Shown here: one piece after another, positions 1 to 64,000 of the stretch
Position numbering within the stretch: position 1 is the stretch's first letter
How the letters are laid out: every line of letters starts with the position of its first letter
IMG/VR virus record: IMGVR_UViG_3300035182_002586
Span: 464,958-528,957 of that record
DNA: 64,000 nucleotides
Direction: 5' to 3' (one strand)
Position numbers and translations under genes: made by a program
The notes under the pieces: model-generated
Databases searched by the model: none
Told to the model about the DNA's origin: nothing
Seen by the model: the letters and a program-made list of their open reading frames with translations, nothing else

Positions 1-69
1 CCGACCGGAGCATCACTGCCCATGCGTCCATCGAGGGCGAGAAGCGGCTGTCGAGGATCTCGTAGACCA

Positions 70-546
70 TCAGAACACCGCCAGTGCCCCAGCCACGAAG
101 CCCTCGGAGTAGACGACGAGGGCTTCGCGCTTCTTTTTGGTGAACGAGTCCCACTCGTTCACGGCGATCCCGAGCTTCCCGGTGGGGCCACCGTGGACCT
201 TGATGTCCCAGATGTGATCGTCCCGGTCCAGAGACCAGAGGACTTCCTTGAGGTTCGCGGCCAGAGCTTCGAGAACCTTGACCTCGCTGCACGTCACCAG
301 GCGAACGTAGCGGCCGCTGTACTCCTCCTGCCAGACGGGGCACTCGGGCCGCCCGTCGATGCCGCCCCAGCAGTAGTCGCTGAACGGGTCTCCGAGTCCC
401 TTCCGAGAGCAGTCGATGTCCTCTGCGCTCGGCTTGTAGTCCCCACAGCCGGGGCAGACCTCGCCGCTCCCGACCCTAGGGGCACTCTCGCCTTCGCCTT
501 CCGCCTTGGTGGCGTCCTCCCCGGGGAGCACTTCGTCGTCTTCCAT
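70..546 (-). CDS. Hypothetical phage protein (MEDDEVLPGE...)
   Basis: ATG at 546 inside track ORF 70..633; GGTGTA motif (tacacc 557-562) just upstream. Confidence 0.5.
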   Translation of the reverse strand: MEDDEVLPGEDATKAEGEGESAPRVGSGEVCPGCGDYKPSAEDIDCSRKGLGDPFSDYCWGGIDGRPECPVWQEEYSGRYVRLVTCSEVKVLEALAANLKEVLWSLDRDDHIWDIKVHGGPTGKLGIAVNEWDSFTKKKREALVVYSEGFVAGALAVF

Positions 547-596
547 GCCCCCAAAGTACACCGGGAACCGGCACCCGAAAGAAAGTTGAGGGAGCC

Positions 597-625
597 GATG
601 GATCAGCACCCCCTCGCACGGTAGT
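597..625 (+). promoter_or_regulatory. Class I bipartite promoter-like motif GATGGATC(G)-N16/17-GTAG (first of about 20 plus-strand copies)
   Basis: Copies start at 597, 1680(var), 3299, 5181, 12837, 14832, 15175, 17416, 18669, 21014, 25283, 25765, 26812, 28233, 28925, 29454(var), 53660, 54498, 55741, 56344; GTAG (GTAC/GTAA/GTTA variants) begins 24-25 nt after the first G; usually followed by an RBS and ATG. Confidence 0.85.
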
Positions 626-631
626 AGGAGC

Positions 632-1279
632 ATGGCCCGCTACCTCCCCAAGAAGACCGGCGCACACACCTACGACAACAACGTCCTCGTCGCGAGCGAG
701 ATCGGCCTCACGGTCAAGGTCTACTCCGAGAGCGTCCAGGTCATGTCGGACATCTTCGAGTACCAGACCTTCGCGGTTTGCTACAACCAGGCGACGGACT
801 CGTTCGAGTCGCGGTACGTGAACTCGGACTACGGCTCCACGACGGCGTACGCCGAGGTCGACGCCGAGCCCGAGCTGATGGTCCGCTACGCGGCGTGGCA
901 GGTCGAGCAGGCGGCGGAGAACGCCGGCTTCCACCACTCGCGCGAGCTGGACGAAGCGCGGAACGAGCTGCGTCACGTCAAGTACGGCCGCAACGTCAAG
1001 GTTGTCCGTGGCCGCAAGGTCCCGGTGGGCACGACCGGTCGCGTGTTCTGGACCGGCGACAGCAAGTACGGCGCCCGCGTGGGCATCGAGCTGGCCTCCG
1101 GCGAACGCGTGTTCACGGCGACCCACAACGTCGAGGTCGAGGTCGACCCGGCCGAGGTCGCGAAGGTCGAGACGGTGTTCGCCAAGAGCGCCGTCCGCCA
1201 GGCGGCCAAGTTCGCCGCCGAGCGTGCCGCTGCGGTGGCGGCTGCCGAAGCGAAATACGCGGCCGCCCTGGCCGCGTGA
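632..1279 (+). CDS. Hypothetical phage protein with SH3/KOW-like C-terminal segment (VKVVRGRKVPVGTTGRVFW)
   Basis: 215-aa ORF, RBS GGAG, directly after a class I motif, strong C-ending codon bias. Confidence 0.75.
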   Translation: MARYLPKKTGAHTYDNNVLVASEIGLTVKVYSESVQVMSDIFEYQTFAVCYNQATDSFESRYVNSDYGSTTAYAEVDAEPELMVRYAAWQVEQAAENAGFHHSRELDEARNELRHVKYGRNVKVVRGRKVPVGTTGRVFWTGDSKYGARVGIELASGERVFTATHNVEVEVDPAEVAKVETVFAKSAVRQAAKFAAERAAAVAAAEAKYAAALAA

Positions 1280-1305
1280 CCCCAACGAGACGAAAAGAGG
1301 CACCC

Positions 1306-1662
1306 GTGGGAATCATCGCAGACATCTACCGAAGTGGCATGGGCGACTGCTCCAACGGGGGCCTCTCGTCGAAGCACCAGAAGGTCTTGATCGTGAACGC
1401 CGAAGGGCCATTCGATCCGACCCCGACGTGCCCGGCCGTCCTGCTCCGCAAGGGGCCGATCAACACCATCCACGCGGTCCCCGCCAAGCTCGACGTGTAC
1501 GGCAAGTGGGTCCCCGAAGACGAGACGTTCAGCTTCGGGGGCACCTACGTCGCGTGCTGCGACAGCCGCTTCGGCGCCGCGGTCCGCCGGGTCGGCGGGC
1601 AGGACATCTACGGCGCGATCGCGTTCCACGACCGTCCCTGGTCCGACCTTGGGCCGGGCTGA
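1306..1662 (+). CDS. Conserved-looking phage hypothetical protein (GDCSNGGLSS...FGGTY...DSRF...FHDR)
   Basis: GTG start at 1306 after GAGG; motif pattern recalled from phage/plasmid hypotheticals. Confidence 0.65.
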   Translation: MGIIADIYRSGMGDCSNGGLSSKHQKVLIVNAEGPFDPTPTCPAVLLRKGPINTIHAVPAKLDVYGKWVPEDETFSFGGTYVACCDSRFGAAVRRVGGQDIYGAIAFHDRPWSDLGPG

Positions 1663-1751
1663 GAGGCCGCCCGATTCCCGATGGGTCACCCCGGAGGGCG
1701 CGTTGTAGTCCCGAACGCGCTCCCAACCCCAACCCTCAGGAGTGTGCCCTC

Positions 1752-1958
1752 ATGGCTCGTTTCGACCTCAAAGAGATCCTGGACATCTGCGTCACCAAGC
1801 ACGGCTGCCGTATCGAGTACTATGGATCACACGTCCGCGTGCTGCCGCCCGACCCGAAGATGGGCATGGTCGGGATCTCGCAGCACCCGAGCGATCACCG
1901 GGCGATCCGGAACTTCATCGCGCAGCTCCGGCGCGCGGGCATCGACGTGAAGGTGTAA
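1752..1958 (+). CDS. Putative HicA-like small protein
   Basis: 68 aa: GSH-V-x-V-x-PP...HPSDHRAIRNFIAQLRRAG resembles the HicA dsRBD-like fold; RBS AGGAG. Confidence 0.45.
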   Translation: MARFDLKEILDICVTKHGCRIEYYGSHVRVLPPDPKMGMVGISQHPSDHRAIRNFIAQLRRAGIDVKV

Positions 1959-1967
1959 GAGGATCCC

Positions 1968-2378
1968 ATGACCTGCGAGCACCTGACCGGCTGCCACAAG
2001 AACTCGAAGGGCGATCGCGTCTGCAACGGCTGTGGTCTTGTGAATCCCCGCCGGCACTCGTGGCGGGGCCGCAAGCACGACGTGAAGTGCCGCCACTGCG
2101 GGATGGTCCGCAAGCACCTCGGGGGCGGCGTGTGGGCCTGCCAGACCAAGGACGGCAAAGCCCTCGTCGGAAGCGTGCACGAGTGCCCGCCAGAGCCCGA
2201 GGTGTGCGGGGACAAGGTGATCGTCGCCGACGGTGAGCAGGTCACGTGCTCCCTGGAGAAGGATCACCCGGTCGTGGGCATCGACAACGGCAAGACCCGC
2301 AAGTACCAGTTCCACCAAGGTGGCGAGTGGGTGTGGGACGAGAAGTGCGCCTGGAAGAAAGGCGAGGAACCACGATGA
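1968..2378 (+). CDS. Cys/His-rich hypothetical protein
   Basis: Multiple CxxC motifs; RBS AGGA. Confidence 0.6.
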   Translation: MTCEHLTGCHKNSKGDRVCNGCGLVNPRRHSWRGRKHDVKCRHCGMVRKHLGGGVWACQTKDGKALVGSVHECPPEPEVCGDKVIVADGEQVTCSLEKDHPVVGIDNGKTRKYQFHQGGEWVWDEKCAWKKGEEPR

Positions 2379-3115
2379 ACGCCGTGTTCCGCATCGTCCG
2401 TTGGGTGCTCGGCCAGTTGTGGGAGAAGATCAACCTCCCGGCCATCTACCGGGAGCTGCGCGCCCTCGGCAAGAAGCACGGCAAGCGGTTCTTCTGGGCG
2501 GCGCTCATCTGGGAGCTGATCGAAGATGTGCTCTTCCCGTACCTCTCGTGGCTCGCCGGGATGCCCGAGCTGATCCCCCTCTTCCTCGTGCTCCACTTCG
2601 AGCCCATCGTCTACCCCGTCTTCTTCTGGGCCTTCCGCACGTACGACCGCTACAAGGACCGCGAGCCATGGGAGCCGGACCGCAGCGCGCAGTCGAGCCA
2701 CTGGCGCTCGGCCGTGAAGGTCGGTGTATACAAGGTCGCCTCGCTCGGGTGGTTCACCGCCGTCTTCCTCGCGTGGCACGCGACGCCGAAGATGCTCGTC
2801 CTGTACGCCGTCCTGATGGCCCTCTTCGGGTTCATCCACGAGCGCATCTGGCACGACTCGAACTACGGGATCCTCCCGAACGATGTGGTTGAGGTCCGCC
2901 GAATCACCATGAAGGCCCTCACGTACCGCATCGTGTCGACGATGATCTTCTACCCCTTCCTTCGCGCCACCCTCGGGACGGTGCCCTGGAAGCTCCTCCT
3001 GCTCTGCCAGGGAGTCGGGCTCGTCCTCTACATCGTCCTCGAATCCGTGTGGGCGCGCTCCATGTGGGGCTGCTCCCCCGTCTCGCAACCCAAGACTGAG
3101 GAAGTGCCATGCTGA
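2375..3115 (+). CDS. Membrane protein with tandem DUF2061-like repeats
   Basis: RSAVKVGVYKVAS...FIHERIW and KALTYRIVST patterns, several hydrophobic helices; ATGA overlap with the upstream gene. Confidence 0.6.
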   Translation: MNAVFRIVRWVLGQLWEKINLPAIYRELRALGKKHGKRFFWAALIWELIEDVLFPYLSWLAGMPELIPLFLVLHFEPIVYPVFFWAFRTYDRYKDREPWEPDRSAQSSHWRSAVKVGVYKVASLGWFTAVFLAWHATPKMLVLYAVLMALFGFIHERIWHDSNYGILPNDVVEVRRITMKALTYRIVSTMIFYPFLRATLGTVPWKLLLLCQGVGLVLYIVLESVWARSMWGCSPVSQPKTEEVPC

Positions 3116-3333
3116 CCGACGCCATGAAGCGTGAAATCGTGGAGTACACCCTGGCCTTCTCGAAGGGCCTCATCGAAGACGACCAGTCGTGCCCCGAGGT
3201 CTGCAAGGCCGTCGACGACAAGGCCGTCACGTGGGGCGAGCTGGAAGAGTACGTGGAGAAGTGCAAGGAGGCCCTCCTCAAGAATCTCCCCTGACCCGGA
3301 TGGATCGTCGCCCCCTCGCACGGTAGTGGAGTC

Positions 3334-3570
3334 ATGGCCCTCGTCGTCCACGTCACCAAGTCGAAGTCGGTTGCCGTTGCCTCGTTCGCTGAGGCGGCCA
3401 AGCTCGTGGTCGCGCAGTGGGGCTCCAAGAGCTACCACGCGATGTACCGCGACCCCAAGGCGGGCATCATCGAGCAGGACGGCGTGCCCTACGCGCACGT
3501 CTCCTACAACGGCCGCGTGTGGGCGACCCCGAACCGCCTCGCGAACAACGCCCCCGAGATCGCGATCTGA
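3334..3570 (+). CDS. Hypothetical protein (SYNGRVW motif)
   Basis: Follows the class I motif at 3299; RBS GGAG. Confidence 0.7.
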   Translation: MALVVHVTKSKSVAVASFAEAAKLVVAQWGSKSYHAMYRDPKAGIIEQDGVPYAHVSYNGRVWATPNRLANNAPEIAI

Positions 3571-3592
3571 TGTCCCTAGTGTCGTAAGCACG

Positions 3593-4144
3593 TCACTTCC
3601 TGGAGTCGTGTGCGGCCACAACTTTGCGGCATAGAGCCACGAACTCCTCGTCAGACATGTCGTGCTTCGCAGTGTTGACCTCCAACAGAACCCATCGGAG
3701 GTTACCCCTTACGGAAAGGCCGCCTTTAGACCGCGGTACTATGTGATCCAGGCTAGCGTTGACCCCTGGAATAAGCGGCTCACCTGTCACCGCACACAGC
3801 CCACACTGTTCATCCCAGATAGACTGTAGAAGGGCCGTACCACCGTTCTTAGTTTGGAGCCCATATGGATTCCCGATGCCCTGGAACCAGTGGTACAGAC
3901 AGAGAATGTTCGTCACCGCCTTCTGCTTACAGCGAATGCACCACCCGTTCGCCAGTCGCGCCCCTTTCCAAGACTTGATGTACGTCCTGTACTGTTCTCG
4001 TTGTTCACTGGTCAGAGGTTTTCGAGTGGTGCGGCGGCACTCCTTACAGGGCATTCTCGGCCGCCCACTCGTCATCGAGTAGAAGTCTTTTCGAGGTTTG
4101 GGGAGCGAGCAGTCCCGGCACCGGATCAGTTCTACGTCTGACAT
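3593..4144 (-). CDS. HNH endonuclease (free-standing, homing-type)
   Basis: ASLDHIVPRSKGG...GNLRWV...VNTAKH HNH core, CAVTG zinc knuckle, N-terminal CxxC segment; antisense to neighbours, visibly lower GC. Confidence 0.85.
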   Translation of the reverse strand: MSDVELIRCRDCSLPKPRKDFYSMTSGRPRMPCKECRRTTRKPLTSEQREQYRTYIKSWKGARLANGWCIRCKQKAVTNILCLYHWFQGIGNPYGLQTKNGGTALLQSIWDEQCGLCAVTGEPLIPGVNASLDHIVPRSKGGLSVRGNLRWVLLEVNTAKHDMSDEEFVALCRKVVAAHDSRK

Positions 4145-4160
4145 TTGCTACCTAAGAGCT

Positions 4161-5171
4161 ATGACACACCTCGACAAGATCGGCTTCTACACCCTGCAAG
4201 ACGAACGCGCCCGCACGTGTAGCACCACGTCCCCCATGACACGGGCGTGCTTCATGATCACCGGGCGTTGTAACTTCCGTTGCGTTTATTGCAACGGCTC
4301 GGTGTGCGACCGGGACTTCACCGTCGAGCAGGTTGGCGCGCTGCTCACGGACCTAGCCAACCACCAGATCCAGGCGGTCCGCTTCACGGGCGGGGAGCCG
4401 ACCTTGCACCGTGACCTGCTCACGATGGTTCGGACCGCGCGCGACCTCGGGATCCCGAAGATCGCCGTCTCGACGAACGGGGCCGCACGCCCCGAGCTGT
4501 ACCGCGAGCTGGTCGAGGCCGGGGTCAACGACTTCTCGATCTCGGCCGACTGCCAAGACCTGGAGCTGGCCGCGAAGCTCTCGGGCCGCCCGGGGACGTG
4601 GGACCGGGTGAAAGAGAACATCCGGATGCTCTCGAAGCTCACCTACGTGATCATCGGGACCACCATCACGGAAGAGAACCTCGCGCAGATCCCGGAGACA
4701 CTGGCGTTTCTCGGAGCCCTTGGGGTGGCCGACATCAAGCTGGCGACGGCGACACAGCTCAGGAGGGATATCCCCCTCGACATTCTCGACAAGATCTCGC
4801 CCGAGCTGCTCGAACGGATGCCCGTCCTACGCTACCGGATCGAGCACTACAAGGCCGGGAGACCGGTTCGGGGGCTCGTCGAGGGTCGGGACAGCCACCA
4901 CTGCTGGTGGGTCCAGGACGACATCGTGCTGACCCCCGATGGCCACTACCCGTGCATCGTGTACCCCCGGGAGAAGGGGACGCCGATCGGACCCCTCGCG
5001 TCCGTGGCGGAGATGCGGGAAGCCCGCCTCGCGTGGGCGCGCAGCCGGGACACCCACGAGGATCCCATCTGCGTGCCCTACTGCATGGACATCTTCGCCG
5101 ACTGCAACAAGCGGATCGAGGACCTCCAGGGGCTCGTCCCGGCTTCCAGGCTGAGGCGAACCACGGCCTGA
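4161..5171 (+). CDS. Radical SAM protein (MoaA/SPASM-like)
   Basis: CNFRCVYC (CxxxCxxC), FTGGEPTLH, C-terminal Cys cluster (C..., PC, ICxxxC...C); ATG at 4161. Confidence 0.9.
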   Translation: MTHLDKIGFYTLQDERARTCSTTSPMTRACFMITGRCNFRCVYCNGSVCDRDFTVEQVGALLTDLANHQIQAVRFTGGEPTLHRDLLTMVRTARDLGIPKIAVSTNGAARPELYRELVEAGVNDFSISADCQDLELAAKLSGRPGTWDRVKENIRMLSKLTYVIIGTTITEENLAQIPETLAFLGALGVADIKLATATQLRRDIPLDILDKISPELLERMPVLRYRIEHYKAGRPVRGLVEGRDSHHCWWVQDDIVLTPDGHYPCIVYPREKGTPIGPLASVAEMREARLAWARSRDTHEDPICVPYCMDIFADCNKRIEDLQGLVPASRLRRTTA

Positions 5172-5215
5172 ACTTTCCCCGATGGATCGATCCCGGGTCG
5201 CGTTGTAGAGGGTAC

Positions 5216-5875
5216 ATGGCCCTCATTCACACCATCCAGGTCGTCGACGAGAAGCGCAACCACTCAACCGTCAGCTCGACCCGCAAGAGCGAGACGCGCC
5301 GCTACCTGGCGTGCATCGTCGCGACGACGACCGAGGCGAGCCTCAAGATCGACGCCGGCAAGAAGGCGGCCGTCGAGGCCGAGCTGGTGACCGCCAAGGC
5401 CCGGCTGGCCGAGCTGACGGCCAAGTTCGGGATGACCCCGGAAGAGGCCGAGGCCAAGCACGAGGTCGAGAGCGACCGTTGGTACAACCGTGAAGACGGG
5501 ATCTTCGAGACGGGCCAACGCATCCGTCTGGCGAAGAGTGGGAGCACGTACGGCCACGTCCACAACCTGGACAGCATCGTCAAGGCCGACCTCCTCGCGC
5601 GCGGCTTCGTTGACCCCTATGACAAGAGCGGGACGTACGGCATCTGCGACGTGTACTCCACCGTCCGGCGTTGCGAAGCCACCCTCAAGGGCTGGTTCAA
5701 GCTCACCCTTGGCTCGGAAGGCGTCATCTCGTGGCACGGGACGACGGACCTGGCGCAGAAGGCGATGGGCAGCCTCGACTACATCCGCGAGCGGGGCGAC
5801 ACGCTGGCCATCCGTACGGACATCACCATCACCGAGACCAAGAAGCGCGCCAAGAAGAACGAAGCGGCGGAGTGA
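5216..5875 (+). CDS. Hypothetical protein
   Basis: ATG after the class I motif at 5181; phage-type codon bias. Confidence 0.7.
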   Translation: MALIHTIQVVDEKRNHSTVSSTRKSETRRYLACIVATTTEASLKIDAGKKAAVEAELVTAKARLAELTAKFGMTPEEAEAKHEVESDRWYNREDGIFETGQRIRLAKSGSTYGHVHNLDSIVKADLLARGFVDPYDKSGTYGICDVYSTVRRCEATLKGWFKLTLGSEGVISWHGTTDLAQKAMGSLDYIRERGDTLAIRTDITITETKKRAKKNEAAE

Positions 5876-5980
5876 CCCTCGGGCACCACCAGCTCTCAGA
5901 TCTGATAGATCAGCGCCTCAAAGTGGCGACAATATACCAGATCTGAGAGTCCACGGGGTGTATGGACGGAGGACTGAACC

Positions 5981-6259
5981 ATGAGCTACGACCCCGACGA
6001 GGACTACGACGACGAGGACTACGACGACGAGGACTACGACGACGAGGATGCGGGCGACTTCGACCTCGACGACGAGGACGACCGCTCGATGTTCGCCGAC
6101 CCCGGTGGCAAGAGCGCCCTGCGCGCGGCGACCCCGGACAACCCCCGGGACCTCCCGTGCCCGACCTGCCACCAGCCGGACAAGCTCACGCCCGCCGACA
6201 AGGCGCTCGGCTACCAGTGCGACGACTGCGCCGACCGGGCCGAGGGCGGGGGCTATTGA
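5981..6259 (+). CDS. Acidic-repeat (YDDED x3) zinc-finger protein
   Basis: 15-nt tandem repeat gaggactacgacgac; C-terminal CPTC...CDDC; RBS GGAGG. Confidence 0.75.
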   Translation: MSYDPDEDYDDEDYDDEDYDDEDAGDFDLDDEDDRSMFADPGGKSALRAATPDNPRDLPCPTCHQPDKLTPADKALGYQCDDCADRAEGGGY

Positions 6260-8540
6260 TGCCCAAGCCGAAGAAGCCGAGCCGCAAGGACCTCCACAAG
6301 GCCGCGCAGAAGCTCCTCTTCGCGCTCGCGATCTACCCGAACTACCGCGTCGACAGCCGGGGCCCGAGGGGGTGCCTCCTCGACGCGCTCGATGTTCTCG
6401 ACCCCAAGGCAGCGGCTAAGCTCCGAGACGGACAAGACGCCCACGACCTGCTCGATGAGGAAGGCTGACCATGCACGTCTGCAAGGAAGAGACGAAGGAA
6501 GTCGTGCTCCCGGTCCTTGGCCGCTGCACCGTGGCCGAGGTCAAGAACGAACCCGGCCACTACCTGTGGCTGGACCTCATGGGTTGGCACGACTGCACGC
6601 GGGGCGAAGACGCCATCATCCGGAGCCAGAAGTCGTGAACCAGCGCGATGTCGTGTACCCCGGCCACCCGATCACCGTGGCCCTCATCATCACGCAGGTG
6701 TTCCCCAACTTCGAGGGGGCCAACTACAACGCGCTCGGTTCCAGCGCCATTCCCGGTGCGGGCGGCAACGTCCACCAGGCGCTCGACCTCCTCCGGGACG
6801 CGAAAGACGGCAAACCCCTCGACGAGGTGTTCGCGGAAGCCGACAAGGCTTGGGCCGAGTGTGATGCACAGGCGAAGGGAGGCTACGCCGGCAACGAGGA
6901 GCACCGCAACCACTTCGTCGAACGCTGGATGGAAGGTCAGGAGCAGGCGGACAAGGTGAAGGACGAGCTGCGCGCCCGCCTCACCCCCTGGCTACTCGCT
7001 GTCCCGGGCCGCTAGGCGGAGCGCCTCTTCACGCGCGCCACGCTTGGCAGCGCGCTTCATCCGCTTCTCGACCGCCCGATCCGCCTTGGTCTTCGGGTTG
7101 CTGGAAGTCCCGTGCGGCCGCCCATCGATGTAGGCTTGCACGGTCCCGGATCCGTAGACCTCACGTCCGAGACGCTTTTCCATCGTCGCCATGACTCACC
7201 TCAGAGAGGCCAGCTCTTCGAGCGTCGTGATCGGCCGCGCACTCAGGACGACCGCTCGACTCCAGCCCATGGAACGAAACTCGCTCTGCCCCGGCGTTCC
7301 CGCCACGGGGATCTCGAACATCCCCCACGAGGGGTCCCCGCCGTCCGCGTGCGCTACGAACGAGAGGTCCGCCGTCACCACGAAGTGCGTCGGCTGCCGG
7401 ATCCAAGGGCGGTCCGAGTCCACGTAGCGGCCGGCAGCGTACGCCGCAGCGTAGGCACCCGTCAGATGTGGGACGAGCAGCGCCGCCGACTGCGGCGTGT
7501 GCGTCACCAGGAAGACCTTTGCCTGCTTCCCCTTCGGCCAGCCGATGGGCACGTACGTGTACCCCGTGACTGCCGGAAACCCCGCCCACTCACCCTTGAT
7601 CAGCATCTTGGCCATACTGCCCGACTGTAACACAGGATCATCGGGGGTTGTCGAGGGTAGGACACGATGGGCTGCCCTGCGAACCGCCTCCTCCGACACC
7701 TCGTGCCCCTCGACCTGGAGCGACTGTCGAACGCTCCGTATCAGGGCGTCGCTGACCAGAACACCAGGCGGGGCCCGGCGCCGGGGACGCGCCAGAAGCT
7801 CGCTCAGCTTCGTGTCCGGGGTGACCTTCACAACGAGGTTGTGCCCGTCCACCCACAGCCGGGACACCCGATCCGCCGCTGCGGTGGGTAGGACGTGAGC
7901 ACGACGCCCCCGCTGATGTCGTACAACTCCGTCTTGCAGTGGTCGCAAGCGAAGCCACAGGGGCTTGCACCCCCTCCAACGATCACCGCATGGATCCGGT
8001 CCCGCATCTGCTCCGTAACCCCCTCGCGGAGCGGGATCTGCTGGCTCTGGATCGCGAGGACCCTATCTGCACGCTCCTGCGCCTTCCGGGCACGCGACTC
8101 TTCTCGCCACGCCTTCTCTTCGTTGAGCGTCCTCATGCGCTCCTAGTACACCACGGTCCGGTGTAAGCCCCTCACATGGGTGCGACCCGGACCGTTCGCG
8201 TTGACGCGCTTCTCGTCGAGTACATGCAGGCCACCGCCTCGGTCAGAAAACTCCGAGATCGCACGAAGGTTCTGCAACGCCAGATCCTCTTGAAGGCGGG
8301 CTGGAAGGTCCACGCTCCGGGTTCCACGGGATGGCTGAAAGGGATCGAGCGGCACGTCGCCTCGAACCCCAAGTCCAAGGTGACCGCCGGGTTCTACCAA
8401 CGCTACTACGCGAACAAGGAGGTCTGGGTCGATCCCGTCATGAAGGATCTCCTCTTCATGGTGTCCTACGCCTGGACCCGGCATTTCGGGCGAATCAGCC
8501 GCTCCTGCGATCTCATCGCCAACGGTGTAGAGGCACGAGC

Positions 8541-8885
8541 ATGAAGAAGTGGACACCGTGGACGCGTGACCTCGCGTTCGACTTCATCGCGAGAGCCATC
8601 CCCGTGATGAAAGACGCCGGGTACGCGTGCGCCCTCGCGGGAAGTCTCCTGATCAAGAACGAGAGTCAGAAGGATCTGGATCTGGATCTCGTTCTCTTCC
8701 CCTACGACAACACCAAGTCACGCGTGGACGATGCTCTCGAAGCCCTCCGGTCCCTCGGGATGGCCTGCGTGTTCGACGTGGCGTTCGTACACGAGAAGTG
8801 GGCGAACCAGGGGAGCACGGATCGAAAGCACGTCGAGGTGTGGGAGTACGACGGCCACCGCATCGATGTCTTCTGGCTGGAGTGA
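8541..8885 (+). CDS. Putative minimal nucleotidyltransferase (Pol-beta superfamily-like)
   Basis: ALAGSLL...KDLDLDL (GS...DxD) plus distal IDVF acidic residue. Confidence 0.55.
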   Translation: MKKWTPWTRDLAFDFIARAIPVMKDAGYACALAGSLLIKNESQKDLDLDLVLFPYDNTKSRVDDALEALRSLGMACVFDVAFVHEKWANQGSTDRKHVEVWEYDGHRIDVFWLE

Positions 8886-9213
8886 ACATGTCGAGTTACG
8901 GCGAACGAGTCCGCACTCTGCTCGAACACGGGACGGTCATCTGCGAGTGCCACACGTGCATGGGGTCGGACGGCACCGCTGTCCTCCGCATCCTGTGGGA
9001 CGATGGACACATCAGCGAGATGCCTTACTACAAGGTCGTCCCGTCGGACAAACCCGGACGCCCGCTCTTCAACGGGCAGCCCGCAACGGACGGCCGAACG
9101 CCGCGAGTACCGCAGCATCCCGTTCAAGCACCTGCACGGGAGGTATGACGCGACGTACCTCCCGGACCCCCTTCCTCGACACACGAGCCCTCTCACCCTT
9201 CCCTGAGGCCACG

Positions 9214-9732
9214 ATGATGCCCCGCAAGAACATGACGATCCGTGGGAACTACGCTCTCTTCTGGGGCCAGTGGCCGTCCAACTGGGAGGCGTCCCCCTTC
9301 ACCATCGACGGCAAGAGCTACACGTGCGTCGAGCAGTGGATGATGGCGGAGAAGGCTCGCCTCTTCGGCGACACCGTGGCGGAGGCCCGCATCATGGCGA
9401 CTGCGGACCCCGCGGATCAGAAGCGCTACGGCCGTGGCGTGAAGGGGTACGTCGAGGACCAGTGGGCGGCTGTCCGCTACCAGATCGTGCTTCGAGGCGT
9501 CGTCGAGAAGTACAGGCAGAACGAGCACTTGCGGGAGAAGCTCCTCGCGACGGGAGACCTCCAGTTCGTCGAGGCGTCCCCCGAAGACCGGGTGTGGGGC
9601 ATCGGCATGCGCGCGACGGATCCCGGTGCCGACAACCCCCGCCAGTGGCGGGGCCAGAACCTCCTCGGCAAGGCCACGACGGAAGCGCGGGAGACCATCC
9701 GCGCGGAGATGGCCCTCGCAGGCATCCCGTGA
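9214..9732 (+). CDS. NADAR (YbiA-like) family ADP-ribosyl/N-glycosidase
   Basis: FWGQWPSNW...EQWMMAEKARLFGD...K.YGR.V...KYRQN...LLATG...VEASPEDRVWGIG...GQNLLG hallmark motifs. Confidence 0.92.
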   Translation: MMPRKNMTIRGNYALFWGQWPSNWEASPFTIDGKSYTCVEQWMMAEKARLFGDTVAEARIMATADPADQKRYGRGVKGYVEDQWAAVRYQIVLRGVVEKYRQNEHLREKLLATGDLQFVEASPEDRVWGIGMRATDPGADNPRQWRGQNLLGKATTEARETIRAEMALAGIP

Positions 9733-11527
9733 GAACCCCGATGACCAAGGACACCCCCAAGCTCACCTACACCAAAGCGCGGGCGAAAGCCGCAGCGCTC
9801 GACGAGAAGCTCCTCGCGACGGACAAGCGACTCGACGGCAGCGTGATCGTCGTGCACCAGGACGGCTCGATCTTCTACTTCAACCGAGCCTTCGTGCTCC
9901 AGTACCAGGACTTCGCCATTATCCTGACGGAGCACCACGGTCCGCACGTCTACGCGACGTACGACCTCAAAGACATGCGCGCCTTGGGCCCGCGCATGTC
10001 CATCAAGAAGACCCGATGACCGAACCCAAGCCCACCGACCTGCACTATTGGGGTTACGCAGGGAAGCCTACGTTCGGGATCCCCTGCGGCGCGCCATCGA
10101 ACAACCACTCCAAGGTCACGGGCTACGCGAACGACGTCACGTGCCCGGGCTGCCGGGCTGCACTAGACGCCTCGTTCGCTTCCACCGTCACCCGACCCCG
10201 ATGAGCATCAAGAACAAGAGCGGCTTCCTGCCCCCTGAGGACGACCTTCCGCCTTACGCGAAGGACACGCCGTGCTGGGGCTGCGGCAACCTCTTCGACT
10301 TCACCGAGCTACTCGCCAAAGACGAAGGACTCTGCACCAAGTGTGCGAAAACCGTAAGGAAGACTGAGGGCTCGACATGACGACTCAGAGCTACAAGCGA
10401 TGCGGCAAATGTGGGGCTCAGTACATCTACACGGGGAGCGGACACGGCTGTCTGAAGCCCCTGAACAACTCGACCTGGTGCCCCGACTGCACGAGAGTCG
10501 TCAACGCGGCCCTCGCGAACATCCCGAGGAAGTTCGAGGGGCGTTGGACCCCCATCGCCGAAGTGCCACACCTCGCGGGCGTCACCCCGGAGCACATTCG
10601 GGCCTGGGAGGAAGCGGCGCACCGTGAAGCTGAAGAGAGGCAGGCCGCAGGGCAGATCGTGGCCCGTCGCGTCTTCTCGCCCCTCTTCAACCTCCAGACC
10701 GGCGACTCTCAGAACGTGCGAGAGGTCCGTGGCCGCGACGAGTTCCAAGGGCACACGTTCAAGGTCGCCTCTTGGCGTCAAGCGGGAGGAATCGAGATCG
10801 AGGTCAACATGGAGTACGACCTCCAGAACAACCGCTACACCGGACACGAATGGCCCCGCGCGGTCCCAAAGCGCGGATCGGTGTACCCCCGAGAGAGCTG
10901 ACATGAAACTCGACATCCCGATCGTCGTCATCCACCGACCGACCCCGGAGTATTCCAACATCCCGGGCCCCCGTCTCGACTGGACTGCTCGAAGCCTACT
11001 GCCCCTTCCGAGCTTCATGATGGGCGACCCCTTCTGGCAACCGGCAGCCGCAGGGGAGACTCGCGAAGAAGCCGTCAAGCACCTCAGGACCACGATCGAA
11101 CGATGGTCCAAGGAACACCGGGCCGAGCTGGCAACCTTCACGGTGGAGACATGATCGTCAACGTCTCCGCCGGCTCCGTCGAGGGTGAGGTCGTCCCCTT
11201 CCCGATGACGAAAGAACAACGGCATGTCGCCTGTGAGAAGCTGGCCGGAGGCCCTTCCCGTCAAACGGCGGAGTACGACGGAGTGCAGCTCTTCCGGGCT
11301 AACAAGCCTGTCCTGACCCTCGACGGACTGCCAGTCCTACCCGAACCCAAGACTCGCAAGTGTCACGCCTGTGGTTCAACCGTGCCGTCCAAACGAGCCC
11401 CGAAGGTGAAGGCCCGTCGCGCACGCAAGCAGAAGTGGTGGCTCTACTACGGACCCAACCGCCTCTCGGGCGGCTTCCCGACGAAGCAAGAGGCGATGAA
11501 CTGGTACCTCAAGGGCGGGAGGTAGCC

Positions 11528-11785
11528 GTGATCACCCAAGGAAATTACAGACATTTCAAAGGGTCGCTCTACAGAGTCGTCATCATCGGCAAGGACTCTG
11601 AGACCCAAGAACCGACGGTCGTGTACCACAAGTACCCTTACCCCGAGCGACGCGACGAGCGTGGGCTCGTGATGTCCTTCCTCAAGTCACCCGACTGGTG
11701 GATCCGGCCCGCCCGGATGTTCGAGGAAGAAGTCGTCTGGCCTGACGGGATCAAGCGGCCCCGCTTCGTTCGCGAGGGGGACTAG
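11528..11785 (+). CDS. DUF1653 family protein
   Basis: GNYRHFKGSLYRV...DSETQEPTVVY...WIRPARMF...PRF. Confidence 0.85.
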   Translation: MITQGNYRHFKGSLYRVVIIGKDSETQEPTVVYHKYPYPERRDERGLVMSFLKSPDWWIRPARMFEEEVVWPDGIKRPRFVREGD

Positions 11786-12173
11786 TGCGCCACATGTGGG
11801 GTGATACCGAGCTGTGGGGTCGCAAGGCGCTCGCCTGCGAAGCCTGTGGGCTCCACATCGTAGATGCGGACCTCGGAGTCGCCTGGAAGTCGGAGGGTAT
11901 GCTGCACCTTCTTGCTGAGGGCCCCATCCCCGAGGGTGTGCAGCTCGTCCGTTGGCAGGTGAGTAACGTCCTGAACTACGGCTTCAAGGACCGTACGCGC
12001 GAAGAGATCATCGCCTACGCCGAAGACGAGTTCAACCGCGAGTGCTCCGGGGACAAGTCCGCCAGGTGGGAGCCCTACGAGCGCATCGTGATCCCCGTGA
12101 CCGGGCCCACCCGACGCAAGAAGGCAGCGTTCAAGGGACGGGCTACGAAGCGCTGACGGTGTAGATCGTGGGC

Positions 12174-12860
12174 ATGGACCCGCGAGACATCCGAGCCTGG
12201 CTCCGAGACCCCGAGACCAACGGGGGCGACCTCTGGCTCAAAGCCAACGGAGAGGAAGCGATCCGTCTCCTGCTTGGGCGTCTCGACGCCTTCGAGGATC
12301 GAGACGAGACGATCGCGCGCGACTCGGCGGAGCGGAGGGCACGCATGGACGCCTTCATCGCGAAGCTCGAAGAGAACGCGCCGCCCCCTCCGACCCCGGA
12401 GGAGATGGAGAAGACTGCGGAGAGCTTCGCCGAAATGTTCAAGCCGTGCGAGCACTGCGGCAAGTCCGGCATGTCCTGCATCGAGGACGAAAGCTGCCAC
12501 TGCTGCTACGGCTGCATCCGCCTGCGGGACATCCTGCACGCCGTCCTGACCAACCCGAAGAGCGAGACCCTCGCGGCTGCGCGGGCAGCCTACGAGGAGA
12601 GTGACCCCCGCCAGTGGATCGGGTCCGAGATCGCCTACCGGCTCAAGGACCTTGGCGTGGAGGTGGTCCGGAGCCCGTTCCCCGACTTCATCCAGGGCAG
12701 CAAGGGGGACAAGACCTTCGCGGCGCGAGCGGACGGGATCAAGGTCTTCTACTGGATCAACCACGGGGAGGAGAAGCAGGCGGAGTACCTGGTCGACCTG
12801 ATCGACACTCTCGTGGCCGAATTCCAAACCCCTCTGGATGGATCGGCCCCGCCCCCCTGA
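12174..12860 (+). CDS. Hypothetical protein with central Cys cluster
   Basis: ATG 10 nt after GGTGTA (12158); CEHC...CxxxxxCxCCxxC. Confidence 0.6.
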   Translation: MDPRDIRAWLRDPETNGGDLWLKANGEEAIRLLLGRLDAFEDRDETIARDSAERRARMDAFIAKLEENAPPPPTPEEMEKTAESFAEMFKPCEHCGKSGMSCIEDESCHCCYGCIRLRDILHAVLTNPKSETLAAARAAYEESDPRQWIGSEIAYRLKDLGVEVVRSPFPDFIQGSKGDKTFAARADGIKVFYWINHGEEKQAEYLVDLIDTLVAEFQTPLDGSAPPP

Positions 12861-13656
12861 GGTAGTAGGGGCATGAGCAGCACGCCCCTCCCCGAAGTCG
12901 GCCAGAAGATCGCCTACTGCATCGGCAGCGATCGCTACGCGGTCACGATCAAGGACGTTCAGCGCGGGGGCCAGACGGTCATCGTCGAGCTGCGTCAGGG
13001 CCGCAACGTCCACGAGTACGAGTGCACCAAGGGCCGCGACGGCGTGTACCGGGAGAAGGGTCACCGTATCGGGATGCTCGACTTCACGCGCAGCGACGGC
13101 CACCTGTCGCGGGAGTTCTGAGATGGGGGCCAAGCGCGAGAAGCTGAAAGAAGACCTGCGGGAGGCCATCCGCCTCATCCGCATGTTCGTCGACGGGGAG
13201 TACTGCACCTTCCACTACGACCGCAAGGACGGCGAGACGTGCAAGGAAGCACAGTCGCGTAAGCAGGGTGTCCCCATGCCCGGGTGCGACCAATGCCAGG
13301 CCCGCGACTTCCTCAAGAAAATGAAGGACTTCCGATGAAGACGACGATCACCGAGTGGTACGCGCGGGGTGGTGGCATCGCGAAGTCTGGCCCCCACGCG
13401 TCGCAGGCGATGGCTGCGGCCGCGATCATGGGCGTCAACGGCTTCCCCGTGGAAGACGCCTTCATCTGGCCCGTCGAGGTCGAGCGCGAGGTGCTGAGCA
13501 CCTCCGACGAGTACGTCGTGTGGGCCGCCCTCTCCGCCATGGTCGACGACGTGCACTGCGCGCAGGACCAGCTCACCGAAGAGCAGTGGGCGCACGCCAG
13601 CAACCTCTTCCAGCGCCTCACCAAGAAGCTGAACGCCAAGTCGGAGTCGAAGTAGC

Positions 13657-14478
13657 ATGTTCCACACCCTCGCCGCCCACGACGACCTCGAAGCGAAGCG
13701 CGAAGCCCTCGCGGCGAAGCTGCTGCGTCCGGTCTACATCGTCAGCGCGACCTGCAAGAGCAACGGGACGCACTTCAAGCGCCCGCGCAGCATGAAGTAC
13801 GCTCCGATGGGCGCCCTGGAGCTATACCTCTCGACGCTCACCGACGACAACCGCTGCGTCAAGCGCGTGAAGGTCAACGACGACTCGGCCAACGACCACT
13901 ACTACTTTGACCTCCGCGAAGCGGACTTCCTCCACGTCGTCTACCCGATGACGGACCAAGAGAGCACGCTGCCGGGGATTCGCGACGCGTTCAAGTCCGT
14001 GGACCTGACGAGTGGCCTCAGCCCGTGCGAGAACGTCTACCCCTCGTCGGGCGAGCCGATCCCGCCGGAGCTGGAGAAGTATCTCCGCTCGAAGAAGGTC
14101 CGCAGCGGGGTGACGCGCATGGGAATTCTCTTCGCGCGCAGCGAGGCGATCGCCACCCCGAACAAGCTCCACGAGCGCTGGCACCGGGGTCTGAGGGTCG
14201 AGGGGAAGTACGCCCCGCCGTTCGTGACCCTCCAGGCGCCGGGCTGGTACCACGGCAAGCCGATCACCACGGTCGAGAACATCAACCGCTTCGGCCTCCT
14301 CGACACCGACCCGGGCCCCTGCACCGTCTGCCACGGAAAGAGCGGAGATCGCCGTCACATCGCCCCGGTGCAGTCGGCGGGCCCGGACGCCTACCTCGCG
14401 GGTCACCTGTGTCGCACCTGCGCGAAGGACGCCTTCGCGCAGTGGGCCAACCTACTCGACGACGCTACGCCGATCTAG
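13657..14478 (+). CDS. Hypothetical protein
   Basis: 273-aa ORF tightly packed after the upstream stop; C-terminal CxxC...CxxC. Confidence 0.65.
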   Translation: MFHTLAAHDDLEAKREALAAKLLRPVYIVSATCKSNGTHFKRPRSMKYAPMGALELYLSTLTDDNRCVKRVKVNDDSANDHYYFDLREADFLHVVYPMTDQESTLPGIRDAFKSVDLTSGLSPCENVYPSSGEPIPPELEKYLRSKKVRSGVTRMGILFARSEAIATPNKLHERWHRGLRVEGKYAPPFVTLQAPGWYHGKPITTVENINRFGLLDTDPGPCTVCHGKSGDRRHIAPVQSAGPDAYLAGHLCRTCAKDAFAQWANLLDDATPI

Positions 14479-14479
14479 G

Positions 14480-14833
14480 GTGTCGTTCGAGGATACCCTC
14501 ACGGACGACAACCCACTGGCCGACGAGACCATCAGCGAGGGTGAGCTGGAGGTCTACCTGTCCGTGTTCCTCGGCGATCTGTTGACCAAGCTGGACCCCC
14601 GCGAGCGAAACGTCGTCGACCGTAGGTTCACGGACAACCCCGAAACACTCGAAGAGATCGCCAACAGCTTCGGCCTGTCGCGGGAGCGCGTCCGTCAGAT
14701 CGAGGAGCGCTGCCTGAACAAGATCAGGGACGCCATGGCGAAAGGCGGCCACTTGGGCGTCCCGGGGACCTGGCGCATCGGCCTCGACGACTGGCCCGTG
14801 GTCATGGACAAGATGACACTGGTGGGGGAGTGA
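14480..14833 (+). CDS. Stand-alone sigma70 region 3.2/4 HTH protein
   Basis: LTKLDPRERNVVDRRF...TLEEIANSFGLSRERVRQIEERCLNKIR is a canonical sigma70 r4; regions 1-3 are absent. Confidence 0.85.
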   Translation: MSFEDTLTDDNPLADETISEGELEVYLSVFLGDLLTKLDPRERNVVDRRFTDNPETLEEIANSFGLSRERVRQIEERCLNKIRDAMAKGGHLGVPGTWRIGLDDWPVVMDKMTLVGE

Positions 14834-14866
14834 TGGATCGAGCCATCACCGCCTTGTAGTAGACTC

Positions 14867-15166
14867 ATGACGAAGAAATACGTTGGATACTTCGCGCACC
14901 TCTCCGACCTGCCGGTCAAGCGCGGTCAGACGGTGACGATCCCCAAGGGGACTGTGATCCACACGACCGGACCCACGAAGAAGCGGATCGCGAAGCGCAC
15001 CTACAAGATCAAGGTGCACAGCGTCGGCTGTGGCCAGAACCACCCCGAAGGTCACCCCGACCACATCGGTGGCTACTCCGTGCGCAACCCCGACGTCACG
15101 TGGGTCGGCGAGGGCGGCTACTGGTTCTCGGTGGACATCAACGACGTCCCCGAGGCGAACGCCTGA
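14867..15166 (+). CDS. Conserved-looking phage hypothetical protein (VTIPKGT...WVGEGGYW)
   Basis: Follows the class I motif at 14832. Confidence 0.7.
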   Translation: MTKKYVGYFAHLSDLPVKRGQTVTIPKGTVIHTTGPTKKRIAKRTYKIKVHSVGCGQNHPEGHPDHIGGYSVRNPDVTWVGEGGYWFSVDINDVPEANA

Positions 15167-15210
15167 CGATTCCGGATGGATCGGACTCTCCCTCGCGAGG
15201 TAGTAGGGTC

Positions 15211-15567
15211 ATGAGCCGCCAATACGTCCTCGAAATCCGCCGCACGGTGTGGGTCCTTTGGGGCTACGGTCCGAGCGGCGTCGTCGAGCATGTGGAGCCC
15301 GCCTGTACCCTCATCGACGTCGGCGTCGGCGAGCCCCTGGACTTCCCCTTCGAGCTTCCCGAGACCACCGGTACGCTCCCGGCCCCGGTCGAGTACGAGC
15401 GCCGTGAGGGCCTGGCCTGGCGGTTCACGAACCGCGCGGGCAACGACACCGGCTGGAAGCTCGTCGAGAGCGATGAAGCCGCCCTGACGGCCGCACAGGC
15501 GAAGATCGACCAGATGCCTGTCCACGCCCGCACCCACTTCCAGAACGCCCCCGTCGTTCACTCGTGA
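15211..15567 (+). CDS. Hypothetical protein
   Basis: ATG at 15211 after the class I motif at 15175. Confidence 0.65.
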   Translation: MSRQYVLEIRRTVWVLWGYGPSGVVEHVEPACTLIDVGVGEPLDFPFELPETTGTLPAPVEYERREGLAWRFTNRAGNDTGWKLVESDEAALTAAQAKIDQMPVHARTHFQNAPVVHS

Positions 15568-15574
15568 GGATCCC

Positions 15575-15985
15575 ATGGCACGGAAAGCCCCCGAACAGTC
15601 CTTCGCTGCTGCCGCCGCTCCGCCGGCCACGCCACCCGCCCCAACCCTGATGGACAAGCTCCGCGCCAAGGAAGCGGAGTTCAACGCTGCCCGGCAGCGC
15701 GCCGTCGAGGCTGCCAAGGTGGAAGAGGCTGCCAAGCGCGAGCTGGCGACCCTCCAGGCAGAGCAGAAGCGTCAGCGCAACATGGCGTTCGCGAAGATGC
15801 TGGAGAAGGACGACGACCTGATCGACGTTCTGGCTCCCGAGCACTCGCGTACCTCGTGTTCGGACACCGAGTTCGACAACTACTCGCGCGGCTGCACCCG
15901 GTGCGCCCTGCTGCACCTGCATACGCTTTCGGACTACGACGACTTCGAGTTCGAGTTCACCGCCAAGGTCCCGAGGGACTACTGA
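15575..15985 (+). CDS. Hypothetical coiled-coil protein with C-terminal Cys motif
   Basis: RBS GAGGA; Ala/Glu/Lys-rich helix; SCSD...CTRC. Confidence 0.65.
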   Translation: MARKAPEQSFAAAAAPPATPPAPTLMDKLRAKEAEFNAARQRAVEAAKVEEAAKRELATLQAEQKRQRNMAFAKMLEKDDDLIDVLAPEHSRTSCSDTEFDNYSRGCTRCALLHLHTLSDYDDFEFEFTAKVPRDY

Positions 15986-17812
15986 CCATGACCCTCCTCG
16001 AAGAACTTGAAGAGATCCGCAAGAGGCTCCGCGCCATCGAGCCCAAGGACTGCTGCAAGAAGCAGCCGATGGTGGCGGCGGGCAAGACCGAGATGCTCTG
16101 TGGGCCCGACTGCTCCTGGATGCAGCTCGAAACCGCGCTGATGTACGTCATCCTCGACGCTGAGCAGAGAGAGAAGCAGTCGCGCGGTGTATGAACGAGG
16201 GGTGCCGTACCCTCCCCGCAAGTGGATCGAGAAGTGGTCCTACGATCACCCGTGGCAGGCGGCCGTCCTGTTGGTCGTCTGGCTCGGGATCGTCGCCACC
16301 TTCCTCTGGATGCTGATCACCGGACCCTGAGGTCCCCCATGTTCGAGATGCGAAAAGTCCGCGAGCGGGTGATGGCGAAGGCTCGGGTTCTCCGGGAGCC
16401 TGGCGAGGACTTCCTGCACGAGCAGTACTCCACCGAGGTCTACCGAGAGCTGGAAGAGGTGCACAAGAAGGTGACCGTGGCGGGCGAAGCCCTGCGCTCG
16501 ACCCTTCGGTCCATCGTCACCGCCAACATCCCCGGGAAGGGGGTCACCGTCGTCGATGCGGAACGCGTCAACGAGGCCCTGCGCGGCGTCGAAGCCCTCC
16601 TGGCCGAGGTCCGGGGGCTCCGATGAGGGTCCGCCTCTACGTCCGGCTGTACAGCATGTGGTGGCACACGGCGCCATCGAACCCACGCGCCGACAACCTG
16701 TGCCTCTGCATGAACAACCGGTGGTCCCGGATGACCCCCGAGGAGCGAGCCCTCGCTCGGTCGCTGGAGACCCGATGAACAGCGGCAAACACCCCGACGA
16801 CTGTGGATGCTCGACCGGCATCCACGAGGGGATCACCTTCGGGCGGGGTCGCCTCGACTTCAACGGGTTCTGGGAGTTCCCCTGCCGCCCCTGCGCCGTC
16901 GCGTGGGACAAGGCCCACCCGGACGACTCCCACGGGCCAGCATGGCCCTACGACGACGGCCCCTACGAGCCGGTCGACGAAGCTCGATTCCCGTTCTCGC
17001 GCTGAGGAGCCTCATGACCCCGTACCCGAAGGCCGACATATCGTTCGACGAACTCCCCATCACGCGCACGCACCTGCGCATGAAGCTGACGTGGGGGCTA
17101 CCGGTCACGCCGACAACGACGTGCCAGGAGATCATCGCGCAGCACGCTGCCGCGTTCACGCACGCGGATACAATCGCGGACGGCTACGGCAACGCCATCA
17201 TCAGGTCGCAGAAGGAACGGTGCCCCGACGTGACCAGCTCGTTCCGCGAGGAGAGCGCGAGCGTCTCGATGCAGGCAACCAATGGAGAGCTTCTCTTCAC
17301 CGCGACCGTGATCCTCAAGTTCGAGGAGCGTGTGACGATGAAGGACCGTGTTCCCGCGCGGGACTACCTGAAAACGGTCGCCAGCCGCATTATCGAGAGC
17401 ATGTGAGGGTCGGGTGATGGATCGGGGCCGGGTCGCGTTGTACTAGGACCATGACCCCGACCCTCGTTCCGGTTCCCTCGTGCGGCATGTTCGTGACGCT
17501 CGCCGACGACGGCAAGACCATCCTCTGCGCCCCGGAGAACCTCGACGGCACCCCGGACATGGACTCGCTCTGCGAGATGGACATGATCTCGGCCGAAGAC
17601 AGCACGATCGCCGCCGCCAAGGCCGCCCTCGGTCTGGTGTGACCGTGGATCGCATGGACCGTCTCGGGTTCTGCCTCTTCTGCGGGGTCCTCGCGGGTGC
17701 ACTGGCCGTCGTGCTGCCCCAAATGGCCGCGTTCGCCGTGATCGCCCTGCTGGTCACCAAGCTCGTGTGGGAAGGGCTCAAAGCCCACGATCAGATCAAG
17801 CCGTGAGGGAAC

Positions 17813-18670
17813 ATGCCCGCCAAGAAGTCTGAACTCAAGCCGTGGCCCGCTGATGGGTCGTACGTCCCCGCCGAGCAACTCGTCGAGGGCGTCCTCAAGC
17901 TCCTCAGGGACACGTACAAGCTCCAGCGCAAGGGCCGGACGGTCCCTCCCTACGTAGGCTACGGCCTCGGGACGAAGGACCTCGCCGGTCAGCCAAACGT
18001 CGACGAGCAGTTCCAACCGGACATGCTCGCCTACCACCGGGCGCGCGGCCGCGACATCCTGGACATCGCCGCCTACATGCTGCTGAACCTCGGCATCGAG
18101 CAAGGGCGACGGCTTGCCGCCGAAGACAGCCGAAGTGACCTCCGAGATCAAGAGCTGATCGGCTACTGCCGTGGGCTTCTCCAGGGGCTCGACACCTCCG
18201 AGTCGAAGAAGGCCAAGCTCCGCGCGGAGACCGCCAGCACCCTCGACTTCTACAAGACGCGCCGGCCGTCCCTCATGGCCGAAGATCCGACGAAGCTCAA
18301 GCCCTTCCCCGCAGGCGATGTGGTCTTGAACGCCAAGGCTCGACAGAAGATCAAGGTCATCCGGAAGCTCTGGCAGGACCTCAGCGGCGCCAAGACGGCC
18401 GCTCTCCAGGCCGCCAAGGGTGACGACGGAGGCTCCTGCAACTTCGACGCGTGCGCTCTCAAGGGCGGTGCGGATGTCGGCCGCGCCCTCCGACTGGCGG
18501 GCCTCACGAGCCGCTCCGGCTCGGGCCGTCTGTGGCGTGGCTACTGGCTGATCGATCCCCCCCCCCCCGTCAACGGCCAAGCCGCCGTTCGCACGCGGCA
18601 GGCCGAAGCCATGGAGAAGCACCTCAAGGCGCTCAAGTACGAGGTCACCGTCTACTACCAGGCGGACTGA
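17813..18670 (+). CDS. Hypothetical protein (possibly two fused domains)
   Basis: 285-aa ORF with RBS GAGGGG; the stop TGA forms part of the next class I motif. Confidence 0.6.
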   Translation: MPAKKSELKPWPADGSYVPAEQLVEGVLKLLRDTYKLQRKGRTVPPYVGYGLGTKDLAGQPNVDEQFQPDMLAYHRARGRDILDIAAYMLLNLGIEQGRRLAAEDSRSDLRDQELIGYCRGLLQGLDTSESKKAKLRAETASTLDFYKTRRPSLMAEDPTKLKPFPAGDVVLNAKARQKIKVIRKLWQDLSGAKTAALQAAKGDDGGSCNFDACALKGGADVGRALRLAGLTSRSGSGRLWRGYWLIDPPPPVNGQAAVRTRQAEAMEKHLKALKYEVTVYYQAD

Positions 18671-19149
18671 TGGATCGCCGCCACCCTCACACTGTAGAGG
18701 GAGCATGACCACGACCGACGAGAACCCCGACTTCGTGTGCTTCGGTGACGTGTGCCGCAAGCGTATCGGCATCCAGTGCCAGTACAGCCGCCACTACCTC
18801 CGAGAGCCCGGGATCGGCGAAGGCATCCGCTGGCAGGGCCGGTTCGAGGATTACCACGGGCTCACGATCCACAAGGACGACGTGGAGCTGTTCGTCGAAC
18901 GCGCAATCGCGTGGCGCAGGAAGATGGGGATCATCGCATGAGCAAGCACTTCGACCACTGCAACGCCAACGGCCTGGTGGACGGGAGGATCCCGGTGGGC
19001 AAGCCCTGCCCCTTCCTCGCCAAGTGCCCGATGGCAAGCGAACGTTGCCCCGGCTTCGAGGGGCAGCTCAAGCCCGTCGCCTACTCGTGCGCCGCCGCGC
19101 GAGGCTTCTCCATCTGCATGGAACCCAAGGATCCGGTGTAAAAAGAACC

Positions 19150-19587
19150 ATGACCCTCCAGACCAGCATCGACCGCCTCACGGCGATGTTCACGGCCGCC
19201 CTCCTGAACGCCATCCGAGAGACCGTCTCCAACACCTCCCTCATCGGCCTCGCGGCCATGACCGAGCCGCGACGACCCGGCCGCCCGCCCCGGTGGAAGA
19301 CTGAGGCCCTGCGCACCTTCGAGAAGACCACGGCGGTCGCCGCCGCCCCCAAGATCAAGAGGGCTCCCAAGGCCAAGCCCGTGAAGACGGAGACGGTCGA
19401 GGCGTTCACCCCGCCACCGGCTCCCAAGGCCAAGCCCGTGCCCATCGTCGGGATCGTCAAGGGCAGCCTTGTCATCACCGAGAAGGACGGCCGATTCTCC
19501 ATGAAGCTGAACGGCAAGCAGTACGGCGCGTCCCGCCGTCGCGACCTCGTGCGCCAGGCGCGCCGGATCGGCGTCGCCCTGGTGTAG
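19150..19587 (+). CDS. Basic AT-hook-containing putative DNA-binding protein
   Basis: RRPGRPPR AT-hook, repeated APKAKPV; GGTGTA at 19135. Confidence 0.55.
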   Translation: MTLQTSIDRLTAMFTAALLNAIRETVSNTSLIGLAAMTEPRRPGRPPRWKTEALRTFEKTTAVAAAPKIKRAPKAKPVKTETVEAFTPPPAPKAKPVPIVGIVKGSLVITEKDGRFSMKLNGKQYGASRRRDLVRQARRIGVALV

Positions 19588-19818
19588 AAGACGGGGCATG
19601 AACCACTCGAAGTTCTCCCTCGCCCTGGAAGCATTCGCCATTCGGGGCGACAGGAAGCCCGTGCTCTCCCTCACCCCGAGCGAGATCCCCCCGAAGTTCT
19701 ACCCGACCGTCATCAGACTGCGCGCGTGGCCTCTCATCGAACCGAGTGTCCGGTTCACCGAGACCCGGCGCATCATGGAGCACCTCGCAACCGTAGGCGC
19801 GTGCCGCCAGGCCGCCTG

Positions 19819-20070
19819 ATGTCCCTGGAAGTTCTCCGCGAGGAGAACCCTGAGGCTCTCCTCGCGGACGGGTTTGAGGATGCGTTCCTCGGCATCTGCC
19901 GGCGTTATGGGCAGCCCGCTCTGGCTGCCTATGACCGCGCCAAGTGCATCAACATCCTCATGGTCCGCGACGGCATGACCGAAGATGCCGCTGAGGAGTT
20001 CTTCGAGTACAACGTCATCGGTGCGTGGGTGGGAGAAGGAACTCCCGTCTTCATCGAGGTCGCCCCATGA
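19819..20070 (+). CDS. Widespread-type phage hypothetical protein (ADGFEDA...YD..KC...GAWVGEGTPVF)
   Basis: Recognisable motif pattern; TGATG overlap. Confidence 0.7.
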   Translation: MSLEVLREENPEALLADGFEDAFLGICRRYGQPALAAYDRAKCINILMVRDGMTEDAAEEFFEYNVIGAWVGEGTPVFIEVAP

Positions 20071-21516
20071 GCCACTGGGATACGTGCGAACACTGCCGAG
20101 CGAACTTCCAAGAACCGCCCGGCGTCGTGCACATCTACGGGCAGCATAGCTGGCACGGGGAAGCGTATATCGTCGCGGACGAGAAGGGTCTCACCCTTGT
20201 CCGCGACGCCATCAACCGGGCCCTCGCCGAAGGCCAGGCCCACGTGGGGCTCTCCCCCGCCGATGGGGAGGGCTTCCTCCTCTACGTCGTCAAGCACGAC
20301 ACCGAGCGGATGGACAAGCTCACGCTGCCGTACCCCGAGCACCCGGGGTCGGAGAAGACCCACCGCCCCCCGTACAGCATCGTCAAGGAACCCACGGACG
20401 GGGTAGAGGACGAGATCCTCGGGGACGACGAGTGGTTCGAGTTCATGCGCAGAACGGGGATGATCGAATGAGCACCGAAGACACCAAGGCCCTGATCGCC
20501 CGCCTGCGGGAGCTGCGGGCGAAGACGCCACAGGGCACGTGGATGACGTACTCCGAGGAAGGCCCCTACCAGGGCACGACCCGACAGACGCACTCCGTCT
20601 GCATCTACGACCCGACCTTCAATCACGACGAAGACCACGTGTGCGTCACCACGGGCGTCGGAGACGACGAAGAGCAGGCACGCAACGTCGCGATCTTCAT
20701 CGCCGAAGCCCACACCGCGCTCCCCCGCCTCCTCGACGAGCTGGAAGCGGCACTGGCGGGCAAGTGACGAGGAACAGCTTCGACGTGCTATCCCGTCCCA
20801 TGGGCGGGCTCAAGGTGCTGTTCGCCAAGTGCAGTGATGGGGTCGTCCACGCCTTCGGCCTGAACGGGGACAAGGTGGAGGCCACGCCTGCGTGCAACGC
20901 CGAGGTCGGGAGCAAGCGCGTCCCCGCCACCGATGCTGACCCCGCCTGCGAGAGCTGCGGGGCTGCTGCCGAAGCGTGGGCTCAAGGCGCGCCCCTCCGG
21001 ATGATCCAAACCTGATGGATCGCCCCTAACCACACGAGGTAGAGGGATCATGCCGACTGCCACCGTGTGCGCGAATGACCGTGGGGAACGGTACGTCGAG
21101 GCCGAGTGCAGCGGCTACACCTTCCAGTACAGGTCCGACGAGCTTCCCTCCGAAGGCACGGAGGTCGAGGTCGAGACCTACATGGGCATCGGGGACGTGT
21201 ACTGCGCCGACATCACCTGGACCGACTTCGAGAGCCGCTACCACATCACCGCGACCGGCTGGTGAGCGGCTTCGCGCAGAACGCGCACGCCCCGTCCTTG
21301 ACGTAGCTCCCGTGCCCGTCCAGACGCCCGTTAGGCGTGATGCAGGATACGAGGTCCCACTCCCCACGGGCCACGAGGTTCGCAGCAGCGATCACCGCCG
21401 TCATGCTCCCCTCGGCCACCACCTGGAGTTCCCTCAAAGGCTGGTGTTTGGGCTCCGGCGCGCGGCACAGACTCGCTCGACCACCACCCAAGTCGATCAC
21501 CACGTACGGCTTCATC

Positions 21517-22470
21517 CTAGGACCCCTTCACCCGAAGACGGCGAATCTCCTCGATGAGCACGGGTAGATCGTCGAGAGCTTGATAGGCCGTCGCGATGTC
21601 CGCGTCGTTGTCCAGGGCGAAGCCAGGGACCCGGGCGCTGACTGCCCGCTCCGTGATGGCAGCCAGCGCTTCCTCCGAGAGCGGGACCTCCCTCGCCTTG
21701 AACCGCTCGACCTGGTAGCGACCACGAAGCTCCAGGAGGCACATCACGAGCATCTGGCAGCGAGACCCTGTGTAGTGCTCCAGCTCGTGGATGGCATCGT
21801 CCAGCGTCTCCCACCGCTTGGGGTCCGTGATGGCTTCCGCTAGCGGACGGGGCTCCCCCTCCATCGCTCTCACGATGCGCTGCGTGCGCTCCACGACGGC
21901 CGCTGCACTCGCAGGGTCGACGACCAAGGGGTGACGAATCACCACGGCGTCGAGGTTGGACGCACCCCCTTCGATGTCTTCGTCCCCGCACCCCGCCTCG
22001 CGCGCACGTGCGAGATCTTCCGAATCCGGCTCATAGTCGTCGGTGTCCGGATAGTCGGGGTAGTCGTAGTCGTCCCGGTCGTCCATGGGTCGAGAGTCCC
22101 CCTGACACTCTTCACATGCCGTCGCCTCCCACAGGTGCTTGGAGTAGACGCGACGCCCGGGCTTCCCGCACTGCTCGCACGTCTCGCCGCTCCGGTCGAT
22201 GGCCTCCTTGACGATGGCCTGGACCTCGGGCGTGCCGCCGAAAGGTTCATCGGAGATCCTCGTGGGAACCATGTTGAGGGTGGCGTACTTCTCCTTGATG
22301 TACGTGAACGACGCCCCGAGCTTCTCCGCCTTCGCCCCGAGGTCCATCAGGATGGCTTCCCACCCCTCGTCGTGGGCGAAGTGGCAGTTGCCGTAGACCG
22401 TCGGGTACGCCGCGCGCAACCGCGCCGTCATCGTTGCAAGCTGCTTCGCGGACTCTTCGTGCGTCTTCAT
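21517..22470 (-). CDS. Phage hypothetical protein (EGW...IKEKY...TCEQCGKPG) with C-terminal extension
   Basis: 317-aa ORF; GGTGTA (tacacc) upstream near 22483. Confidence 0.65.
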   Translation of the reverse strand: MKTHEESAKQLATMTARLRAAYPTVYGNCHFAHDEGWEAILMDLGAKAEKLGASFTYIKEKYATLNMVPTRISDEPFGGTPEVQAIVKEAIDRSGETCEQCGKPGRRVYSKHLWEATACEECQGDSRPMDDRDDYDYPDYPDTDDYEPDSEDLARAREAGCGDEDIEGGASNLDAVVIRHPLVVDPASAAAVVERTQRIVRAMEGEPRPLAEAITDPKRWETLDDAIHELEHYTGSRCQMLVMCLLELRGRYQVERFKAREVPLSEEALAAITERAVSARVPGFALDNDADIATAYQALDDLPVLIEEIRRLRVKGS

Positions 22471-24362
22471 CGCGTAGAGGGCTACACCGGATCAGCAGTG
22501 GAGCATTGAGGAAAGGAACACCCCGAGGACGATCCCCCACGAGAAGATGAGCAACGCCTGCTTCGTCGTGTACCCGGGAGGCTTCGGGGGGTCCGGCCAC
22601 TTCAAATCGTCGGGCGTCGGCGCGGGCGGCGGAAGCGTGTACATCGGCTTCCGTGAGGTCGGTCGAGGGTCGTATCGATCCTGGCAACGCGGACACGGGA
22701 TCACTCTCCCGCACGTGTTGCAACGGCCCTCGTCCCAGGCCATCAGCCGGGCCCACACGACTGGATGTACACGCTCACCGGGATCGCGCGACTCACCACC
22801 CACGAAGGCTCGAAGAAAAGGCTCCCCTTGGGGTCGAAGGTGTTAGGGTTCGGCCACCCCCACACGCGCGCAAGTCGTGTCGCCGCCTTCCCCATGAGCG
22901 TCCGCTCGATGTACTCGGCCAGGGTCTCCCCCGGCTGATAGCACCCGTAGAAGTCCAAGTGGCTCTCCACCACAGGCTTCAGATCGAGAGAGCGGGAAGC
23001 GTTTGACATCACAGAGGATCCTACACCGCAGGAGCCGGGAATGATGCGATCAGAGCACGCATAGCATCTTCCGCGACCTTGATCCCGTCCGCGTATACCC
23101 CACCCATGACGCGTCCGCGCACGGATTGTGTGTCGTACTTGCTGCTCCCGATGTTCCGGGTCACGTCCCAATAGGCCCACCGAACCCCGGAACCGTCGTT
23201 CAACCCCTCGCAGTTCTCGGACACCCCGATCGCCGTGAGGCTCCAACCCTGGAGGACAGTCCAGCACCCACAGAGGAACCGGCTCTCGTCCGCCATGGGG
23301 ATCCCGTAGCCTGCGGCCGCAGCACGTGCCTGTGTCTCCGCCTCTTCCCACGTCCCCGCGCTGCCTGTCAGACGGTCCCGGGGCGGGCCGTCAGGTGGGT
23401 TCACGACGTGCGGCTTCACGCTCCACTCGAAGGTCTGCCGGACGGGCACACGGCAAAGAAGCTCCTCCCACCCTCCAACCGGGAACTCCCCCATCTGCAC
23501 CCTATCGTCGTAGAGCTTCCGGAGCCAGGCGGTGTCCCGCATCGTGTGCTTGACCTCCACCTTCCCCGCCTCGTTGCGCCACGTCGTGGAGGCGTGCGTC
23601 TGCACACCCCCGGCGAGGAACGACCAAGGCTTGTCCCGACGAAGTTCCTCGGAGAGCCCGTGGATCAGCAGGCCGGCACGCGCGATGGGATGCGCGCCCC
23701 GCTCGATCCTGTCGAGATCCTGCGTCAGCTCAGTTCTATCGTGGAGACGCCAGTAGCTCACGATCCACTGGAGGAAGGATTCCCCCACCAGCATGGCCCC
23801 GTCCCGCACCGAGGTCCCACGGTAGATCGCATCTCGCACCTCGGGCGGAGCCCGGCGACGCAGCTCCAAGACCGCATCACGGTACGTCGCCGGGATGTTC
23901 TCCGTCCCGTCCGCTGTCCGGTCCATCAGCGGAGCGAGAGAGTCCTCTAGCAGCAAACGCTCGTACATCGCTTCTCCGGGTGTACCATGAGGCACATGAT
24001 GCCCCCTCCGCCCAACCCCGCACGCGTCCCCGTCTTCCTCGTTCTTGAGGGACTCGACGACAAGGGGGCCACGTACACCGTGGTGGAAGCATCCGGCTTC
24101 AAGCTCGATGGTGGCACCTGGAGCATCCGCAAGGGCTGCATGATCAACGTCGTGCAAGCCGAGAAGGTCTACCTGTCCAGGGGCGCCGCCGAAGCGCGCA
24201 TCGAGGAGCTGCGTAAGAGATGACCACCAGGGTCCAGGTCACCGTCTTCGGCGCGGCGCTCCTCGGAGCCCTGTGGTTCGGCTTCGCTGGACACCCGGTC
24301 CCCACTGCCGTCTGCATCGCCATCGCGTACTACACGAAGGAAGCACCCGTCGAGGATGAGGA

Positions 24363-24755
24363 GTGATGCGCCACTCATTCTCCTACCGCTTCACCCACCT
24401 CGTGACCGGGCCCTTCCCGTTCGAGTACTGGACCTGGACAGGCAAGTCCGGCGCTCACGCGTGGAGCCGACCCAACGCCCTGTCCGCCACGATGAAGATC
24501 GCCTTCCCGAGGCACACCATCACCGGAAGCCCCACCGACGTTCGCGCCCGCTACGATGACGCGATCGCACACCTCCCCCGAGGCGTACGGACAACGATCA
24601 CCGGGATCAGGGACAACGATAACGGCTCGATCGACCTCGGCACCATCGCCTGCGTGCAGGACGTTGATCTCACCGAGGACGAGTGCCCCTTCTGGTTCGA
24701 GCCACCGGAGCCTCAACCCCTGTGGGAGAAGCTCCTCGTGGACGACCCGTTCTAG
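24363..24755 (+). CDS. Hypothetical protein ending LWEKLLVDDPF
   Basis: RBS GAGGAG; shared C-terminal motif (see findings). Confidence 0.65.
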   Translation: MMRHSFSYRFTHLVTGPFPFEYWTWTGKSGAHAWSRPNALSATMKIAFPRHTITGSPTDVRARYDDAIAHLPRGVRTTITGIRDNDNGSIDLGTIACVQDVDLTEDECPFWFEPPEPQPLWEKLLVDDPF

Positions 24756-25261
24756 CCGACCGCGAACTGCCCCACGTGCTCGAACTCGGGCGGGGTCTCG
24801 ATCGCCACGTACTTGCCGTCGTGGAAGCGACCGTCCTCGTGGCGCTCGCCCTTGTCGTATCGGAACCAGTACTGGTCCCGATGGAAGCCGCCGTACGCGT
24901 AGCCCATCGCGAACGACTCGATCACGGCGAAGCCGTAGCTGTACTCCCACCAGAACTCGCCGCGATCACCACTGATCGCCTCGACGGCCTCGTCGAATGT
25001 CTCCAGGATCATCACGGTCCGCGTCCCACCGTAGCGCACGCTCGACGCGATCGTCGTCAGCGTGTACGCCCGCTTGCCCTTGAAGTCCGGGCTGAGCGGC
25101 TTCTCCGTGTGCCCCTCGGGCTTCAAGACCGAGTTCTCGAACGCCTTGTCGTACTCCTGCTCCGCCTCGGTCCGGACCCTCGGGTCCTGCGACAGAGCGG
25201 CCGCCACGCTCGCCAGTGCGTTGTTGCTCACAACCAGCGTCGGCTCTTCCTTCTCGCTCAT
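24752..25261 (-). CDS. Hypothetical protein
   Basis: 169-aa ORF; GGTGTA upstream (tacacc about 25272). Confidence 0.65.
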   Translation of the reverse strand: MSEKEEPTLVVSNNALASVAAALSQDPRVRTEAEQEYDKAFENSVLKPEGHTEKPLSPDFKGKRAYTLTTIASSVRYGGTRTVMILETFDEAVEAISGDRGEFWWEYSYGFAVIESFAMGYAYGGFHRDQYWFRYDKGERHEDGRFHDGKYVAIETPPEFEHVGQFAVG

Positions 25262-26047
25262 GGGGGTCCTTGTACACCGCTGGATGGATCACCCCACCCC
25301 CCGCGCTGTAGAGAGGACATGGGAAACGAAATCGTCTACATCAAGCTCCCCCCGCCCGAGAGCCCTCTCGGGGGGCTCACCGGCTTCACGTCCAAGGTCC
25401 TCGAACGCAAGAAGGGCCACGTCCTCGTGGACTACCCCCTCTCGTTCGGACACTGCACCCACCAGTGGGTCCCCGAAGCGTGGGTCGCCTGGACGCTCCC
25501 GAGCTGACATATGGAAACCCCGCAACGCCCCGCTCTCCTGGTCACCGTCGACGAAGCCTCCCACACGATGCGCCGCGTCGAGAAGTCGTCGTTCCTCCGG
25601 GATCAAGGGGTCACGGTCTACACCGTCCCCTCGGAGACCCCCATCTACGTGGACGAGCGCAAGGTCCCGGCCGTGGTGCTCATGGTCCGCGCAGAGACGG
25701 ACTACCTCGTCGGCGTGGGCGTCGGGTTCGTGACGCTCCTCGTTGAGGGCCTCCGCTGATTTCGGATGGATCGGTTCCCCCTCGCGCTGTAGAGGGGACA
25801 TGACCACGACGACCGCCCCCGCCATCGACGCGATGCTCGAAGTTCTCCTGACCGCGTGGGCGCTGTCGCAGGTCAAGGGCCCGGCCCCGAAGCTGAACGT
25901 GGCCTTCCCGCCCCGCCTCCAGTCGGCCCTCCGCAAGGCCCGCAAGCTCGAATACGTAACCGTCGACGATGCCGGCGTCTACCTCGACGAACTCGGCTGC
26001 CTCTACCTCGCCGAACACGGCAACCCCCAGATCTGAGGAAGTCACCA

Positions 26048-26343
26048 TGGAACGCACCACCGACCTCGACGTCATCCGCAAGCACCGCGCCCGCTTCACG
26101 TGGGGCAGCGTCCAGGAAATCCACGACATCGGCCCCTACACGATCGTCGAGTACATCTCCCGCAACCGAGACAAGGAAGACGAGACCTGCTTCCACGTCT
26201 ACGTCGACGGCAAGAACACCAGCTCGTCGACCTCGACGCTCGAAGGCGCCATGATCCTCGCCATCGCCCACAAGCACCTGGAGGTCAACGAGGCTCGCTA
26301 CATGGCGATGGCCGCCTGCAAGATCCTCGGCGTCAAGGAGTAG
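26048..26343 (+). CDS. Conserved-looking phage hypothetical protein (WG...IGPYTIVEY...FHVYVDGK)
   Basis: ATG after GAGGAAG. Confidence 0.65.
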
Positions 26344-26874
26344 GTGACCCCATGCCCGACAGGTCCCTGATCCGCGCGCTGCTCCTGGTCGCGTACCACC
26401 TCACCCGCTGCTTGCTGGTTGCGGTGGCCCTGCTGCCGCTCGTCGGCTTCATCTGGTTCCTCGGGCTGTTCTTCGAGTGGGCGCCACAGGAAGGGGCGTA
26501 GCGATGTCCACGAACACGTTCCCCAACTGGCTGGCCCTCATGGAGACCTGGTTGTGGGTCCACCACAAGGGTCAGCCCGCCGTCATCTTCTCCTACCCCA
26601 TCGCCGGTCCTGATCCTGGCTTCGCCGATCGAGTCAAGCGACTGCAAGAACGCTTCGGCGCGGACTTCCCGAGTCTCGTTGGCGCCGAGTTCGCTGTCCT
26701 CGTGTGCCCCACCTTCGAGGAAGCGGGCCGCATCCTGCGCGAGACCCCCGAGAACGACCCCTACACCCTCGTGTGGGACGGGAACAAGATCACGGGCCAC
26801 CACTGAAACCGGATGGATCGGCCCGTACCTCGCGGTGTAACTAAGGCAGGTCGCGCATCCACACGAGGTTACCC

Positions 26875-27540
26875 ATGAACGTGTCTGTTCTTCGCCCCGA
26901 GGTGTCGAAGGTCGCCGTGAAGGTCGCGCTGCAAGGCGTCGCAGCGGAGGGCTTCAAGTACGACGCCCATCTGGTCGATCTCGTGCGCCGGAACACGACC
27001 ATGCGCGGCCGGCAGGTGCAGTTCGGGCTCGACGCTCTCCGCCGTACGACCCGTTGGGCGCAAGTCGCCACGGGGATGAGCACGATCTTCGAGGAGGGGG
27101 TCAGCTCTCAGGACGCGCGTGACCGCTTCGAGGCCATCCGCGAACGCCCGAACTACTACTTCATGGTGACGAACTACCTCGGGCGCCAGGCGACCAAGAA
27201 GGGAACCACCGCCCCGAACGAGAAGCTCCTGACGGCCGAGCAGGCGTGCACGATCCTCGGCCTCAAGTGGGGCATGTGGAAGAAGCGCATGTGGCGGTTC
27301 CACAAGGGGGAGCCCAACACCTACAAGAAGGACGACCGCCGCCGCTTCACCGGTTGGATGCCCACGCCAGTGGAAGGGGCCTACCTCTCCAAGAAGGCGC
27401 TGTTCACGGCCGCCGACATCGCCAGGGTTCAGCGCCTCCATGGAGGTAAGGATCCGACTGTCGAGGTGAAGGTGACGCCGGAGAACGATGTCGAACCCGC
27501 CCCCAAGGCTTGGCCGCGCGCGGCGCGAGGAGGCCGGTGA
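26875..27540 (+). CDS. Hypothetical protein with C-terminal excisionase/MerR-like HTH
   Basis: LLTAEQACTILGLKWGMWKKRM pattern; class I motif at 26812. Confidence 0.5.
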   Translation: MNVSVLRPEVSKVAVKVALQGVAAEGFKYDAHLVDLVRRNTTMRGRQVQFGLDALRRTTRWAQVATGMSTIFEEGVSSQDARDRFEAIRERPNYYFMVTNYLGRQATKKGTTAPNEKLLTAEQACTILGLKWGMWKKRMWRFHKGEPNTYKKDDRRRFTGWMPTPVEGAYLSKKALFTAADIARVQRLHGGKDPTVEVKVTPENDVEPAPKAWPRAARGGR

Positions 27541-28229
27541 TGAAAAGCCCCCGTCCGCGTCTCCACCTGAAGGACGACGACTTCCGCGCCCTTCGCCACA
27601 TGGCCATCGACACGGACCGCACGGTCGGTGACCTGGTGGCCGAAGCGATCCAGCTTCTCTTCAAGCACCACAACTACGTGTGGGGGCAGACGAAACCTGA
27701 GAAAACGACCACACCCGCGAGCTGCGGCTCGACCCCGAAGAAGGGAGTTCGACCGATCGGCCGCCCGCGTCGGGCCCTCAACACCCCTCCGGAAGGGATC
27801 GAAGTCGAGCGCGTCCGACTCGGGTTGTCGAAACGCGAACACGCGAAGAAGATCGGGATCCCGATCGCAACGTACCTGGCCGCAGTGCAACGCGAAAGTG
27901 TAACGCCTGTGGTCACCGAGAAGCCCAACAAGGCTCCGGTCACCGAGAAGCCCAACAAGGCTCCGGTCACCGGAATCTCCCTGGAGACGTTCGCGAAGCG
28001 ACGTGGCGTGCCCGTGTCGCAGATCGTCAAAGAGGGCCCGGACGCGCCGCTCAAGATTCGGTCGAAGACGACGGGACGGTGCCTCACGACGAAGGGTGAG
28101 TGGGCAGACCTTCATCGCAGGACCATCGTGCTGACGACGGCGCAAGAAGCCGAGGAGTTCGTGAAGAGCGTCTTCGGGGAGTTGAGTGGTACGTCGGACG
28201 TGGAGATCGTTCCGGTCTACGCCAACTGA
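27540..28229 (+). CDS. Putative transcriptional regulator: N-terminal RHH plus Xre-like HTH
   Basis: LHLKDDDFRALRHMAIDTDRTVGDLVAEAI (RHH-like); IEVERVRLGLSKREHAKKIGIPIATY (HTH-like). Confidence 0.6.
   Translation: MKSPRPRLHLKDDDFRALRHMAIDTDRTVGDLVAEAIQLLFKHHNYVWGQTKPEKTTTPASCGSTPKKGVRPIGRPRRALNTPPEGIEVERVRLGLSKREHAKKIGIPIATYLAAVQRESVTPVVTEKPNKAPVTEKPNKAPVTGISLETFAKRRGVPVSQIVKEGPDAPLKIRSKTTGRCLTTKGEWADLHRRTIVLTTAQEAEEFVKSVFGELSGTSDVEIVPVYAN
27911..27972 (+). repeat. In-frame 27-nt tandem duplication (VTEKPNKAP x2)
   Basis: ggtcaccgagaagcccaacaaggctcc twice plus an 8-nt partial copy. Confidence 0.95.
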
Positions 28230-28605
28230 TCGGATGGATCGCCACCGACTCACGCTGTAGTAGGAACATGACCCCCGAAACCGCCCGCGCTGCCGTCGCC
28301 CTCTTCGTCAAGGCCGCCGAGACCCGCCTCTGCCACGAACCCGACGAGGAGACCCGCGAGATCGAAGGCAAGAGCATGATGCGCATCAGCGCAATGCTCG
28401 TCCCGTACAACAAGGCGAAGGTCGACCGTCTCTACGTGTGGCTGACCGACGAAACCATCACGGTCCAGGTCGCCGGCCAGACCCCTTCCCCCGAAGGCGC
28501 CGAGTACGGCTTCACCTCGGTCTCGGCCAAGGCCGAGACCAACGCCCAGTTCGACGCCGCCGGGCTCTGCCAGTTCTTCCTCGCCCTCGCCAAGGGGATG
28601 CGCTG

Positions 28606-28926
28606 ATGCCCGCCGAGATCCGCATCGTATACAAGCGCCCGGGTTGCCTCGCGGACGTGCAGTTCGTCGAGAACTCCCTCCAGGGGTTCCGCGCCCTGCT
28701 CGACGGCGGACACATCGAGTTCATCCGCCTCCGCGAGTACGGCCAGGGCATCCACGGGTACGCGGACGAGGAAGGACGCCTCAAGGACCTGCCCTACAAC
28801 CTCGACGTGGACGGCGAGCCCATCGTCGGCCCCATCTTCTTCTCGAAGGGTGACGGCGAAGGGGAAGACATCGGCTTCGAGGATGTCGAGGAAGCGTTCG
28901 CCCTCTGCCGCTTCCTCAACGCCTGA
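28606..28926 (+). CDS. DUF3846 family protein
   Basis: ENSLQGFRALLDGGHIE...ADEEGRLKDLPYN...IVGPIFF. Confidence 0.8.
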   Translation: MPAEIRIVYKRPGCLADVQFVENSLQGFRALLDGGHIEFIRLREYGQGIHGYADEEGRLKDLPYNLDVDGEPIVGPIFFSKGDGEGEDIGFEDVEEAFALCRFLNA

Positions 28927-29734
28927 TGGATCGCTCCGTCCCTCATGCTGTAGAGGAAGGGGATAAACCAGGAGGTGTGCTGTGGGAGGAAAAACCGTAG
29001 GAGACTGGGGCCAGGCACACAGCCGAGCACGCAACGCGCGAGAGTCCAACGACACCAAGGTCGAAGCCGCCCTTCGGGAGAAACGGGACGCCGAACGCTC
29101 CGTTGCTCTGATGCACATCAAGTGGATCCTCGAATCCCCCTACGTGACCGATCCGGCGTGGGTCATCAGGATTCGTACGAACCTCTTGGAGAACCCAACC
29201 CTGGTACCAGCCCGGAGGGAGCAAGTCGCCCTCGAACGCCTCTTGTTTTCGTTGCACCTCCGGGATTTGAACGGAGGCGAGAGCAAGCCGCGTTCCCCCG
29301 AAGAGGTCGAAGCTGCTAGGGCGAAACGCCGCGCTCTCGTCGCTGCCGTGCAAGAGAGGGGCAAGTTTCGAGAGAAGATCAATCAAGCCGCCTTCCGCCC
29401 ACAAGGGGAGCCACCGCCCAAACCACCCCGCAAAGTCTCTGTGGGTGACTACTGACGGATCGCACCACCCCCAGCAGTGTTACCTGTGAGGAGAACCCCC
29501 GATGCTGACCGTAGGGATGCGCGTGATCTATGAGCAGCCGGGCCACCGCCGGGAGACCGGCGTGCTGCTTCGCCTCATGGGAACAATGAGTTGCGAGATT
29601 CGCACGGACCGCTGCGCCTCTGACCCCAAGGGATGGCCGATCCCTTGGAGGACGCTCACCCTCAACGTCAACCGCGCCTTCGTGAGGCCGGAAGCGTCGA
29701 ACTACCCGAAGGCAGGGTAGGCGGAGATCGAACC

Positions 29735-30568
29735 ATGAAACCGACTTTGAACCTACCCTCGCTAGCGGCCGCTCTGCGCATTCACCCCACACACGCTGCT
29801 CACCTTGTGAGGGCGATGAGGGCGATGAGGGCGGGAACAAGTCAAGTGGCTGCCCTCGCCGACGAGATCGAGAGGGTGGCGCAACGCCGGAGTCCGCGGG
29901 AATCGATCAGCGTAACGCCTCCGCGACCAACAAGGGGACCCGAAGAACGGGAGTGGCGCCGACTGTACGCGCGTACGAGTGAGGCCCGAAGTAACAACCT
30001 TACCCGCAAGGCCGCCGCTGCCATGCGGTTTGACTACAACGACGGCGACTCGCAATACGAAGCGTTCTGCAAGCGTTTCGGCTACGGTTCAACCGAAGAG
30101 GTGTTCCGCGCCGCTATTCGCCCGTGGGAGATCGGTTGGCGCGGTGTGGAAGTCGGAAATGTCCGGTTCGGCAAGCTGGAAAAACCACTGAGCCCGACGA
30201 TGCCCCCGTCTCGTCGATCCAATACACCCGTCGACTTCTACCGGTTGCTGTACCTCACGAAGCCGGTAGGTGTCTCGTTCGACGACATGTACGGTCAGTC
30301 GATCTGTGGGTTCACGAGCCCGTGCCGTCGTTTCGCTATGGCCTTCTACTTCCACAAGTATGAGCTTGCAGCCTACCAATACGTCCGCAAAGACCTTGCT
30401 GTACGTACGCGTGAACTGCGCGGGCAGTTCATCATTCAGTCTGGTATCCCGGGCGTCGACAATGGTGTCAATACGAACGACGTCGACGCGAAACGATGGT
30501 TCCGAATGGTAGCTACCGCTATGCGCCGAAAGTGGAAGGTCTACCCGGGTAACAACTTCGACATATAA
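29735..30568 (+). CDS. Hypothetical protein of atypical (lower GC) composition
   Basis: ATG 29735 within track ORF 29633..30568; T/A-ending codons visibly more frequent. Confidence 0.55.
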   Translation: MKPTLNLPSLAAALRIHPTHAAHLVRAMRAMRAGTSQVAALADEIERVAQRRSPRESISVTPPRPTRGPEEREWRRLYARTSEARSNNLTRKAAAAMRFDYNDGDSQYEAFCKRFGYGSTEEVFRAAIRPWEIGWRGVEVGNVRFGKLEKPLSPTMPPSRRSNTPVDFYRLLYLTKPVGVSFDDMYGQSICGFTSPCRRFAMAFYFHKYELAAYQYVRKDLAVRTRELRGQFIIQSGIPGVDNGVNTNDVDAKRWFRMVATAMRRKWKVYPGNNFDI

Positions 30569-30667
30569 CCGCGAACTGATCGAGGCCCAAAGGAAGTGAC
30601 GATGTGAACAGGTGCACCGCTGCACCGCAATCACTTCAAGTGCCTGTCGCCGAACGAGAGCTGAAAC

Positions 30668-31000
30668 ATGAGCCTAGCCCGCCACTGGATCATCCCCGGA
30701 GAAGTCACGCAAGAGGAGTTCGACTTCCTCGCGCACAGGCTAGGCGTCGTCTTCCCCGACCTCGGCGGGAAGTTCGAGCGCAACGCCCTCCAGAAGATGG
30801 TATGGGAAGTCGACCTCGACGAAGAGGACGCTCGGCGTGGTCACAACCTGAGCCGGGAGGTGAAGGTCGACCTCACGGTCCGACTGCGCAACAGCGCGCT
30901 CGCGAACCTCGTCGCCTACCGGAACCGGACGCCCGGAGCCATCCCGAAGGCCGAGCACATCACCCTGTGGGATCGCATCCTCAAGGACGACGGACTCTAG
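30668..31000 (+). CDS. Hypothetical protein ending LWDRILKDDGL
   Basis: 110-aa ORF; shared C-terminal motif. Confidence 0.65.
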   Translation: MSLARHWIIPGEVTQEEFDFLAHRLGVVFPDLGGKFERNALQKMVWEVDLDEEDARRGHNLSREVKVDLTVRLRNSALANLVAYRNRTPGAIPKAEHITLWDRILKDDGL

Positions 31001-31642
31001 TAGGGGTTCTCCTCCATCAGGAGCGCCTCGTAGACGTCCGCCACGTCGCCGCGCGGACTCGGCCTCTCCATCGACGCCTCGCGCTCCATGGACATTTGGT
31101 TCAACCACCCGACCCTCATGGCACCGAGAATCTGAGGGCAGGTGAAGTCTCGATCCTTGCAGTAGACCCGGCCGGCATCGTCCACCCAGACGACCTCCCC
31201 GATGTCGATGTGGAACTTGACCTTCCCCGCCACCACATCGAAGGGACGCGCCGCGACGTAGCAATGCATGCGGCCGCCCCTACACCGCGAGGTCAGAGAA
31301 GGGGCCGGATCTTCTCCACCGTCTCCGCGTACGCCAGCGAGACCGGCTGCTCGTCCTCGTCATCACCCCACGTGCGGCCCACCTTCGAGTGAGCCTCGCA
31401 GGCGAAGTACATGTCCCCCGCGTAGTCCACGCAACGCTTGGTGGCCGTCTCCGAGCACTGGTAGCACAGGGGAAGCTGACCGAGGAGCGTCTTGACCAGA
31501 CCGCGAAGCTCGCCGTCGTCACACATGGGGTTCTTTCCTAGCACGGGAGACGAACCGAGTCTCACAAGATACCAAGCGGCGCGAAGCGCCGCGCCCGGGG
31601 GTAAAGTCGATTTTTCAACCCCGGCCCACGATACCCGGCAAA

Positions 31643-32341
31643 TCAGGCCAGTGCGTCCCACAGGGCCGAAAGACGCCGCATCTCGGCCCCTATCTCCCCG
31701 AGCGCCTTCTTCACGTACGGCGCCATGTGCTTCGCGATGATCGCCGAGTGACGCTCCAGGTGCTTGTCCCGGCCCGCCACGTCCTTCGGGCACTCCCCCA
31801 TCGCCCGGATCTCCTGACGCATCGCCTCCAACACGTCCTCCGGAGTCCCCGGAGCGAACGCCAGCTCCCGCGCCACCGGAGCGCTCAGACGCTCCCGGCC
31901 CATGCGGACCCCGTGCACGTCGTACGCGCACCAGCGGACGCCCTTCGGCAGCTTGTCCGCCTCCTTGTGACTCCCCACCACGATGACCGGCCACGCCTCG
32001 TACCCGTCGTAGACCGTGTACGGCACCGGCATCTGGAACGTGTGGCCCTTCACCACGTCGCGGCTGAACCGCCTCTTCGTCGACCCTACCCGGATCGCCA
32101 TCCACCGGAGCGCCGTGTACGTGTACTCGCGCTCCATCCCGTGCAGGTGCGAAGCGTAGTCGAACCCGATCAGACGTTTGCCCCGGTCGTAGGACAGGTC
32201 CTCCGACGGGTCGCCCGCCGACCGGAACCCGCCCGGCTTGCCCTTCACCTCGGGCCAGCCCCGGAAGTTCGCCTGCATGAAGGCGACCATCTTCCGCTGC
32301 GCCGCCTCGGACTTCGTACGGATCGCGATGCTGTAACCCAT
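31643..32341 (-). CDS. Hypothetical protein
   Basis: 232-aa ORF; GGTGTA upstream (tacacc about 32353). Confidence 0.65.
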   Translation of the reverse strand: MGYSIAIRTKSEAAQRKMVAFMQANFRGWPEVKGKPGGFRSAGDPSEDLSYDRGKRLIGFDYASHLHGMEREYTYTALRWMAIRVGSTKRRFSRDVVKGHTFQMPVPYTVYDGYEAWPVIVVGSHKEADKLPKGVRWCAYDVHGVRMGRERLSAPVARELAFAPGTPEDVLEAMRQEIRAMGECPKDVAGRDKHLERHSAIIAKHMAPYVKKALGEIGAEMRRLSALWDALA

Positions 32342-32655
32342 GGAATGGGTCGTACACCAAGCTCGACCCCTTGCCCAGATGTCCTATGATCCGAACATGG
32401 GCTACGACGTCTGGATCGAAGCCACCCTCCACGGACGAAAGGGACGGGCCACGCGCACCGGCAGACCCGCCACCCACTCGTGGGACGAATGGCTCTTCGT
32501 CCCGGACGAGCCCAAGGACGAGATCGATCACGACCACCCCAAGCAGGGGGACGCAGGGTTCGAGCTGCACGGCACGGTCGTCGGCCCGCCCCCCTGGTGG
32601 AAGTACCACGGGATCAAGCCCCTCCTGTAGCGCCCCGGTGTACCGTCACCACCCG

Positions 32656-33488
32656 ATGCTCGCCCACGCTACGCTCGACGCACGCCCCGGTTGGACCGAA
32701 GGGCTCAAGGACCTCCCGCCCGGCGCCCACGTCGCCGTTCTCGGAGCCCGCCCCTCCCACTGCATGGAGGGCCGACGCGCCGGCCTGGAGTTCCGGGACA
32801 CCATCCTCCTCGTCACGGCCAAGGGCCTCTCCGCCGCCGCCCTCTTCCGCCTCCCGTTCGACGGCACCGTCGCGACACAGATGACGAAGACGGCCACGGG
32901 CGGCCTCTGGGTCGACGGGTGCCGCGTCAGCACCACACCGAGCGACGATATCTTCGCAAAAAACCCCACACAAGGGGAGGGTTCGGACACGGGAACGCGC
33001 AAGTCTATGGGGACAGCGCAGGAGCCCCCAACTACAACCCGTCCTCCGGACGCTGGCCCTCGAACCTCGTCCTCGTGCACGAGCCCGGCTGCCGATGCGA
33101 GGGGACCAAGCGGGTGAAAGGGTCCAACGATCCCCGCCGCGCCGACGGTACGCTCAACTCTGGCGGCACCTTCGGAGCTGGCGTTACACCCAACGCCAGC
33201 GTTCGAGTCTTCCGAGACGAGGACGGCAAGGAGACCGTCCCCGCCTGGATCTGCGCCCCCGGCTGCCCTGTCGCTGCCCTGGATGGGCAGAGCGGCGATC
33301 GCAAGAGCGCAGGCAACTACCCCACGACATACAGCAACGGTGGAGGCTTCACACACGGAGACACCGGCAAAGGCTTCCAGGGACCTCTCTACGACGATGC
33401 CGGCGGAGCCTCCCGGTTCTACCCGCAGACCGAGGGCCCGGACCAGGCCAGGGCTTGGATCTCCCGCCTCATCGGCGGTCCCTCATAG
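32656..33488 (+). CDS. DNA-methylase-derived protein without catalytic motifs, split by a -1 frameshift at 32958-32964
   Basis: Frame 1 HVAVLGAR...GLEFRDTI...GGLWVDGCRV continues in the -1 frame as GRWPSNLVLVH...CAPGCPVAALD...GGASRFY; colinear with paralog 43927-44802. Confidence 0.75.
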
Positions 33489-33789
33489 CTCCACGCCCTG
33501 CTGGAGACGCACCCAGAGAGGGGAGAGCACCTCGATGCGCTCCCGGTAATACCGGATCCGGACGTCCAGGTAACCCGCCATGCGGCGCAGCTCCCGCTCG
33601 TGCAATCGCCTCTGGCGCCACACGACGTACCGCTTGTGCCACCCCTCGTGCGTCATCACACGGGGCCCGCCCCACGACATACGACGCGTAGGCGGACGCA
33701 CCGACGTGGCCCGAGACAACCGGACAAGGACAATGCGCTTACGGAAGTCCGCTCGCGCTAGCTTCTCCTGCCAGTAGACCAGGGATCGC

Positions 33790-34005
33790 ATGGGGTAGTA
33801 CCCGCCTATCCCCCGGCGGGCATGGGGGCAACGATAGACCGCCCCTGCTTCTCGTCGCGTTCGGACAATCTCAACTAGGGAACCAGCGCTTCACTCCTGG
33901 CACTTCACCGTGTTCGCCAGGCCGGGACCCACATACGCAGGACTTCCCGGAACGCGCCGGAACAGGGCGCTACGCCAGGGCCATTTACATTGGGCGGCCC
34001 TGACG
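33790..34005 (-). ncRNA. Candidate structured non-coding RNA or long leader
   Basis: GGTGTAGA motif at 34013-34020 (minus) followed by at least five hairpins and no convincing ORF. Confidence 0.3.
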
Positions 34006-34523
34006 AACGCACTCTACACCGACTACGGCGCCAGATCATTCGACGACATGCTCACGACAGAGACACGTCTTCACCTCGACCCGCCGCCGCAACGCGAGAT
34101 GGTACGGACACGGGACGTACCCGAAGTCTCCGTGCTTCTTCACTGCCTTCGCCACCAGAGCGCGGTACCACGTCCACGTCGATCCACGTAGCATCGTGTG
34201 CCACGGACCGATGAAGAACGCGATGCAGCACAAGGGCATTTCACTGTGAACCCCACAGCGGATGTCGCCGATCCGGTTCTCGATGAAGCCCAGCCAACGG
34301 TCCGCTCGACCGCCGAGCCGCGCCGTCACCGGCTCCCACGAGAGATCCAGAGAGAACCCCCGGGGCCCGCTCCGCGTTGCACGGTACAGTTTGCTTTCTG
34401 CGTCGACGCCAAAACCGTCGACGCAGACGACCGCGAACCCCTTCTGGCGAAGCATCGCCACCGCTTCCTCCAGAGTGTGCTTCTCCCGGAAGTGCGTGTG
34501 CAAGCCGATGTAGACAGGGTATC

Positions 34524-35000
34524 TCACGACTTCGGGACCTTCACGTCCAAGTCCTGAAGCGCGAACGCCAGGTCCGCCAGTCGACTGTCCTGACGGACAT
34601 CGATCCCCCCGAGCTTGCGCGACACGTCCGCCAAGCCCCTGTCGTCCACGTCGAAGTCCCCGACCTCCGACAGGTCCGAGACCCACGCCTCCGGATGACC
34701 GATCGCCTGGAGCACCCGGTCCATGTAGGGAGCGAGACCCGCCACGTCCCGCTGAGGAGCTGCCTCGATCCTCAGCTTCCCCTCGTACGCCGCACGCCGA
34801 AGACGATCGCCGTCGTTCTCGTGCTCCGGCGCATGCGTGAAGTGGTCCCGGAAGTATACCTCCGGCAACACGCTGTACTTCGAGCGGTCCGCCAACGGAT
34901 GCAGCAAGACCAACGGCTCTCCCGTCATCTCATGCTCCGCCGTCAACAACACGTAGTACAGCGCCCCGTCCGCGCGCTTGTAGACCCCAGGGCTCGTCAC
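34524..35000 (-). CDS. DUF1653-like N-terminal domain protein
   Basis: PGVYKRADGALYYVL...EHEMTGEPLVL...PEVYF. Confidence 0.55.
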   Translation of the reverse strand: MTSPGVYKRADGALYYVLLTAEHEMTGEPLVLLHPLADRSKYSVLPEVYFRDHFTHAPEHENDGDRLRRAAYEGKLRIEAAPQRDVAGLAPYMDRVLQAIGHPEAWVSDLSEVGDFDVDDRGLADVSRKLGGIDVRQDSRLADLAFALQDLDVKVPKS

Positions 35001-35849
35001 GGCGCGTGCAACCGACAGTCGCGACGACCGCACCAGCACCCGACCTGGACCTTACGGATCACCCGGACCCTCTTCCTTTTCATCGCGTGACCTCCTCTCC
35101 CACCGACGATCCGCCTCGACCGCCGACCGGTCCCTCACCTTCCGAATGCCCCCGCGAAGACGAAGACACCCCCAAGGGTCACAGAGCGGACAGTACGGCT
35201 CCAACGGCCCCTGCGCGCGCTGCATGCGACGAGTAGCCTTCGACCCAGAACTCTTCTTCTGCTGCATGGTTGTACCTCCGAACCTACGGAGGCACACCAC
35301 CTCGACCTACACTCACTTCTTCCCCCGGTTCGCCAGCATCTCGCCAAGCGTGGCCCCGAACGCCTTCGGCTTCGAGGGGGTGACACGAGCCACCGTCCGC
35401 AAGGCGCCACGTTGCACCGGAGTCCACACAGCCGGCTCCGGAGAAGCCATCCCCCGGACCGCACGCTGACGGAGAAGCTCCTCCTCCGCCTCGAAGATCG
35501 CACGGTCCATCGCCGCGTCCCGAGAGAGACCGCTCTTCTCCTCCAGCTCCAGGGCCCGAGCCGTCATCGCCTCGACGACCTTCGGAGACGACAAGACCCG
35601 GAACTCCTCGTCCGTCAGATCCCGCGTCGGCTTCGGAACCGGCTCCATCTCACCCAACCTCCGCCCGGATGTCCCGGATCCCCACCCGCTTGCGCACACG
35701 CCGCGTCGCCCGCTTGATCGCCTTGCGGGCCTTGCGACGACACCGAACCTTTGATGCGCCGTAAGGGCCCGGTTTGCCACTCGGACCGTCCGGCCAGTTC
35801 GTCCGAGCCAACGCGTCCTTCAACGCCTCGACCTTGCGCTCGAACTTCA

Positions 35850-36227
35850 TCACATGCCCTTGGCGTAGTCCTCGCAGCTCATGAACTCGCAACCGAGAAG
35901 CGTCCCGATCAGCTCCGCCAGAACCACCGCGTCCGCCATCGACGAGTTGAGCTTACGCTCCACGTAGTTCGGCGCCAGGTAGCCACCGTCGCTCGGCACC
36001 ACCATCGAAGGCGCACGGAACCCGTTCACCCACGACACGAGAACCCCCGTCCCCTCCCGACCAAGACCACAGGCCGTGCACGCCTCCGGTCCGAGCCGCC
36101 CCAACTCCGTCAGGACCAGGACGTACCGCGTCCCGTTCCCCGGTTGGTACTCCACGAAGCGCGCCCCCTCGGCCTCGCTCTGCTTCGTGATCCCCTCCGC
36201 CACCGTCGCTTTGGTTCGCAGCTCCAT
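35850..36227 (-). CDS. Hypothetical protein (EYQPGNGTRYVLV) immediately downstream of the CRISPR array
   Basis: 125 aa; own GGTGTA motif (tacacc 36237-36242). Confidence 0.7.
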   Translation of the reverse strand: MELRTKATVAEGITKQSEAEGARFVEYQPGNGTRYVLVLTELGRLGPEACTACGLGREGTGVLVSWVNGFRAPSMVVPSDGGYLAPNYVERKLNSSMADAVVLAELIGTLLGCEFMSCEDYAKGM

Positions 36228-36261
36228 ACCCTCATCTACACCGGGGTCGGGTCATAACTAT

Positions 36262-36881
36262 GTCTCGGCGTACCGAGCAATCTGCGTGCGTTCCTAGTTG
36301 GCCTCGCCCCGTGAGAGGCCGGTGACCACGACGCGTCTCGGCGTACCGAGCAATCTGCGTGCGTTCCTAGGGGTGAGCAGGAGGTTCGACATGCACGACG
36401 ACGACGTGTCTCGGCGTACCGAGCAATCTGCGTGCGTTCCTAGTCACCATCGTCGAGGGGACGGGGTTGGGCTTCACCGTGTCTCGGCGTACCGAGCAAT
36501 CTGCGTGCGTTCCTAGTACTCGCCGAGGTCTTGAGGGTCTGCGTCGAGGGCTTGTCTCGGCGTACCGAGCAATCTGCGTGCGTTCCTAGCCCTCGGCCGT
36601 CGCACGCTTCGCCGTTCGTGTGTACCGTCTCGGCGTACCGAGCAATCTGCGTGCGTTCCTAGTTGCGACGTTCGAGGCCGACCAAGGCTCCGGTATCGTC
36701 TCGGCGTACCGAGCAATCTGCGTGCGTTCCTAGGCGCCTCGAAGCAGATCACGTGATCCCATGGGTCACTCGTGTCTCGGCGTACCGAGCAATCTGCGTG
36801 CGTTCCTAGCGAGAGGGCTCTCCCGAACAGGAAGGACCTTCCTCAGTCTCGGCGTACCGAGCAATCTGCGTGCGTTCCTAG
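36262..36881 (-). CRISPR. CRISPR array: 9 identical 36-nt repeats, 8 spacers (35-40 nt)
   Basis: Plus-strand repeat GTCTCGGCGTACCGAGCAATCTGCGTGCGTTCCTAG at 36262, 36335, 36408, 36481, 36554, 36627, 36698, 36774, 36846. The minus-strand form CTAGGAACGCACGCAGATTG-CTCGG-TACG-CCGAG-AC has the ATTGC-stem-loop-GAC 3' end typical of CasPhi repeats. Confidence 0.99.
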
Positions 36882-36888
36882 GGACCGC

Positions 36889-39279
36889 CTAAATGCTGAG
36901 TGTGTCTGAGGGGTTGTACACCGGATTGCGAGAGGCGTCACCAGGAGACTTGTCCACCCCGTCGTCAGACGAGCCCTCCTGGACAGACGGCTCCGTTTTC
37001 TGCTTAGGTTTCAGAGGCTTGCGAGCCTTGCGAGCGGTCCCCGCCTTTTGAACGTCACCCGACCGCTCGCGAACCGGGGGCTTCGGCATGGCCTTACCGG
37101 TCAGAGCAACACGCTCAATGTTGTCCGTCGCGACCTCCAGGTCCGCGTGAAGCGTCGCCCCACACTGGAGGCAAACGAACTTCTCCCCATTGCGGTTACC
37201 CTTGTCACAGTGGCCGCACCGCGGGCACGTCATGCTCGTCCGCTGCGGAGTGACTTCGATGACGTACGACCCACGGTGAAGGCCGAGGTCTGAGAACGCC
37301 TTGTGGAGCGCTTGGATGACCCAGCGATTCTCTTTCTTCGCCGTGAAGAAAGCGTCCCAGCCCCGATCCCGCTTCCCCTTGCCGTGGAAGAAGCCGACGT
37401 TCAGGTCCTCGATGACGAACACCACACGCTCGCACTGCGTGTACCTCTTCGCCTCACGCTCGATGAAATTGACGCACCGACGAGCCAGCTCCAACTTCTG
37501 CTTCGCCAGCTTCGCGAAGGTCGGGTGGGCCCGCTTGAGGTCGAGCACGGCCTTGTTCAGAGCATCGCGCGTGTCCTTCGTAAGCCGGGGCCGCACACCC
37601 TCCATGCGAGAGATGCGCAGGTCGCGGAACTTGAGGGTCTCGCCCTCCTTGTTCTTGAAGTAGACGAGAGACTCGTCACCCCCCTTGCGGAGCACCGCGT
37701 CCACGATGAACGTGCTGTGCCCGGTCATCTCTCCCCACGGCACGTCCTGCGGACTGATCGAGTACTTTTCGCAGACGCGACGACGAGCGACTTCCACGCT
37801 CACGTCACACACACGGGTGATCTCCGCCTGCTGCTCGGGCGTCATCGTCTCGAACGCCTGCGCTCGAATGGCGTCCTCGAAGGCATCCATCCGCTTACGG
37901 TAGCTGGACAGCTCCCCAAGCAGCACGTCGGAGAGGAACATCCGGTGAACCGGCTCCGCAACCAGAGCGCCCTCCTGCGCCCGAACGCGGGAGACCTTCA
38001 TCGAGGCCGGGTTCGTCTGCCCAAGGTCCACCGATACGAGAGCGATCTCTTCCTTGGCCACAAGGCTCTCCAGAAGGGCCCGTGACCTAAACGTCGGGAC
38101 CGTCTTCCGTGAGTGCACGTCGACCTGACCGAGTTTGTACGTGAAGGTGATGAGCCCGCGCTGAACGTCAAAGACAGGGTACTCCGTGAAGAGGCCCAAG
38201 AGCGAATTCAAGCTCAGGCCCTCTTCTGGAGTGAAGCCGCGACGGCGGGCATCACGGAGAAGCCCCCGCACATCGATGATGGCCCAGTCCTCGCCGATCG
38301 AGATGGAGACGAGCAAAGCGTCCTTCGCGCTCGCCTTCTTGAGCGCCTCGGGGTCGTACTTCGAGGTACGGCCCGGCTTCGGCTTGTGACACGCGTTCGA
38401 GTACCACTTGCGCTGACGGCGAGACCCCTCACGCAGCGGGAACTTGTTCCTCTCCGGATCCCGCTGCCACTCGGGCACGTAACCACGCTCACCCTTCGGG
38501 ATGCTCAGCCTACCCTCCGGTAGACTCTCTACCAGAACCGCGTCAGGATCCCGCCGGTAGCCCGCGAAATCCACAGACATGCCAGAAAAGCCCTGAAGAT
38601 CCGTACACACACGCGGGGCCACCCCCTGGTAGCCGTAGATCGAAGGGTTCACCCCCGGAGGCTGGAGCAGACGACCCTCATCGTCCGTCGCGGACTCCAC
38701 CGTTACAGGAACTTCCGGGAGACCCTCCTCGACCCGACGCCGGTTCGCCCCCTCCTGACGCTTGAGGCTCTTCTTGTTCCGGTTCTCGACCTTCTTCAGA
38801 ACGCCCTTGAAACGGTTCACCGTGTTCTGAAAGATCGTATTCAGACCTTGAACCTGACGGTACCCGTAGTTCTCCACCCCCGTCTTCGCGAACCACTCCG
38901 CGTGACTCGGCTTGGATGTCCCCGGCGAGAACACGTCCAACTCCGCCACCGTGAGCCCGTAGACGTACTTCTGAATGGCCTCGGAGGCGCGAACGATCGG
39001 CCACTCCGAGAACGGGCGGCTCTGCGCCACGATCGTGCCCTTGGCCGGAGGTTTGAAGTTCGGAGGGTAGTCGCTCACCTTGTTGCGAAGGTATTCGACG
39101 CACGCCTCCTCACCCTCATGCTTGAGCTTCTTCCCCGCAGTCTTCTGATGGTCCTTCCGGAAACGGCCAGCCGGGAAGTGGGTCTTGATCACGTCGGAAA
39201 GCTTGAGGGTCGCGCTAGGAGCTGCCGCACCGCATTCACAATTCGTGGGCGCTACATCTGAGAGCGTGGGTCCAGGCAT
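36889..39279 (-). CDS. cas12j: CasPhi / Cas12j type V CRISPR effector nuclease
   Basis: 796 aa; RuvC-I VSVDLGQTNP, RuvC-II VIEDLNV, Zn ribbon CPRCGHC...CLQCG, RuvC-III HADLEVATDNI; CasPhi-like segments (HFPxxRF, PNFxPPAK, SRPFSEWPI, LLQPPGVNP, DVRGLLR, GWDxFFTAKKENRW); abuts the array. Confidence 0.97.
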   Translation of the reverse strand: MPGPTLSDVAPTNCECGAAAPSATLKLSDVIKTHFPAGRFRKDHQKTAGKKLKHEGEEACVEYLRNKVSDYPPNFKPPAKGTIVAQSRPFSEWPIVRASEAIQKYVYGLTVAELDVFSPGTSKPSHAEWFAKTGVENYGYRQVQGLNTIFQNTVNRFKGVLKKVENRNKKSLKRQEGANRRRVEEGLPEVPVTVESATDDEGRLLQPPGVNPSIYGYQGVAPRVCTDLQGFSGMSVDFAGYRRDPDAVLVESLPEGRLSIPKGERGYVPEWQRDPERNKFPLREGSRRQRKWYSNACHKPKPGRTSKYDPEALKKASAKDALLVSISIGEDWAIIDVRGLLRDARRRGFTPEEGLSLNSLLGLFTEYPVFDVQRGLITFTYKLGQVDVHSRKTVPTFRSRALLESLVAKEEIALVSVDLGQTNPASMKVSRVRAQEGALVAEPVHRMFLSDVLLGELSSYRKRMDAFEDAIRAQAFETMTPEQQAEITRVCDVSVEVARRRVCEKYSISPQDVPWGEMTGHSTFIVDAVLRKGGDESLVYFKNKEGETLKFRDLRISRMEGVRPRLTKDTRDALNKAVLDLKRAHPTFAKLAKQKLELARRCVNFIEREAKRYTQCERVVFVIEDLNVGFFHGKGKRDRGWDAFFTAKKENRWVIQALHKAFSDLGLHRGSYVIEVTPQRTSMTCPRCGHCDKGNRNGEKFVCLQCGATLHADLEVATDNIERVALTGKAMPKPPVRERSGDVQKAGTARKARKPLKPKQKTEPSVQEGSSDDGVDKSPGDASRNPVYNPSDTLSI

Positions 39280-39290
39280 GGCGGCGCCCG

Positions 39291-39296
39291 TACACC
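39291..39296 (-). promoter_or_regulatory. Class II motif GGTGTA upstream of cas12j (representative of many copies)
   Basis: 11 nt upstream of the cas ATG; the same hexamer lies about 8-15 nt before many starts (plus: 8160, 12158, 19135, about 23979, about 32637, about 52139, 60382, about 60708; minus as tacacc: 557, 8147, 34015, 36237, 41100, about 41946, about 44814, about 58085, 60367, about 62611). Confidence 0.65.
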
Positions 39297-39341
39297 AGAT
39301 CGCTCGCCATCAGATCGACTCTCGGTACGCACCCAACGCGC

Positions 39342-39920
39342 TCACAGCACGTGGTGGAAGCTGACCGTGATCTGAGCGATCTCTCGACGGTCGAGATGCG
39401 TCACGACCGGGGCGTTCATCCGAGCCCATTCCCGACTCTCGTATATCTTCGCGATCTGCGCCAACTGGTCCTGACGCTCCCGGCTCGGCACCACACGGCG
39501 GATGTCGTCCCACTCCCCCCGGAAGATACGAACCGGGTCCAGACGGTAAGGCACCTCCTTGTGCCGATGGTCCATTCCCACCAGCCCGGCGCCTTCCGGG
39601 ACCGGACGCAGGAGATGCCCTCCCCACTCGCTCCCGTCCGCCTTGTACACGTGGATCTCCATCGGATGGTAGATGTCCGGGGTCCGGCTGATCTCCTCCA
39701 CACCCTTCCAGAACCGCTCGACCAGATCGTCCAGCTCCGGACACGGACCGTGCTCCCGCGGGTTCAGATAGTTGCCCGTCTGCCGCTCCGTGAACTTCAC
39801 CGGCAAGACCAGGAACCCGAGCCCGTGCCGGACCCGCGCCCGCGGAACCTCCCGGGAAGTAGGGGCCGGAGCCGCAGGAAGAGCCGCCAGAGCCTTCAAG
39901 AACGATCGACGCTCAGTCAT
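39342..39920 (-). CDS. Hypothetical protein with twin-arginine-like N-terminus (MTERRSFLKALAAL)
   Basis: 192-aa ORF directly upstream of cas12j. Confidence 0.65.
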   Translation of the reverse strand: MTERRSFLKALAALPAAPAPTSREVPRARVRHGLGFLVLPVKFTERQTGNYLNPREHGPCPELDDLVERFWKGVEEISRTPDIYHPMEIHVYKADGSEWGGHLLRPVPEGAGLVGMDHRHKEVPYRLDPVRIFRGEWDDIRRVVPSRERQDQLAQIAKIYESREWARMNAPVVTHLDRREIAQITVSFHHVL

Positions 39921-40100
39921 GACCCTGTTCTACGCCAGAGCACTGGAGCGAGAAGCTAGGAACCGGGGCCATTTCCTGCGCTGCGGCCAAAATTAGGTAT
40001 CCAACCGAAATTCGGACCCGGGGGCTAGGGGCCGGACTCTTCGATCAGGGGGGTGGGGGGTCAACCAGGGGCCTGAACCGGACCGGGATCGTGGGCTCTG

Positions 40101-41087
40101 CTAGGGGCTGAACACCTCGTCTCCCTCCATAGGCAACCCATCGAACATCCTCAGGAAAGGGTCGACAACCTCTACCACGGGAACAGGTTTGAGCGCTTCT
40201 GCTTGGATGTAGTCCAGAAGCTCGGGATCAGGTCGGAACCACTCTCCGCGCAAACGCAGATGCTCGAACCTGAGATGCAGGTCTGCCTCGCTGTCCTTCG
40301 TGCCCAAGGTAGTCAGTAGGACCACCACCCGATCCGGAAGGGCGGTCTTCAAGGCTCGGAGACGGTAAAGAGGGCGCTGTGTAAAGCCGATCTTGACAGG
40401 TCGATCTGGAGACCCTGCCTGAACGAAGTACACACGCTGGATGTTGTCACCCCAGGACCAGAAGCGATCCTCGTCCCGTCGCAGTGCAAGGATCTCTCGC
40501 ACTTGTTCGACGTTGGGGCCCGTATAGAGGGGGTCGTAATCCTCGTCCACTTTGTGCTTCGCACGTCGGTGGTAGTCGAGGTCGTCCGGAAGCAAATCGC
40601 AGTCGGGGCAGCTACCTCGTTTGCGCACACCCTCACGAAGTAGCTGCTTGCGTGCACCAGCAGCCGCACGGCCTCCGCCCAAAGACGATGCTCGAAAGCG
40701 CTGAACTATCGCGTGTGGGAACTCAGCCAAGTACTCCGCTGCGGACAGTCCGTGCTTCTCTTGAAGATGCTTCTCTAACTGGTCTCTGCGGAGACACCCG
40801 CACTTTAGACACACGGCCACGTCCAGACCTACGACTAGGGCCTTGCCCGCTTTGAAGACCCGGTGCTCGGCCTGGAGGTGCGCTACGAGGCTGGAAACCG
40901 TCTCGAAGGTCTCGGCGCAGACCGGGCAAGTCGTCACTGCCTGCACAAGGGCCGGATGCTGCGGGTCTCGTTTTTCAGCACAATCTGAACAGATCGTACG
41001 AGCAGATCCGAAGAGGTCTTGGTCCCGATGGCGGTGGCACCCAGGGCAGAACCGGCCGCTTACGGCACCCTTGTGTAGAGGTCTCAC
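40101..41087 (-). CDS. Zinc-finger plus T5orf172/MUG113 (GIY-YIG-like) protein
   Basis: VYFVQA...VKIGFT...RL..L...E..LH.RF..LRLRGEWF; N-terminal C2H2-like (CPVC...HLQAEH) and MucR-like (C..C...HLQEKHGLS..EY) fingers. Confidence 0.85.
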   Translation of the reverse strand: MRPLHKGAVSGRFCPGCHRHRDQDLFGSARTICSDCAEKRDPQHPALVQAVTTCPVCAETFETVSSLVAHLQAEHRVFKAGKALVVGLDVAVCLKCGCLRRDQLEKHLQEKHGLSAAEYLAEFPHAIVQRFRASSLGGGRAAAGARKQLLREGVRKRGSCPDCDLLPDDLDYHRRAKHKVDEDYDPLYTGPNVEQVREILALRRDEDRFWSWGDNIQRVYFVQAGSPDRPVKIGFTQRPLYRLRALKTALPDRVVVLLTTLGTKDSEADLHLRFEHLRLRGEWFRPDPELLDYIQAEALKPVPVVEVVDPFLRMFDGLPMEGDEVFSP

Positions 41088-41301
41088 AGAGAGTGCCGAT
41101 ACACCCTACTTAGGCGTTTTCAGTCAGAATTTTTGAGCCAACCGGCCCCGGAAACCCACGGTCCCTCGCAGGGCAGAGTCGATTGACCCCATTACCGTGT
41201 TACTGGAACTTCGCCGATCGTCCGCCATATGTGGGTTCAATGTGCCCTTTTTGCAGATCGAGCAACCCAAAAGAGATAATGAGCGAGATCCGTGCCAACC
41301 C

Positions 41302-41931
41302 CTAGGGGACCCCCCCTCCCCCCTTGCCGGAGAGGGGCGTGCCAGACGCAGCGCGCCATACCGCGATCGGCATGTGGACCTCGGCGACGAGGATTCCGTA
41401 TTGACGGAACACGTCGATGACGAAGGCGAACCACGCAGGCACGTCCCGCTTGCGCGACGTGTAGGCAGCGACCTTCGAGTAGAGGGGCTTGGGGCCCGAC
41501 GCGTCGAGGACGAAGACCTCGACGGTCTTGGTGTTGGAGCGGATGGTGTAGGCAGTGCCCGCCTTGCTCTTCCCTTCCTCGACGATGACCGAGGGCGAGG
41601 GGGTGCGCTTGAGGGGGCCACCGGCCAGGCCGCCATCGGGGGGCTGGGGGGAGCCGAGCTTCTTGGCAGCCTGCGTGGTGAGGTACTTGGAGCGTCGGGC
41701 GGTGATGCCCCGGAGCTGGAGGGGTACGTACGCGAAGGTGCCGTGGTAGTCGCCTTCGGCTACGAGGGTTCCGCCTTGGGTGAAGACCCTAGCGGTCTCG
41801 ACCACCCCATCTGGCCAGGCGATCTCCAGGACATCCCCGCTGTGGAGGGGGGTTCCTTCCAAGTGCGGGACCCCCGCCTTGTCGGTGACGATCGGGGAGC
41901 GCTTCGGGGTCCGGGTCCGGGTGGCAGCCAT
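41302..41931 (-). CDS. Hypothetical protein
   Basis: 209 aa; divergent GGTGTA pair at about 41946-41961. Confidence 0.6.
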   Translation of the reverse strand: MAATRTRTPKRSPIVTDKAGVPHLEGTPLHSGDVLEIAWPDGVVETARVFTQGGTLVAEGDYHGTFAYVPLQLRGITARRSKYLTTQAAKKLGSPQPPDGGLAGGPLKRTPSPSVIVEEGKSKAGTAYTIRSNTKTVEVFVLDASGPKPLYSKVAAYTSRKRDVPAWFAFVIDVFRQYGILVAEVHMPIAVWRAASGTPLSGKGGGGVP

Positions 41932-42265
41932 TTGGGGGGCGCCGGTACACCGCGTGGTGTAGGGGAGGGAGCGGAGCCTTGCCGCGATGTCCCGGTCGCT
42001 GAAAAAACGCCGTCGGTGCCGAGTCCACAGCGAGACCTACTGGGCGTGCTGTCAGTGCGCACCGCTCTTCTTCTACGGGAACTCGGTCGAGGACGAGAAG
42101 TGCCGGAAGTGCGGCCATCCCCGATGTGCACCCTTCGTGCCCCGTCCCCCGCAGCCGGGTAGTGGCCCCAGATGCTCCCCGACAACACCCCCGAGGTCGT
42201 GCCGTCATGGGATCGGTAGGGACGCATCCCGCCTTCGAGGGGTCGCAGTCGAAGCAACCGCTTCC

Positions 42266-43174
42266 TTACCCATTTTGATGGTCCGTAGCTGCGGGTACGG
42301 GTCTATCCAGTTCACGCGAACGATCGGCAGCCTTGAAGGTCGGGGACAGGTACAGGGACTCGACCGTGTTCTCGCTCCGGCCGCTTAGGGTTGCCTGCGA
42401 CGACACCCCCGCGTGGACCTCAAGATGATGAAGACCGAGGTGCTTCGGCAGGGGCTCTCCGTAGGCTTTTTCGCCGCATCGTCCGTCGAACGAAACGATG
42501 TACGAAATGCCTCGGGCGTTGAGGGACGCGAGGGCTTCTACGAAGCGCCCCCGGTCAAGCTGGTCCCGATACCGTCGGTCCCGACCTTCGCTGGTCCCCT
42601 GGTAGGGCGGGTCCATGTAGACGAGATCGTGAGGTCCGGCCCGGAGCAACAACTGCTCGTAGTCACCCGCCATGACCTCCGTTCGACCGGCCAGAAGTGA
42701 GGCGGCTCCCATCACCTCTTGTCTGAGCTTCTCTGGCCGCATACCGAGGCGTCGGTTGTCGGGCGACTGGTTGAACTCGCCCCTCGGGTTGAACCTCACG
42801 GCGTTCTTCACGCAGCGGGCCAGCAAGTACAGCAGCTTGACGGGATCGCCATCTCGGTTGAAGTCCGCTCGGACCTCATCGTAGAACTCCCGCTGGCGGC
42901 CCTGCTGGTCGTTCCAGAGCGACTCGTAGCCATCGGCAACCTTCCCCGGACTGTTGAGAATGCTGGTCCAGAGGCTCGCCAGGGGCGCGAGAGAGTCACC
43001 CAGCAGGTAGCGACGGCCGAGTTGTTCCTGGGCGGCAGCCAGCGTCACGGCCGCCGACCCCGCGAACGGTTCGATGAGCGTCTCCACCCGCTTGGGGAAG
43101 AGGTCGAGGATCTTCCCCGCGAGGTTTCGCTTGCTTCCCTGGTACGGGATCGGATGGGGAACCTTGCTCATCAC
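42266..43174 (-). CDS. Dam-like (D12-class) N6-adenine DNA methyltransferase
   Basis: PYQGSKR, EPFAGSAA (motif I), DLVYMDPPY (motif IV), RFN..G.FN. Confidence 0.92.
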   Translation of the reverse strand: MMSKVPHPIPYQGSKRNLAGKILDLFPKRVETLIEPFAGSAAVTLAAAQEQLGRRYLLGDSLAPLASLWTSILNSPGKVADGYESLWNDQQGRQREFYDEVRADFNRDGDPVKLLYLLARCVKNAVRFNPRGEFNQSPDNRRLGMRPEKLRQEVMGAASLLAGRTEVMAGDYEQLLLRAGPHDLVYMDPPYQGTSEGRDRRYRDQLDRGRFVEALASLNARGISYIVSFDGRCGEKAYGEPLPKHLGLHHLEVHAGVSSQATLSGRSENTVESLYLSPTFKAADRSRELDRPVPAATDHQNG

Positions 43175-43488
43175 TGAAAAGCCCTAGCACATTTCGTGCT
43201 CGCAGCCAAGACCGAGGGGGCGGTAAGCGGAGCACCAACCCTGCTTCGACGCACCTGCAACTTACTGCCGCTTGACCTCGCCGCGCTCATCGAGCGCCTT
43301 CCCTGGATCCTCGAACGACTCGCCGCGCGCGACCGCGAGGCCGACGGCCGCGCGCGAGACGACCGATCGCGGCGTGCGTCTCCGCGTCGTAGATGACCCC
43401 AGGGACGTGGTTGCTGCGCCTAAACATCGGGTGTGCGTAGTCGCCAAGGTCGTGTTCACGAACGACGTCATCCGCGACCAAGAAGAAC

Positions 43489-43755
43489 TTGTTCGCGCCC
43501 TGCGACAGGCAGACCGTTCGGGACTCGAAGGGCAAGCGCCATCCTATCAAGGCGCTGATCGAAGCGACCGGGAAGCCACCCGAACACCGGCTCTACGCGC
43601 TGATGGCGCTTCGTGACAACGGCGAGAAGGTCTACCTCAAGCCGACCGAGGAAGACCTCGCCCTGTACCGTCGCTGCGGGGCGGAGCTGCGGAAGTCGCG
43701 GCTCCCTCTGCCGACGATGAAGGTGCGCCCCTCTACACCGGCGCGCTCTCTGTAG
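43489..43755 (+). pseudogene. Possible fragment of a Zn-ribbon/DUF1156-type adenine methylase
   Basis: GKPPEHRLYA...GEKVYLKPTEEDLALY...LPLP recalled from large adenine-specific MTases; no start context or catalytic motifs. Confidence 0.35.
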
Positions 43756-43926
43756 ATCAGAGCAGTCAATCAGGATGAAACGGGGCCACTACCCGGAGGG
43801 GTACTGGCCCGGTCACGTCGGGTTCGTCGCGCAGGGAGCCGATGGCGTGCCCCTGCGCGGTACGATCGTCGTGGACTTCCACTTCACGGACGCACGCGCC
43901 GACGTGATCGCCAAGGTGAGGGTCGA

Positions 43927-44802
43927 TCACGTCGGCGAGGAGCTGCCCGAAGCCGAAGACGGGGCGCTTCCGCCGTAGATCAGGCGTGCGATCCACGTGG
44001 CGAGCGTCGATCGATTCTCGAACTGCGGGTAGAACCGGGACGCACCGCCAGCGTCCGCTTTCACGGTGCGGGCGCTTCCTGACCCACCCTGAAAGCCCAT
44101 CGAGGCCATCTTCTTGGTGATCGTACCGGGGTTCGTCGTGAGGACGCCGCTCATCTCGTCGAGAGCGGCCACAGGGCAACCGGGGGCACAGCTCCAGGCT
44201 GGAACGGCCTCCTTGCCGTCTTCGCCCTTGTATCGTTGGATCTTCACCGGACGGGCTTCGACATCATCGTTCATCAGGCCGAGCGCGGTGTTCCCCGACC
44301 GACTATTCGGACCACCTCCGGTGTTGCGGATCTCTCGTGTCCCTTCGCACGTGCACCCGAGTTTGTGGACGAGGACGAGGTTGGTGGGCCACCGGCCCTT
44401 CGTGGTGTCGTACGCCGTGGAGCCCGACCAAGCGCCGTGGAACCCGGCATCGTGCGCCTTGAGCCGCCCGCTCCCGGGCGTGTTGCAGCGCTCCATCGCC
44501 TTCGCGTCCGCTGTGCTCGTCGTGATGCGGCAGCCGTCGATCCAGAGTCCGCCGGTCCCGGTCTTCATAACTTGCTCGGCCACGGTGCCGTCGAAGGGAA
44601 GCCGGAACAGGGCGGCCATGGCGAAGCCGTGCTCGGTCGCGACGGCGATGGTGTCGCGGAAGGCGAGGCCCGCCTGCCGACCTTCGAGGCAGTGGGGTGC
44701 CCGCGCGCCGAGTACGACGACATGTGCGCCAGGTGGGAGACGATCCCGAAGGCCATCCGTCCAACCTGCTCGCGCCTCGATGACCTCGCCGGGGATCGCC
44801 AT
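43927..44802 (-). CDS. DNA-methylase-derived protein lacking DPPY and FxGxG motifs
   Basis: GLAFRDTI...GTGGLWIDGCRI...GRWPTNLVLVH...CAPGCPVAALDEMSG...GGASRFY, the variable middle of phage N4/N6 MTases; GGTGTA upstream. Confidence 0.75.
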   Translation of the reverse strand: MAIPGEVIEARAGWTDGLRDRLPPGAHVVVLGARAPHCLEGRQAGLAFRDTIAVATEHGFAMAALFRLPFDGTVAEQVMKTGTGGLWIDGCRITTSTADAKAMERCNTPGSGRLKAHDAGFHGAWSGSTAYDTTKGRWPTNLVLVHKLGCTCEGTREIRNTGGGPNSRSGNTALGLMNDDVEARPVKIQRYKGEDGKEAVPAWSCAPGCPVAALDEMSGVLTTNPGTITKKMASMGFQGGSGSARTVKADAGGASRFYPQFENRSTLATWIARLIYGGSAPSSASGSSSPT

Positions 44803-46184
44803 GTCCGGCGCCCCTACACCGGGTTCCCCGCCAGATCGGGGGTTCTGGGACGGCCCGCGAGTATTTCTACGGACCGGGGTTAATCAGCACAGCCGCCGAG
44901 CACACCCGTACCCTACGGTGTGGGTCGCCTACTGGCCGAGCTTTGGTGGCGGGCAGCCTCGGTCGACGTTCCACCACACGTACGCATCGGCTGAGAACGA
45001 TCGCGGGGACGGGTGGTTGACCGAGCCCGCCGTGGTGCTCCCCTGCTACGGCCCAGAGCAAGGGCCGGAAGAACTCGCAGCCCGAGTACGGATCCGGGGA
45101 CAGACCGGGGCCTGGCCTCTCCACCCTCTTAGACCCGAGGAGCGCGAGGTGTCGCAGGCTCCCACCGAGGCCGCGGTGGATCCCGTTGCGGAGGAGATCG
45201 TATCCCAGGCGTTGACGTGGGACGGCACATCGATGGTTCCCGGGGGCGACCTGGAGTGGCAGCAGATCGTGCCCTTCCTTCGAGGCTGGGCGCTGATGGT
45301 TCCAGACGTGCGCGTAGAGAGCGCATCGCGGAGCCGGGTCGTAAACGAGCCGGAGAACCCGGGTGTGGTCTCGATCGTCTTGGTCTCCACCGTGGGGCCG
45401 GGCCGGGCCACCGTAACCGTAGGCCCAGAACCAGACATGGGGACCACGATCTCTTCCACGCCTCACATGAGTTTGTCCGAGATCACGGCACACGGGCACT
45501 TCATGCAGAGGGTGGGCGAGGCGGGCGAGCGCCTCCAGACCTTCCTCCGAGCACACCTCGTCGGTGTAGCGGAGGGCCTGAGATGAACATCGTGCTCCAC
45601 TACACGCCGAGCGACATCATCACCGGGGCGCTGCTTGTCTTCGTCGTGGTGGGGTTCATCATCCTCCGCTGGAGGGCCGGATGACGACGGGACCACGGTG
45701 GGACAGCCGACGTGAGAAGCTTCGGGAGCTACTCCAGGAGGGGCCGGAAGCGCGAAGGGTGCTGGCCGACTCCTGGCTCTCTAGCTCCGCGTGGGCGTCG
45801 GGGCCGGCATTCGAGTGGCAGCTCGAAGTGGGGCGTGCCCTGCTCGACTGGCCGGACGTGGATCGAGACGCAGTGCGGGCCCGACTCGACGAGTTGGTGG
45901 CGCAGCGCCGGACCTAACACTTCGAGGCGACGCCTTTCACATCCGGGTGCGAGACGCGGAGGGCGCTGAGCATCTGGTAGATGTCCGTGTGGTCGGGCAG
46001 GCGCTTGACGTTGCCGAGCGCCCAAGCCGTATCGACCAGGAACGTCTCCCCCCGTGAAGTCTTGACGGTGCTGGTCCCGGGCTGCGGGGCGGGCTCGACC
46101 GCGAAGGTCGTCTCGATCCCCGCGTACTCCGCGACGACGTTCAGCTCTTCCGCGAGGGCTTCGGGGCTCTTGGGCATGACCCCA

Positions 46185-46214
46185 CTACCTCGTGTGGGGG
46201 GCGGGCGATCCATT
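46185..46214 (-). promoter_or_regulatory. Class I motif on the minus strand (first of 8 minus copies)
   Basis: (c)gatccat on plus at 46206, 47593, 48323, 49316, 50038, 50425, 50964, 58951; ctac (GTAG) 25 nt away in most; each precedes a minus-strand ATG. Confidence 0.8.
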
Positions 46215-47006
46215 CGGTGTACAGCGGGAAGGATTCTGGCACGCCCCGCCGGTCCACGCTGAAACGCCGGGACCTTAGCTCGCACACTGCGGTGGTGCGG
46301 GCCTGACAAGCTCGCGGGGAAGGGGCGAAAGACTGCACGGTCAGGTGCGAAAGCGGCCGCCCCTCGTCCCTACCAGGCGGGCATCGGGCTTGGTAGGGAC
46401 GGCGCCGAGGCATTCGCCTCTGCCCACCAACGCGGACGCGGGGGGACTCGTCCGCGTTGGGATCTCGCGCCCTAGCGTTCCTAGGGGTCGCCCCGGAGCC
46501 ATTGCCAGAGGCGGGGCCAGAAGCCAGGCTTGGGCTCGACCTTCTCAACGACCGTGCGATACGTCAACGACTCGGGTGTCTCGGGCTTCGGGCCGTACTT
46601 GTCCCGGAGGCTCTGGATCCACTGCTGGTGCTCGTCGAAGGGGTCCGGAGGCGCGATGCGCTTGACCCGCCAGCCCCTCCCATCGAACACGAGGCCGGCG
46701 CCGACCTTCGGGGGCTCGGCGGAGACGTCCCAGGGCCAGGGCTCGGGTGGCCTCATCGAGGCGGGTCCTCGATCCCGTCCTTCCCGCGAAGGACCGACAT
46801 CAGGACGTCGTAGCCGACGCGCTTCGCTTCCTTGGTCAGGTCGAGCAGCATCGCTTGGTGTCCGGCCTGGTGCCCGCGCTTGTACGCCTCGACGACGATC
46901 GGGTTCTCGTGGTTGAGGAAGCGCTCGTCATCTGCCCGGGAGGACGCACCGATGATCCAGCCGCGCCGGTAGCAGGCGAACCGTTCTTGAGGGGAGAGTG
47001 GTTTCA

Positions 47007-47234
47007 TCATGGGTTATCCAGGGCCGCGAGAGCCCTTGCAGTGGCCTCGTCCATCCACTCCGCGTCGCACCGCGTGCAGGTTGGGATGCAGAGCGTCTCG
47101 GGGATCGCCATCCGGCCGCCCCCTTTGGCGCGCCGGGTCCGGCCGCCCCCTTTGGCGCGCCGGGTCCGGCCGGGCTTCGCCGTGGGCACGACCCGGGCGC
47201 CGCAGTCGGGGCACGTGTCGGGGGCGACGATCAC
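47007..47234 (-). CDS. Small Zn-finger protein (YgiT/MqsA-type zinc ribbon-like) with internal 9-aa duplication
   Basis: CPDCG...IPTCTRCDAEW; RTRRAKGGG x2. Confidence 0.55.
   Translation of the reverse strand: MIVAPDTCPDCGARVVPTAKPGRTRRAKGGGRTRRAKGGGRMAIPETLCIPTCTRCDAEWMDEATARALAALDNP
47111..47172. repeat. In-frame 27-nt tandem duplication
   Basis: tccggccgccccctttggcgcgccggg twice plus 8-nt partial tccggccg. Confidence 0.95.
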
Positions 47235-47729
47235 GAGAGCGTCCTACACCATCTTGTCGGCAGGCGGGCCGGATGTGACAGGGGCCGAGACAAAAAGCAG
47301 ACAGCCCGTGTCCCGACCAAGGGGCACAGGCCAAGGGGCACAGGCTGTCTGCCGCGCTTTGGAGGGCTACAGGAGCGGACCGTAGAGGACGTCACGCCGC
47401 ACGTCCGAGATGGTGCGGCAGGGGGCGCTCGTGTGGAAGTACGGGTTGCCGTCCACCCACGGGTTCTCGGGGACGACGACGGGGCTGACCTCGTAGCCCT
47501 TCTCCAAGAGGGCGGCAGCCATCTTGCGGAGCGTCTCGACGTCGGGGCTTCGGTACGTGGTCATGGGGGGCACTACAACGGGAGGGGCGGGCCGATCCAT
47601 CCGAAGATTGTGGGCTGAGGACTGGACTCTCGGGGACAGTTAGCCCACCGTTTCCCGTTTCAGGGCTGCCGTTGTAGGGAATCACGTGCTTCCGCTACGG
47701 AAGGTCCTGCCAGTCGGGTCGTATCGTGG

Positions 47730-48062
47730 TCAGTCGTTGTTGTGCGGGTCGGGGATGCAGCCGAGGTTCTGGAAGTTGTCGGCGAAGAACTGCTCGACCG
47801 CGCTGAGATTCGTCGTCGGGGCCACGTCCAGCTCGACCCGGAAGCGGGTCTCGCGCGGGGCCGAGATACTCCCCTCGGTGAGGTAGAACGTCGTGCTGGC
47901 GAACGTGCGGTCGGTGGACGGGAGAAGCAGCTCGAACTCCAGGAAGTAGAGCTTCTCGCCCTTCGCGTTCTTGAAGGTCTTCTGCCAGACCTCGCGGCCG
48001 CCGGCCGGATACGTCCTGTATCCGGCCTCGGTGAGGCTCTCTCGGGTGACGGTCTTGTTCAT
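47730..48062 (-). CDS. Phage hypothetical protein
   Basis: MNKTVTRESLTEAGY...NLGCIPDPHNND; ATG at 48062. Confidence 0.6.
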   Translation of the reverse strand: MNKTVTRESLTEAGYRTYPAGGREVWQKTFKNAKGEKLYFLEFELLLPSTDRTFASTTFYLTEGSISAPRETRFRVELDVAPTTNLSAVEQFFADNFQNLGCIPDPHNND

Positions 48063-51000
48063 GGGGTTCAACCCTGCTTGCCGAACGAGTGCGCGACCTC
48101 GTGGTAGTGGGCCGCGCTCATGAGGTGGTACATGATGGCCGAGACGCGGCGCTCGACCGGGAACTGGTCGCGGCCCTGCTCGCCGCTCAGCCAGCGACGC
48201 GCGCACTTGAGGCACGAGCGGGTCAGCTTGAGCGCGTGGGCGCGGGTCATCTCGATGGTGGTCTCGGTCTCGATGGCGGGGTGCAGGCTGTCCATGTCCC
48301 CACTACAGCGGGAGGGGCGGGACGATCCATCCAGAAAAGGTGACGCCGCTAGAGGAGAACCGTCATCCCTGCGAGGAACTGAAGACGTTCCTCCCGGGTG
48401 CGGAACCGGTACATGCCCCCACGGAACGAGAGGCTCAGGTCCTCTGGGAGCGCCTTGTCTTCGTCGTAGAGCCAGTCGAGCAGCTTGTTGAGGGCGCTGG
48501 GAGTGAACCCCTCAGCCTCGTAGACCGGGTGCGGCTCCTGCTGCACGAGGTTGATGTTCATGGTCAGCCTCCGAACTCCTTGATAACGAACTCCGTCTCC
48601 TCGACGAGCCCCATGAGGTTGCGGGCCCGAGCCTGCTCGCAGCGCGTCCGGAGCATCGGCAAGTCGGCGGGGCCGAGCGGGCGAAGAACCTCGCTGAGCG
48701 AGGCCGAGTAGCCCACGGCGGGCTCCTGCACGCCGTCGGAGGGCGCACGGAAGGCGAGGCCCGGACCGGGAGCCTTCCCGGGAGGCGGGGTGTACGGCCC
48801 CTGGTAGCGCAGGATTTTCCCACCCACGAGCATGTAGATCGTGCCGACGGTCAGCGGGCTGTCCATTGCTTCTCCTACACCGCCACCGGGCGGGGAATAC
48901 CAGCGCCAATCACGTAGTAGAGGACCCGCGCGCCAGCGACATCCCTCCAGTAGTATCGGCAAAGCCCTTGCCTGCCAAGGAAGCGGAGTCGCATCACTTG
49001 GGGGTTCTTGGTCATGGGGATCAGAGGGCGAAGAGCGTTTTCTCGACGGCGGTGGCGTTGCGCACGGCGAACCGGATCTCGTAGCCGTCCGTGCGGGCGT
49101 CGCAGTCGAAGTACAACTTCCAGGTCGCCTTGAGCGGGCGGACGAACGCGTCGGCCGGGATGGCGTCGAGGATCGCCTTGACCTTCTTCTCCAGGCGGCC
49201 ACCGGCGACCGAACCGGTCACGCGCAGCTCGCAGGAACCCGTGAGACTGTTGACGAAGAAGCGGCGGGGCTTGGGGGTCTTCGAGGTGGCCATGACTCCA
49301 CTACCTCGCGTGGGGCGATCCATCCGGCCTCGGACGAATTCCTCAGACCTCGATCACGACTTCCTTGTAGGGCTTGCCCACGCCAGGGACGACGAAGATG
49401 TCGACACGGCGCGCCGCCCCGTCCTCGTGAAGGTCCTCCTCCAGCTCGTCCTCGGCCGCGATGAGGACGTAGCCGCCCGTCGCCGCGTAGGAGATCGCCG
49501 GGTCTCGGAACGCCTTGAGGCTCTCCCAAATGCTGGCCGCCACCCTGTCGGGGTCGCCGCCGTAGGTGGGGTTGTTCTTCGCCAGGAAGGTGCACGCACC
49601 GTCGAAGTCCGACTGGCTGAACAGGATCTTCATGAGGTTCTCTCGTACACCGCGGGGGTCGGGGTGGTCACAGGTCGTCCTTCCGGGCGATGAACTCGCG
49701 GTTGTCGGGGTCTTGGTTCGCCCAAGCGACGCCCCAAGCGATGGCCTGGTCGCGCCCTTCACGCGTCTCCGTCACGAAGAGGACCTGGTGGGCATCGAGG
49801 CCCGAACTCGCCCGGACGGACCAACCCTTGAAGGTCTTCGTGAGGATGGCGCCGCGTCGGCCGCGTCGGTGCTGGTCAACCTGCACCTTGATCAGACCGG
49901 GAGAGTCGTACGTGTCGGCATAGCGCCCGGGGGTACAGAGACGACGCGTCTCCTCGTCCCACTTCGAGGGGTTGCCGGCGAGGAGCGTGAAGTGCGCGGT
50001 GTTGACCATGACCCTACTACAGCGGGACCCCCAAGGGGATCCATCCGCGAACTCTTCTACCTGAGCGTGACAATACACATACCTCCTGTAGGGCTGAGGG
50101 TTGACGGAGAGAGGGTCACACGAGGCCGAAGTTCGCCAGCACGCACTCCTGCTCGACGATCGCCTTGAGCAGGCCGTCCTTCTTCGCAGCGAGGAGCTTG
50201 TACCCCTGCGAGCCGACCGGGAAGTTCGAGTAGATCGGGTCGGCGTCGAGGTCACGGAGCTGCATGACGAGCGCGGTGCGCTCCTCGATGGCCGTGAAGA
50301 CCTTGCCGGCCTCTTCGCTGTCCAGCTCGATGAAGCGGGCTTCCAGCTCGGCTTCGACGAAGTTGTAGAGCGCGGGGTTCGAGGACTTGAGGGCGGCGGC
50401 CTTGGACATGCGCGTGGGTGGGGACGATCCATCCGGAATCGTCACCCGGTGATCCGGCTGAAGTCGAGCTTGTCGTGCGGATCCATCAGCCGACCGACCG
50501 TAGCGGGACGACCTCGGGCTTGGGGAGCATGACGGTATCACCCAAGGCGAGAACAGCATCCTCCCAAGGACCGCGCTTGAACGCCACGATGTTCGGGGGG
50601 AACTTGGCGCTTCCCCCGGCAACGGCGTTGAACCACCGCAGGCCGAAGACCTTGAGGCCGTTCTCCCCCCACAGGTCGATAAGGTACCAGTAAGGGGTGT
50701 GCGAACGGAGAATCATCTTCCCGCTGGAGTCGACGAAGCCGTCGCACGGCTTCTGCTTCGGCGCCACCGTGAACGGCGTCTCCAAGGACACGTGGAAAGG
50801 GCCGACATCGAACGTCCGGCGAGACGGGGCCGTTTCGTTCACGTGCCATGCGGCGGTGTCGGGGTGGTTGGCGAGGAGACGCAGCAGAGCGTCCCGAAGG
50901 GCCAGGGCGCGTTCGAGACGGGTCGGCTTCTTCATACCCACCACTACCGCGGAAGGGTCACCTCGATCCATCACCGAGGGGCCGACCGCGAAGGACCGAG

Positions 51001-51396
51001 AGGCAGACCTCTTCGTCGATCATCAAGTGCTCGCTCCTGCGGGCGCCACAAACGACACAGGGCGGGTCTTCTTCCGGCGGAGGCGGGGGGACTAGTTCGC
51101 GATAGGGGGCAGCGCCTAGATGCCGTCGCATCCGCAGTTCTCCAGAGCCGCCTTGCACATCTTGCAGCGCTTCGGGGCCTGAGGGGCCGCTCCCGTGCCA
51201 TGTGCCGTGACGGACACCCCGACACAGGCATAGGCCCGGGTCTACCACAGCTTCCGTCCGATCCAGGATCCGAAAACGAGAGTTCGCGGCGGTTAGCTGC
51301 AACTTGCATCTCTAGTTGCAACTTCAACTCGGCGCCGATCCCGAACGATCCCGGGCACTTACGCAGCGAGTCCCGGCTGGATGAGCCAGGCGCGAC

Positions 51397-51430
51397 GAAG
51401 CCCACGTCCCCGGTGAGGGACGTGGGCTTC
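51397..51430 (-). terminator. Perfect 14-bp hairpin, probable terminator
   Basis: gaagcccacgtccc-cggtga-gggacgtgggcttc just after the stop of the minus gene at 51454; no long U tract. Confidence 0.65.
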
Positions 51431-51453
51431 CTACCGCTTGAGGACCTACAGGC

Positions 51454-51801
51454 TCACTTCCCGAGCGATGTCAGGGACTTCTTCGCCGACTCCAGGCGCA
51501 TCTCGGCGCCCTTGATGGCCGACAGCTCGTTCGCGATCACAGTGTCGATGACCTTCTCCAGGTCCGAGCCGTGAGTCGTGCCCGGCAGCGTGTGGCGGTC
51601 GTCCATCTTGATCGAGACTTCCCACCCGTTGCGCTTCGAGTGCGCCGAGACGACCACGCCGTGGCCTTCGAGGACCCAGAGGTTCTGACCGTACTTCTCG
51701 CCGGGCGCCGGGGCTGCGTACGAACCCACGAGCTTGAGGGGCTTGCCCTTGTAGGTCGGGGTATCGGAGTCCGTGTTGGCTTGGTTGTAGCGGTACGACA
51801 T
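51454..51801 (-). CDS. Hypothetical protein starting MSYRYNQA
   Basis: ATG 51801 after GGGAGAG; shares its N-terminus with the neighbour. Confidence 0.7.
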   Translation of the reverse strand: MSYRYNQANTDSDTPTYKGKPLKLVGSYAAPAPGEKYGQNLWVLEGHGVVVSAHSKRNGWEVSIKMDDRHTLPGTTHGSDLEKVIDTVIANELSAIKGAEMRLESAKKSLTSLGK

Positions 51802-51812
51802 GGTGCTCTCCC

Positions 51813-52064
51813 TCAGACCGTCTTGCCGAAGACCTTCGCCACCATGGCGACCGCCTCGTGGGCCTTCTTCTCGATCCCCCGAAGCTCCACCTTGTCTTCG
51901 AGCGACGAGACCTCCTTGGACGCCTTGTTGGCCTCCGCGGCGATCTTCCTGAGGTCCTCCATCGCCTTGGTGGTCCACTCCCACGTCTTGTCGTGGATCT
52001 TGGCCTTGATGGAGTCCGCGCCTGCGGCCGTCTTGTCCGAAGCCTGGTTGTAGCGGTAGCTCAT
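51813..52064 (-). CDS. Hypothetical helical protein starting MSYRYNQA
   Basis: ATG 52064; same 8-aa N-terminus as 51454-51801. Confidence 0.7.
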   Translation of the reverse strand: MSYRYNQASDKTAAGADSIKAKIHDKTWEWTTKAMEDLRKIAAEANKASKEVSSLEDKVELRGIEKKAHEAVAMVAKVFGKTV

Positions 52065-52368
52065 GATACGAGCCCCCCGAATAGAAACTTTCGCGGGCCG
52101 TTCCCCCACGTCCGCCGTGGGATCCTGCGTCCTGGGCCGGTGTACGGGGCTCCCATGCCCGAACGCGCGGAGATCCACAGCCTCGTCGTGACGGGCAACG
52201 AGCCCAACGGCGGCATCACCATGGTCATCGATCGGGGCGAAGGCGTCGAGGGGCGCTTTCTGTGCGTCGAGATCCCGCAGGCCCTCCTCGCAGGCTTCAT
52301 CGAGGCCCCCCAGAAGGCCGCCGCCGATATGGCCCCGAAGACGACGCACTAGGTGTACGGAGCCGGGC

Positions 52369-52566
52369 ATGTCCGTCTCCACCCCCGAGAAGAAGTCGTT
52401 CGAGCCCGGCGCCGTTGTGTCCCTTCGTTCGGGCGGCCCCCTGATGACCGTGCACTCCACGAGCTGCGTCAGTGGGAGCGAGCAGATCGCGTGCATCTGG
52501 TTCACCAACGGTGGTGACCTCCGGACCGAGAGCTTCCTCGCATGCGTGCTCAAGGCCGGCGCCTAG
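52369..52566 (+). CDS. DUF2158 (YodC-like) protein
   Basis: FEPGAVVSLRSGGPLMTV...CIWF...ESF. Confidence 0.85.
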   Translation: MSVSTPEKKSFEPGAVVSLRSGGPLMTVHSTSCVSGSEQIACIWFTNGGDLRTESFLACVLKAGA

Positions 52567-52583
52567 GGTAGCCTCGGGCCCAC

Positions 52584-53564
52584 ATGCCGACCGGTGACCC
52601 TCTCTGCCCTTGCGGTTGCGGTGCGTACCTGAACCAGTGCCGGGGCGCGCCCCAGGACATGATCATCTCGGAAGAGCAGATCGTCCGACTGGGGGAGCAG
52701 ATCGTCCAGATGCAGGACAGGTCCGTCCTCGAACACCTGTGGGACGAACAGCCGGTCGTCTCTCGACCCCAAGAGGTTGTTGCCCTCATACAGCGCCTCA
52801 TCGAGCAGGGGATCCCCTTCGCGATCGGCGCCGACGGGCAGCTCGAAGCCATCCCCGCCGTCCCACGAATTGCCGGCATGGACCTCACCCCGACCGCGGG
52901 CACACGATCCGGCCCCATCTCGATGGGAACCCGCGTAGGCGCCGACCTGGGGGTCGATCAGGGGACGCACATCATCGGGTACGCGATGGCGCCGACCCCC
53001 AGCGACGGCCTTGTCTCCGTGAGCTTCCCCTCGACCGGACCGTGGGGCGAGCTGACCGAAGAGGAGCAGCGGCTCCTGGACGAGGCGGGCCTAGTCGAGG
53101 ATCTGCCACAGGCTCCCAGCCAGGACGAGCTGGATCGCCTCCGAAGTCTCACGGCACGTCTACGCATCGCCGCAGGGGAGCACGAGGAGCCTTCTGATCT
53201 ACCCCCCGAGATGTACACGACCCTCCGCGACATGTTCCCTGCGGCCGTACCAGCCGGCGCACCCCTCGTCTGGAACGGCACCTCCTGGTCGGGCGGCGCT
53301 GGCCCCATCCCCGAAACGGACGAGATGAGGCGCATCCAGCTCATCGGGGAGGTGGTCAACCGCATCCTCGCCCCCAACGCCCCCGACGCGCTCCGGGCCT
53401 CGGTCACATCGCTCTTCATCACGTCCGATCACCAAGTCGAGGAGTTCGAGGAGCACCTGCGCACCATCCGGCGCTACACACACCTCACCACGGCCGCCCC
53501 CGAGCCCGAACCGGCCCCGGAACCGGCACTTTCCCTGTGGGAACGCCTCGGAGAGGACGAATAG
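52584..53564 (+). CDS. Hypothetical acidic/Pro-rich protein ending LWERLGEDE
   Basis: 326 aa; N-terminal CPCGCG; shared C-terminal motif. Confidence 0.65.
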   Translation: MPTGDPLCPCGCGAYLNQCRGAPQDMIISEEQIVRLGEQIVQMQDRSVLEHLWDEQPVVSRPQEVVALIQRLIEQGIPFAIGADGQLEAIPAVPRIAGMDLTPTAGTRSGPISMGTRVGADLGVDQGTHIIGYAMAPTPSDGLVSVSFPSTGPWGELTEEEQRLLDEAGLVEDLPQAPSQDELDRLRSLTARLRIAAGEHEEPSDLPPEMYTTLRDMFPAAVPAGAPLVWNGTSWSGGAGPIPETDEMRRIQLIGEVVNRILAPNAPDALRASVTSLFITSDHQVEEFEEHLRTIRRYTHLTTAAPEPEPAPEPALSLWERLGEDE

Positions 53565-54533
53565 GGCTCAAATTCGCCCCTCTGGGCCTGTTTCCCATGC
53601 GGACCGGGCCGGATCGCGTCCGCGATGGCTTCCTGTGGGTCCGAAGGGCCGCAATTCCCGATGGATCGGCGCCCTCCCCACGCTGTAGTGAGGGGCATGA
53701 GCACGGATCCCAACTGCGAACGCTACCACCGAAGCCCGGGCGTGCTGTCCCGCCGCTTCCGCTGTGGCGGCTGCAAGCGTCTGGTGTGCTCCAAGTGCTG
53801 CACGCGCGGCGGGCGGGGACAGGGGCAAGGGTCCACGCGATGGGCCGAGTGCTTCGACTGCCAGGCGACGCGTGAAGCGAAGATGTCCAACCGGAAGCAC
53901 TGAGGCACCACCATGACTCGTAAGCCCACGCGCAGGCGTACCCCCAAGGCAGTCCCCGCTCCGGTCACCCTCCCGAAGGGCTCCCTCTCCGTGGACGGTT
54001 ACTCCTACACGAGCGTGAAGGGGCGCGTCTTCACCCTCGGCCCCATCGAGCATGAGGAGCGGTGGCCGGGCGACCCCCTGTGGTCGGATACCATCCAAGT
54101 CCTGCTCGACGGCGAGCCTGCCGGCAAGCTGTTCCAGAGCGAGTCCTACGGCAAGACCGCGAACGACGAGCCCCGCTGGAACGCCAGCCTGAACGGCCTG
54201 CGCATGAAGCTCCTCAAGTGGGGCGAGAGCACGCCGTACGGCATCGGATTCGATGTCGCCGCCTTCGACACCATGGAGGAATGCCTCCACGCTTGGAGCC
54301 GGAGCGCAGACGGCCTCCTCGACTGGCGTGAGGCGAATCCGCTGGTGTAGTCCCTCTTGTGGGAAGGGCGAAAGTGATGTCCTACTCGTACGACTTGAGG
54401 TAGGCCATCTGGACGGGGGAGAACTTCTCTGCGGCAAGGGCGAGAAGGTCATCGAGGGGCTGTTCGGGCTCAAGCGTCGCTAATTCGATCGCGACCGGAT
54501 GGATCGGCGCCACCCTCACGCTGTAGGGGGGAC

Positions 54534-55031
54534 ATGACCACCTCGACGACCTCCACCGAGTCCATGACCGTCCAGGCCGCGCGCGAGCTGTGCTACGAGC
54601 TGGTCCGCACGCTCCTCACCGACCGCGGCCGCCAGACCATCAAGGCGCGCGTCGAGACGACCGAAGAAGTCGCCGCTGTCTTCGAGAACGGCCGCTATGT
54701 CCAGCGCCGCGTCGAGTCGGGCCGCATCATCTTCGAGGGTGGCCTCACGGGCTCGCACGCACTGGAGCTGAGCGTCTCGTCCGAAGCCCGCGTGCGCACC
54801 CACTTCGAGGGCTACTGCGAGAACAACGGCTGCTTCAAGCCGAGCGTTGGCCAGAAGGTCGACTTCCCCTCCGGCTCGGCCCGCTCCGGCTGGCGCACCG
54901 GTCGCGTCGTCAAGGTCGGCACCAAGCGCGCCGTGGTGGCGTTCACCTACAAGCACGGCGGCGAGAGCACGGCGACCGTGAGCTTCGACAAGCTCCGCAT
55001 GTACGTTCGCAAGATGGGTCCGGTGTCGTGA
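54534..55031 (+). CDS. Hypothetical protein with C-terminal SH3/KOW-like domain
   Basis: After the class I motif at 54498; VGQKV...GRVVKVGTKRAVV. Confidence 0.7.
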   Translation: MTTSTTSTESMTVQAARELCYELVRTLLTDRGRQTIKARVETTEEVAAVFENGRYVQRRVESGRIIFEGGLTGSHALELSVSSEARVRTHFEGYCENNGCFKPSVGQKVDFPSGSARSGWRTGRVVKVGTKRAVVAFTYKHGGESTATVSFDKLRMYVRKMGPVS

Positions 55032-55776
55032 TGACCACCCTGCTCTACAGCGATGCCGTCCGCTACCTCAAGACGGCCGTACGCGTCCAGGACGCTGCCC
55101 TCACCAAGCTGGCCCTCGACTACTTCAAGGCCAACAACGTCACGAGCCGCGAAGCCTACCGCATCGCCCTCGCGGGCGACCCCTCCCTCACCTGGGATGA
55201 GTGGACCGATCTTCTCGCGCGCGCTGGAGTCCAGTTGCCGTGAGAGACGCCTGGTGAACCATGATGGTCTCCGCCATCATGGTTCACCAGGGCCTCCAGT
55301 CCGCCAGCCGCAGCACATGCGGGAAAGTTGATCAAAAGATGGAAATTCCCCTCCTCGTCGTCCGGCTCCACTCGACCACACTCCCGGCTGGCCCCGCGCG
55401 CGTCATCGCCCACGTGGCGAACGTCAAAGAGTTCCTCGCCATGCGGACCGACCGGTGGGGAGAGGGGTACGACCCCGCTCTTCGCCTGTGGCAGGGCAAC
55501 GTCCCGGTCGGCGAGATGGCCTGGCTCCCGTGACCCGACACGTTGCCTCTCACGAAGTCTTCGAGGGGGCACTCGTCTTCTGGATGCACGTCCCACGCGG
55601 CGGGTATGGGTTCACCCTCCCCGTGGAAGCCAAGGTCCTGACCCTCAACCCGGCCGGCACGAGGGCCAAGATCGAGGTCACGACGAAAACGGGCCGGAAA
55701 GTCCAGCGGATCGTGGACACCGAGAATCTTCGCTGGCGCTGATGGATCGGGCCCACCCCCACGCGGTAGTGGAGAC

Positions 55777-56259
55777 ATGACCACCACCGAGAGCTTCGTC
55801 GAAGTCGGCAAGAACAAGATCACCTCGTGGGAGACCACGGTGACGGTCGAGCGCACCCCGGCGACCATCGACGACCTCGACTGGAAGTCGCGCTGGTTCA
55901 TGGACGTCGGCAGCCAGATCGCCAAGGTCGAGCGCTGCAAGATCACCCGCACCTTCGAGAAGTCGAGCAACCCGTACGTCGAGACGGGCTTCGAGGTGAC
56001 CTTCCTCTGCGGCGCCAAGGGCTGGATCACGGTCTACCGCGACTACTCCGAGCTGAACGCCCTCGTGGTCGGCACCAAGGGCTACCTCCACGGCCTCGCC
56101 GTGTGGCGCAAGCACCGGAACATCGTCGGCCACTGCGTCCCCTGGTTCACGGCGCAGATGGGCGACCGCAAGCGCCTGAACGCCAACACCGCCCCCCGGT
56201 GCTGCGCCGCCGAGCTGTACGCCCGCGCCGCCGGCAAGCCGTGGGGCACCACGGTCTGA
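55777..56259 (+). CDS. Hypothetical protein
   Basis: After the class I motif at 55741; RBS GGAG. Confidence 0.7.
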   Translation: MTTTESFVEVGKNKITSWETTVTVERTPATIDDLDWKSRWFMDVGSQIAKVERCKITRTFEKSSNPYVETGFEVTFLCGAKGWITVYRDYSELNALVVGTKGYLHGLAVWRKHRNIVGHCVPWFTAQMGDRKRLNANTAPRCCAAELYARAAGKPWGTTV

Positions 56260-56379
56260 AAGGACCTCGGAACAATACGTCCGTGGGACCGAAGAAGACC
56301 TGCCCGGCGACGTGCAGATGCGCATGTACCGCGCCCCCCCACGGATGGATCGGCGCCCACCCCGCACGGTAGTATCCCC

Positions 56380-56709
56380 ATGCCGAACCTGATCGTCACC
56401 AACGACAAGGGCCGCAGCTTCACCGTCCGCATCGTCCGGAAGGGCGACCGCTACGGGCTCAACGACTGCCTCACCCACAACAAGGCCGAACCCCTCGTCG
56501 AGTTCTACGACCTCACCTACACGAAGAACTTCGGCCCCCTCGGGCAGTTCGTCTCCCGCTACTACCTCGATACCATCGCCGACATCCCCCTCGGCCAAGG
56601 CATCGACCTCATGGGCTACGAGCCCGTGTGGAAGATCGATGGCCCCACCATGCAGACCGTCATCGAGCACGCCCGGCGCACCCGCCGCGAGCTTGGGGCC
56701 GTCCGGTGA
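56380..56709 (+). CDS. Conserved-looking phage protein (GDRYG..CL...PLVEFYD...GQFVSRYY)
   Basis: After the class I motif at 56344. Confidence 0.7.
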   Translation: MPNLIVTNDKGRSFTVRIVRKGDRYGLNDCLTHNKAEPLVEFYDLTYTKNFGPLGQFVSRYYLDTIADIPLGQGIDLMGYEPVWKIDGPTMQTVIEHARRTRRELGAVR

Positions 56710-57180
56710 AGCGCAAGCCCACCTGGAAGCAGGACACGCCACGGATGCAGACCGTCGCCTGCGTCATGAGCGCCCAAGGCGACCTCCTGAACCTCCTCGC
56801 CGGCCACAGCCCCAACCCGAAGCTCGCCATGGAGCGAGCCCTCGGCTTCCTCACCGAAGCACAGGAGATCCTCCGGCACTTCGTCCCCGAAGGGGAGTGG
56901 CCGAAGGATGGCTAGCAGACGCAGGGAGGCTCCTTGTAGCGTCCAGGGTCGGACCGGACGAGTCCCTCCGCGTCCGCGGTGGAAACCAGCGCCACAGCGC
57001 CCGCCTAGCAGACCGTAGGCGGAGTCGGGCCGGGAGCGAAGAGGGGTCGTTGAAGCACCACCTGACCCACAACCTTGGCCTTCGCCCCCTCACGCTCCGG
57101 CACCTCGACCACATCGGTCACCTGCTCGACGCGACCATCCGTAAGCAGCCGAACATCTGTACGCCCACCCGGTACACCGT

Positions 57181-58074
57181 TCAGCACTTCAGGTGCTCCT
57201 CCGCCTCCGCCATCCGGTACGGCCGCCCGCACCGCCGGCAGTGCCAGAACCACTCGCCCGGCTGGAGCCTCCGCCGGTGCGCCCGCTCCAGTTGCCCCTC
57301 CCGGAAGCCCTTCATGTAGTCCGGCGACGTCCCGCCCGGCGTCAGCCCGGCCAGACCGTCCCGCTCCCCCTGGAGGAACCGCAGCCCGGCCACGGCCTCC
57401 GCCTGGTGCGGGTCCCGGTACATCCCGAGACGCTCCGCCGTCAGCTCGTCCACGACCCTCGCCAGACCGGATAAAGTGGTGTTTTGACCCCCGGGCGAAG
57501 CCCCCTGGTCCCCATCGGGATCGCGGGGATCCTCGGGGTTTCCGGGATCCGCAGCCGGAAGGGCCGCAGCGGTCGGCTCGGCCCAATCCGAGTTCCTCCA
57601 GCAGTGAACCTCACGGGTGGCACCACACCCACACGAGCATCCGGGGGGCGGCTCCCCGAAGGGCCCGACCCGAGAAGCTCGCGCCCGCTCGAAGGCCAGG
57701 TCCCGTGCCCGCTCTTCGTCCGAAGGGAGGATACCCGCCTCGCGCATCTCGGCCTCGACGGCCGCCTCGGTCTCCGGGTCCGCCTCGAAGTCCGCGAGGA
57801 GCCGCTCCCGGGCCATCTGCTGTTCGGGGGTGACCCACCCCTCGGGCGATGGGATCCCTTCCCCTAGCGCCGCTCCGAGGGCGAGACGGGCCAGCTTGAG
57901 GGCACCCTCCGCCCGCCGATGGTAGATGGTGTGCTGCTGGTCGCTCCCCTCCCGCGTCACGCCGTAGGTCGCGACCCCGCGCTCGTCCTCGGTCACGTGG
58001 ACCACGCGCACGGTCTCGACGACACGAGGCGCCTCCCCGCTCGCGGGTAGCACCTCGATCCGGATCCTCAGCAT
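57181..58074 (-). CDS. Hypothetical protein
   Basis: 297 aa; GGTGTA upstream (about 58085). Confidence 0.55.
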   Translation of the reverse strand: MLRIRIEVLPASGEAPRVVETVRVVHVTEDERGVATYGVTREGSDQQHTIYHRRAEGALKLARLALGAALGEGIPSPEGWVTPEQQMARERLLADFEADPETEAAVEAEMREAGILPSDEERARDLAFERARASRVGPFGEPPPGCSCGCGATREVHCWRNSDWAEPTAAALPAADPGNPEDPRDPDGDQGASPGGQNTTLSGLARVVDELTAERLGMYRDPHQAEAVAGLRFLQGERDGLAGLTPGGTSPDYMKGFREGQLERAHRRRLQPGEWFWHCRRCGRPYRMAEAEEHLKC

Positions 58075-58550
58075 GGGGACGGTCTACACCGGGTCGGGCC
58101 AGACCGTGCGGGGCTCCCCGGGCCGGACCACCTCGCACCGGGCCGGGGCAGGAGGAAGGTCCGGAACTCCCGGGTCATGTCCACCCGCTCGATGCCCACA
58201 TCCAGGCCGAGCGAATCCGCCTGCGCGTGCGCCCGCTCCCGAGCCGCTCGGTACTTCCGGGTCCCCTCCGGCGTCGTGGTCCAGTCCATGGCCGTTCTAC
58301 CTTCCATCCGCCAGCTCCCCCGGCGGTGGCTTCTATGTCCAGGTCGGGGCGAAATCCCTCGCCCGAAATTCTCAGAACCCGAGGAGCCGGCTGAGCGCCA
58401 GGCACCAGTGCCAGAGCGACACGGGCGAGTCCAGCCCCCGGACCACCCTGCGGGTCACCCGCAGGGTCACCCGCAGGGTCACCACGGCCGCAGTCCGGGG
58501 CTCGATGCCCCGGTCGTACGGCACGTCCACCGTCCAGCCCCCGGCGTCCA

Positions 58551-58922
58551 TCAGCCGAAGATCCCACCGTCGTAGAAGGTGCCGTCCTCGTCCGCCTTCT
58601 TCTCGGCGGCGATCTCTTCGGCTGCGCCATCGGCGTACGCCTCCGAGCCGTACATCGGCCACGTCGGCGTCCAGTGGGCCGACCCTTCCGGACGCTCCCC
58701 ACGGGCCAGGCGACGACGCACGGCCGGAACGCAACGGGCCGCCGCCTCCGCCGAACCGAAGCTGCGCTGCGACAGCCAACGCTCCCCGTTCGGGGCCTCG
58801 ACCATCACGAAGTACACCTCGACCTCGCGACGCTCCCCATCCTCCGGATGACGCGGACCCCACGCCAGTCGGGAAGTCGGGCCCACGTGCCACTCACCAG
58901 CCGAAGTCGTCAGGGTCGCCAT
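58551..58922 (-). CDS. Hypothetical protein (MATLTTSAGEW...)
   Basis: ATG at 58922 after the minus class I motif at 58951. Confidence 0.65.
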   Translation of the reverse strand: MATLTTSAGEWHVGPTSRLAWGPRHPEDGERREVEVYFVMVEAPNGERWLSQRSFGSAEAAARCVPAVRRRLARGERPEGSAHWTPTWPMYGSEAYADGAAEEIAAEKKADEDGTFYDGGIFG

Positions 58923-59215
58923 GTCCCTCCTACAGCGCGGGCCGGGTCGAGATCCATCCACGACCGGACGCTTCCGGGGCCGGCGTACGGGCGGGTGCGA
59001 TAACGCAATGCGTCGGGGATCGTGTCCGTCGGGACCGGATCCCCGACCGGAAAATCGACAGGGGCGGACCGGCTGGATTTCCGGGCTGGCATGGTCATTG
59101 ACCGTGCCATTACCGTTCGTGGCCGGATCCGCCAACGGTCGTGATCGGGTTTGGCACTTGGTGATCCATACCCCATATAAGCGACGCGTGCGTCATCGGG
59201 AACCCCCTAGCCCCG

Positions 59216-59370
59216 GATCAGGTCCGATCAGGTCCGATCAGGTCAGGTCCGATCAGGTCAGGTCAGGTCCGATCAGGTCCGATCAGGTCAGGTCCGATCA
59301 GGTCCGATCAGGTCAGGTCCGATCAGGTCCGGTCAGGTCCGGTCAGGTCCGGTCAGGTCCGGTCAGGTCG
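59216..59370. repeat. Array of 31 in-register pentamers (GATCA/GGTCC/GGTCA) with 9 GATC sites
   Basis: Read directly; non-coding, lies between the 58551-58922 gene/promoter and the stop of 59465-60352. Confidence 0.97.
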
Positions 59371-59397
59371 GGGGCTTCGCCAGGACCGGACTGTGTG

Positions 59398-59435
59398 TTG
59401 AGCACCCACCCTTGAGCACCCACCCTTGAGCACCC
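59398..59435. repeat. 14-bp direct repeats TTGAGCACCCACCC x2 plus partial (iteron-like)
   Basis: 59398-59411, 59412-59425, partial 59426-59435. Confidence 0.9.
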
Positions 59436-59464
59436 GGTCTGGCTGAGGCCATGGCGGGACAACT

Positions 59465-60352
59465 TCACCCTTCGGTGAGTGTCTTGGCCGTCTCCAGTCC
59501 TTTCGGGGTGGGCTGCCAGAAGCGCTTACCGCCAAGGGAGCGTTTGGAGACGAGGCCCGCCTTGGTGAGGTCATAGAGGGCGTTGAAGGCGACCGTGTAG
59601 TCGACGCCTAGAGAGCGAGCGACCCAAGCGCACCGGACGGGTGCTTGAGCGGCCACGAGGACTTTGAGGACGGTCTCTGAGCGTCGGAGGGGGACGTCTT
59701 TGGGGAGGTAGTTGCGCGGCTGTTCTAAACCCACGACGAAGTGTCCGAGGGCGATGGGCCAGCCGGGCCAGTGGTTTCCGTAGAAGCGGCGGGGGTTGCC
59801 GGGTGCCCGTGAGTCGAGGAGTCCGGTGTCGTACCTTTCGAACCAGTCATCTTGGTCACGGATGCCGATGTCTCGGGCGTACTGTGTGCACTGGTTGAGG
59901 GTGAACTTCCCGATGGGTTCGATGGGTTCGGGAGCTTCTTCGGGGGGTGGTTTCACGAAGCCAGCTCGGGCATCTGCGATCCACTGCAACAGGTCGGGCC
60001 CCATGGTGAACCACTCGCCTCCGACCCTGAGGTGTTTGAACCGGGCGTGGATGGCGTGTTCTTGGTCAGACTGTGGGAGTACGAGGAGAAGGAAGACGGG
60101 GTAGGGGGTGTTGGTTCGGACCGTGCTCATCCGTGACCGAACGTCTTTAGCGACGCCGATCTTGATGCGATCGAGACAGAGGATGGCGTAGACACCTGGA
60201 GTGACGGGCGGGAGGAGCGGTGGGAGGTCGAATCCCTTCTCGATGAGGATGTCTCGTCCGTCCCGCACCCCGGAGATGGACGGGGGGTGTGGGAGGGGGG
60301 CGAGTGTCTGAACGTAGGGGCGTTTCCGTCGAGCGAGGGCGCGGGCCTGCAT
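59465..60352 (-). CDS. T5orf172/GIY-YIG-like + integrase-repeat-like unit + winged-HTH protein
   Basis: GVYAI...IKIGVAKDVRSRM...EHAIHARF..LRVGGEWF; ARDIGIRDQDDW...PGNP..FY...WPGW..ALG; C-terminal VARSLGV...LY.L.KAGLV. Confidence 0.8.
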   Translation of the reverse strand: MQARALARRKRPYVQTLAPLPHPPSISGVRDGRDILIEKGFDLPPLLPPVTPGVYAILCLDRIKIGVAKDVRSRMSTVRTNTPYPVFLLLVLPQSDQEHAIHARFKHLRVGGEWFTMGPDLLQWIADARAGFVKPPPEEAPEPIEPIGKFTLNQCTQYARDIGIRDQDDWFERYDTGLLDSRAPGNPRRFYGNHWPGWPIALGHFVVGLEQPRNYLPKDVPLRRSETVLKVLVAAQAPVRCAWVARSLGVDYTVAFNALYDLTKAGLVSKRSLGGKRFWQPTPKGLETAKTLTEG

Positions 60353-60725
60353 CGTGGGCGGGCCGGTACACCGAGGGTTTCGGTGTAGTCCCTACGACAT
60401 GACGGACCTTTCCGAACCCGCACTCACGAAGCCTCTGGTCGACGCTCTCTGCCTGGCCTACACGGGATCGATCCACGAGGGGCTGAACCACGTGTCCGGT
60501 ATCAAACCCAATCTCGCAATCGAAGCGAGCACGATCGACGCCCTGTGGCAGCTTGGCTACATCGAGCCTGCTGAGCGGCGGGGGTACTACGAAGAGGACT
60601 GGGGTAGGCCCTGGGCCCTGACGGACTCCGGGGCTGACTACCTCCAGACCTTCCATCCGGAGGTAGTCAAGCAGAGCTTGAGGGAGAACCCGATCGACTA
60701 GTTCCCCGGTGTACGGGGGGGTCCT

Positions 60726-61256
60726 ATGAAGCGTCCCTACACCTTCCTGCTGAATTTCGGGTACGCGGAGAGCGGGGGCCTTTCGTTCCTACCCTGGACA
60801 TCGCGGGTAACGTTCTCGACGGCTCGGGAGGCCCTGGTGGATCTGGCGACGTACCTTCGGGACGTGTACGTCTCGAAGTCGGTGCGTGAGCCTCGTGCTT
60901 GCTGTGTGGGGAGTCGGGAGAAGGATCCGGGGGCGCAGTTCTGCCACAAGTGTGGGCGTGTGCTTGCCGAGGTGGAGTTCGACCCCGAGGCGTTCATGCA
61001 GTGGGTGTCGGAGATCGGCGTGTGCGACACCGATACGTTCCACGGGGACTACATCGAGTGGGACGATGAGGCGCGGTGGGAGGCTGGTGTGCTGGAGGGT
61101 GCTCTCGTGAAGGGGGGCGGTGGGGCGCGCATCGTGTACACGGCGGAGAAGGTGCTGGCGGCGGCGATTGGGCACAGTCCGGACGAACGTGTGACGATCG
61201 AGAGCATTTTCGAGGCGCGCACGAAGTCGGGGTCGAGCCACTTCTCGTTCTGGTGA
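60726..61256 (+). CDS. Hypothetical protein with zinc ribbon (CC...FCHKCG)
   Basis: 176 aa; GGTGTA upstream. Confidence 0.65.
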   Translation: MKRPYTFLLNFGYAESGGLSFLPWTSRVTFSTAREALVDLATYLRDVYVSKSVREPRACCVGSREKDPGAQFCHKCGRVLAEVEFDPEAFMQWVSEIGVCDTDTFHGDYIEWDDEARWEAGVLEGALVKGGGGARIVYTAEKVLAAAIGHSPDERVTIESIFEARTKSGSSHFSFW

Positions 61257-61269
61257 GATTGGGGGGTCG

Positions 61270-61294
61270 GGCCCCCTCAATGGCTGAGGGGGCC
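61270..61294. terminator. 10-bp perfect hairpin between convergent genes
   Basis: ggccccctca-atggc-tgagggggcc. Confidence 0.6.
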
Positions 61295-61902
61295 GATCGA
61301 GGTGTTCTTCGTGTTGCCCCGACTCTGCGGTGTTCCCGCTCTGCCTCACGGTTGTGGGATCGCGGGGAGGGCGATCTGTGGTGGGGCCGGAGTGGCGGCC
61401 CATGAGGGGGGGTGTACGCAGCTTACTCGCGGTCGAGGTCCTCTTTCAGAGCCCACGCTTCGGCCGTGGACCACTTGATGTAGGCTTCGGTACGCTTGAA
61501 GTCGTCGGGGGGTCCGAGGTCTTGGACCTTGTAGGCTTCGGGGCAGGTGTCGCAGGCGACGCCATCCACGGTGCCGGTCATGGCGTTGCAGCAGTTGTTG
61601 CCGCAGCGTGGACACCTGACGAAGGGGCCGCAGTTCACGCAGATCTCCCATTGGAAGTCTTGGGGTGCGGTCATCGGAGTGCCCTTGCTTCCCACGCTTC
61701 GGCGAGTCGGATGAGGAAGGGGCAGAGACGTTCGGGGGCCTTCTTTGCTTCCTCGACGGCGTAGGCGCGCTCTTGCGAGCCGGTGGGGCTTGGGACGTAC
61801 TGGAAGGGGCCGGGGGGGCCGACCAGCGAGTGTGCGAGGTGCTGGCGGCCTTCGTCGGTCGTCAGGAGGGCGGCGACGGCTTCGTCTTTGGTCATGGTCG
61901 GC

Positions 61903-62241
61903 CTAGAGGTCGGGGTCGTCTGAGATCCGGTCCCAGACGGACGGCGGCTGCGGGGAGTAGGCGGCATGGTCGAGGTAGCGCAGGGCATCCATCCCCTTGC
62001 TTGGCCCCTCGAACTTCTTGCGGAAGAGCTGTGCGGTCTCCGAGGGTTCGTAGAGGGCGGAGGTCAGGAGGGACCAGGAGGCGTCGCAGGTTCCGCAGTG
62101 GACGACGTAGGCCGACTTGGGACCTTCGCACCCCGGGGTGAAGGAATCGGAGTCGAAGTGCAGCCGGAGGCCCGTGTGCCGTTGGTCCCGTTGGTGGGAG
62201 GTGACGGCGCGGAACCAGGGCTCGACGCGTTCGTGTTTCAT
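61903..62241 (-). CDS. Hypothetical protein ending VWDRISDDPDL
   Basis: ATG 62241; CxxC; shared C-terminal motif. Confidence 0.65.
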   Translation of the reverse strand: MKHERVEPWFRAVTSHQRDQRHTGLRLHFDSDSFTPGCEGPKSAYVVHCGTCDASWSLLTSALYEPSETAQLFRKKFEGPSKGMDALRYLDHAAYSPQPPSVWDRISDDPDL

Positions 62242-62844
62242 GCGGGCATCAAGCGCCAGCGGCGGACGTGGGTGACTTTGACGGGGCCCGAGGTCGTCTT
62301 GCGCGTGTTCTTGGCGCACCGGCGGGCGACTTCGCGATCTTCGGCGCGGAGAGTGGTAGCCTCCCCGTTCTTGAGCGTGTAGAGGATCTCGTACCAGTCG
62401 GCGACGAGGGTACGGACGGGGCCGTTCTTCGACCACTGGACGATGCGGTAAAGGTCGTGGCTGGACTTCGTGCAGGCGAGGAACTTCTCGCAGTCGGCCT
62501 TGGTGACGGGTCCGGTATCGCCGCAGTCTTCGACCCATCCGGGGGTCGGTTCTTCGGCGTCTCCGAGCCACCAGAGGCCCCACGTCCTGCTACGGTCCAT
62601 TCCTCCAGAGTACACCGTGGTCACATGCGCCCCGAGACGGTGAGGATCTGGACGAGGATGGAGAATCGGATCTGTCGAAGGAAGGCGAGTCTCTCCACGT
62701 AGAACTCCATCATCTTGCCGTCTCCCTCGGACAACAACGAGAGCCGCCCAACTCCCCCAGAAACCTACGGGATGCCCACGGAGACGATCGAGTCCCTCCA
62801 CCAAGAACGACAACGCGTCGAAGAGGAGCTGAGAAAAGCAGTCG

Positions 62845-63570
62845 CTACTTCTTGACGAGGGCGTTACCGACGACGCCGAACCCGAGGGTACGGATACCCT
62901 CGTAGAGCGGGCTGATGTCTCGTCCGAGACCCTCTCTGAACTTCGCGATTTCGAGCCACTTGTTGGCGGCGAACCGGTGTGCGAACGGGACATCGAGGGC
63001 CCGGAGGTGCTGCGCGATGCTCGGGATCTCCTCGGGCTTGAGGATGGTGAAGCTCACGGCGGCGTTGAGGGCGAGGACGCTGTGTTGGACGTCGTGGTTG
63101 TCGAGGATCTCGGCGGTCAGGTTCTCGACGCAGAGGTGTTCAAGGCGTTCAGCGAGCCGAGCGTCCACGGGGGTTTGCGGGTCTTGCCCGTAGAAGGCGT
63201 GTTGCACGCACTGGAGGGCGCAGATCCGCGTGTGGATCCGGTTTTCGTCTCCCATGAAGCGGACGAGGAGGGCGATGTCCTTCTCTGGAGCGAGGGAAGC
63301 GAAGCGTCGGAGGGCGGACCAGACCAGGGGCTCGTGCGTGCTCGGTCGTTCTCGGAGGCTGAGGGCGGCTTGGTAGAGCGCGGGGGCGAGCCGCGCTCTG
63401 TGTCCAAGGTCCTCGAAGTCCAGATCCTCGACGTTGCCGAGGATCTGGAGGAGGGTGGCGTGGTCAGCGTGGCTGTCGAGACGCTCGACGGCTTGGACGA
63501 GTTCTTCGGTCATAGGGTCGTCCACGTGTTGAGGGCGAGCTGGATCTGACAGGCGAGGCAGCGTTCGCAC
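62845..63570 (-). CDS. Hypothetical helical-repeat-like protein (start uncertain)
   Basis: 241-aa ORF; likely start at MTEELVQAVE. Confidence 0.5.
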   Translation of the reverse strand: MRTLPRLSDPARPQHVDDPMTEELVQAVERLDSHADHATLLQILGNVEDLDFEDLGHRARLAPALYQAALSLRERPSTHEPLVWSALRRFASLAPEKDIALLVRFMGDENRIHTRICALQCVQHAFYGQDPQTPVDARLAERLEHLCVENLTAEILDNHDVQHSVLALNAAVSFTILKPEEIPSIAQHLRALDVPFAHRFAANKWLEIAKFREGLGRDISPLYEGIRTLGFGVVGNALVKK

Positions 63571-64000
63571 TCGTCGTCGTGTCCTTCGGAGTCGTGTCCG
63601 CAGTCGCAGCTACAACCGTTGAGGGCGAGCAGGGCGCCGATGGCGGCGACGAACTCCGTGTGCTTGGCGCGTTCGGCTTCGAGGATGGCTCGTAGTCCCT
63701 CGCGGTCGCGGCGGGCTCGGTCTCTCTCGTCACAGACGGCGTGGATCTCGGCCCGCGCCTCGTCACGTTCTCGACGGGCTTGCGCGATTTCCTCGAAGAG
63801 GTTCTCGGTCAGGTCTGACACGGGGGCGTCTCCCCTCGCAGTTCGGCGAGGATCTTGGCGGGCAGCGTCTCGGCGTAGTCATCGGCGATCTTGAGGGCTT
63901 CTTGGACGCGTGTAGGGAGGCGTCCGGGGGCGGTCCGAGCGAAGTCGGCCAAGGTGACCAGGGCCTCGACGTTCGTTGTGGGGTCTCGCGGGTAGCTCAT

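What the first reader, a model, noticed from the sequence alone, without database searches (positions are those of the whole stretch)
597..58958. About 28 copies of a fixed-spacing bipartite motif GATGGATC(G)-N16/17-GTAG heading small gene cassettes
Seen: 20 plus-strand and 8 minus-strand copies (coordinates in features). GTAG starts 24-25 nt after the first G in nearly all, and most are followed by an RBS and ATG about 10 nt later, always co-oriented with the downstream gene. The geometry is that of a -35/-10 promoter, but the sequence is not the sigma70 TTGACA/TATAAT consensus. Established: large phages cluster early host-takeover genes behind repeated strong promoters (e.g. SPO1). Inference: this is a dedicated phage or alternative-sigma regulon defining the early/anti-defence gene set. 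The genes behind it are prime anti-defence candidates.
Basis: partly seen in the sequence, partly recalled or inferred. Interest (0 to 1): 0.75.

Follow-up and report, generated by a model that had tools for sequence, protein, structure and literature searches.

The report
Repeated leaderless-gene promoter in a huge phage
The repeated GATGGATC…GTAG motif is real and is best read as a phage-specific two-part promoter that starts transcription at the ATG of small unknown genes in a 529-kb phage, and the same repeats seem to be the points where gene cassettes are swapped between related phages.

Summary
The window is the last 64 kb of a 528,957-bp phage genome. It holds 26 exact GATGGATC boxes against 2.5 expected. 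The genome holds 78, and 68 of them are followed 16/17 nt later by GTA(G). All 46 start codons are ATG. This is the geometry of a -35/-10 promoter making leaderless mRNAs.

It is one of two promoter classes. The second, CGGTGTA-N9-11-CATG, has no -35 box and heads about 110 genes. It is enriched in roughly 20 related huge phages. The -35 box varies by lineage: TGGATC here, TTGATC, TTGATT and TTGAAC in relatives. Genes behind the motif are ORFans in a hypervariable ~120-kb region.

Contigs of a related population break and rejoin exactly at these promoters, as at T4-type PeSL cassettes.

No RNA data exist, so start sites, timing ("early") and any anti-defence role remain untested. The factor that reads the motif is not identified.

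The parts
597..634 (+). Class I promoter: box 597-604, GTAG 621-624, ATG 632. Heads ORF 632-1279 (215 aa).
3299..3336 (+). Class I promoter. Heads ORF 3334-3570 (78 aa).
5181..5218 (+). Class I promoter. Heads ORF 5216-5875 (219 aa).
12837..12875 (+). Class I promoter. Heads a five-gene array, 12873-14833, whose last gene is the sigma-region-4-only protein.
14480..14833 (+). 117-aa protein consisting of sigma70 region 4 only, with recognition helix SRERVRQIEE. Its last codons overlap the next class I box. It is a candidate transcription modifier, not shown to read the motif.
   Evidence: no co-occurrence with class I promoters
14832..14869 (+). Class I promoter. Heads ORF 14867-15166 (99 aa). 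Its homologue in relative G001 lies behind a TTGAAC-type class I promoter.
15175..15213 (+). Class I promoter. Heads ORF 15211-15567 (118 aa).
17416..17453 (+). Class I promoter with GTAC in place of GTAG. Heads ORF 17451-17642 (63 aa).
18669..18707 (+). Class I promoter. Heads ORF 18705-18941 (78 aa).
21014..21052 (+). Class I promoter. Heads ORF 21050-21265 (71 aa).
25283..25321 (+). Class I promoter. Heads ORF 25319-25507 (62 aa).
25765..25802 (+). Class I promoter. Heads ORF 25800-26036 (78 aa). It is a breakpoint of two joints in contigs of run X4.
26812..26877 (+). Class I promoter with GTAA and a 38-nt leader carrying GAGG 6 nt before the ATG at 26875. The box is one end of a 1432-bp skip in run X4.
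28233..28270 (+). Class I promoter. Heads ORF 28268-28606 (112 aa). It is the other end of the 1432-bp skip in X4.
28925..28984 (+). Class I promoter followed by a leader with AGGAGG and a probable GTG start near 28982.
46175..46214 (-). One-mismatch copy (AATGGATC, spacer 18). Heads ORF 45914-46177 (87 aa).
47562..47601 (-). Class I promoter with ATG at +12. Heads ORF 47367-47564 (65 aa).
48293..48331 (-). Class I promoter. Heads ORF 48068-48295 (75 aa).
49291..49324 (-). Variant with a 12-nt spacer; GTAG-N7-ATG is kept. Heads ORF 49021-49293. Probably a deletion scar.
50007..50045 (-). Class I promoter. Heads ORF 49668-50009 (113 aa).
50407..50433 (-). Box followed after 16 nt directly by the ATG of ORF 50116-50409. 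The GTAG block is missing (scar).
50480..50487 (-). Box alone, overlapping the TGA stop of ORF 50486-50935. No -10 block.
50933..50972 (-). Class I promoter with ATG at +12. Heads ORF 50486-50935 (149 aa).
53660..53699 (+). Class I promoter with ATG at +12. Heads ORF 53697-53903 (68 aa).
54498..54536 (+). Class I promoter. Heads ORF 54534-55031 (165 aa).
55741..55779 (+). Class I promoter. Heads ORF 55777-56259 (160 aa).
56344..56382 (+). Class I promoter. Heads ORF 56380-56709 (109 aa).
58920..58958 (-). Class I promoter. Heads ORF 58551-58922 (123 aa).
8152..8178 (+). Example of the second promoter class, one of about 37 gene starts in the window: GGTGTA, 9-11 nt, then ATG of ORF 8176-8544. 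It is paired back to back with a - strand copy that heads ORF 7828-8136.

Best explanation
The motif is a bipartite promoter of the sigma70-family type. It drives leaderless mRNAs in a 529-kb phage.

Anatomy (shown). The parts are a -35 hexamer TGGATC inside the invariant 8-mer GATGGATC, a 15/16-bp C-rich spacer of variable sequence, a -10-like hexamer (T/G)GTAG(A/T), then 6 nt ending in C, then ATG.

Mechanism (inferred). RNA polymerase starts at the A of the ATG, so the transcript begins with the start codon and needs no Shine-Dalgarno site.

Context (shown).
- This is the -35-containing class ('class I', about 57 genes) of a two-class system.
- Class II (CGGTGTA-N9-11-CATG, about 110 leaderless starts plus about 30 further upstream of a start) shares the invariant GTA core but has no -35 box.
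- Class II is conserved across a clade of huge phages. The -35 hexamer differs between lineages: TGGATC, TTGATC, TTGATT, TTGAAC.

Reader (inferred). The host RNA polymerase core is used, because no phage polymerase was detected. Specificity for the odd -10 probably comes from a phage-encoded factor conserved in the clade. The best candidate is the conserved 215-aa protein with two sigma-region-4-like helix-turn-helix units, but this is not shown.

Cargo and plasticity. Class I promoters sit in front of fast-evolving ORFans packed into a ~120-kb hypervariable region. Because the promoter is repeated almost identically, it also acts as a site of homologous exchange, so cassettes are deleted, inserted and reordered between related phages. 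This is shown provisionally from metagenome contigs.
For: Non-randomness:
- 26 boxes in the window against 2.5 expected; the full pattern 21 against 0.00.
- 68 of 78 genomic boxes carry GTA at N16/17. Only about 13 one-mismatch copies exist, against 7 in a control.

Phasing to gene starts:
- In 46 of 68 sites, the ATG of a gene called independently by codon statistics lies 11 (40 sites) or 12 (6 sites) nt after the G of GTA.
- C precedes the ATG in 48 of 66 sites.

Leaderless signature:
- SD-like words in class I lie 1-4 nt from the ATG, against 5-10 nt in other genes.
- Start codons are 46/46 ATG, against 352/496 in other genes.
- Of the 14 sites with the start 13-62 nt after the GTA, 9 have an SD-like word in the last 18 nt, 8 of them 4-11 nt from the start.

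Compactness:
- The upstream stop codon is within 20 nt of the box in 27 of 46 sites and overlaps it (TGATGGATC) in 11.
- No canonical sigma70 promoters, and no excess of terminators, in window 12000-31000.

Homologous elements in relatives:
- G002 has GTTGATTC-N15-TGTAGT-N6-ATG. G001 has GTTGAAC-N17-TGTAYT-N6-CATG. G016 has 50 copies of TTGATC-N16-TGTAGG-N6-CATG.
- The few class I genes that have homologues are often class I in relatives too, e.g. G0 190229-191113 = G001 272468 = G002 318883.
- A soil relative (74% nt identity) has 10 more GATGGATC promoters of identical geometry.

Class II:
- About 110 sites in G0.
- 141 against 8 and 54 against 3 in G001 and G002. Enriched in 17-18 of 20 further huge-phage records. 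At background in five bacterial or archaeal genomes.

Not duplication: class I genes are not paralogues of one another.

Exchange at promoters: X4 contigs join 26820 to 28253 (box of one promoter to the spacer of another, skipping 1432 bp). They also join 25507 to 25779 and 28922 to 25779, each with GGATGGATC in between.
Against: - There are no transcript data. No RNA run holds the phage, so the start site at the ATG, the promoter activity and the timing are all inferred.
- The -10 hexamer in the register that puts +1 on the ATG (KGTAGW) has G where sigma70-type promoters have the near-invariant A(-11).
- The two classes differ by 2-3 nt in the GTA-to-ATG distance (11 against 12-15). No single register fits canonical geometry for both.
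- No complete sigma factor (no region 2) and no RNA polymerase was found in the phage.
- The recognition helices of the conserved two-HTH protein are identical in three phages with different -35 boxes.
- The sigma4-only protein does not co-occur with class I promoters across 23 genomes.
- The joints come from short Logan contigs aligned at 80% likeness, with flanks of 27-57 nt. The tool warns that such joints can arise from other organisms or repeats.
Confidence: 0.75

Rival explanations
1. Activator-dependent promoter, working like T4 middle promoters with a MotA box. In this reading GATGGATC is not read by sigma region 4. A phage-encoded DNA-binding protein binds it and recruits a remodelled host polymerase, and only the GTA block is contacted by sigma.
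For: - All 8 bp of the box are nearly invariant (16 bits) and almost no degenerate copies exist. This is typical of a dedicated factor rather than a housekeeping -35.
- The box differs between related phages, although sigma region 4 is nearly universal.
- The phage carries several sigma4-like or HTH proteins.
Against: - The lineage variants (TTGATC, TTGATT, TTGAAC, TGGATC) all keep T-x-G-A at the canonical -35 position and spacing. That points to a sigma4-type reader.
- No MotA or AsiA homologue was found, although that search had no positive control.
- No candidate activator co-varies with the box.
Confidence: 0.2
2. An RNA-level, start-associated element, comparable to the start-associated sequences of Cluster K mycobacteriophages. 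Transcription would begin further upstream, and the conserved GTAG...GG...CATG block, possibly with the box, would act in the 5' UTR to promote translation initiation.
For: - The distance to the start codon is fixed and a G-rich run lies next to the ATG.
- Arrays of co-oriented genes without terminators could be read through from upstream.
Against: - Two blocks are separated by a spacer of 16-17 nt with variable sequence. This matches promoter geometry, not a folded or base-pairing RNA element.
- The upstream block in relatives is a near-canonical -35.
- Sites further from the ATG usually carry an SD-like word between motif and start (9 of 14).
- Class II copies occur as back-to-back pairs serving divergent genes with no room for an upstream promoter.
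- Start codons are 100% ATG.
Confidence: 0.08
3. The primary role is as a recombination site that bounds mobile gene cassettes, in the manner of integron attC sites or dedicated site-specific recombination. Promoter-like features would be secondary.
For: - Joints in a related population fall exactly at the motifs.
- Scar-like copies occur at 49324, 50433 and 50487.
- A soil relative has the same motif with unrelated cargo.
Against: - The motif always points the same way as the downstream gene and is phased to its ATG to the nucleotide. A recombination site does not need this.
- The class without a long repeat (class II) has the same relation to starts.
- No recombinase was linked to the motif.
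- Exchange between short repeated promoters by general recombination explains the joints, as proposed for PeSLs (PMC2839356).
Confidence: 0.05

Closest known systems
PeSLs (promoter-early stem-loops) of T4-type phages: mobile regulatory cassettes (Arbiol et al. 2010, PMC2839356; Comeau et al. 2014, PMC4122927)
   Same: - A short, highly conserved promoter is repeated many times in hyperplastic regions full of small ORFans.
- Indels, replacements and reordering between close relatives have their breakpoints in the repeated motif.
- The same regulatory motif carries different cargo in related phages.
   Different: - There is no stem-loop or terminator half. Intergenic space is essentially only the promoter.
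- The -10 is non-canonical and the mRNAs are apparently leaderless.
- The host is not E. coli-like and the genome is three times larger.
- Mini-circles were not tested.
Middle/late promoters of Thermus phages P23-45 and phiYS40: -10/-35 class against extended -10 class, with many leaderless transcripts (P23-45 classes: PMC7403470; the leaderless point is from memory of Berdygulova et al. 2011 and Sevostyanova et al. 2007, which were not readable here)
   Same: - There are two promoter classes, one with a -35 and one with only an extended -10-like block.
- The start codon lies at the predicted transcription start.
- The phage relies on host polymerase plus small phage factors aimed at sigma region 4.
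   Different: - The sequences differ: GTA core and GGTG upstream element here, against TG-n-TATAAT.
- No gp39 or gp76 homologues were tested.
- The temporal classes here are unknown.
Phage sigma-dependent promoter sets, e.g. SPO1 gp28 middle promoters (from memory)
   Same: Many near-identical bipartite promoters with a phage-specific consensus at sigma70-like spacing, clustered before small host-takeover genes.
   Different: No complete phage sigma factor was found here. Only sigma4-like proteins are present. The -35 remains close to the canonical TTGACA family.
ECF (group 4) sigma promoters, GGAAC/TGAAC-N16-17-CGT(A/C) (from memory; compare PMC7776599)
   Same: A short -10 centred on GT, with -35 variants GGATC and TGAAC at ECF-like spacing. 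JGI annotators called the conserved two-HTH protein 'sigma24 family'.
   Different: No sigma2 domain is encoded in the phage. The model of the conserved protein matches only sigma4 domains. The AAC hallmark is absent from the G0 box.

Membership tests
sigma70-family bipartite promoter | Two conserved blocks separated by a 16-18 bp spacer of variable sequence, pointing the same way as the downstream gene | tested here: met
   Spacer from box end to GTA is 17 nt in 48 sites and 16 nt in 18. That gives 15/16 bp or 17/18 bp between hexamers, depending on the register. All copies point the same way as their gene.
sigma70-family bipartite promoter | -35 hexamer related to TTGACA | tested here: inconclusive
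   TGGATC matches 3 of 6 positions. The equivalent hexamers in relatives are TTGATC, TTGATT and TTGAAC, matching 4-5 of 6.
sigma70-family bipartite promoter | -10 hexamer with A at -11 and T at -7 (TATAAT-like) | tested here: not met
   With +1 on the ATG, the hexamer is (T/G)GTAG(A/T), with G at -11. The tool's sigma70 scan found 0 sites in window 12000-31000.
sigma70-family bipartite promoter | Transcription start 6-8 nt downstream of the -10 | not testable with these tools
   No RNA run holds this phage.
Leaderless-mRNA promoter | Start codon at a fixed short distance from the -10, coinciding with the predicted +1 | tested here: met
   The ATG is 11 nt (40 sites) or 12 nt (6 sites) after the G of GTA in 46 of 68 sites. 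It coincides with independent gene calls.
Leaderless-mRNA promoter | No Shine-Dalgarno site at functional spacing, and preference for AUG | tested here: met
   SD-like words lie 1-4 nt from the ATG, against 5-10 nt in other genes. Start codons are 46/46 ATG against 71% ATG elsewhere.
PeSL-type mobile regulatory cassette | Repeated promoter concentrated in hyperplastic, ORFan-rich regions | tested here: met
   39 of 57 class I genes lie in 417-529 kb plus 0-9 kb. Only 3-6 of 57 have homologues in relatives, against 30-35% of other genes. The 20 scanned proteins gave only weak or uninformative Pfam/PHROG matches.
PeSL-type mobile regulatory cassette | Adjacent stem-loop terminator | tested here: not met
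   Terminator-like sites numbered 8 against 13.1 expected, and none lies beside a motif. The upstream stop codon lies within 20 nt of the box or overlaps it.
PeSL-type mobile regulatory cassette | Indels or rearrangements between close relatives with breakpoints in the motif | tested here: met
   Three joints in X4 contigs fall at promoters 25765, 26812/28233 and 28925. This is provisional: the contigs are short and were aligned at 80% likeness.
Phage-sigma regulon (SPO1 gp28-like) | Phage-encoded sigma factor with regions 2 and 4 | tested here: not met
   PF04542 gave no match. TIGR02937 matched only its region-4 half. The AF2 model matches sigma4 domains only.
T4 MotA/AsiA sigma appropriation | MotA and AsiA homologues | tested here: inconclusive
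   No match to PF09114 or PF09010, but the control genomes gave no signal either.
Phage-RNA-polymerase promoter (T7-, phiKZ- or N4-like) | Phage-encoded RNA polymerase | tested here: not met
   No match to PF00562, PF00623 or PF00940 in G000-G002. Very divergent polymerases could escape these models.

The most novel reading that the evidence does not exclude
A large, widespread clade of 250-660-kb phages carries a conserved two-HTH sigma4-like protein. The proposal is that this clade runs its own promoter grammar on the host polymerase. Its elements would be an invariant GTA-centred -10 that breaks the A(-11) rule, read by a split or minimal sigma-like apparatus, together with genome-wide leaderless translation. 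Subclades would add a private, fast-evolving -35 word. That word would also serve as the recombination handle that shuffles ORFan cassettes, so one 38-bp element would couple expression and gene flux.
Probability: 0.3. Interest if true: 0.8.

Novelty: new variant of a known kind. Interest (0 to 1): 0.6.

Why it matters
- Huge phages are known almost only from metagenomes, and their gene regulation is essentially unmapped. This result gives a sequence-level promoter map of about 170 predicted leaderless starts in this genome. It also gives a motif (CGGTGTA-N9-11-CATG) that marks transcription units across a whole clade. That improves gene-start calling and operon prediction in these genomes.
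- It points to a non-canonical -10 recognition problem, with G at -11, that in vitro transcription can address.
- It nominates two small sigma4-type proteins as polymerase-redirecting factors.
- It suggests that repeated promoters drive cassette turnover in the hypervariable arm, where counter-defence and host-takeover genes would be expected. That expectation is itself untested.

Tried and rejected
1. RNA evidence: no RNA run holds the phage. Shares were 0.09 or less, which is noise.
2. The protein-DNA complex of the sigma4-only protein with the box was not folded by the tool. It is not evidence either way.
3. Sigma4-only protein as reader of the box: rejected as unsupported. Its recognition helix is canonical (RERVRQ) in both G0 and G002 although the boxes differ. 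Such ORFs do not co-occur with class I promoters across 23 genomes.
4. Conserved two-HTH protein as reader of the variable box: rejected. Its recognition helices are identical in G0, G001 and G002. It remains a candidate for the conserved GTA/GGTGTA core.
5. Phage polymerase or complete sigma factor: none found.
6. Gene duplication as the source of the repeats: rejected. There are only two paralogous pairs among class I genes.
7. Link to GATC methylation or restriction: GATC and GGATC occur at the expected frequency, O/E 0.96-1.01.
8. Host promoter: the class II pattern is at background in five candidate genomes, including three Planctomycetota MAGs. The host remains unknown; the best LigA match is 39% to a Planctomycetota MAG.
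9. Megablast against GenBank phages found no match. Rfam found nothing in the window.
10. A protein-anchored scan of metagenome contigs found nothing.
11. Literature searches for the motif, or for leaderless promoters in huge phages, found nothing relevant.
12. A candidate third motif, TTCTTATC, lies before large structural genes. It is not conserved in relatives.

Full report
**What the window is.** The window is the last 64 kb (464958-528957) of a single 528,957-bp IMG/VR virus record. The record has 64% G+C, 54 tRNA genes and a tmRNA clustered at 123-176 kb. It encodes a portal, a large terminase, a weak HK97-type capsid match, an NAD ligase, helicases, a UvsX-like recombinase and a clamp loader. 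It is a huge phage. It has no close relative among GenBank phages. DNA runs from sediment, microbial-mat and groundwater metagenomes hold it or near relatives.

**The observation.**
- GATGGATC occurs 26 times in the window, against 2.5 expected. The full pattern GATGGATC-N15-18-GTAG occurs 21 times, against 0.00 expected.
- With one single-mismatch copy there are 27 boxes. Of these, 23 head an ORF whose ATG lies 11-12 nt after the G of GTA.
- Genome-wide there are 78 boxes, and 68 are followed by GTA after 16 nt (18 sites) or 17 nt (48 sites). One-mismatch versions are barely above a control, so the 8-mer is essentially invariant.
- Aligned on GTA, the conserved downstream block reads yCnCGy-(T/G)GTAG-wrGG-rn-CATG.

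**Relation to genes.**
- I called genes from codon statistics alone: 713 genes covering 87% of the genome.
- In 46 of the 68 sites, the called start is the ATG exactly 11 nt (40 sites) or 12 nt (6 sites) after the G of GTA.
In the other 666 genes, SD-like words peak 5-10 nt upstream.
- All 46 start codons are ATG, against 71% ATG in other genes.
- Of the 14 sites whose start lies 13-62 nt after the GTA, 9 have an SD-like word in the last 18 nt, and 8 of those lie 4-11 nt from the start.
- The upstream gene's stop codon lies within 20 nt of the box in 27 of 46 cases, and overlaps it as TGATGGATC in 11.
- No canonical sigma70 promoters occur in 12000-31000, and terminators are not enriched there.
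- This either/or pattern is the signature of promoters that produce leaderless or leadered mRNAs: ATG at a fixed short distance without an SD, or a longer leader that usually has one.

**A second promoter class.**
- Word enrichment upstream of all genes revealed CGGTGTA(G/C/A). GGTGTA lies 12-15 nt before about 110 gene starts, counted from the G of GTA.
- C precedes the ATG in 66-84% of the G0 sites, across the four spacing classes.
- This 'class II' has no upstream box. It often forms back-to-back pairs (TACACC...GGTGTA) between divergent genes.
- It can also sit further upstream of an SD-led gene. One example is the clamp-loader operon, which contains the sigma-like gene.
- In the window the two classes are interspersed within the same co-oriented arrays.
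- Both classes are scarce in the large structural blocks at 220-280 and 340-400 kb.

**Relatives.**
- The terminase search found two related huge phages: G001 (407 kb, 55% GC) and G002 (363 kb, 63% GC), with 55-56% TerL identity.
- Neither has the GATGGATC motif. Both have class II in great excess: 141 against 8, and 54 against 3.
- They have their own bipartite versions. G002 has GTTGATTC-N15-TGTAGT-N6-ATG. G001 has GTTGAAC-N17-TGTAYT-N6-CATG.
- Across 20 more records of the clade (252-512 kb, 44-65% GC, several with terminal repeats), class II is enriched in 17-18.
- The bipartite class, searched as TKGA-N18/19-KGTA-N8-ATG, occurs only in G000 (31), G001 (12), G002 (9) and G016 (50, as TTGATC-N16-TGTAGG-N6-CATG). 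Controls gave 0-2.
- The -35 hexamers therefore form a series: TTGAAC, TTGATT, TTGATC, TGGATC. All keep T-x-G-A at the canonical place.
- Soil-metagenome contigs hold 10 further GATGGATC promoters of identical geometry. One of these contigs is 74% nt-identical to G0. Another has four cassettes with no homology to G0.
- The class II pattern is at background in five bacterial or archaeal genomes, including Planctomycetota MAGs, which gave the best LigA match at 39%.

**What lies behind the motif.**
- I scanned 20 class I-headed proteins against Pfam, and 10 of them also against PHROGs. None gave an informative function. The matches were a PHROG of unknown function plus a weak HNH-endonuclease hit for 632-1279, DUF6011, and sub-threshold Lcl_C (two paralogues), AAA_21 and RrnaAD.
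- Class I genes are not paralogues of one another.
- Only 3-6 of 57 have a homologue in G001 or G002, against 30-35% of genes without either promoter.
- Where homologues exist, several are also behind the relative's own class I promoter. The class is therefore conserved while the box sequence drifts.
- 39 of the 57 lie in 417-529 kb plus 0-9 kb.
- The genes are thus a fast-turnover accessory set. That fits host-interaction functions, but there is no evidence for 'early' timing or 'anti-defence'.

**Who reads it.**
- No multisubunit or T7-like polymerase was detected, and no sigma region 2.
- A 215-aa protein (genome 71524-72171) has two sigma-region-4-like HTH units. More than 750 homologues at about 60-94% identity (mostly 60-73%) exist, on contigs up to 659 kb. 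An AF2 model (pLDDT 78) matches only sigma4 domains.
- Its recognition helices are identical in G000, G001 and G002. It cannot explain the differing -35 words, but it could read the conserved core.
- The record with the most divergent copy (40% identity) lacks class II.
- Inside the window, ORF 14480-14833 encodes 117 aa. It matches only the C-terminal part of primary-like sigmas, from the region 3.2 linker through region 4, with recognition helix RERVRQ. It is the last gene of a class I-headed array.
- Such sigma4-only ORFs do not co-occur with class I promoters, so a role as the box reader is unsupported. A role as a decoy or competitor for host sigma region 4, or for the beta-flap, is speculation.
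- The register problem remains open. With +1 on the ATG, class I fits -35/16/KGTAGW/6/+1, with G at -11. Class II fits better with TA at -12/-11.

**Cassette exchange.**
- I laid Logan contigs of three related populations on window 24500-29500. Run X4 (groundwater) gave joints exactly at promoters.
- 26820 joins 28253. This links the box of promoter 26812 to the spacer of promoter 28233, skipping 1432 bp (two genes), with a 57-nt flank.
- 25507 joins 25779, skipping 271 bp, with ...GGATGGATC... between the two sides.
- 28922 joins back to 25779, again with GGATGGATC between, which implies a different cassette order.
- Scar-like copies in the window fit the same process: 49324 (12-nt spacer), 50433 (box, 16 nt, then ATG with no -10) and 50487 (box alone).
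- This parallels the PeSL 'mobile regulatory cassettes' of T4-type phages (PMC2839356, PMC4122927), but without the stem-loop.
- Caveat: the contigs are short and were aligned at 80% likeness.

**Verdict.**
- The motif is real and is very probably a promoter for leaderless mRNAs.
- It is one of two classes in a clade-wide, phage-specific promoter system.
The 'RBS' is wrong. The 'unrelated to sigma70' claim is only half right. 'Early' and 'anti-defence' remain open.
- The kind of element is known: repeated phage promoters and PeSL-like cassettes. The consensus, the leaderless design in huge phages and the clade-wide GTA core are new.

Noticed in passing
window 14480-14833 (+): A 117-aa ORF consists only of the C-terminal part of a primary-like sigma factor, from the region 3.2 linker through region 4.1-4.2, with the canonical RERVRQ recognition helix. 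The best PDB matches are RpoS and SigA. Similar sigma4-only ORFs occur in G002, G021, G023, G024 and G025. It may compete with or mimic host sigma region 4.
   Followed up: partly
genome 71524-72171 (-), outside the window (L013:11524-12171): A conserved 215-aa protein has two sigma4-like HTH units. It lies downstream of the clamp loader and of a 5'-3' exonuclease with a NusG-like N-terminus. More than 750 homologues exist on contigs up to 659 kb, so it is a hallmark gene of a large clade of huge phages.
   Followed up: partly
whole genome; window examples 7828-8178, 60352-60401, 24752-25319: A second promoter-like motif, CGGTGTA(G/C/A)-N9-11-CATG, heads about 110 genes and often forms back-to-back palindromic pairs between divergent genes. 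It is enriched in about 20 related huge phages with 44-65% GC.
   Followed up: yes
genome 124922, 126653, 169466, 211471, 226111, 240385, 250980, 353737, 378706, 397066 (all - strand): A third motif, T(T)TCTTATC, lies 20-56 nt upstream of starts. Several of these are the very large structural genes, for example those of 2460 and 1403 aa. It may be a late promoter. It is not conserved in G001 or G002.
   Followed up: partly
genome 123254-176528: An array of 54 tRNA genes, including a putative suppressor tRNA (anticodon tta), plus a tmRNA with tag ANDNGTVITALKAAA.
   Followed up: no
window 49291-50487 (- strand): A cluster of defective promoter copies: one with a 12-nt spacer, one with the box followed directly by ATG, and one box alone overlapping a stop codon. 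They look like recombination scars.
   Followed up: partly
genome 70455-71420 and 341940-342905: Two ORFs look like homing-endonuclease or HNH-type proteins with repeats. The second has a LAGLIDADG-like motif and terminal HTHs. One lies next to the sigma-like gene and the other next to the capsid gene.
   Followed up: no
genome 412731-417467: A 1307-aa methyltransferase (DUF6094) fused to an SNF2 helicase is preceded by a 270-aa gene behind a class I promoter. Both genes and the promoter class are conserved in G002.
   Followed up: no

What the first reader, a model, noticed from the sequence alone, without database searches (positions are those of the whole stretch)
14480..14840. Stand-alone sigma70 region-4 protein next to a class I motif
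Seen: a 117-aa ORF with only the region 3.2-like linker and the complete r4 HTH (TLEEIANSFGLSRERVRQIE). The upstream ORF is unrelated and in another frame. Established: r4 binds the -35 element and the RNAP beta flap, and phages remodel this interface (T4 AsiA/MotA). Inference: it could redirect RNAP to, or repress, the non-canonical GATGGATC box, or act as a flap-binding decoy that shuts off host sigma.
Basis: partly seen in the sequence, partly recalled or inferred. Interest (0 to 1): 0.6.

Follow-up and report, generated by a model that had tools for sequence, protein, structure and literature searches.

The report
Stand-alone sigma region-4 protein, huge phage
A roughly 0.5-Mb phage that has no RNA polymerase of its own carries an intact 117-aa gene that is only the tail end (region 3.2 linker plus region 4) of a bacterial sigma factor; it probably interferes with the host polymerase's -35/flap interface, and it is unlikely to read the phage's own GATGGATC promoter box.

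Summary
Window 14480-14833 (+) encodes a 117-aa protein with a complete Sigma70_r4 domain (Pfam E=5.6e-18), preceded by the C-terminal part of region 3.2. It is closest to RpoH/RpoS-type sigmas.

It is truly stand-alone:
- The 529-kb record has no region 2 or 3 in any frame.
- The upstream 273-aa gene is an unrelated family that occurs without r4 in other phages.
- An exhaustive search of 1.8 billion proteins found no ortholog.
- Every short "r4-only" hit I inspected was a frameshifted or truncated full-length sigma.

The adjacent GATGGATC is the -35-positioned box of a phage promoter class: 69 sites, then 16-17 nt, then (T)GTAGWRGG, then a leaderless ATG. It drives the next gene, and another copy drives the operon that contains the r4 gene.

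The recognition helix (SRERVRQIE) is the canonical TTGACA-reading type, so reading GATGGATC is not supported. The phage has no recognisable RNAP.

Best guess (about 0.35): an accessory early-region sigma-4 mimic that competes at the host beta-flap/-35 interface. Rivals are half of a split or minimal sigma, a plain HTH regulator, and a remnant. Minimal single-HTH sigmas in RNAP-less jumbo phages are already described, so I class it as a new member of a known kind.

The parts
14480..14833 (+). Gene for the 117-aa stand-alone sigma region 3.2(C-terminal part)+region 4 protein (stop TGA 14831-14833)
   Evidence: ORF; Pfam Sigma70_r4 E=5.6e-18; NCBIfam RpoH E=1.3e-16; AF2 model pLDDT 78.5; PDB fold matches to sigma32/sigmaA
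14480..14569 (+). Residues 1-30: region 3.2-like linker; keeps family-typical D5, L7, D9, P12, E16; low-confidence/flexible in the model up to about residue 19
14570..14629 (+). Residues 31-50: region 4.1 helix (LDPRERNVVDRRF); the following 4.1-4.2 loop is 3 residues shorter than in RpoS/SigA
14645..14734 (+). Residues 56-85: region 4.2 helix-turn-helix with recognition helix SRERVRQIE (pLDDT 94-98)
14735..14830 (+). Residues 86-117: C-terminal tail with a low-confidence helix at 102-112; 'LDDWPV..TL' resembles the tail of an RpoH-like full-length cellular sigma (P0025/P0079 cluster)
13657..14478 (+). Upstream 273-aa gene, abutting the r4 gene (TAG-G-GTG), unrelated to sigma; conserved C-terminal CxxC...CxxC; homologs in two other phage contigs lack a following r4 gene
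12837..12875 (+). Class-I promoter (box 12837-12844, GTAG 12862-12865, leaderless ATG 12873) that heads the five-gene operon ending with the r4 gene
   Evidence: no sigma70-type promoter or terminator on this strand between 12000 and 16000
14832..14869 (+). Class-I promoter next to the r4 gene (box 14832-14839, 16-nt spacer, GTAGTAG 14856-14862, leaderless ATG 14867); it serves the downstream 99-aa gene
14867..15166 (+). Downstream 99-aa gene of unknown function, first gene of the next transcription unit
14830..14849 (+). Inverted repeat GTGATGG-ATCGAG-CCATCAC spanning the r4 stop codon and the GATGGATC box; not seen at other copies of the box
   Evidence: direct reading

Best explanation
Shown: this is an intact, stand-alone protein made of the C-terminal part of sigma region 3.2 plus a complete region 4. 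It descends from a cellular group-1/2/3 sigma (RpoH/RpoS-like). It is the last gene of a five-gene operon in the small-gene, promoter-dense end of a ~0.53-0.62-Mb phage, and that phage has no recognisable RNA polymerase and no region 2/3 sigma. Inferred: it acts as a sigma-4 mimic. Its 4.1/4.2 surface, and the retained linker that in a real sigma lies in the RNA-exit channel, would dock on the host RNAP beta-flap, and/or its unchanged recognition helix would occupy TTGACA-type -35 elements. Either way it competes with region 4 of the host's own sigma and lowers -35-dependent host transcription. The phage's own promoters would be spared: they have a TGTA(G) core, either with no -35 element (class II) or with a GATGGATC box that is read by something else (class I). 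It is an accessory takeover gene, not a core one.
For: Identity: Pfam r4 E=5.6e-18; NCBIfam RpoH/RpoS models align to residues 5-88; PDB sequence matches RpoS, RpoH and SigA from region 3.2 to 4.2; AF2 pLDDT is 81-98 over residues 20-90; fold matches are sigma32 in holoenzyme and isolated sigma-4 domains at 1.8-2.4 A, including sigma-4 on -35 DNA. Stand-alone: no Sigma70_r2 or r3 anywhere in six frames; the upstream gene is a separate family. Real gene: GC3 0.89; the start abuts the preceding stop; a groundwater variant carries 2 synonymous changes plus D52N in a loop. The 3.2 linker is not decayed relative to the HTH: identity to real sigmas is 0.25 against 0.52, compared with 0.20 against 0.47 among the sigmas themselves. 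This argues for a function still tied to RNAP. DNA-reading residues R68, E69, R70, R72, Q73 are invariant or nearly invariant with cellular sigmas. Host-RNAP dependence: no beta/beta' Pfam hit, no D[FYW]DGD motif in any frame, no T7-type RNAP. Phage promoters lack TTGACA-type -35 elements: TTGACA is in 2 of 397 upstream regions and full sigma70-type pairs number 8 against 8.5 expected. Accessory status: r4 is absent after the 273-aa gene in L029, L030 and two X4 contigs. Precedent for phage remodelling of the sigma-4/flap interface: P23-45 gp39 (PMC3950348), T4 AsiA and gp33 (PMC7824862, PMC7948647).
Against: There is no direct evidence of binding to RNAP or DNA. The only complex prediction gave no verdict, so it counts neither way. 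By established biochemistry, a free sigma-4 lacks the main core-binding determinant (sigma-2 with the beta' coiled-coil) and would compete poorly with a tethered region 4 unless it is abundant. The host is unknown. No expression data exist: no RNA run holds the locus. About 90 kb of the parent contig, trimmed off by IMG/VR, was not examined and could hold an RNAP or sigma gene. Conservation of the 3.2 segment could reflect recent capture from an unsampled donor instead of selection. The comparison set was chosen by similarity to the query, which inflates the query's identities.
Confidence: 0.35

Rival explanations
1. It is the sigma-4 half of a split or 'minimal' sigma factor. Docked on the beta-flap, it recruits host RNAP to phage promoters, possibly the class-I promoters with the box at the -35 position. 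It would work together with an unrecognised sigma-2-like phage partner or with the host sigma's regions 2-3.
For: The phage lacks its own RNAP and any region-2 sigma, yet it has two promoter classes with non-host motifs and two r4-only proteins of 117 and 215 aa. The class-I box sits at a fixed 16-17 nt from the -10-like box, a sigma-like geometry. Split sigmas with an r4-only subunit are established (SigO-RsoA, Tn916 Sig7-8; bioRxiv 10.64898/2026.10.01.756105), and minimal single-HTH sigmas are described in RNAP-less jumbo phages (PMC7824862). Small sigma-2-like partners such as RsoA or Sig8 escape Pfam.
Against: The recognition helix is unchanged from TTGACA-reading sigmas, while phage promoters carry GATGGATC or no -35 element. 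No neighbour matches any sigma or RsoA-like family. The abutting 273-aa gene occurs without r4 in relatives. The gene is dispensable in some relatives. It is itself expressed from a class-I promoter. The ECF-like 215-aa protein is at least as good a candidate reader of a GGATC-type box; this last point rests on my own knowledge of ECF -35 motifs and was not tested.
Confidence: 0.25
2. It is an ordinary free-standing helix-turn-helix DNA-binding regulator (repressor or activator) that happens to derive from sigma region 4 and no longer contacts RNAP.
For: Sigma-4 is a compact HTH that can bind DNA on its own (1ku7 among the fold matches). Short Sigma70_r4-only proteins are annotated in many uncultured phages. 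All DNA-contact residues are kept.
Against: The 3.2 linker and the 4.1 helix have no DNA-binding role, yet they keep the family-typical residues. No enriched TTGAC-type site exists in the phage's upstream regions, so there is no obvious phage operator. A monomeric sigma-4 binds DNA weakly (established knowledge).
Confidence: 0.2
3. It is a functionless remnant of a captured or decayed sigma gene.
For: No ortholog exists anywhere. It is present or absent among close relatives. Every other short r4-only hit I inspected was a fragment.
Against: The frame is open with all invariant sigma-4 residues. Codon composition matches the phage. There is no upstream debris of regions 1.2-3.1 in any frame. 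It is packed tightly between a stop codon and a promoter. It is identical in two microbial-mat runs, and a groundwater variant shows 2 synonymous and 1 conservative change.
Confidence: 0.1

Closest known systems
Region 3.2-4.2 of cellular group 1-3 sigma factors (RpoH/sigma32, RpoS, RpoD/SigA)
   Same: Homologous over residues 4-90. Same 4.1 helix, same HTH, same recognition-helix residues, same fold.
   Different: Lacks regions 1.2-3.1 entirely, so it has no sigma-2 and cannot melt the -10 element or hold core RNAP the usual way. The 4.1-4.2 loop is 3 residues shorter. It has a 32-residue tail seen only in one RpoH-like cellular cluster.
'Minimal' single-HTH sigma factors of RNAP-less jumbo phages (Iyer, Aravind et al. 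2021, PMC7824862)
   Same: A jumbo phage without its own RNAP encodes a protein that is only the flap- and promoter-binding HTH of sigma.
   Different: Those were described for T4-like 'group 2' jumbo phages with family B polymerase and were interpreted as ancient. This phage has a family A polymerase, and its protein is plainly a secondary derivative of an RpoH/RpoS-like cellular sigma with the 3.2 linker attached. I did not compare sequences with those proteins.
Split (two-subunit) sigma factors: B. subtilis SigO-RsoA and Tn916 Sig7-Sig8
   Same: One subunit is essentially sigma region 4, encoded on a mobile element in the case of Tn916 (bioRxiv 10.64898/2026.10.01.756105).
   Different: Those have an adjacent, co-required small region-2-like partner and a cognate autoregulated promoter. 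No such partner or matching -35 element was found here.
T4 gp33 (with gp55)
   Same: A small phage protein that takes the place of sigma-4 on the beta-flap in a phage that uses host RNAP (PMC7824862).
   Different: gp33 does not bind DNA and is not recognisably homologous to sigma-4 by sequence. This protein keeps every -35-contacting residue.
Phage factors that remodel the sigma-4/flap interface: T4 AsiA and Thermus phage P23-45 gp39
   Same: Same proposed target interface and outcome: -35-dependent promoters are shut off and -35-independent phage promoters are spared (PMC3950348, PMC7948647).
   Different: Those folds are unrelated and bind sigma-4 or the flap as foreign ligands. Here the proposed inhibitor would be a copy of sigma-4 itself (mimicry), which has not been demonstrated for any phage to my knowledge.

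Membership tests
Pfam Sigma70_r4 (PF04545) domain | Match above the gathering score over the whole domain | tested here: met
   64.6 bits against 24.1, profile positions 2-49 of 50
Functional sigma-70-family sigma factor | Region 2 (core binding through the beta' coiled-coil, -10 recognition and melting) | tested here: not met
   No r2 in the ORF or upstream gene, and none in six frames of the 529-kb record
Functional sigma-70-family sigma factor | Region 4 with -35-contacting recognition helix | tested here: met
   R68, E69, R70, R72, Q73 invariant or nearly invariant with cellular sigmas
Split sigma (SigO-RsoA / Sig7-Sig8 type) | Adjacent co-transcribed small region-2-like partner | tested here: inconclusive
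   No family match for any of the eight neighbouring gene products. The 273-aa neighbour occurs without r4 elsewhere. Such partners can escape profile searches.
Split sigma (SigO-RsoA / Sig7-Sig8 type) | Cognate promoter whose -35 element fits the region-4 subunit | tested here: not met
   Phage promoters carry GATGGATC or no -35 element; TTGACA is in 2 of 397 upstream regions
Minimal single-HTH sigma of RNAP-less jumbo phages (PMC7824862) | Jumbo phage lacking its own RNAP | tested here: met
   No beta/beta' or T7 RNAP Pfam hit and no D[FYW]DGD motif. Caveat: 90 kb of the parent contig was not seen.
Minimal single-HTH sigma of RNAP-less jumbo phages (PMC7824862) | Sequence relationship to the described group-2 minimal sigmas | not tested
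The phage has a family A, not family B, DNA polymerase.
T4 gp33-like flap-binding co-activator | Binding to the beta-flap tip | tested here: inconclusive
   The complex prediction with E. coli beta 825-945 returned no verdict
Pseudogene / recent truncation of a full sigma gene | Remnants of regions 1.2-3.1 upstream, or full-length orthologs at the same locus in relatives | tested here: not met
   No remnants. Relatives have either the same short gene or none.

The most novel reading that the evidence does not exclude
Domain replacement in trans. The phage sigma-4 module displaces region 4 of the host's own sigma from the beta-flap. The result is a hybrid holoenzyme (host sigma regions 2-3 plus phage sigma-4 with its unique tail) whose upstream promoter contact, or whose contacts with activators and anti-sigma factors, are now set by the phage. 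This would be sigma appropriation by molecular mimicry, without an AsiA-like remodeller.
Probability: 0.1. Interest if true: 0.75.

Novelty: new member of a known kind. Interest (0 to 1): 0.4.

Why it matters
Huge phages without their own RNA polymerase must reprogramme the host enzyme, and how they do so is mostly unknown outside T4-like phages. Here the pieces are unusually clear and testable: a sigma-4-only protein with fully canonical DNA- and RNAP-facing residues, two sharply defined non-canonical promoter classes giving leaderless mRNAs, and no region-2 sigma. If the protein proves to be a sigma-4 mimic that blocks the flap/-35 interface, it would add mimicry to the known ways phages disable host promoters. 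If it proves to be a promoter-recruiting minimal sigma, it would support the idea that a single HTH can serve as a sigma. On present evidence it is an orphan accessory gene in an uncultured phage with an unknown host, and it belongs to an already-described category.

Tried and rejected
1. Complex prediction of the 117-aa protein with E. coli beta residues 825-945 (flap): no verdict, score 0.04. It is not evidence either way.
2. AF2 of the 273-aa neighbour on a 3-sequence alignment: pLDDT 44. Too poor for a fold search; the beta-rich secondary structure is only a weak hint against a sigma-2-like fold.
3. Same-length homologs. The word search and the exhaustive search gave many 80-150-aa r4-only hits. 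Every one inspected was a contig-edge or frameshift fragment of a full-length sigma (P0025/P0081; P0217, P0185, P0147; LR756511.1 124-aa ORF).
4. L003 looked like an independent 620-kb relative but is the parent contig of the window itself, 100% identical.
5. IMG/VR scans with the 117-aa and 273-aa proteins found no relatives. Megablast against phages found none.
6. LR745208.1 (485 kb) was tried as a natural test of 'promoter without the r4 gene'. It shares the 215-aa protein, but its GATGGATC copies lack the GTAG box (2 of 20) and its GC is 54%, so it is not informative.
7. Fusion of the 273-aa and r4 ORFs by +1 frameshifting: rejected, because homologs of the 273-aa protein end at the same '...LLDD..PI' without any r4.
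8. A sigma32-type DnaK-decoy idea: dropped. Only region 4 aligns to E. coli RpoH, and the N-terminus is acidic, not hydrophobic.
9. Genome-wide TTGACA depletion (43 against 148): not used as evidence, because codon bias at about 85-90% GC3 probably explains it.
10. Expression: no RNA run holds the locus, so transcript starts could not be checked.
11. Reading the ~90 kb that IMG/VR trimmed from the parent contig: no handle was offered, so the host remains unidentified.

Full report
**1. What is there**

- Window 14480-14833 (+) is an open frame of 117 codons starting with GTG. It begins one base after the TAG stop of the preceding gene, 13657-14478.
- Pfam finds a complete Sigma70_r4 domain at residues 35-83 (E=5.6e-18, 64.6 bits against a cut-off of 24.1). 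PHROGs places it in a sigma-factor family.
- Against solved structures the best sequence matches are RpoS, RpoH and SigA. The RpoS alignment runs from residue 4 to residue 90, from the C-terminal part of region 3.2 ('EDTLTDDNP' against 'LDTLTDDRP') through 4.1 and 4.2.
- NCBIfam ranks RpoH models first (E=1.3e-16, residues 5-88 on model positions 195-279 of 289), then RpoS, then RpoD.
- An AlphaFold2 model built on 31 aligned sequences is confident over residues 20-90 (pLDDT 81-98). It has a flexible N-terminus and a low-confidence helix in the tail.
- The model's best PDB matches are sigma32 and sigmaA in holoenzymes. Isolated sigma-4 domains superpose at 1.8-2.4 A, including sigma-4 bound to -35 DNA.

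**2. Is it really stand-alone?**

- The window is the last 64 kb of a 528,957-bp IMG/VR virus record, cut from a 620-kb metagenome contig.
- The record encodes Baseplate_J, tail proteins, a family A DNA polymerase and an intein-containing ribonucleotide reductase. It is a very divergent huge phage of 65% GC.
- Six-frame searches find no Sigma70_r2 above noise and no Sigma70_r3 anywhere.
- The upstream 273-aa protein has no match in Pfam, PHROGs, NCBIfam or PDB and no similarity to the N-terminal part of a related full-length sigma.
- That protein has its own homologs (58% and 38% identity) on two other phage-like contigs. They end at the same C-terminus and are followed by unrelated genes, with no r4-like sequence by tblastn.
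- So the r4 ORF is not the 3' end of a frameshifted sigma gene. This matters because every other short r4-only hit I examined was exactly that, or a contig-edge fragment.
- An exhaustive HMMER search of 1.84 billion representatives found 9,194 sigma-type hits but no ortholog. After the protein itself (255 bits), the best hit scores 72 bits and is the C-terminal third of a 280-aa r2+r4 sigma.

**3. Is it a live gene?**

- Its base composition by codon position (GC3 0.89, GC2 0.38) matches its neighbours.
- All invariant sigma-4 residues are present.
- Contigs from two microbial-mat runs are identical to the window where they overlap it.
- A groundwater variant carries three listed changes in the gene: two synonymous, and D52N in the variable 4.1-4.2 loop.
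- The 3.2 linker has not decayed relative to the HTH. The query's identity to 85 full-length sigmas is 0.25 in region 3.2 and 0.52 in region 4.2. Among those sigmas themselves the figures are 0.20 and 0.47. The set was selected by similarity to the query, which biases the comparison.
- The gene is accessory. Two groundwater contigs follow the 273-aa gene up to its last codon and then continue with different sequence, like L029 and L030.

**4. The 'class I motif'**

- GATGGATC occurs 26 times in the window against 2.5 expected, always in the orientation of the genes. It occurs 78 times in the genome, concentrated at 420-529 kb.
- In 69 of the 78 copies it is followed, 16-17 nt later, by (T)GTAG(T/A)(G/A)GG. 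In 45 of those 69 an ATG starts exactly 11 nt after the G of GTAG.
- This is a two-box promoter with sigma-like spacing that yields leaderless mRNAs.
- The copy at 14832-14839 overlaps the r4 stop codon and serves the next gene (ATG 14867).
- The copy at 12837 heads the five-gene operon (12873-14833) whose last gene is the r4 gene. No sigma70-type promoter or terminator intervenes on that strand.
- A second class has no conserved -35 region: (C)GGTGTA(G/C), then 9-12 nt, then ATG. It occurs about 120 times across the genome.
- TTGACA-type -35 elements are not used. TTGACA is in 2 of 397 upstream regions, and full sigma70-type pairs number 8 against 8.5 expected.

**5. What reads these promoters, and what does the r4 protein do?**

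- The record has no multisubunit RNAP (no Pfam hit and no D[FYW]DGD motif in any frame) and no T7-type RNAP. Within the DNA available, the phage depends on the host core enzyme.
- Its only sigma-related genes are the 117-aa protein and a 215-aa protein with two ECF-like r4/HTH modules. The 215-aa protein has a 40%-identical homolog in a 485-kb uncultured phage.
- The recognition helix of the 117-aa protein (S-R-E-R-V-R-Q-I-E) carries the residues that are invariant in group 1-3 sigmas. By established structural work on sigma-4/-35 complexes, these read TTGACA-like elements. This point is my own knowledge; the complex 1ku7 is among the fold matches.
- Nothing suggests re-specification towards GATGGATC. 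The gene is also itself a product of a class-I promoter, and it is dispensable in relatives.
- I favour, at modest confidence, a sigma-4 mimic that competes with the host sigma's region 4 at the beta-flap/RNA-exit channel and/or at host -35 elements. This would spare the phage's TGTA(G)-core promoters. It parallels what P23-45 gp39 and T4 AsiA achieve with unrelated folds (PMC3950348, PMC7948647).
- The retained 3.2 linker and 4.1 helix are useful only on RNAP, which is the main argument for this over a plain HTH regulator.
- The main rival is a split or minimal sigma subunit (bioRxiv 10.64898/2026.10.01.756105; PMC7824862). No partner was found among the neighbouring gene products, but such partners are hard to detect.

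**6. Comparison and novelty**

- Iyer et al. [quoted passage not shown] They also describe gp33 as a flap-binding HTH.
- The viral structure library lists several 82-142-aa 'Sigma70_r4 domain containing' proteins from uncultured phages among the best matches. I could not check whether those are complete genes.
- This case is distinctive in three ways: it is a clear secondary derivative of an RpoH/RpoS-like cellular sigma with the 3.2 linker attached, it has no ortholog, and it sits in a phage whose promoters do not match its predicted specificity.
- It still falls within a described category, and its function is not demonstrated. I class it as a new member of a known kind, of moderate interest.

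**7. Limits**

- The host is unknown and no RNA data exist.
- About 90 kb of the parent contig was not examined.
- The binding prediction returned no verdict.
- The population-variation evidence rests on a few short contigs.

Noticed in passing
genome-wide; in the window e.g. 12837, 14832, 15175, 17416, 18669, 21014 (+) and 47594-50972 (-): Class-I promoter: GATGGATC, 16-17 nt, (T)GTAGWRGG, then ATG 11 nt after the G of GTAG. There are 69 full sites, concentrated at 420-529 kb of the record, implying many leaderless mRNAs. The factor that reads the box is unknown. The box resembles an ECF-type GGAAC -35 element more than TTGACA; that comparison is from my own recollection and was not tested.
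   Followed up: partly
genome-wide (G000:C1), about 122 sites on both strands, sparse at 220-280 kb: A second promoter-like class: (C)GGTGTA(G/C), 9-12 nt, ATG, with no conserved -35 region. GGTGTAG occurs 127 times against 34 expected.
   Followed up: partly
G000:C1:71524-72171 (-), = L002 1171-1818 (-): A second r4-only protein of 215 aa: acidic N-terminus, an ECF-like r4 at about residues 55-110, and a second HTH at about 112-180. It lies next to a 419-aa gene. It has a 40%-identical homolog in the 485-kb uncultured phage LR745208.1.
   Followed up: partly
window 13657-14478: An orphan 273-aa protein family (three members at 38-58% identity) with invariant C222, C225, C252, C255 forming a probable C-terminal zinc ribbon. 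No family or structure match; the AF2 model is poor.
   Followed up: partly
window 14476/14477 boundary, in run X4: Two groundwater contigs match up to the stop of the 273-aa gene and then continue 'GAGGGAAAAACACATGCAG...', meaning a different gene occupies the r4 position. This is cassette-like replacement exactly at the gene boundary.
   Followed up: no
window 14830-14849: A 7-bp inverted repeat with a 6-nt loop (GTGATGG-ATCGAG-CCATCAC) spans the r4 stop codon and the promoter box. Other copies of the box lack it. It may mark the 3' end of the operon transcript, or it may be chance.
   Followed up: no
whole record G000 and parent contig Ga0373636_0000001: IMG/VR labels the 529-kb record a 'provirus', but the parent contig is 620 kb. 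About 90 kb at one end and about 450 bp at the other were trimmed. The trimmed part may be phage rather than host; I did not examine it.
   Followed up: no
L030 2260-3276: In a 52%-GC relative contig, the gene after the 273-aa homolog encodes a DnaJ-domain/protein-kinase fusion of 338 aa.
   Followed up: no
G000:C1:397565-400792 (L018): A 1,076-aa protein with an ATP-cone and an intein splicing domain, probably a ribonucleotide reductase interrupted by an intein.
   Followed up: no
window 14549-14566: GGAGG lies 11 nt upstream of an in-frame GTG (codon 29). An internal start would give an 89-aa protein that is r4 only, without the 3.2 segment. The 14480 start is favoured by the conserved 3.2 residues and by the JGI gene call.
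   Followed up: no

Follow-up and report, generated by a model that had tools for sequence, protein, structure and literature searches.

INTRODUCTION

Short peptides that dock unrelated proteins onto a common partner are central to eukaryotic and eukaryotic-virus biology, but they are barely documented in phages. Among the closest described cases is that of phages T4 and RB69, where the gp43 polymerase, gp33 and gp55 share a short hydrophobic and acidic C-terminal tail, tethered by a flexible segment, that docks about three clients on the phage's own sliding clamp, gp45. Bacterial beta-clamp-binding motifs (QL[SD]LF or QLxLxL) and the PIP-box of eukaryotic and archaeal PCNA clients are likewise short, linker-tethered and mostly terminal but sometimes internal or N-terminal, and they occur on DNA enzymes including methyltransferases and SNF2 translocases (in eukaryotes DNMT1 and ZRANB3/HLTF). 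In a third group, comprising the N-terminal capsid-targeting sequence (CTS) of T4, the C-terminal tail of the HK97 protease and the cargo-loading peptides of encapsulins, a short terminal peptide after a flexible linker addresses unrelated proteins to an assembly built from an HK97-fold protein. Finally, the C-terminal tip of SSB (DDDIPF), at the end of an OB-fold protein, follows a Pro/Gly-rich linker with an acidic run and a terminal hydrophobic residue, the run being followed by [IL]PF at the free C-terminus, and there a single protein carries the tip and binds many partners.

Here we examined a 64,000-nucleotide stretch (the window; positions 464,958 to 528,957 of IMG/VR record IMGVR_UViG_3300035182_002586) from a giant (about 0.5–0.6 Mb) phage related to phage G. 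A preliminary description, made from the sequence alone, had proposed that four unrelated proteins encoded in the window share a Pro-rich linker followed by a [LV]W[DE][RK][LI]xx[DE] tail, and that this tail is a docking or sorting motif recruiting diverse cargo to one partner, such as the capsid interior, clamp, RNAP or a protease.

RESULTS

Four window proteins carry the tail

We first asked whether the four tails are correctly placed and whether their reading frames are real. All four were found exactly at their proposed coordinates and strands. Bearer 1 (24363–24755, plus strand; 130 aa) ends ...PQPLWEKLLVDDPF, bearer 2 (30668–31000, plus strand; 110 aa) ends ...HITLWDRILKDDGL, bearer 3 (52584–53564, plus strand; 326 aa) ends ...LSLWERLGEDE and bearer 4 (61903–62241, minus strand; 112 aa) ends ...PPSVWDRISDDPDL. 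All four frames passed a self-trained codon-usage model, and public gene calls on the 620-kb JGI contig end at the same stop codons, with bearers 2 and 4 matching exactly, bearer 1 being called one codon shorter (129 aa) and bearer 3 being called 25 codons shorter (301 aa), showing that the ORF ends are not mis-called.

The last 14 codons of bearer 1 (24711–24752, plus strand; tail ...EPPEPQPLWEKLLVDDPF) encode a Pro-rich lead-in, an LWEKLL helix core, an acidic run and a terminal F, and its body belongs to no known family. Bearer 2, also of no known family, has its tag at 30956–30997 (plus strand; tail ...PKAEHITLWDRILKDDGL) and lies in an operon headed by the GATGGATC motif. In bearer 3 a long PEPEPAPEP linker precedes the tag (53520–53561, plus strand), and no homolog of its body was found in five related jumbo phages or in IMG/VR. 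Bearer 4 has a Cys/His-rich body with a weak zinc-finger-like Pfam hit below cut-off, and its tag lies at 61906–61947 (minus strand; tail ...SPQPPSVWDRISDDPDL).

Two further window genes were considered but not counted as members. A weaker fifth case included in the preliminary description (46481–46756, minus strand; ...RLWQWLRGDP) lacks the acidic residue after W and the Arg. A possible degenerate tail, ...RRLSALWDALA (31643–32341, minus strand), has S-x-L-W-D but neither Arg nor an acidic run. The gene at 47730–48071 (minus strand) is untagged and ends ...DPHNND, whereas its ortholog in the related genome G004 continues ...EEEGKPPPTRFERI, which shows that the tag is a modular C-terminal appendage.

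The motif is enriched at C-termini genome-wide

We next asked, as the preliminary description had set as a test, whether the motif is enriched at C-termini across the genome (the 528,957-bp record with 721 genes, here called G000). The strict pattern [LV]W[DE][RK][LI]..[DE] had 8 hits in the last 16 residues against 2 in about 145,000 internal positions (40-fold), with 0.09 C-terminal hits expected from the internal rate (Poisson P about 1e-13). The core [LVIM]W[DE][RK][LIVM] had 11 C-terminal hits, compared with a mean of 0.1 and a maximum of 2 in 2000 tail shuffles, and in an unbiased scan of gapped triplets W.RL was the top C-terminal pattern of the genome (13 observed, 0.8 expected, p 6e-12). 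The wider set comprises 13 C-terminal bearers, one sub-terminal copy and one internal copy. Codons for the motif differ between copies and the downstream DNA is unrelated, so that this is a protein-level signal and not a DNA repeat. The bodies are also unrelated, as no G000 bearer hit any other bearer by BLASTP at 1e-3, and none has a Pfam or PHROG family. The observation of a shared tail is therefore confirmed, although its scale was underestimated, with 13–15 bearers in this genome and up to about 50 in a relative instead of four.

Related jumbo phages carry the tag in their own dialects

The tail was found to be the local dialect of a clade-wide tag, P-[ST]-x-(W/F)-[DE]-(R/L)-(I/L/M)... followed by an acidic run, in phage-G-like jumbo phages. 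Among three related genomes, G001 has PTRFER... on 43–50 proteins, G004 has [ST]RF[DE]R... on 16–18 and G002 has SRFDL... on 9. In the corresponding enrichment tests RF.R was observed 44 times in G001 against 1.0 expected (p 4e-55) and 21 times in G004 against 1.1 expected (3e-20), while RFD was observed 12 times in G002 against 1.0 expected. The 90 bearers fall into 71 BLAST-unrelated body groups.

Orthologs either keep the tag in the dialect of their own genome, for example SRFDLMDE... in G002 against TRFDRVLEDD in G004, or gain and lose it as a module. A family conserved in all four genomes ends NRFSRILLDDDD, NRFTRLFNDDDD, NRFDRMMDDD and, in G000, QIDRILEDEGD.... An SNF2 helicase carries the tag internally, in its inter-lobe linker, at the same alignment position in G000 (SLWDRIISDEDP) and G004 (TRFSRILDEDSP), each in its own dialect. 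Internal and N-terminal copies keep the acidic flank and the disordered context. Pro is 2–3.7 times enriched in the 15 residues before the tag, and AF2 placed a helix on the tag of the conserved bearer, albeit in a low-confidence model. The tag is thus short (under about 15 residues), with a few fixed positions in a flexible or disordered context, and is present on unrelated proteins independently of the folded body, as in the generic definition of a short linear motif, whereas for the binding to a defined pocket of a partner domain that this definition also includes, the concerted dialect shift is only indirect evidence.

G001 (49% GC) and G004 (58% GC) share one dialect while G002 and G000 differ, and the dialect thereby tracks phage phylogeny as judged by median ortholog identities, as would be expected for a phage-encoded receptor.

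Recognizable bearers and genomic context

The bearers that could be recognized act on DNA or are membrane-anchored. The former include the SNF2 helicase, a Zn_ribbon_Top1 protein, a DUF3268 zinc finger and a RecA/DnaB-like ATPase, with CxxC being enriched among bearers (odds ratio 2.2, p 0.003), while multi-copy CcrM/DpnA-like DNA methylases end in related F-D-x-hydrophobic-hydrophobic...acidic tails. The membrane-anchored bearers have Lys/Arg clusters right after the N-terminal helix, so that the tag is cytoplasmic. Bearers lie in gene blocks marked by the promoter-like motifs GATGGATC and CGGTGTA, which are absent from the structural blocks; any temporal class of these motifs is only inferred.

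A phage-encoded beta clamp is present in all four genomes

As a candidate receptor we identified a three-domain, bacterial-type beta sliding clamp conserved in all four genomes, with PDB profile hits 1VPK and 8DT6, an AF2 model with a pLDDT of 89 and a Foldseek match to bacterial DnaN (E 1e-18). Its gene is located in a RecA/Rad50/Mre11 block, and the protein has a conserved C-terminal ...TRF-MPS-D strand. The phage Tunturi_5 lacks both this clamp and the tag, whereas LR745208, a distant relative, has a distant clamp and a different, T4-like tail (S[IV]LD[ML]F) on its methylases. The presence/absence pattern of the clamp is, however, shared by 35 other core genes, and the clamp diverges no faster in G000 than the average core gene (ratio 0.75, 25th percentile). 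The family-A DNA polymerase (PolA replicase) of the phage, the classical type of clamp client, does not carry the tag, and a single complex prediction of the clamp with a tail gave no answer.

DISCUSSION

Taken together, the inference of a short docking or sorting motif with an amphipathic helix and an acidic end is strongly supported by the comparative evidence, whereas the interpretation in the preliminary description is only partly supported as a whole, since the partner remains unidentified and the comparison with SSB tails holds only as an analogy. In our best explanation, to which we assign a probability of about 0.6, a Pro-rich flexible linker leads into a one- to two-turn amphipathic helix that starts with a capping box (Pro, then Ser/Thr, x, aromatic, Asp/Glu), continues with Arg and one or two aliphatic residues, and is followed by an acidic run and, in this genome, by a terminal Leu or Phe. 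Phage-G-like jumbo phages would attach this motif to many otherwise unrelated, mostly non-structural proteins as a docking peptide for one receptor co-evolving with the phage lineage, with LW[DE]R[LI] being the G000 dialect of the RF[DE]R[IL] / RFDL[MI] tag of the clade. That all copies within a genome share one dialect, and that orthologous copies switch dialect between genomes, is the expectation for a single co-evolving receptor, but this is indirect evidence. Because the recognizable clients act on DNA or anchor to the inner membrane with the tag facing the cytoplasm, we infer that the receptor is a DNA-associated hub of the infected cell, the most specific candidate being the phage's own, highly expressed beta clamp, used as T4 uses gp45 or eukaryotes use PCNA. 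Our analyses establish the motif, its enrichment, its modularity, the concerted dialect shift, the client classes and the existence of a phage beta clamp, whereas it is by inference that the motif binds a single receptor, that this receptor is phage-encoded and that it is the clamp.

Compared with the T4 clamp tails, the tag would serve 13–50 clients instead of about three, its sequence differs (a helix with a capping box and Arg), and the clamp is of the bacterial three-domain type and not gp45. Forty to fifty clamp clients in one genome would be unprecedented for a bacterial-type clamp. The tag consensus P-[ST]-[LR]-[WF]-[DE]-R-[IL] does not match the bacterial clamp-binding consensus, as it has no conserved Gln, has Arg at the fourth position, which is hydrophobic in the bacterial motif, and has a strong acidic flank; only the G002 dialect RFDL[MI] comes close. 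The hydrophobic spacing i, i+3, i+4 matches that of the PIP-box, but the aromatic and aliphatic positions are reversed. With regard to the SSB tip, one window tail ends ...VDDPF, but the end residues of the tags vary (F, L, E, A, V), the bearers have no SSB domain and no PF00436 match was found in the four genomes. Moreover, the conserved part here is the W/F helix upstream of the acidic run, which the SSB tip does not have, and the logic is inverted, with many clients carrying the tail.

Among alternative explanations, a capsid or procapsid cargo-loading tag, by which tagged proteins would bind the HK97-fold capsid interior, scaffold or portal and be packaged and ejected into the next host, is unlikely but retains some support. 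In addition to the precedents for loading of unrelated proteins into HK97-fold shells by short terminal peptides, this phage has an HK97-fold major capsid protein (MCP; a PDB 6WKK relative), three larger bearers in G001 and G004 contain fragments of the MCP, and the MCP is exceptionally conserved (92–93% against medians of 45–57%), as expected for a surface with many binding partners. Anti-restriction enzymes as cargo would resemble DarB of phage P1, and methylase and helicase cargo has a precedent in P1 Dar. However, the sequences differ from those of the known capsid-targeting peptides, the integral membrane proteins with cytoplasmic tags are unlikely cargo, bearers lie in non-structural gene blocks, the bearers and tags are acidic, the prohead protease has its own, different conserved C-terminal tail (...KG-LF-LG), and a nearly invariant MCP is hard to reconcile with three tag dialects.

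Mimicry of a host motif, with the tail docking onto a host clamp, RNA polymerase, divisome or nucleoid protein and the dialects reflecting different hosts, is about equally doubtful. Accessory early proteins of phages commonly target host hubs, the genomes differ in GC content (49–64%), so that the hosts probably differ, and the phyletic screen for a phage receptor was not decisive. Yet G001 and G004 use the same dialect even though their hosts are probably different, and the dialect follows phage relatedness; the flank of the 620-kb contig is phage-like and thus gave no indication of a host.

Still less likely is a shared degron, marking early or middle proteins for timed removal by a host or phage protease or adaptor (ClpXP, FtsH or Lon-like). 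The mostly C-terminal position on an exposed flexible linker, and the range of non-structural cytosolic and membrane-anchored bearers, which FtsH or Clp proteases can handle, would be compatible with this view, and phage regulators with C-terminal degrons exist (lambda CII, Mu repressor). However, the distance from the core to the C-terminus varies from 4 to 15 residues, the conserved copy between the two lobes of the SNF2 helicase and the functional-looking N-terminal copies do not fit a terminal degron well, a core protein conserved in all genomes and the multi-copy methylases carry the tag or related tails, and known bacterial C-degrons (ssrA-like, ClpX C-motifs) need a free C-terminus and are non-polar at the extreme end, not an acidic helix, whereas the ends here are acidic. 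An artefact from chance similarity, mis-called ORF ends or a repeated DNA element, conceivable in a high-GC genome with many spurious ORFs, is refuted by the enrichment statistics and shuffles, the differing codons and unrelated flanks, the independent public gene calls and the parallel tags in three other genomes.

A more far-reaching possibility, which the evidence allows but which we regard as tentative and rather unlikely, is that phage-G-like megaphages run a proteome-wide addressing system in which a helical zip-code peptide with lineage-specific dialects, on 2–7% of all their genes, recruits DNA enzymes, zinc-ribbon proteins, dozens of small acidic accessory proteins and membrane tethers onto the phage's own beta clamp or another phage-built replication-factory hub. 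That would give a bacterial virus a PCNA-like interaction hub with far more clients than any known bacterial or phage clamp.

Whereas the T4 clamp tails and the capsid-targeting sequence involve only a handful of proteins, a single motif here labels 13 to about 50 otherwise unannotatable proteins per genome, and its genome-specific dialects give a built-in test of specificity. In practical terms, the tag is a simple sequence rule for grouping hypothetical proteins in a widespread environmental phage clade (more than 50 IMG/VR contigs). If found, the receptor would assign a common cellular address to a large share of the dark matter of these 0.4–0.6 Mb phages, and it would also provide a portable tag for directing proteins to that site and a natural system for studying the co-evolution of motif and receptor.

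Genome context of the window

The 64-kb window is the right end of a single 528,957-bp virus record with 64% GC (hereafter G000), which is itself the right 529 kb of a 620,031-bp JGI metagenome contig (Ga0373636_0000001), the end of the window lying about 450 bp from the contig end. Baseplate-J and DUF2460 tail proteins mark it as a tailed phage, as does an HK97-fold major capsid protein (MCP) matching phage G gp27 (PDB 6WKK, E 3e-61), and it is therefore a phage-G-like jumbo phage. More than 50 related IMG/VR contigs exist, and deposited relatives are LR745208 (485 kb), Tunturiibacter phage Tunturi_5 and phage G. Although the record is labelled as a provirus (529 kb), the 10 kb beyond its left boundary is phage-like, with small ORFs, a T4-type endonuclease VII, an RF-1 domain protein and a histone-deacetylase-family protein, so that this flank gave no identification of the host. 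The true genome may be about 620 kb, with the provirus call being a trimming artefact. As raw ORF lists were useless at this GC content, we trained a codon-usage model on the genome, using translation table 11, and thereby obtained 721 genes covering 89% of the record.

Some other genes were also recognized. The largest gene of the window (767 aa, 36889-39192, minus strand) carries a Cas12f1-like TNB domain in the public pre-computed Pfam hits and is thus a TnpB/Cas12-like protein, with a second, 248-aa protein having the same domain found at G000 23445-24191, next to the block encoding the sliding clamp discussed below. Public pre-computed hits also showed a weak MUG113/T5orf172 domain (GIY-YIG-related) in a 295-aa gene (59465-60352, minus strand), and DUF2158 in a 65-aa gene (52369-52566, plus strand) just upstream of the third tag bearer of the window. 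Outside the window, a 336-aa protein of the tail/structural block (G000 362461-363474, minus strand) matched Pfam Volactin (PF25216) at 2.4e-75 over the full profile. This is a phage-encoded actin-like protein, with orthologs in LR745208 and in the three complete relatives described below (G001, G002 and G004), conserved at 54-64% identity.

Verification of the C-terminal tails

We first asked whether the four tails of the preliminary description were correctly assigned. All four were found exactly as described, their ORFs passed the codon model, and public gene calls on the JGI contig ended at the same stop codons. The strict pattern ([LV]W[DE][RK][LI]..[DE]) was found 8 times in the last 16 residues of the proteins and 2 times internally, against 0.09 C-terminal hits expected from the internal rate (P about 1e-13). 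The five-residue core was found in 11 tails, against a mean of 0.1 and a maximum of 2 in 2000 tail shuffles, and in an unbiased scan of C-terminal triplets W.RL was the top pattern of the genome, with 13 observed and 0.8 expected (p 6e-12). The observation thus held, and it could be extended. A fifth, weaker case in the preliminary description did not fit the motif.

The copies use different, synonymous codons and have unrelated flanking and downstream DNA, showing that the signal is in the protein and ruling out an origin in a DNA repeat, MITE or terminator. TAG stop codons ended 10 of the 14 genes with W[DE][RK] tails in G000, against 35% genome-wide (p about 0.006), but as the same was not seen among bearers in G001, G004 or G002, this is probably chance.

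The catalogue for this genome comprised 13 C-terminal bearers of 71-326 aa, four of them in the window, together with one sub-terminal copy in a 101-aa protein and one internal copy in a 752-aa SNF2 helicase. None of the small bearers, including those of the window, had a Pfam or PHROG family, and no bearer body resembled another. The body of P0003, the third bearer of the window, had no relative in IMG/VR or in five related genomes, while a word-indexed search using the tail region of P0002, the second bearer, found only P0002 itself.

A clade-wide tag with genome-specific dialects

We next fetched three complete relatives, G001 (513 kb, 49% GC), G004 (407 kb, 58% GC) and G002 (448 kb, 59% GC), and subjected them to the same unbiased C-terminal scan. 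In G001 the top pattern was RF.R, with 44 observed and 1.0 expected (p 4e-55), typical tails being PTRFERILxDD... and PTRFEREDVI-COOH, carried by 43-50 bearers (about 7% of genes). In G004 it was again RF.R, with 21 observed and 1.1 expected (p 3e-20), with tails of the type [ST]RF[DE]R... on 16-18 bearers, whereas in G002 it was RFD, with 12 observed and 1.0 expected, and with tails such as SRFDLIG-COOH and SRFDLMxxD... on 9 bearers. When aligned on the aromatic residue, the dialects read P-[ST]-[L/R]-[W/F]-[D/E]-[R/L]-[I/L/M]-(L), followed by an acidic run.

The invariant part of this pattern, Pro-Ser/Thr-x-aromatic-Asp/Glu, is a classical helix N-cap capping box, and the aromatic residue and the aliphatic residues at +3 and +4 fall on one face of the helix. 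As inferred from sequence, the tag is therefore a short amphipathic helix on a Pro-rich tether. An AF2 model of the bearer that is conserved in all four genomes also placed a helix over the tag, but that model was of low confidence (pLDDT 51) and too poor for a fold search.

A scan of IMG/VR revealed PTRFERI tails next to stop codons on at least five further jumbo contigs, while the TLWDRIL dialect is nearly unique to this genome. Two more distant relatives lack the tag. Tunturi_5 has nothing comparable, whereas LR745208 (LR745208.1) has a different tail, S[IV]LD[ML]F(G/A/S), on five larger proteins (27491-29038, 281945-283492, 291388-292194, 292187-293818 and 392525-396214), three of which are DNA methylase paralogs. 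This is a T4/RB69-like, clamp-binding-type tail and a separate dialect in a distant relative. We also considered a 392-aa core protein ending ...KFERIL (orthologs ...YERIT) as a model for the tag, but this is a conserved end of a folded structural-block protein and the similarity is probably a coincidence.

Modularity and concerted change of the tag

The 90 bearers found in the four genomes fall into 71 BLAST-unrelated body groups. Where orthologs exist, the tag is kept but written in the local dialect, as exemplified by G002 SRFDLMDE... against G004 TRFDRVLEDD, and by several G001-G004 pairs. A 174-aa protein conserved in all four genomes ends NRFSRILLDDDD, NRFTRLFNDDDD, NRFDRMMDDD and, in this genome, QIDRILEDEGD.... 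A search using the alignment of this conserved bearer found nothing, because the G000 copy is too divergent. In other families the tag is simply present or absent. The window gene at 47730-48071 ends ...DPHNND, while its G004 ortholog continues with ...EEEGKPPPTRFERI, and the tagged G000 gene at 154970 has untagged orthologs. The most telling case was the SNF2 helicase, in which the motif lies in the linker between the two helicase lobes and reads SLWDRIISDEDP in G000 and TRFSRILDEDSP at the same alignment position in the 52%-identical G004 ortholog. All copies in a genome, whether terminal or internal, have therefore changed together, which is what a single co-evolving receptor predicts.

Properties of the tagged proteins

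The bearers are small and acidic (median pI about 5.5, with none being basic in G000) and enriched in CxxC pairs (odds ratio 2.2, p 0.003). The few recognizable domains all bind or act on nucleic acids, these being the SNF2 helicase, a topoisomerase-type zinc ribbon, a DUF3268 zinc finger and a RecA/DnaB-like ATPase. The universally conserved bearer sits beside a RecJ-like DHH protein, a Dam methylase and a CxxCxxCC protein, and multi-copy CcrM/DpnA-like DNA methylases end in related tails, such as EAFDLMLELESE, EDFDFMMGLESE and SGFDYMDDLPQEGD. A subset of the bearers in G001, G004 and G002 has an N-terminal membrane anchor directly followed by Lys/Arg clusters, so that the tag faces the cytoplasm at the end of a long Pro/Glu-rich linker.

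Three larger bearers contain fragments of the MCP. Fragments of this type, of 45-90 residues and 40-56% identical, were seen in several accessory proteins (G001 220848-225611; G004 335639-343697; G001 462580; G002 105633), some of them being fused to the tag, and they could be remnants of a duplicated MCP gene, or decoys. The MCP itself (G000 343027-343959, minus strand) is 92-93% identical among four phages whose other core proteins have median identities of 44-57%, and a LAGLIDADG homing endonuclease gene lies immediately next to it. Scaffold candidates are at G000 344007-344636 and 344771-346282.

The bearers lie in gene blocks marked by two strong promoter-like motifs, found in the window and over the whole genome, as for example in the 420-528 kb bins of G000. 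One is GATGGATC, about 36 nt upstream of the start of 59 genes and seen in G000 only, and the other is [CT]GGTGTA (CGGTGTA), about 18 nt upstream of the start of 159 genes and found also in G001. The structural blocks lack both motifs, which are probably promoter classes of non-structural genes.

Candidate receptors

The dialect follows phage relatedness, with G001 and G004 being the closest pair and sharing a dialect despite a 9-point difference in GC content, and with G000 being the outgroup and the most different. We read this as favouring a phage-encoded receptor. Among classic peptide-binding hubs, the clade encodes its own beta sliding clamp, conserved in all four genomes. This protein has weak Pfam hits to the N- and C-domains in the correct order and PDB profile hits to DnaN, and a confident AF2 model (pLDDT 89) has Foldseek neighbours that are all bacterial clamps (E 1e-18). 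Its codon score is high, it sits in a RecA/Rad50/Mre11/nuclease block, and its C-terminal strand, which in bacterial clamps lines the client pocket, is invariant across 15 homologs. Furthermore, Tunturi_5 lacks both clamp and tag, while LR745208 has a distant clamp and T4-like tails.

These features fit a hub resembling T4 gp45 or PCNA, but this is far from proven. A single complex prediction, using the G000 clamp (15-row alignment) together with residues 76-110 of P0002, gave a score of 0.00 with the fold of the partner being uncertain and without controls, and is evidence neither for nor against binding. The family-A DNA polymerase (G000 318160-321198, minus strand), being the canonical clamp client, has no tag. 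In all four genomes it instead has an acidic N-terminus, an 80-residue Pro/Ala/Ser-rich linker after the polymerase domain and a conserved C-terminal domain of about 75 aa (...ILIDP...), which may be its own docking module. Searches for Pol III alpha, PolB and SSB family genes found none. The motif does not fit the QL[SD]LF consensus, and when clamp divergence was set against dialect divergence, the clamp was unremarkable among the core genes (25th percentile). Finally, a phyletic screen for core genes present in the four tag-positive genomes but absent from two tag-negative relatives, which are too distant for the screen to be decisive, left 36 candidates, such that 35 other core genes share the pattern of the clamp. 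The core set comprises 89 genes.

Of the alternatives, loading of cargo into the capsid has good precedents and is hinted at by the bearers with MCP fragments, but fits poorly with the membrane-anchored bearers, with the non-structural gene class and with three dialects facing a 92-93% invariant MCP. A host hub as the receptor cannot be excluded, because the host is unknown. A degron would fit the exposed C-terminal position, but not the conserved internal and N-terminal copies or the acidic ends.

The general inference of the preliminary description, being that of a short docking or sorting motif bringing diverse proteins to one partner, is supported by comparative evidence, the interpretation as a whole is partly supported, and no partner has been identified. 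The motif, its enrichment, its modularity and the concerted change of dialect are results of the analysis, whereas binding to a single receptor, the phage origin of that receptor and its identity with the clamp are inferred, the phage clamp being the most specific testable candidate. In the literature searched, we found no description of the motif strings or of shared tails in phage-G-like phages. Docking peptides shared by unrelated proteins are known as such, but three aspects are new here, these being the scale of up to about 7% of the genes of a phage, the lineage-specific dialects, and the occurrence of such a tag in megaphages.

What the first reader, a model, noticed from the sequence alone, without database searches (positions are those of the whole stretch)
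36262..39296. Phage-encoded minimal CRISPR-CasPhi (Cas12j) system: single RuvC effector plus 8-spacer array, no adaptation genes
Seen: a 796-aa ORF with intact RuvC-I/II/III acidic residues (DLG, EDL, ADL) and a Zn ribbon ends 7 nt from nine identical 36-nt repeats. The repeats' co-oriented strand ends in ATTG-CTCGG-TACG-CCGAG-AC. No cas1/2/4 is recognisable in 64 kb of phage-like genes. Established: CasPhi/Cas12j are compact, tracrRNA-independent, self-processing type V effectors of huge phages. Inference: this is an active inter-phage/MGE competition system. Spacers are GC-rich and several read as open codon-like sequence. The family is described, so novelty would lie in this ortholog (long Lys/Ser-rich C-terminal tail, PAM, repeat) and its targets.
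Basis: partly seen in the sequence, partly recalled or inferred. Interest (0 to 1): 0.9.

Follow-up and report, generated by a model that had tools for sequence, protein, structure and literature searches.

The report
Known phage CasΦ (Cas12j-11) CRISPR locus
This is a real, intact miniature CRISPR system (a CasΦ/Cas12j nuclease plus an 8-spacer array) on a 620-kb huge-phage contig. The same protein and repeat were already published in 2025 as "Cas12j-11", so the finding is correct but not new.

Summary
A 796-aa ORF lies at 36889-39279 on the minus strand. Seven nt after its stop come nine identical 36-nt repeats and eight spacers (36262-36881).

The protein matches solved CasΦ-2, Cas12j-SF05 and CasΦ-3 structures over its full length (E = 6e-210 to 7e-162). 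It keeps the RuvC residues D418/E624/D713 and a CxxC…CxxC zinc ribbon. The repeat ends in the family's crRNA handle, GAUUGC-hairpin-AC.

No Cas1/2/4, tracrRNA-like anti-repeat or tRNA was found in the 64 kb. The contig (620,031 bp) is listed in IMG/VR as a virus.

A 2025 bioRxiv preprint lists this exact protein, contig and repeat as Cas12j-11 and reports dsDNA cleavage in vitro next to a TTG PAM.

No protospacer was found for any spacer, so "inter-phage competition" remains an inference.

One unexpected side observation: the 20-nt handle also occurs as solitary, strand-specific copies in other huge phages. These sit in 5'UTRs, in tRNA clusters and next to casΦ genes. None occurs elsewhere in this phage.

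The parts
36889..39279 (-). casΦ / cas12j gene (796 aa from the ATG; identical to published Cas12j-11)
   Evidence: PDB phmmer: CasΦ-2 7lys 6e-210, Cas12j-SF05 8iew 9e-208, CasΦ-3 7odf 7e-162, all full length. N-terminus, RuvC-I motif, C-terminus and contig name found in the preprint supplement.
39190..39192 (-). Alternative GTG start (V30) used by the public gene call (767 aa)
   Evidence: Homologues align from about residue 21, which favours the ATG at 39277-39279.
38026..38028 (-). RuvC-I catalytic Asp (D418, VDLGQT)
   Evidence: Aligns with D394 of CasΦ-2. Invariant column. Codon checked.
37408..37410 (-). RuvC-II catalytic Glu (E624, IEDLNV)
   Evidence: Aligns with E606 of CasΦ-2. Invariant. 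Codon checked.
37162..37227 (-). Zinc ribbon / TNB insert (C685, C688, C703, C706)
   Evidence: Pfam PF07282 at residues 669-715, 1.6e-10. All four Cys invariant. Codons checked.
37141..37143 (-). RuvC-III catalytic Asp (D713, HADLEV)
   Evidence: Aligns with D695 of CasΦ-2. Invariant. Codon checked.
36882..36888 (-). 7-nt gap between the casΦ stop codon and the first repeat; no separate leader
   Evidence: No sigma-70-like promoter in 35700-39800. Co-transcription with casΦ, or a promoter inside its 3' end, is inferred.
36262..36881 (-). CRISPR array: 9 identical 36-nt repeats and 8 spacers, transcribed in the same direction as casΦ. S1 (36810-36845) is next to casΦ and S8 (36298-36334) is distal.
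   Evidence: The repeat in crRNA sense is identical to the Cas12j-11 crRNA repeat in Supplementary Table S4 of the preprint.
36846..36865 (-). One example of the 20-nt crRNA handle AUUG-CUCGG-UACG-CCGAG-AC (the 3' end of every repeat, next to the spacer)
   Evidence: MFE hairpin -7 kcal/mol. The stem is kept by compensatory changes in four independent CasΦ arrays. Same architecture as the published Cas12j1/2/3 handles.

Best explanation
This is a type V-J (CasΦ/Cas12j) CRISPR-Cas locus of a huge phage. It is identical to the published Cas12j-11.

Proposed mechanism:
- The array is transcribed on the minus strand, downstream of casΦ. It is probably co-transcribed, because only 7 nt separate the stop codon from the first repeat.
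- CasΦ binds the 3' hairpin handle of each repeat (GAUUGC-CUCGG-UACG-CCGAG-AC) and cuts the pre-crRNA itself with its single RuvC site. No tracrRNA is involved.
- The result is a crRNA of about 25 nt of handle plus about 18-20 nt of spacer.
- The ribonucleoprotein finds double-stranded DNA with a T-rich 5' PAM (TTN) next to a match and cuts both strands with the same RuvC site.
- In the phage, this most likely destroys competing phages or other mobile DNA during co-infection.
- New spacers, if any are still acquired, must come through host Cas1-Cas2, because the phage region carries none.

What is shown: the gene and array anatomy, family membership, intact catalytic residues, the handle structure, and (by others) in vitro DNA cleavage next to TTG.

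What is inferred: self-processing by this ortholog, co-transcription, the in vivo role and the targets.
For: - Full-length matches to solved CasΦ-2, Cas12j-SF05 and CasΦ-3 structures.
- 24 homologues at 37-48% identity, many on 200-570-kb contigs.
- D418/E624/D713 and four zinc-binding Cys are invariant in the family.
- Nine identical repeats 7 nt after the stop codon.
- The handle matches the published Cas12j1/2/3 handle architecture. Its stem covaries across four independent arrays, with 100% pairing.
- No anti-repeat above shuffled controls within 5 kb on either side.
- No Cas1/2/4.
- The contig is 620,031 bp and is in IMG/VR.
- The preprint lists the same protein, contig and repeat as Cas12j-11. 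All eight new orthologues cleaved linear and circular dsDNA next to a 5'-TTG PAM.
- Huge-phage CRISPR loci usually lack adaptation genes, and some of their spacers target other phages (PMC7162821).
Against: - No protospacer was found, so neither the target class nor the natural PAM is known. The searches were: full-length exact search of all 8 spacers in IMG/VR, BLAST of the array against INPHARED phages, and BLAST against PLSDB.
- The only lead is the first 23 nt of S7, which match acetyl-CoA synthetase genes. This match is partial (26-29 of 37) and lacks a T-rich flank.
- No promoter-like site was found.
- All repeats are identical, so the array gives no polarity or turnover signal.
- No sister array with other spacers was found.
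- In the preprint, Cas12j-11 gave no detectable editing in human cells. This says little about its activity in bacteria.
Confidence: 0.9

Rival explanations
1. The system is real, but its main use is not killing rival DNA. Instead, CasΦ acts on RNA that carries its handle. It would process or regulate phage transcripts, or it would be titrated by handle-bearing transcripts of other phages acting as RNA anti-CRISPR decoys.
For: - The exact 20-nt handle occurs as solitary copies in 6 IMG/VR contexts and about 24 metagenome contexts.
- The copies are strand-specific. 11 of 32 lie within 60 nt upstream of an SD plus start codon, against 0 of 32 on the opposite strand and 10% at random positions.
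- Every copy seen in a tRNA cluster is on the tRNA strand.
- The 20-mer is conserved at a syntenic site before Gp80-type head-fibre genes in three phages whose proteins are only 44-55% identical.
- Solitary or handle-only copies lie beside casΦ in five related loci, and their stems match the same genome's own array.
- Solitary repeat units acting as RNA anti-CRISPRs are established for other CRISPR types (PMC10651486).
Against: - This phage has no solitary copy in the window.
- It has no exact copy elsewhere in the 529-kb IMG/VR record.
- It keeps an ordinary 8-spacer array and an intact DNase site.
- No experiment links CasΦ to these sites.
- The variant copies were found by a scan that required base pairing, so their covariation is partly circular.
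Confidence: 0.3
2. The spacers are aimed at the bacterial host, for gene silencing or host takeover, rather than at rival phages.
For: - The first 23 nt of S7 match the antisense strand of acetyl/acyl-CoA synthetase genes (motif FDMHDDDV) in Variovorax (six genome contigs plus a megaplasmid), Aquimonas, Desulfovibrio and Pseudofrankia.
- Host-targeting spacers are reported for huge phages.
- Spacer GC (0.60-0.73) is close to the phage GC of 0.65.
Against: - Only 26-29 of 37 positions match.
- The 5' flank is AAC or ACG, not T-rich.
- The BLAST E-value is 0.05. By my estimate, about two chance 23-mer hits are expected for 8 spacers in 596 Gb.
- The other seven spacers have no hit.
Confidence: 0.07
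3. The element is not a phage but a megaplasmid or a chromosomal island carrying a CasΦ-like gene.
For: - IMG/VR keeps only 528,957 of the 620,031 bp, so about 90.6 kb at one end was trimmed (coordinates).
- The window has almost no PHROG hits and no structural genes.
- The window has no tRNA.
Against: - The contig is listed as a viral genome in IMG/VR.
- Genes are short, dense and mostly orphan, with no housekeeping or plasmid replication/transfer families among about 40 proteins scanned.
- All close homologues sit on similar huge contigs.
- CasΦ is so far described only from huge phages.
Confidence: 0.05
4. The gene is a TnpB/IS605-type transposon nuclease next to a chance repeat.
For: Profile libraries without a CasΦ model report only TnpB/Cas12f-like hits, confined to the C-terminal 130 residues.
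Against: - Those hits are far below the family cut-offs (35 bits against a cut-off of 100).
- The full-length match is to CasΦ structures.
- There are nine perfect repeats with the CasΦ handle.
- There is no TnpA and there are no transposon ends.
Confidence: 0.01

Closest known systems
Cas12j-11 (Kazlak et al., bioRxiv 10.1101/2025.09.16.676532)
   Same: It is the same protein. The N-terminus, RuvC-I motif and C-terminus all match, it is 796 aa, and the source contig is the same (IMGVR_UViG_3300035182_002586). The 36-nt repeat is also the same (CUAGGAACGCACGCAGAUUGCUCGGUACGCCGAGAC). It was purified and shown to cut dsDNA next to TTG in vitro.
   Different: Nothing differs in sequence. The preprint does not discuss the native spacers, their targets, the phage genome context or the solitary handle copies.
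CasΦ-2 / Cas12j2 (PDB 7LYS, 7LYT, 7M5O)
   Same: Full-length homologue (E = 6e-210). It has the same RuvC triad positions (D394/E606/D695), zinc ribbon and basic C-terminal tail. The crRNA handle architecture is the same: GAUUGC, a 5-bp stem, a tetraloop, then AC.
   Different: Roughly half of the residues differ. The handle stem is CCCCU/AGGGG rather than CUCGG/CCGAG. This protein may have a 17-aa N-terminal extension. The CasΦ-2 handle gave no hit in the IMG/VR subset.
Cas12j-SF05 (PDB 8IEW; P0004)
   Same: 47-49% identical over 93% of the length. Its array handle uses the same stem, CUCGG/CCGAG.
   Different: The handle starts CUUGC and mostly has a UUCG loop. The array has about 35 repeats. 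Its phage carries two solitary copies of the exact Cas12j-11-type 20-mer in 5'UTRs near casΦ, whereas the window has none.
TnpB / Cas12f (type V-F, IS605 OrfB)
   Same: Shares the C-terminal RuvC-II/III region with the zinc-ribbon (TNB) insert.
   Different: There is no similarity outside the last 130 residues or so. CasΦ works as a monomer without tracrRNA or ωRNA (established knowledge), and no anti-repeat was found here.
Solitary repeat units / RNA anti-CRISPRs (Racr; PMC10651486) and crRNA-like cas regulators
   Same: The side observation (solitary CasΦ handles in intergenic, promoter-proximal positions of viral genomes, some directly before a gene) resembles these units. One example is RacrIC1, encoded in one bicistronic RNA with AcrIC5.
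   Different: Here only the 20-nt handle is kept, not the whole repeat. Copies also lie inside tRNA clusters, are conserved at syntenic sites, and co-occur with casΦ in the same genomes with matching stems. That points to use by the phage's own CasΦ at least as much as to decoys. Nothing has been tested.

Membership tests
CasΦ / Cas12j (type V-J) | Full-length sequence homology to CasΦ-1/2/3, not only to the RuvC C-terminus | tested here: met
   phmmer against PDB: residues 21-768 match CasΦ-2 residues 4-745 (E = 6e-210). Cas12j-SF05 gives 9e-208 and CasΦ-3 gives 7e-162.
CasΦ / Cas12j (type V-J) | Single RuvC active site (D, E, D) with a zinc-ribbon insert; size about 700-800 aa | tested here: met
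   D418, E624 and D713 align with D394, E606 and D695 of CasΦ-2. They are invariant in 23 homologues, as are the four Cys. Codons checked. Length is 796 aa.
CasΦ / Cas12j (type V-J) | Adjacent CRISPR array of 36-nt repeats whose 3' end forms the handle GAUUGC-stem-tetraloop-stem-AC | tested here: met
   Nine repeats lie 7 nt from the stop codon. Hairpin predicted. Same architecture as the published Cas12j1/2/3 handles. Compensatory stem changes across the arrays of L015, L016, L017 and the window.
CasΦ / Cas12j (type V-J) | No tracrRNA | tested here: met
   No anti-repeat-like match above shuffled controls within 5 kb on either side. This is absence of evidence only. The preprint's crRNA is the repeat alone.
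CasΦ / Cas12j (type V-J) | No adaptation module (Cas1, Cas2, Cas4) in the locus | tested here: met
   No such family among all 30 window ORFs of 187 aa or more, the neighbours, or the precomputed Pfam calls within 10 kb. ORFs under 187 aa outside the 20-kb neighbourhood were not scanned.
CasΦ / Cas12j (type V-J) | Encoded by a huge phage | tested here: met
   The contig is 620,031 bp and is listed in IMG/VR as UViG_3300035182_002586. Homologues lie on 200-570-kb contigs. No virion genes lie in the window itself.
CasΦ / Cas12j (type V-J) | crRNA-guided dsDNA cleavage next to a T-rich 5' PAM | not testable with these tools
   Reported by others: all eight new orthologues, including Cas12j-11, cut linear and circular dsDNA next to 5'-TTG (preprint section 6). 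No natural protospacer was found, so the natural PAM is unknown.
CasΦ / Cas12j (type V-J) | Self-processing of pre-crRNA by the RuvC site | not testable with these tools
   Established for CasΦ-1/2 (Pausch et al. 2020, from knowledge of the field; restated for the family in the preprint's discussion). Not shown for this ortholog. The preprint supplied a 36-nt repeat.
TnpB / IS605 OrfB | Score above the family cut-off over the whole TnpB profile; transposon context (TnpA, element ends) | tested here: not met
   NF040570 scores 35 bits against a cut-off of 100, and only profile positions 251-380 match. No TnpA in the neighbourhood.
RNA anti-CRISPR (Racr) / solitary repeat unit (applies to the side observation, not to the window) | A solitary repeat-like unit in a virus, not next to an array, that is expressed as RNA and binds the Cas protein | tested here: inconclusive
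   The solitary and strand-specific properties are met in other phages. Expression and CasΦ binding are untested. Several copies lie in genomes that carry their own casΦ, which does not fit a pure decoy.

The most novel reading that the evidence does not exclude
The 20-nt crRNA handle of this array (AUUGCUCGGUACGCCGAGAC), together with covarying versions of it, may be a dispersed cis-element of huge-phage genomes. It is found in 5'UTRs of structural and other genes, inside tRNA clusters and beside casΦ.

If so, CasΦ would have a second, RNA-level job. It could cut or bind handle-tagged phage transcripts to process or regulate them. It could make hard-wired guides without any adaptation machinery. 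Or, in phages that lack casΦ, these copies could be RNA decoys that soak up a rival's CasΦ, including Cas12j-11, whose handle they match 20 of 20.
Probability: 0.35. Interest if true: 0.75.

Novelty: already known. Interest (0 to 1): 0.3.

Why it matters
The locus itself adds little. CasΦ has been a described family since 2020. This exact enzyme and repeat are already in a 2025 preprint with in vitro activity data. What the window adds is the native context: eight natural spacers, the absence of adaptation genes, and the position at the end of a 620-kb phage contig. No targets were identified.

The part that could matter is the side observation. The handle that CasΦ recognises is scattered as conserved, strand-specific solitary copies through huge-phage genomes, including genomes that encode CasΦ. 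If CasΦ acts on these sites, a phage CRISPR nuclease would also be an RNA-processing or regulatory factor, or the target of RNA decoys. That is directly testable with enzymes already in hand (Cas12j-11, Cas12j-SF05).

Tried and rejected
- **Spacer targets.**
  - BLAST of the whole array against INPHARED phages found nothing.
  - BLAST against PLSDB gave one 25-nt hit.
  - Four IMG/VR scans used two-spacers-in-one IUPAC patterns (49-52 bits each). They found only the array itself, so there is no perfect protospacer and no self-target in the 529-kb record.
  - No spacer matches any fetched locus, and no sequence downstream of a solitary handle matches the window.
- **S7 lead.** A genome scan placed its 23-mer in acetyl/acyl-CoA synthetase genes of nine genomes. 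Identity is only 26-29 of 37 and there is no T-rich flank. I rejected it as a bona fide target.
- **Sister arrays.** Neither the IMG/VR nor the metagenome scan with the handle returned any other array with this handle.
- **Promoter or leader.** No consensus promoter was found.
- **tracrRNA.** No anti-repeat was found.
- **Rfam.** No known family covers the handle; only tRNAs were found.
- **PHROGs.** Ten large window proteins gave almost nothing.
- **Viperin reading of the radical-SAM protein.** NCBIfam shows only generic radical-SAM hits, all below cut-off.
- **CasΦ in the solitary-handle loci.** None within the few kb fetched. The whole contigs could not be read.
- **CasΦ-2 handle in IMG/VR.** Zero hits. 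The generality of solitary copies therefore rests on the loci.
- **Conserved neighbours.** There are no conserved genes between the window and other CasΦ loci.
Full report
**1.

- The window has a 796-aa ORF on the minus strand at 36889-39279.
- Seven nt past its stop codon, nine 100%-identical 36-nt repeats begin. They span 36262-36881 and separate eight spacers of 35-40 nt.
- The 20-nt 3' part of the repeat occurs nine times, against 0.01 expected in shuffles.
A CxxC…CxxC zinc ribbon (C685, C688, C703, C706) sits between RuvC-II and RuvC-III.

**2. What the protein is**

- Profile libraries without a CasΦ model see only the C-terminal TNB/RuvC part, far below the cut-offs for TnpB, Cas12f or Cas12e.
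- Against solved structures the match covers the full length and is very strong: CasΦ-2 (7LYS) E = 6e-210 over residues 21-768, Cas12j-SF05 (8IEW) 9e-208, and CasΦ-3 (7ODF) 7e-162.
- In that alignment D418, E624 and D713 fall on D394, E606 and D695 of CasΦ-2.
- A search of 5.8 billion proteins found 24 homologues at 37-48% identity and none closer. Many lie on contigs of 200-570 kb.
- The three acidic residues and four cysteines are invariant among these homologues.
- In a tree the protein sits on its own long branch.
- The basic Lys/Ser/Pro-rich tail is shared with CasΦ-2 and SF05, so it is not a special feature.
- A public gene call starts at V30 (767 aa). Homologues align from about residue 21, which favours the ATG.

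**3. The array**

- In the strand co-oriented with the gene, the repeat reads CTAGGAACGCACGCAGATTGCTCGGTACGCCGAGAC. Its last 20 nt fold into a 5-bp stem with a UACG loop, flanked by AUUG and AC.
- Published crRNA handles have the same layout. Cas12j1 is …GAUUGCUCGAUUAGUCGAGAC, Cas12j2 is …GAUUGCCCCUCACGAGGGGAC, and Cas12j3 is …GAUUGCCCAGUACGCUGGGAC (PMC11600238 supplement).
- Arrays next to three IMG/VR homologues (L015, L016, L017) keep the stem through compensatory changes: CTCCT/AGGAG, CGCTC/GAGCG and CTCGA/TCGAG.
- Orientation and handle are therefore settled. The crRNA is repeat handle at the 5' end and spacer at the 3' end, on the same strand as casΦ.
- No anti-repeat was found within 5 kb, and no sigma-70-like promoter.
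- With only 7 nt between stop codon and first repeat, the array is probably read through from casΦ or from a promoter inside its 3' end. This is an inference.
- In the long array of the SF05 phage (L057), degenerate repeats and an older loop variant lie at the casΦ-distal end. By analogy, S1 next to casΦ would be the newest spacer here.

**4. Context**

- The gene lies on JGI contig Ga0373636_0000001 (620,031 bp, metagenome 3300035182).
- IMG/VR lists 528,957 bp of that contig as UViG_3300035182_002586.
- From the coordinates, the window is the last 64 kb of the contig. IMG/VR trimmed about 90.6 kb from the other end.
- GC is even at about 0.65. There are no tRNAs.
- Genes are short and mostly orphan. 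The few family hits are:
  - a generic radical-SAM protein (4098-5171);
  - a NADAR protein (8731-9732);
  - a Dam-type methyltransferase (42266-43174);
  - two T5orf172/MUG113 proteins (40101-40946, 59465-60352);
  - an RHH protein (27510-28229).
- No Cas1, Cas2 or Cas4 family was hit in any ORF of 187 aa or more, in the ORFs beside the locus, or in the precomputed annotation within 10 kb.
- This fits what is known of huge-phage CRISPR loci (PMC7162821).
- No gene next to casΦ is shared with the other CasΦ loci, so casΦ plus its array behaves as a self-contained module.

**5. Already published**

- A 2025 preprint (bioRxiv 10.1101/2025.09.16.676532) mined IMG/VR v4.1. It named eight new orthologues, Cas12j-11 to -18, of 718-796 aa with 36-bp repeats.
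- Its supplement lists Cas12j-11 with source IMGVR_UViG_3300035182_002586. The N-terminus, RuvC-I motif and C-terminus are those of this ORF.
- Its Table S4 gives the Cas12j-11 crRNA repeat as CUAGGAACGCACGCAGAUUGCUCGGUACGCCGAGAC, exactly this repeat.
- All eight proteins cut linear and circular dsDNA next to a 5'-TTG PAM in vitro.
- Cas12j-11 gave no detectable editing in human cells.

**6. Targets**

- BLAST of the array against 50,697 phage records found nothing.
- Four IMG/VR scans with degenerate patterns, each encoding two full-length spacers, returned only the array itself. There are no perfect protospacers and no self-targets in the 529-kb record.
- PLSDB gave one 25-nt hit (E = 0.05): the first 23 nt of S7 in a Variovorax megaplasmid.
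  - A scan of 185,579 species genomes found the same 23-mer in nine genomes.
  - It always lies antisense in the FDMHDDDV motif of acetyl/acyl-CoA synthetases.
  - Identity over the whole spacer is only 26-29 of 37, and the 5' flank is AAC or ACG.
  - I treat this as a chance or very remote match.
- "Inter-phage competition" thus remains the best inference from the family's biology. It is not shown here.

**7. Side observation: solitary handles in other phages**

- *Where they occur.* The exact 20-nt handle occurs as solitary copies in six sequence contexts on other IMG/VR contigs of 12-407 kb, and in about 24 contexts in metagenome contigs. GC ranges from 0.36 to 0.66. Less than one chance hit is expected in IMG/VR and about two in the metagenomes (my estimate).
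- *What is conserved.* Nothing outside the 20-mer is conserved. Nearby copies carry compensatory stems: CTCAG/CTGAG, CCCGG/CCGGG, CCCAC/GTGGG and a G·U variant. That scan required pairing, so this covariation is partly circular.
- *Strand and position.*
  - 11 of 32 lie within 60 nt upstream of an SD plus start codon on their own strand. The figure is 0 of 32 on the other strand and 10% at random positions.
  - Others lie inside clusters of 12-27 tRNA genes, always on the tRNA strand.
  - Rfam has no family for the motif.
- *Synteny.* In three phages whose orthologous proteins are 44-55% identical (L007, L020, L028), the same 20-mer sits before the orthologous Gp80-type head-fibre gene. The surrounding intergenic DNA cannot be aligned.
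- *Next to casΦ in relatives.* Solitary or handle-only copies also lie beside casΦ in related loci, with stems that match each genome's own array:
  - five handle-only units upstream of casΦ in L016;
  - two exact copies in 5'UTRs in the Cas12j-SF05 phage (L057);
  - several copies in L058 and L059;
  - two copies flanking an array-less casΦ in L060.
- *In this phage.* The window's own phage has none in the window. It also has no exact copy elsewhere in its IMG/VR record.
- *Literature.* I found no paper in the searchable library describing this. Solitary repeat units acting as RNA anti-CRISPRs are known for other types (PMC10651486).
- *Possible roles.* These sites could be CasΦ processing or regulatory sites, hard-wired guides, or decoys. 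Which one applies is open. The match between each genome's solitary stems and its own array favours use by the phage's own CasΦ.

**8. Verdict**

The finding is real and correctly interpreted. It is an intact type V-J CasΦ locus on a huge-phage contig. It is already described as Cas12j-11, and its natural targets remain unknown. Interest in the locus itself is low. The solitary-handle pattern seen in related phages is the lead worth following.

Noticed in passing
L002, L003, L005-L012 (IMG/VR) and L018-L046 (metagenomes); not in the window: The exact 20-nt crRNA handle of this array (ATTGCTCGGTACGCCGAGAC) occurs as solitary, strand-specific copies in about 30 distinct contexts of other phage contigs with GC 0.36-0.66. 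They lie mostly 1-60 nt upstream of start codons or inside tRNA clusters. Nearby variant copies have compensatory stems. Nothing outside the 20-mer is conserved.
   Followed up: partly
L007:1640-1659, L020 (minus strand, motif at 12902 of the reverse complement), L028:9333-9352: The same 20-mer lies at a syntenic site in the 5'UTR of orthologous Gp80-type head-fibre genes (PF23140, phrog_240) in three phages. Their proteins are only 44-55% identical, and the flanking intergenic DNA does not align.
   Followed up: partly
L016:3620-3858; L057:7462 and 16412; L058:6032, 6072, about 9859-9915 (minus strand), 13476, 14365; L059:8163, 13276; L060:12240 and about 9832 (minus strand): Related CasΦ loci carry handle-only mini-arrays or solitary handles right beside casΦ, some on the opposite strand. 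Their stems match the same genome's own array. L060 has casΦ flanked by two solitary handles and no array within 10 kb.
   Followed up: partly
window 36371-36407 (spacer S7); L013, L047-L055: The first 23 nt of S7 are identical to the antisense strand of the FDMHDDDV motif of acetyl/acyl-CoA synthetase genes in Variovorax, Aquimonas, Desulfovibrio and Pseudofrankia. The rest of the spacer does not match and the flank is not T-rich. This is probably chance.
   Followed up: yes
window 4098-5171, 8731-9732, 27510-28229, 40101-40946, 42266-43174, 59465-60352: These are the few recognisable genes among about 100 orphan ORFs. They are a generic radical-SAM protein (weak viperin-like hits below cut-off), a NADAR-domain protein, an RHH/HTH protein, two T5orf172/MUG113 (GIY-YIG-like) proteins and a Dam-family adenine methyltransferase.
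   Followed up: partly
window 59213-59369; also 5995-6082, 27911-27972, 47111-47172: Short tandem repeats. The largest has about 16 copies of a 10-nt unit (CCGGTCAGGT, or a 25-nt period). The others have 2-4 perfect copies of 15- or 27-nt units. They were not examined.
   Followed up: no
whole window (contig Ga0373636_0000001, about 555,579-619,578 of 620,031): The window is the last 64 kb of the contig. The IMG/VR record is the same contig minus about 90.6 kb at the far end, so a virus-prediction tool judged that end less virus-like. The reason is unknown.
   Followed up: no
L057:12326-14708: The Cas12j-SF05 phage array has about 35 repeats. The casΦ-proximal repeats have a TTCG loop. The distal ones have the TACG loop and degenerate 5' parts. 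This polarity places the newest spacers next to casΦ.
   Followed up: no
L058:18196-18660 and 20903-22063: A TnpB/IS605 OrfB gene and a TnpB fragment lie 6-9 kb downstream of casΦ in a 464-kb relative. The ancestor-type and derived nucleases therefore coexist in one phage region.
   Followed up: no
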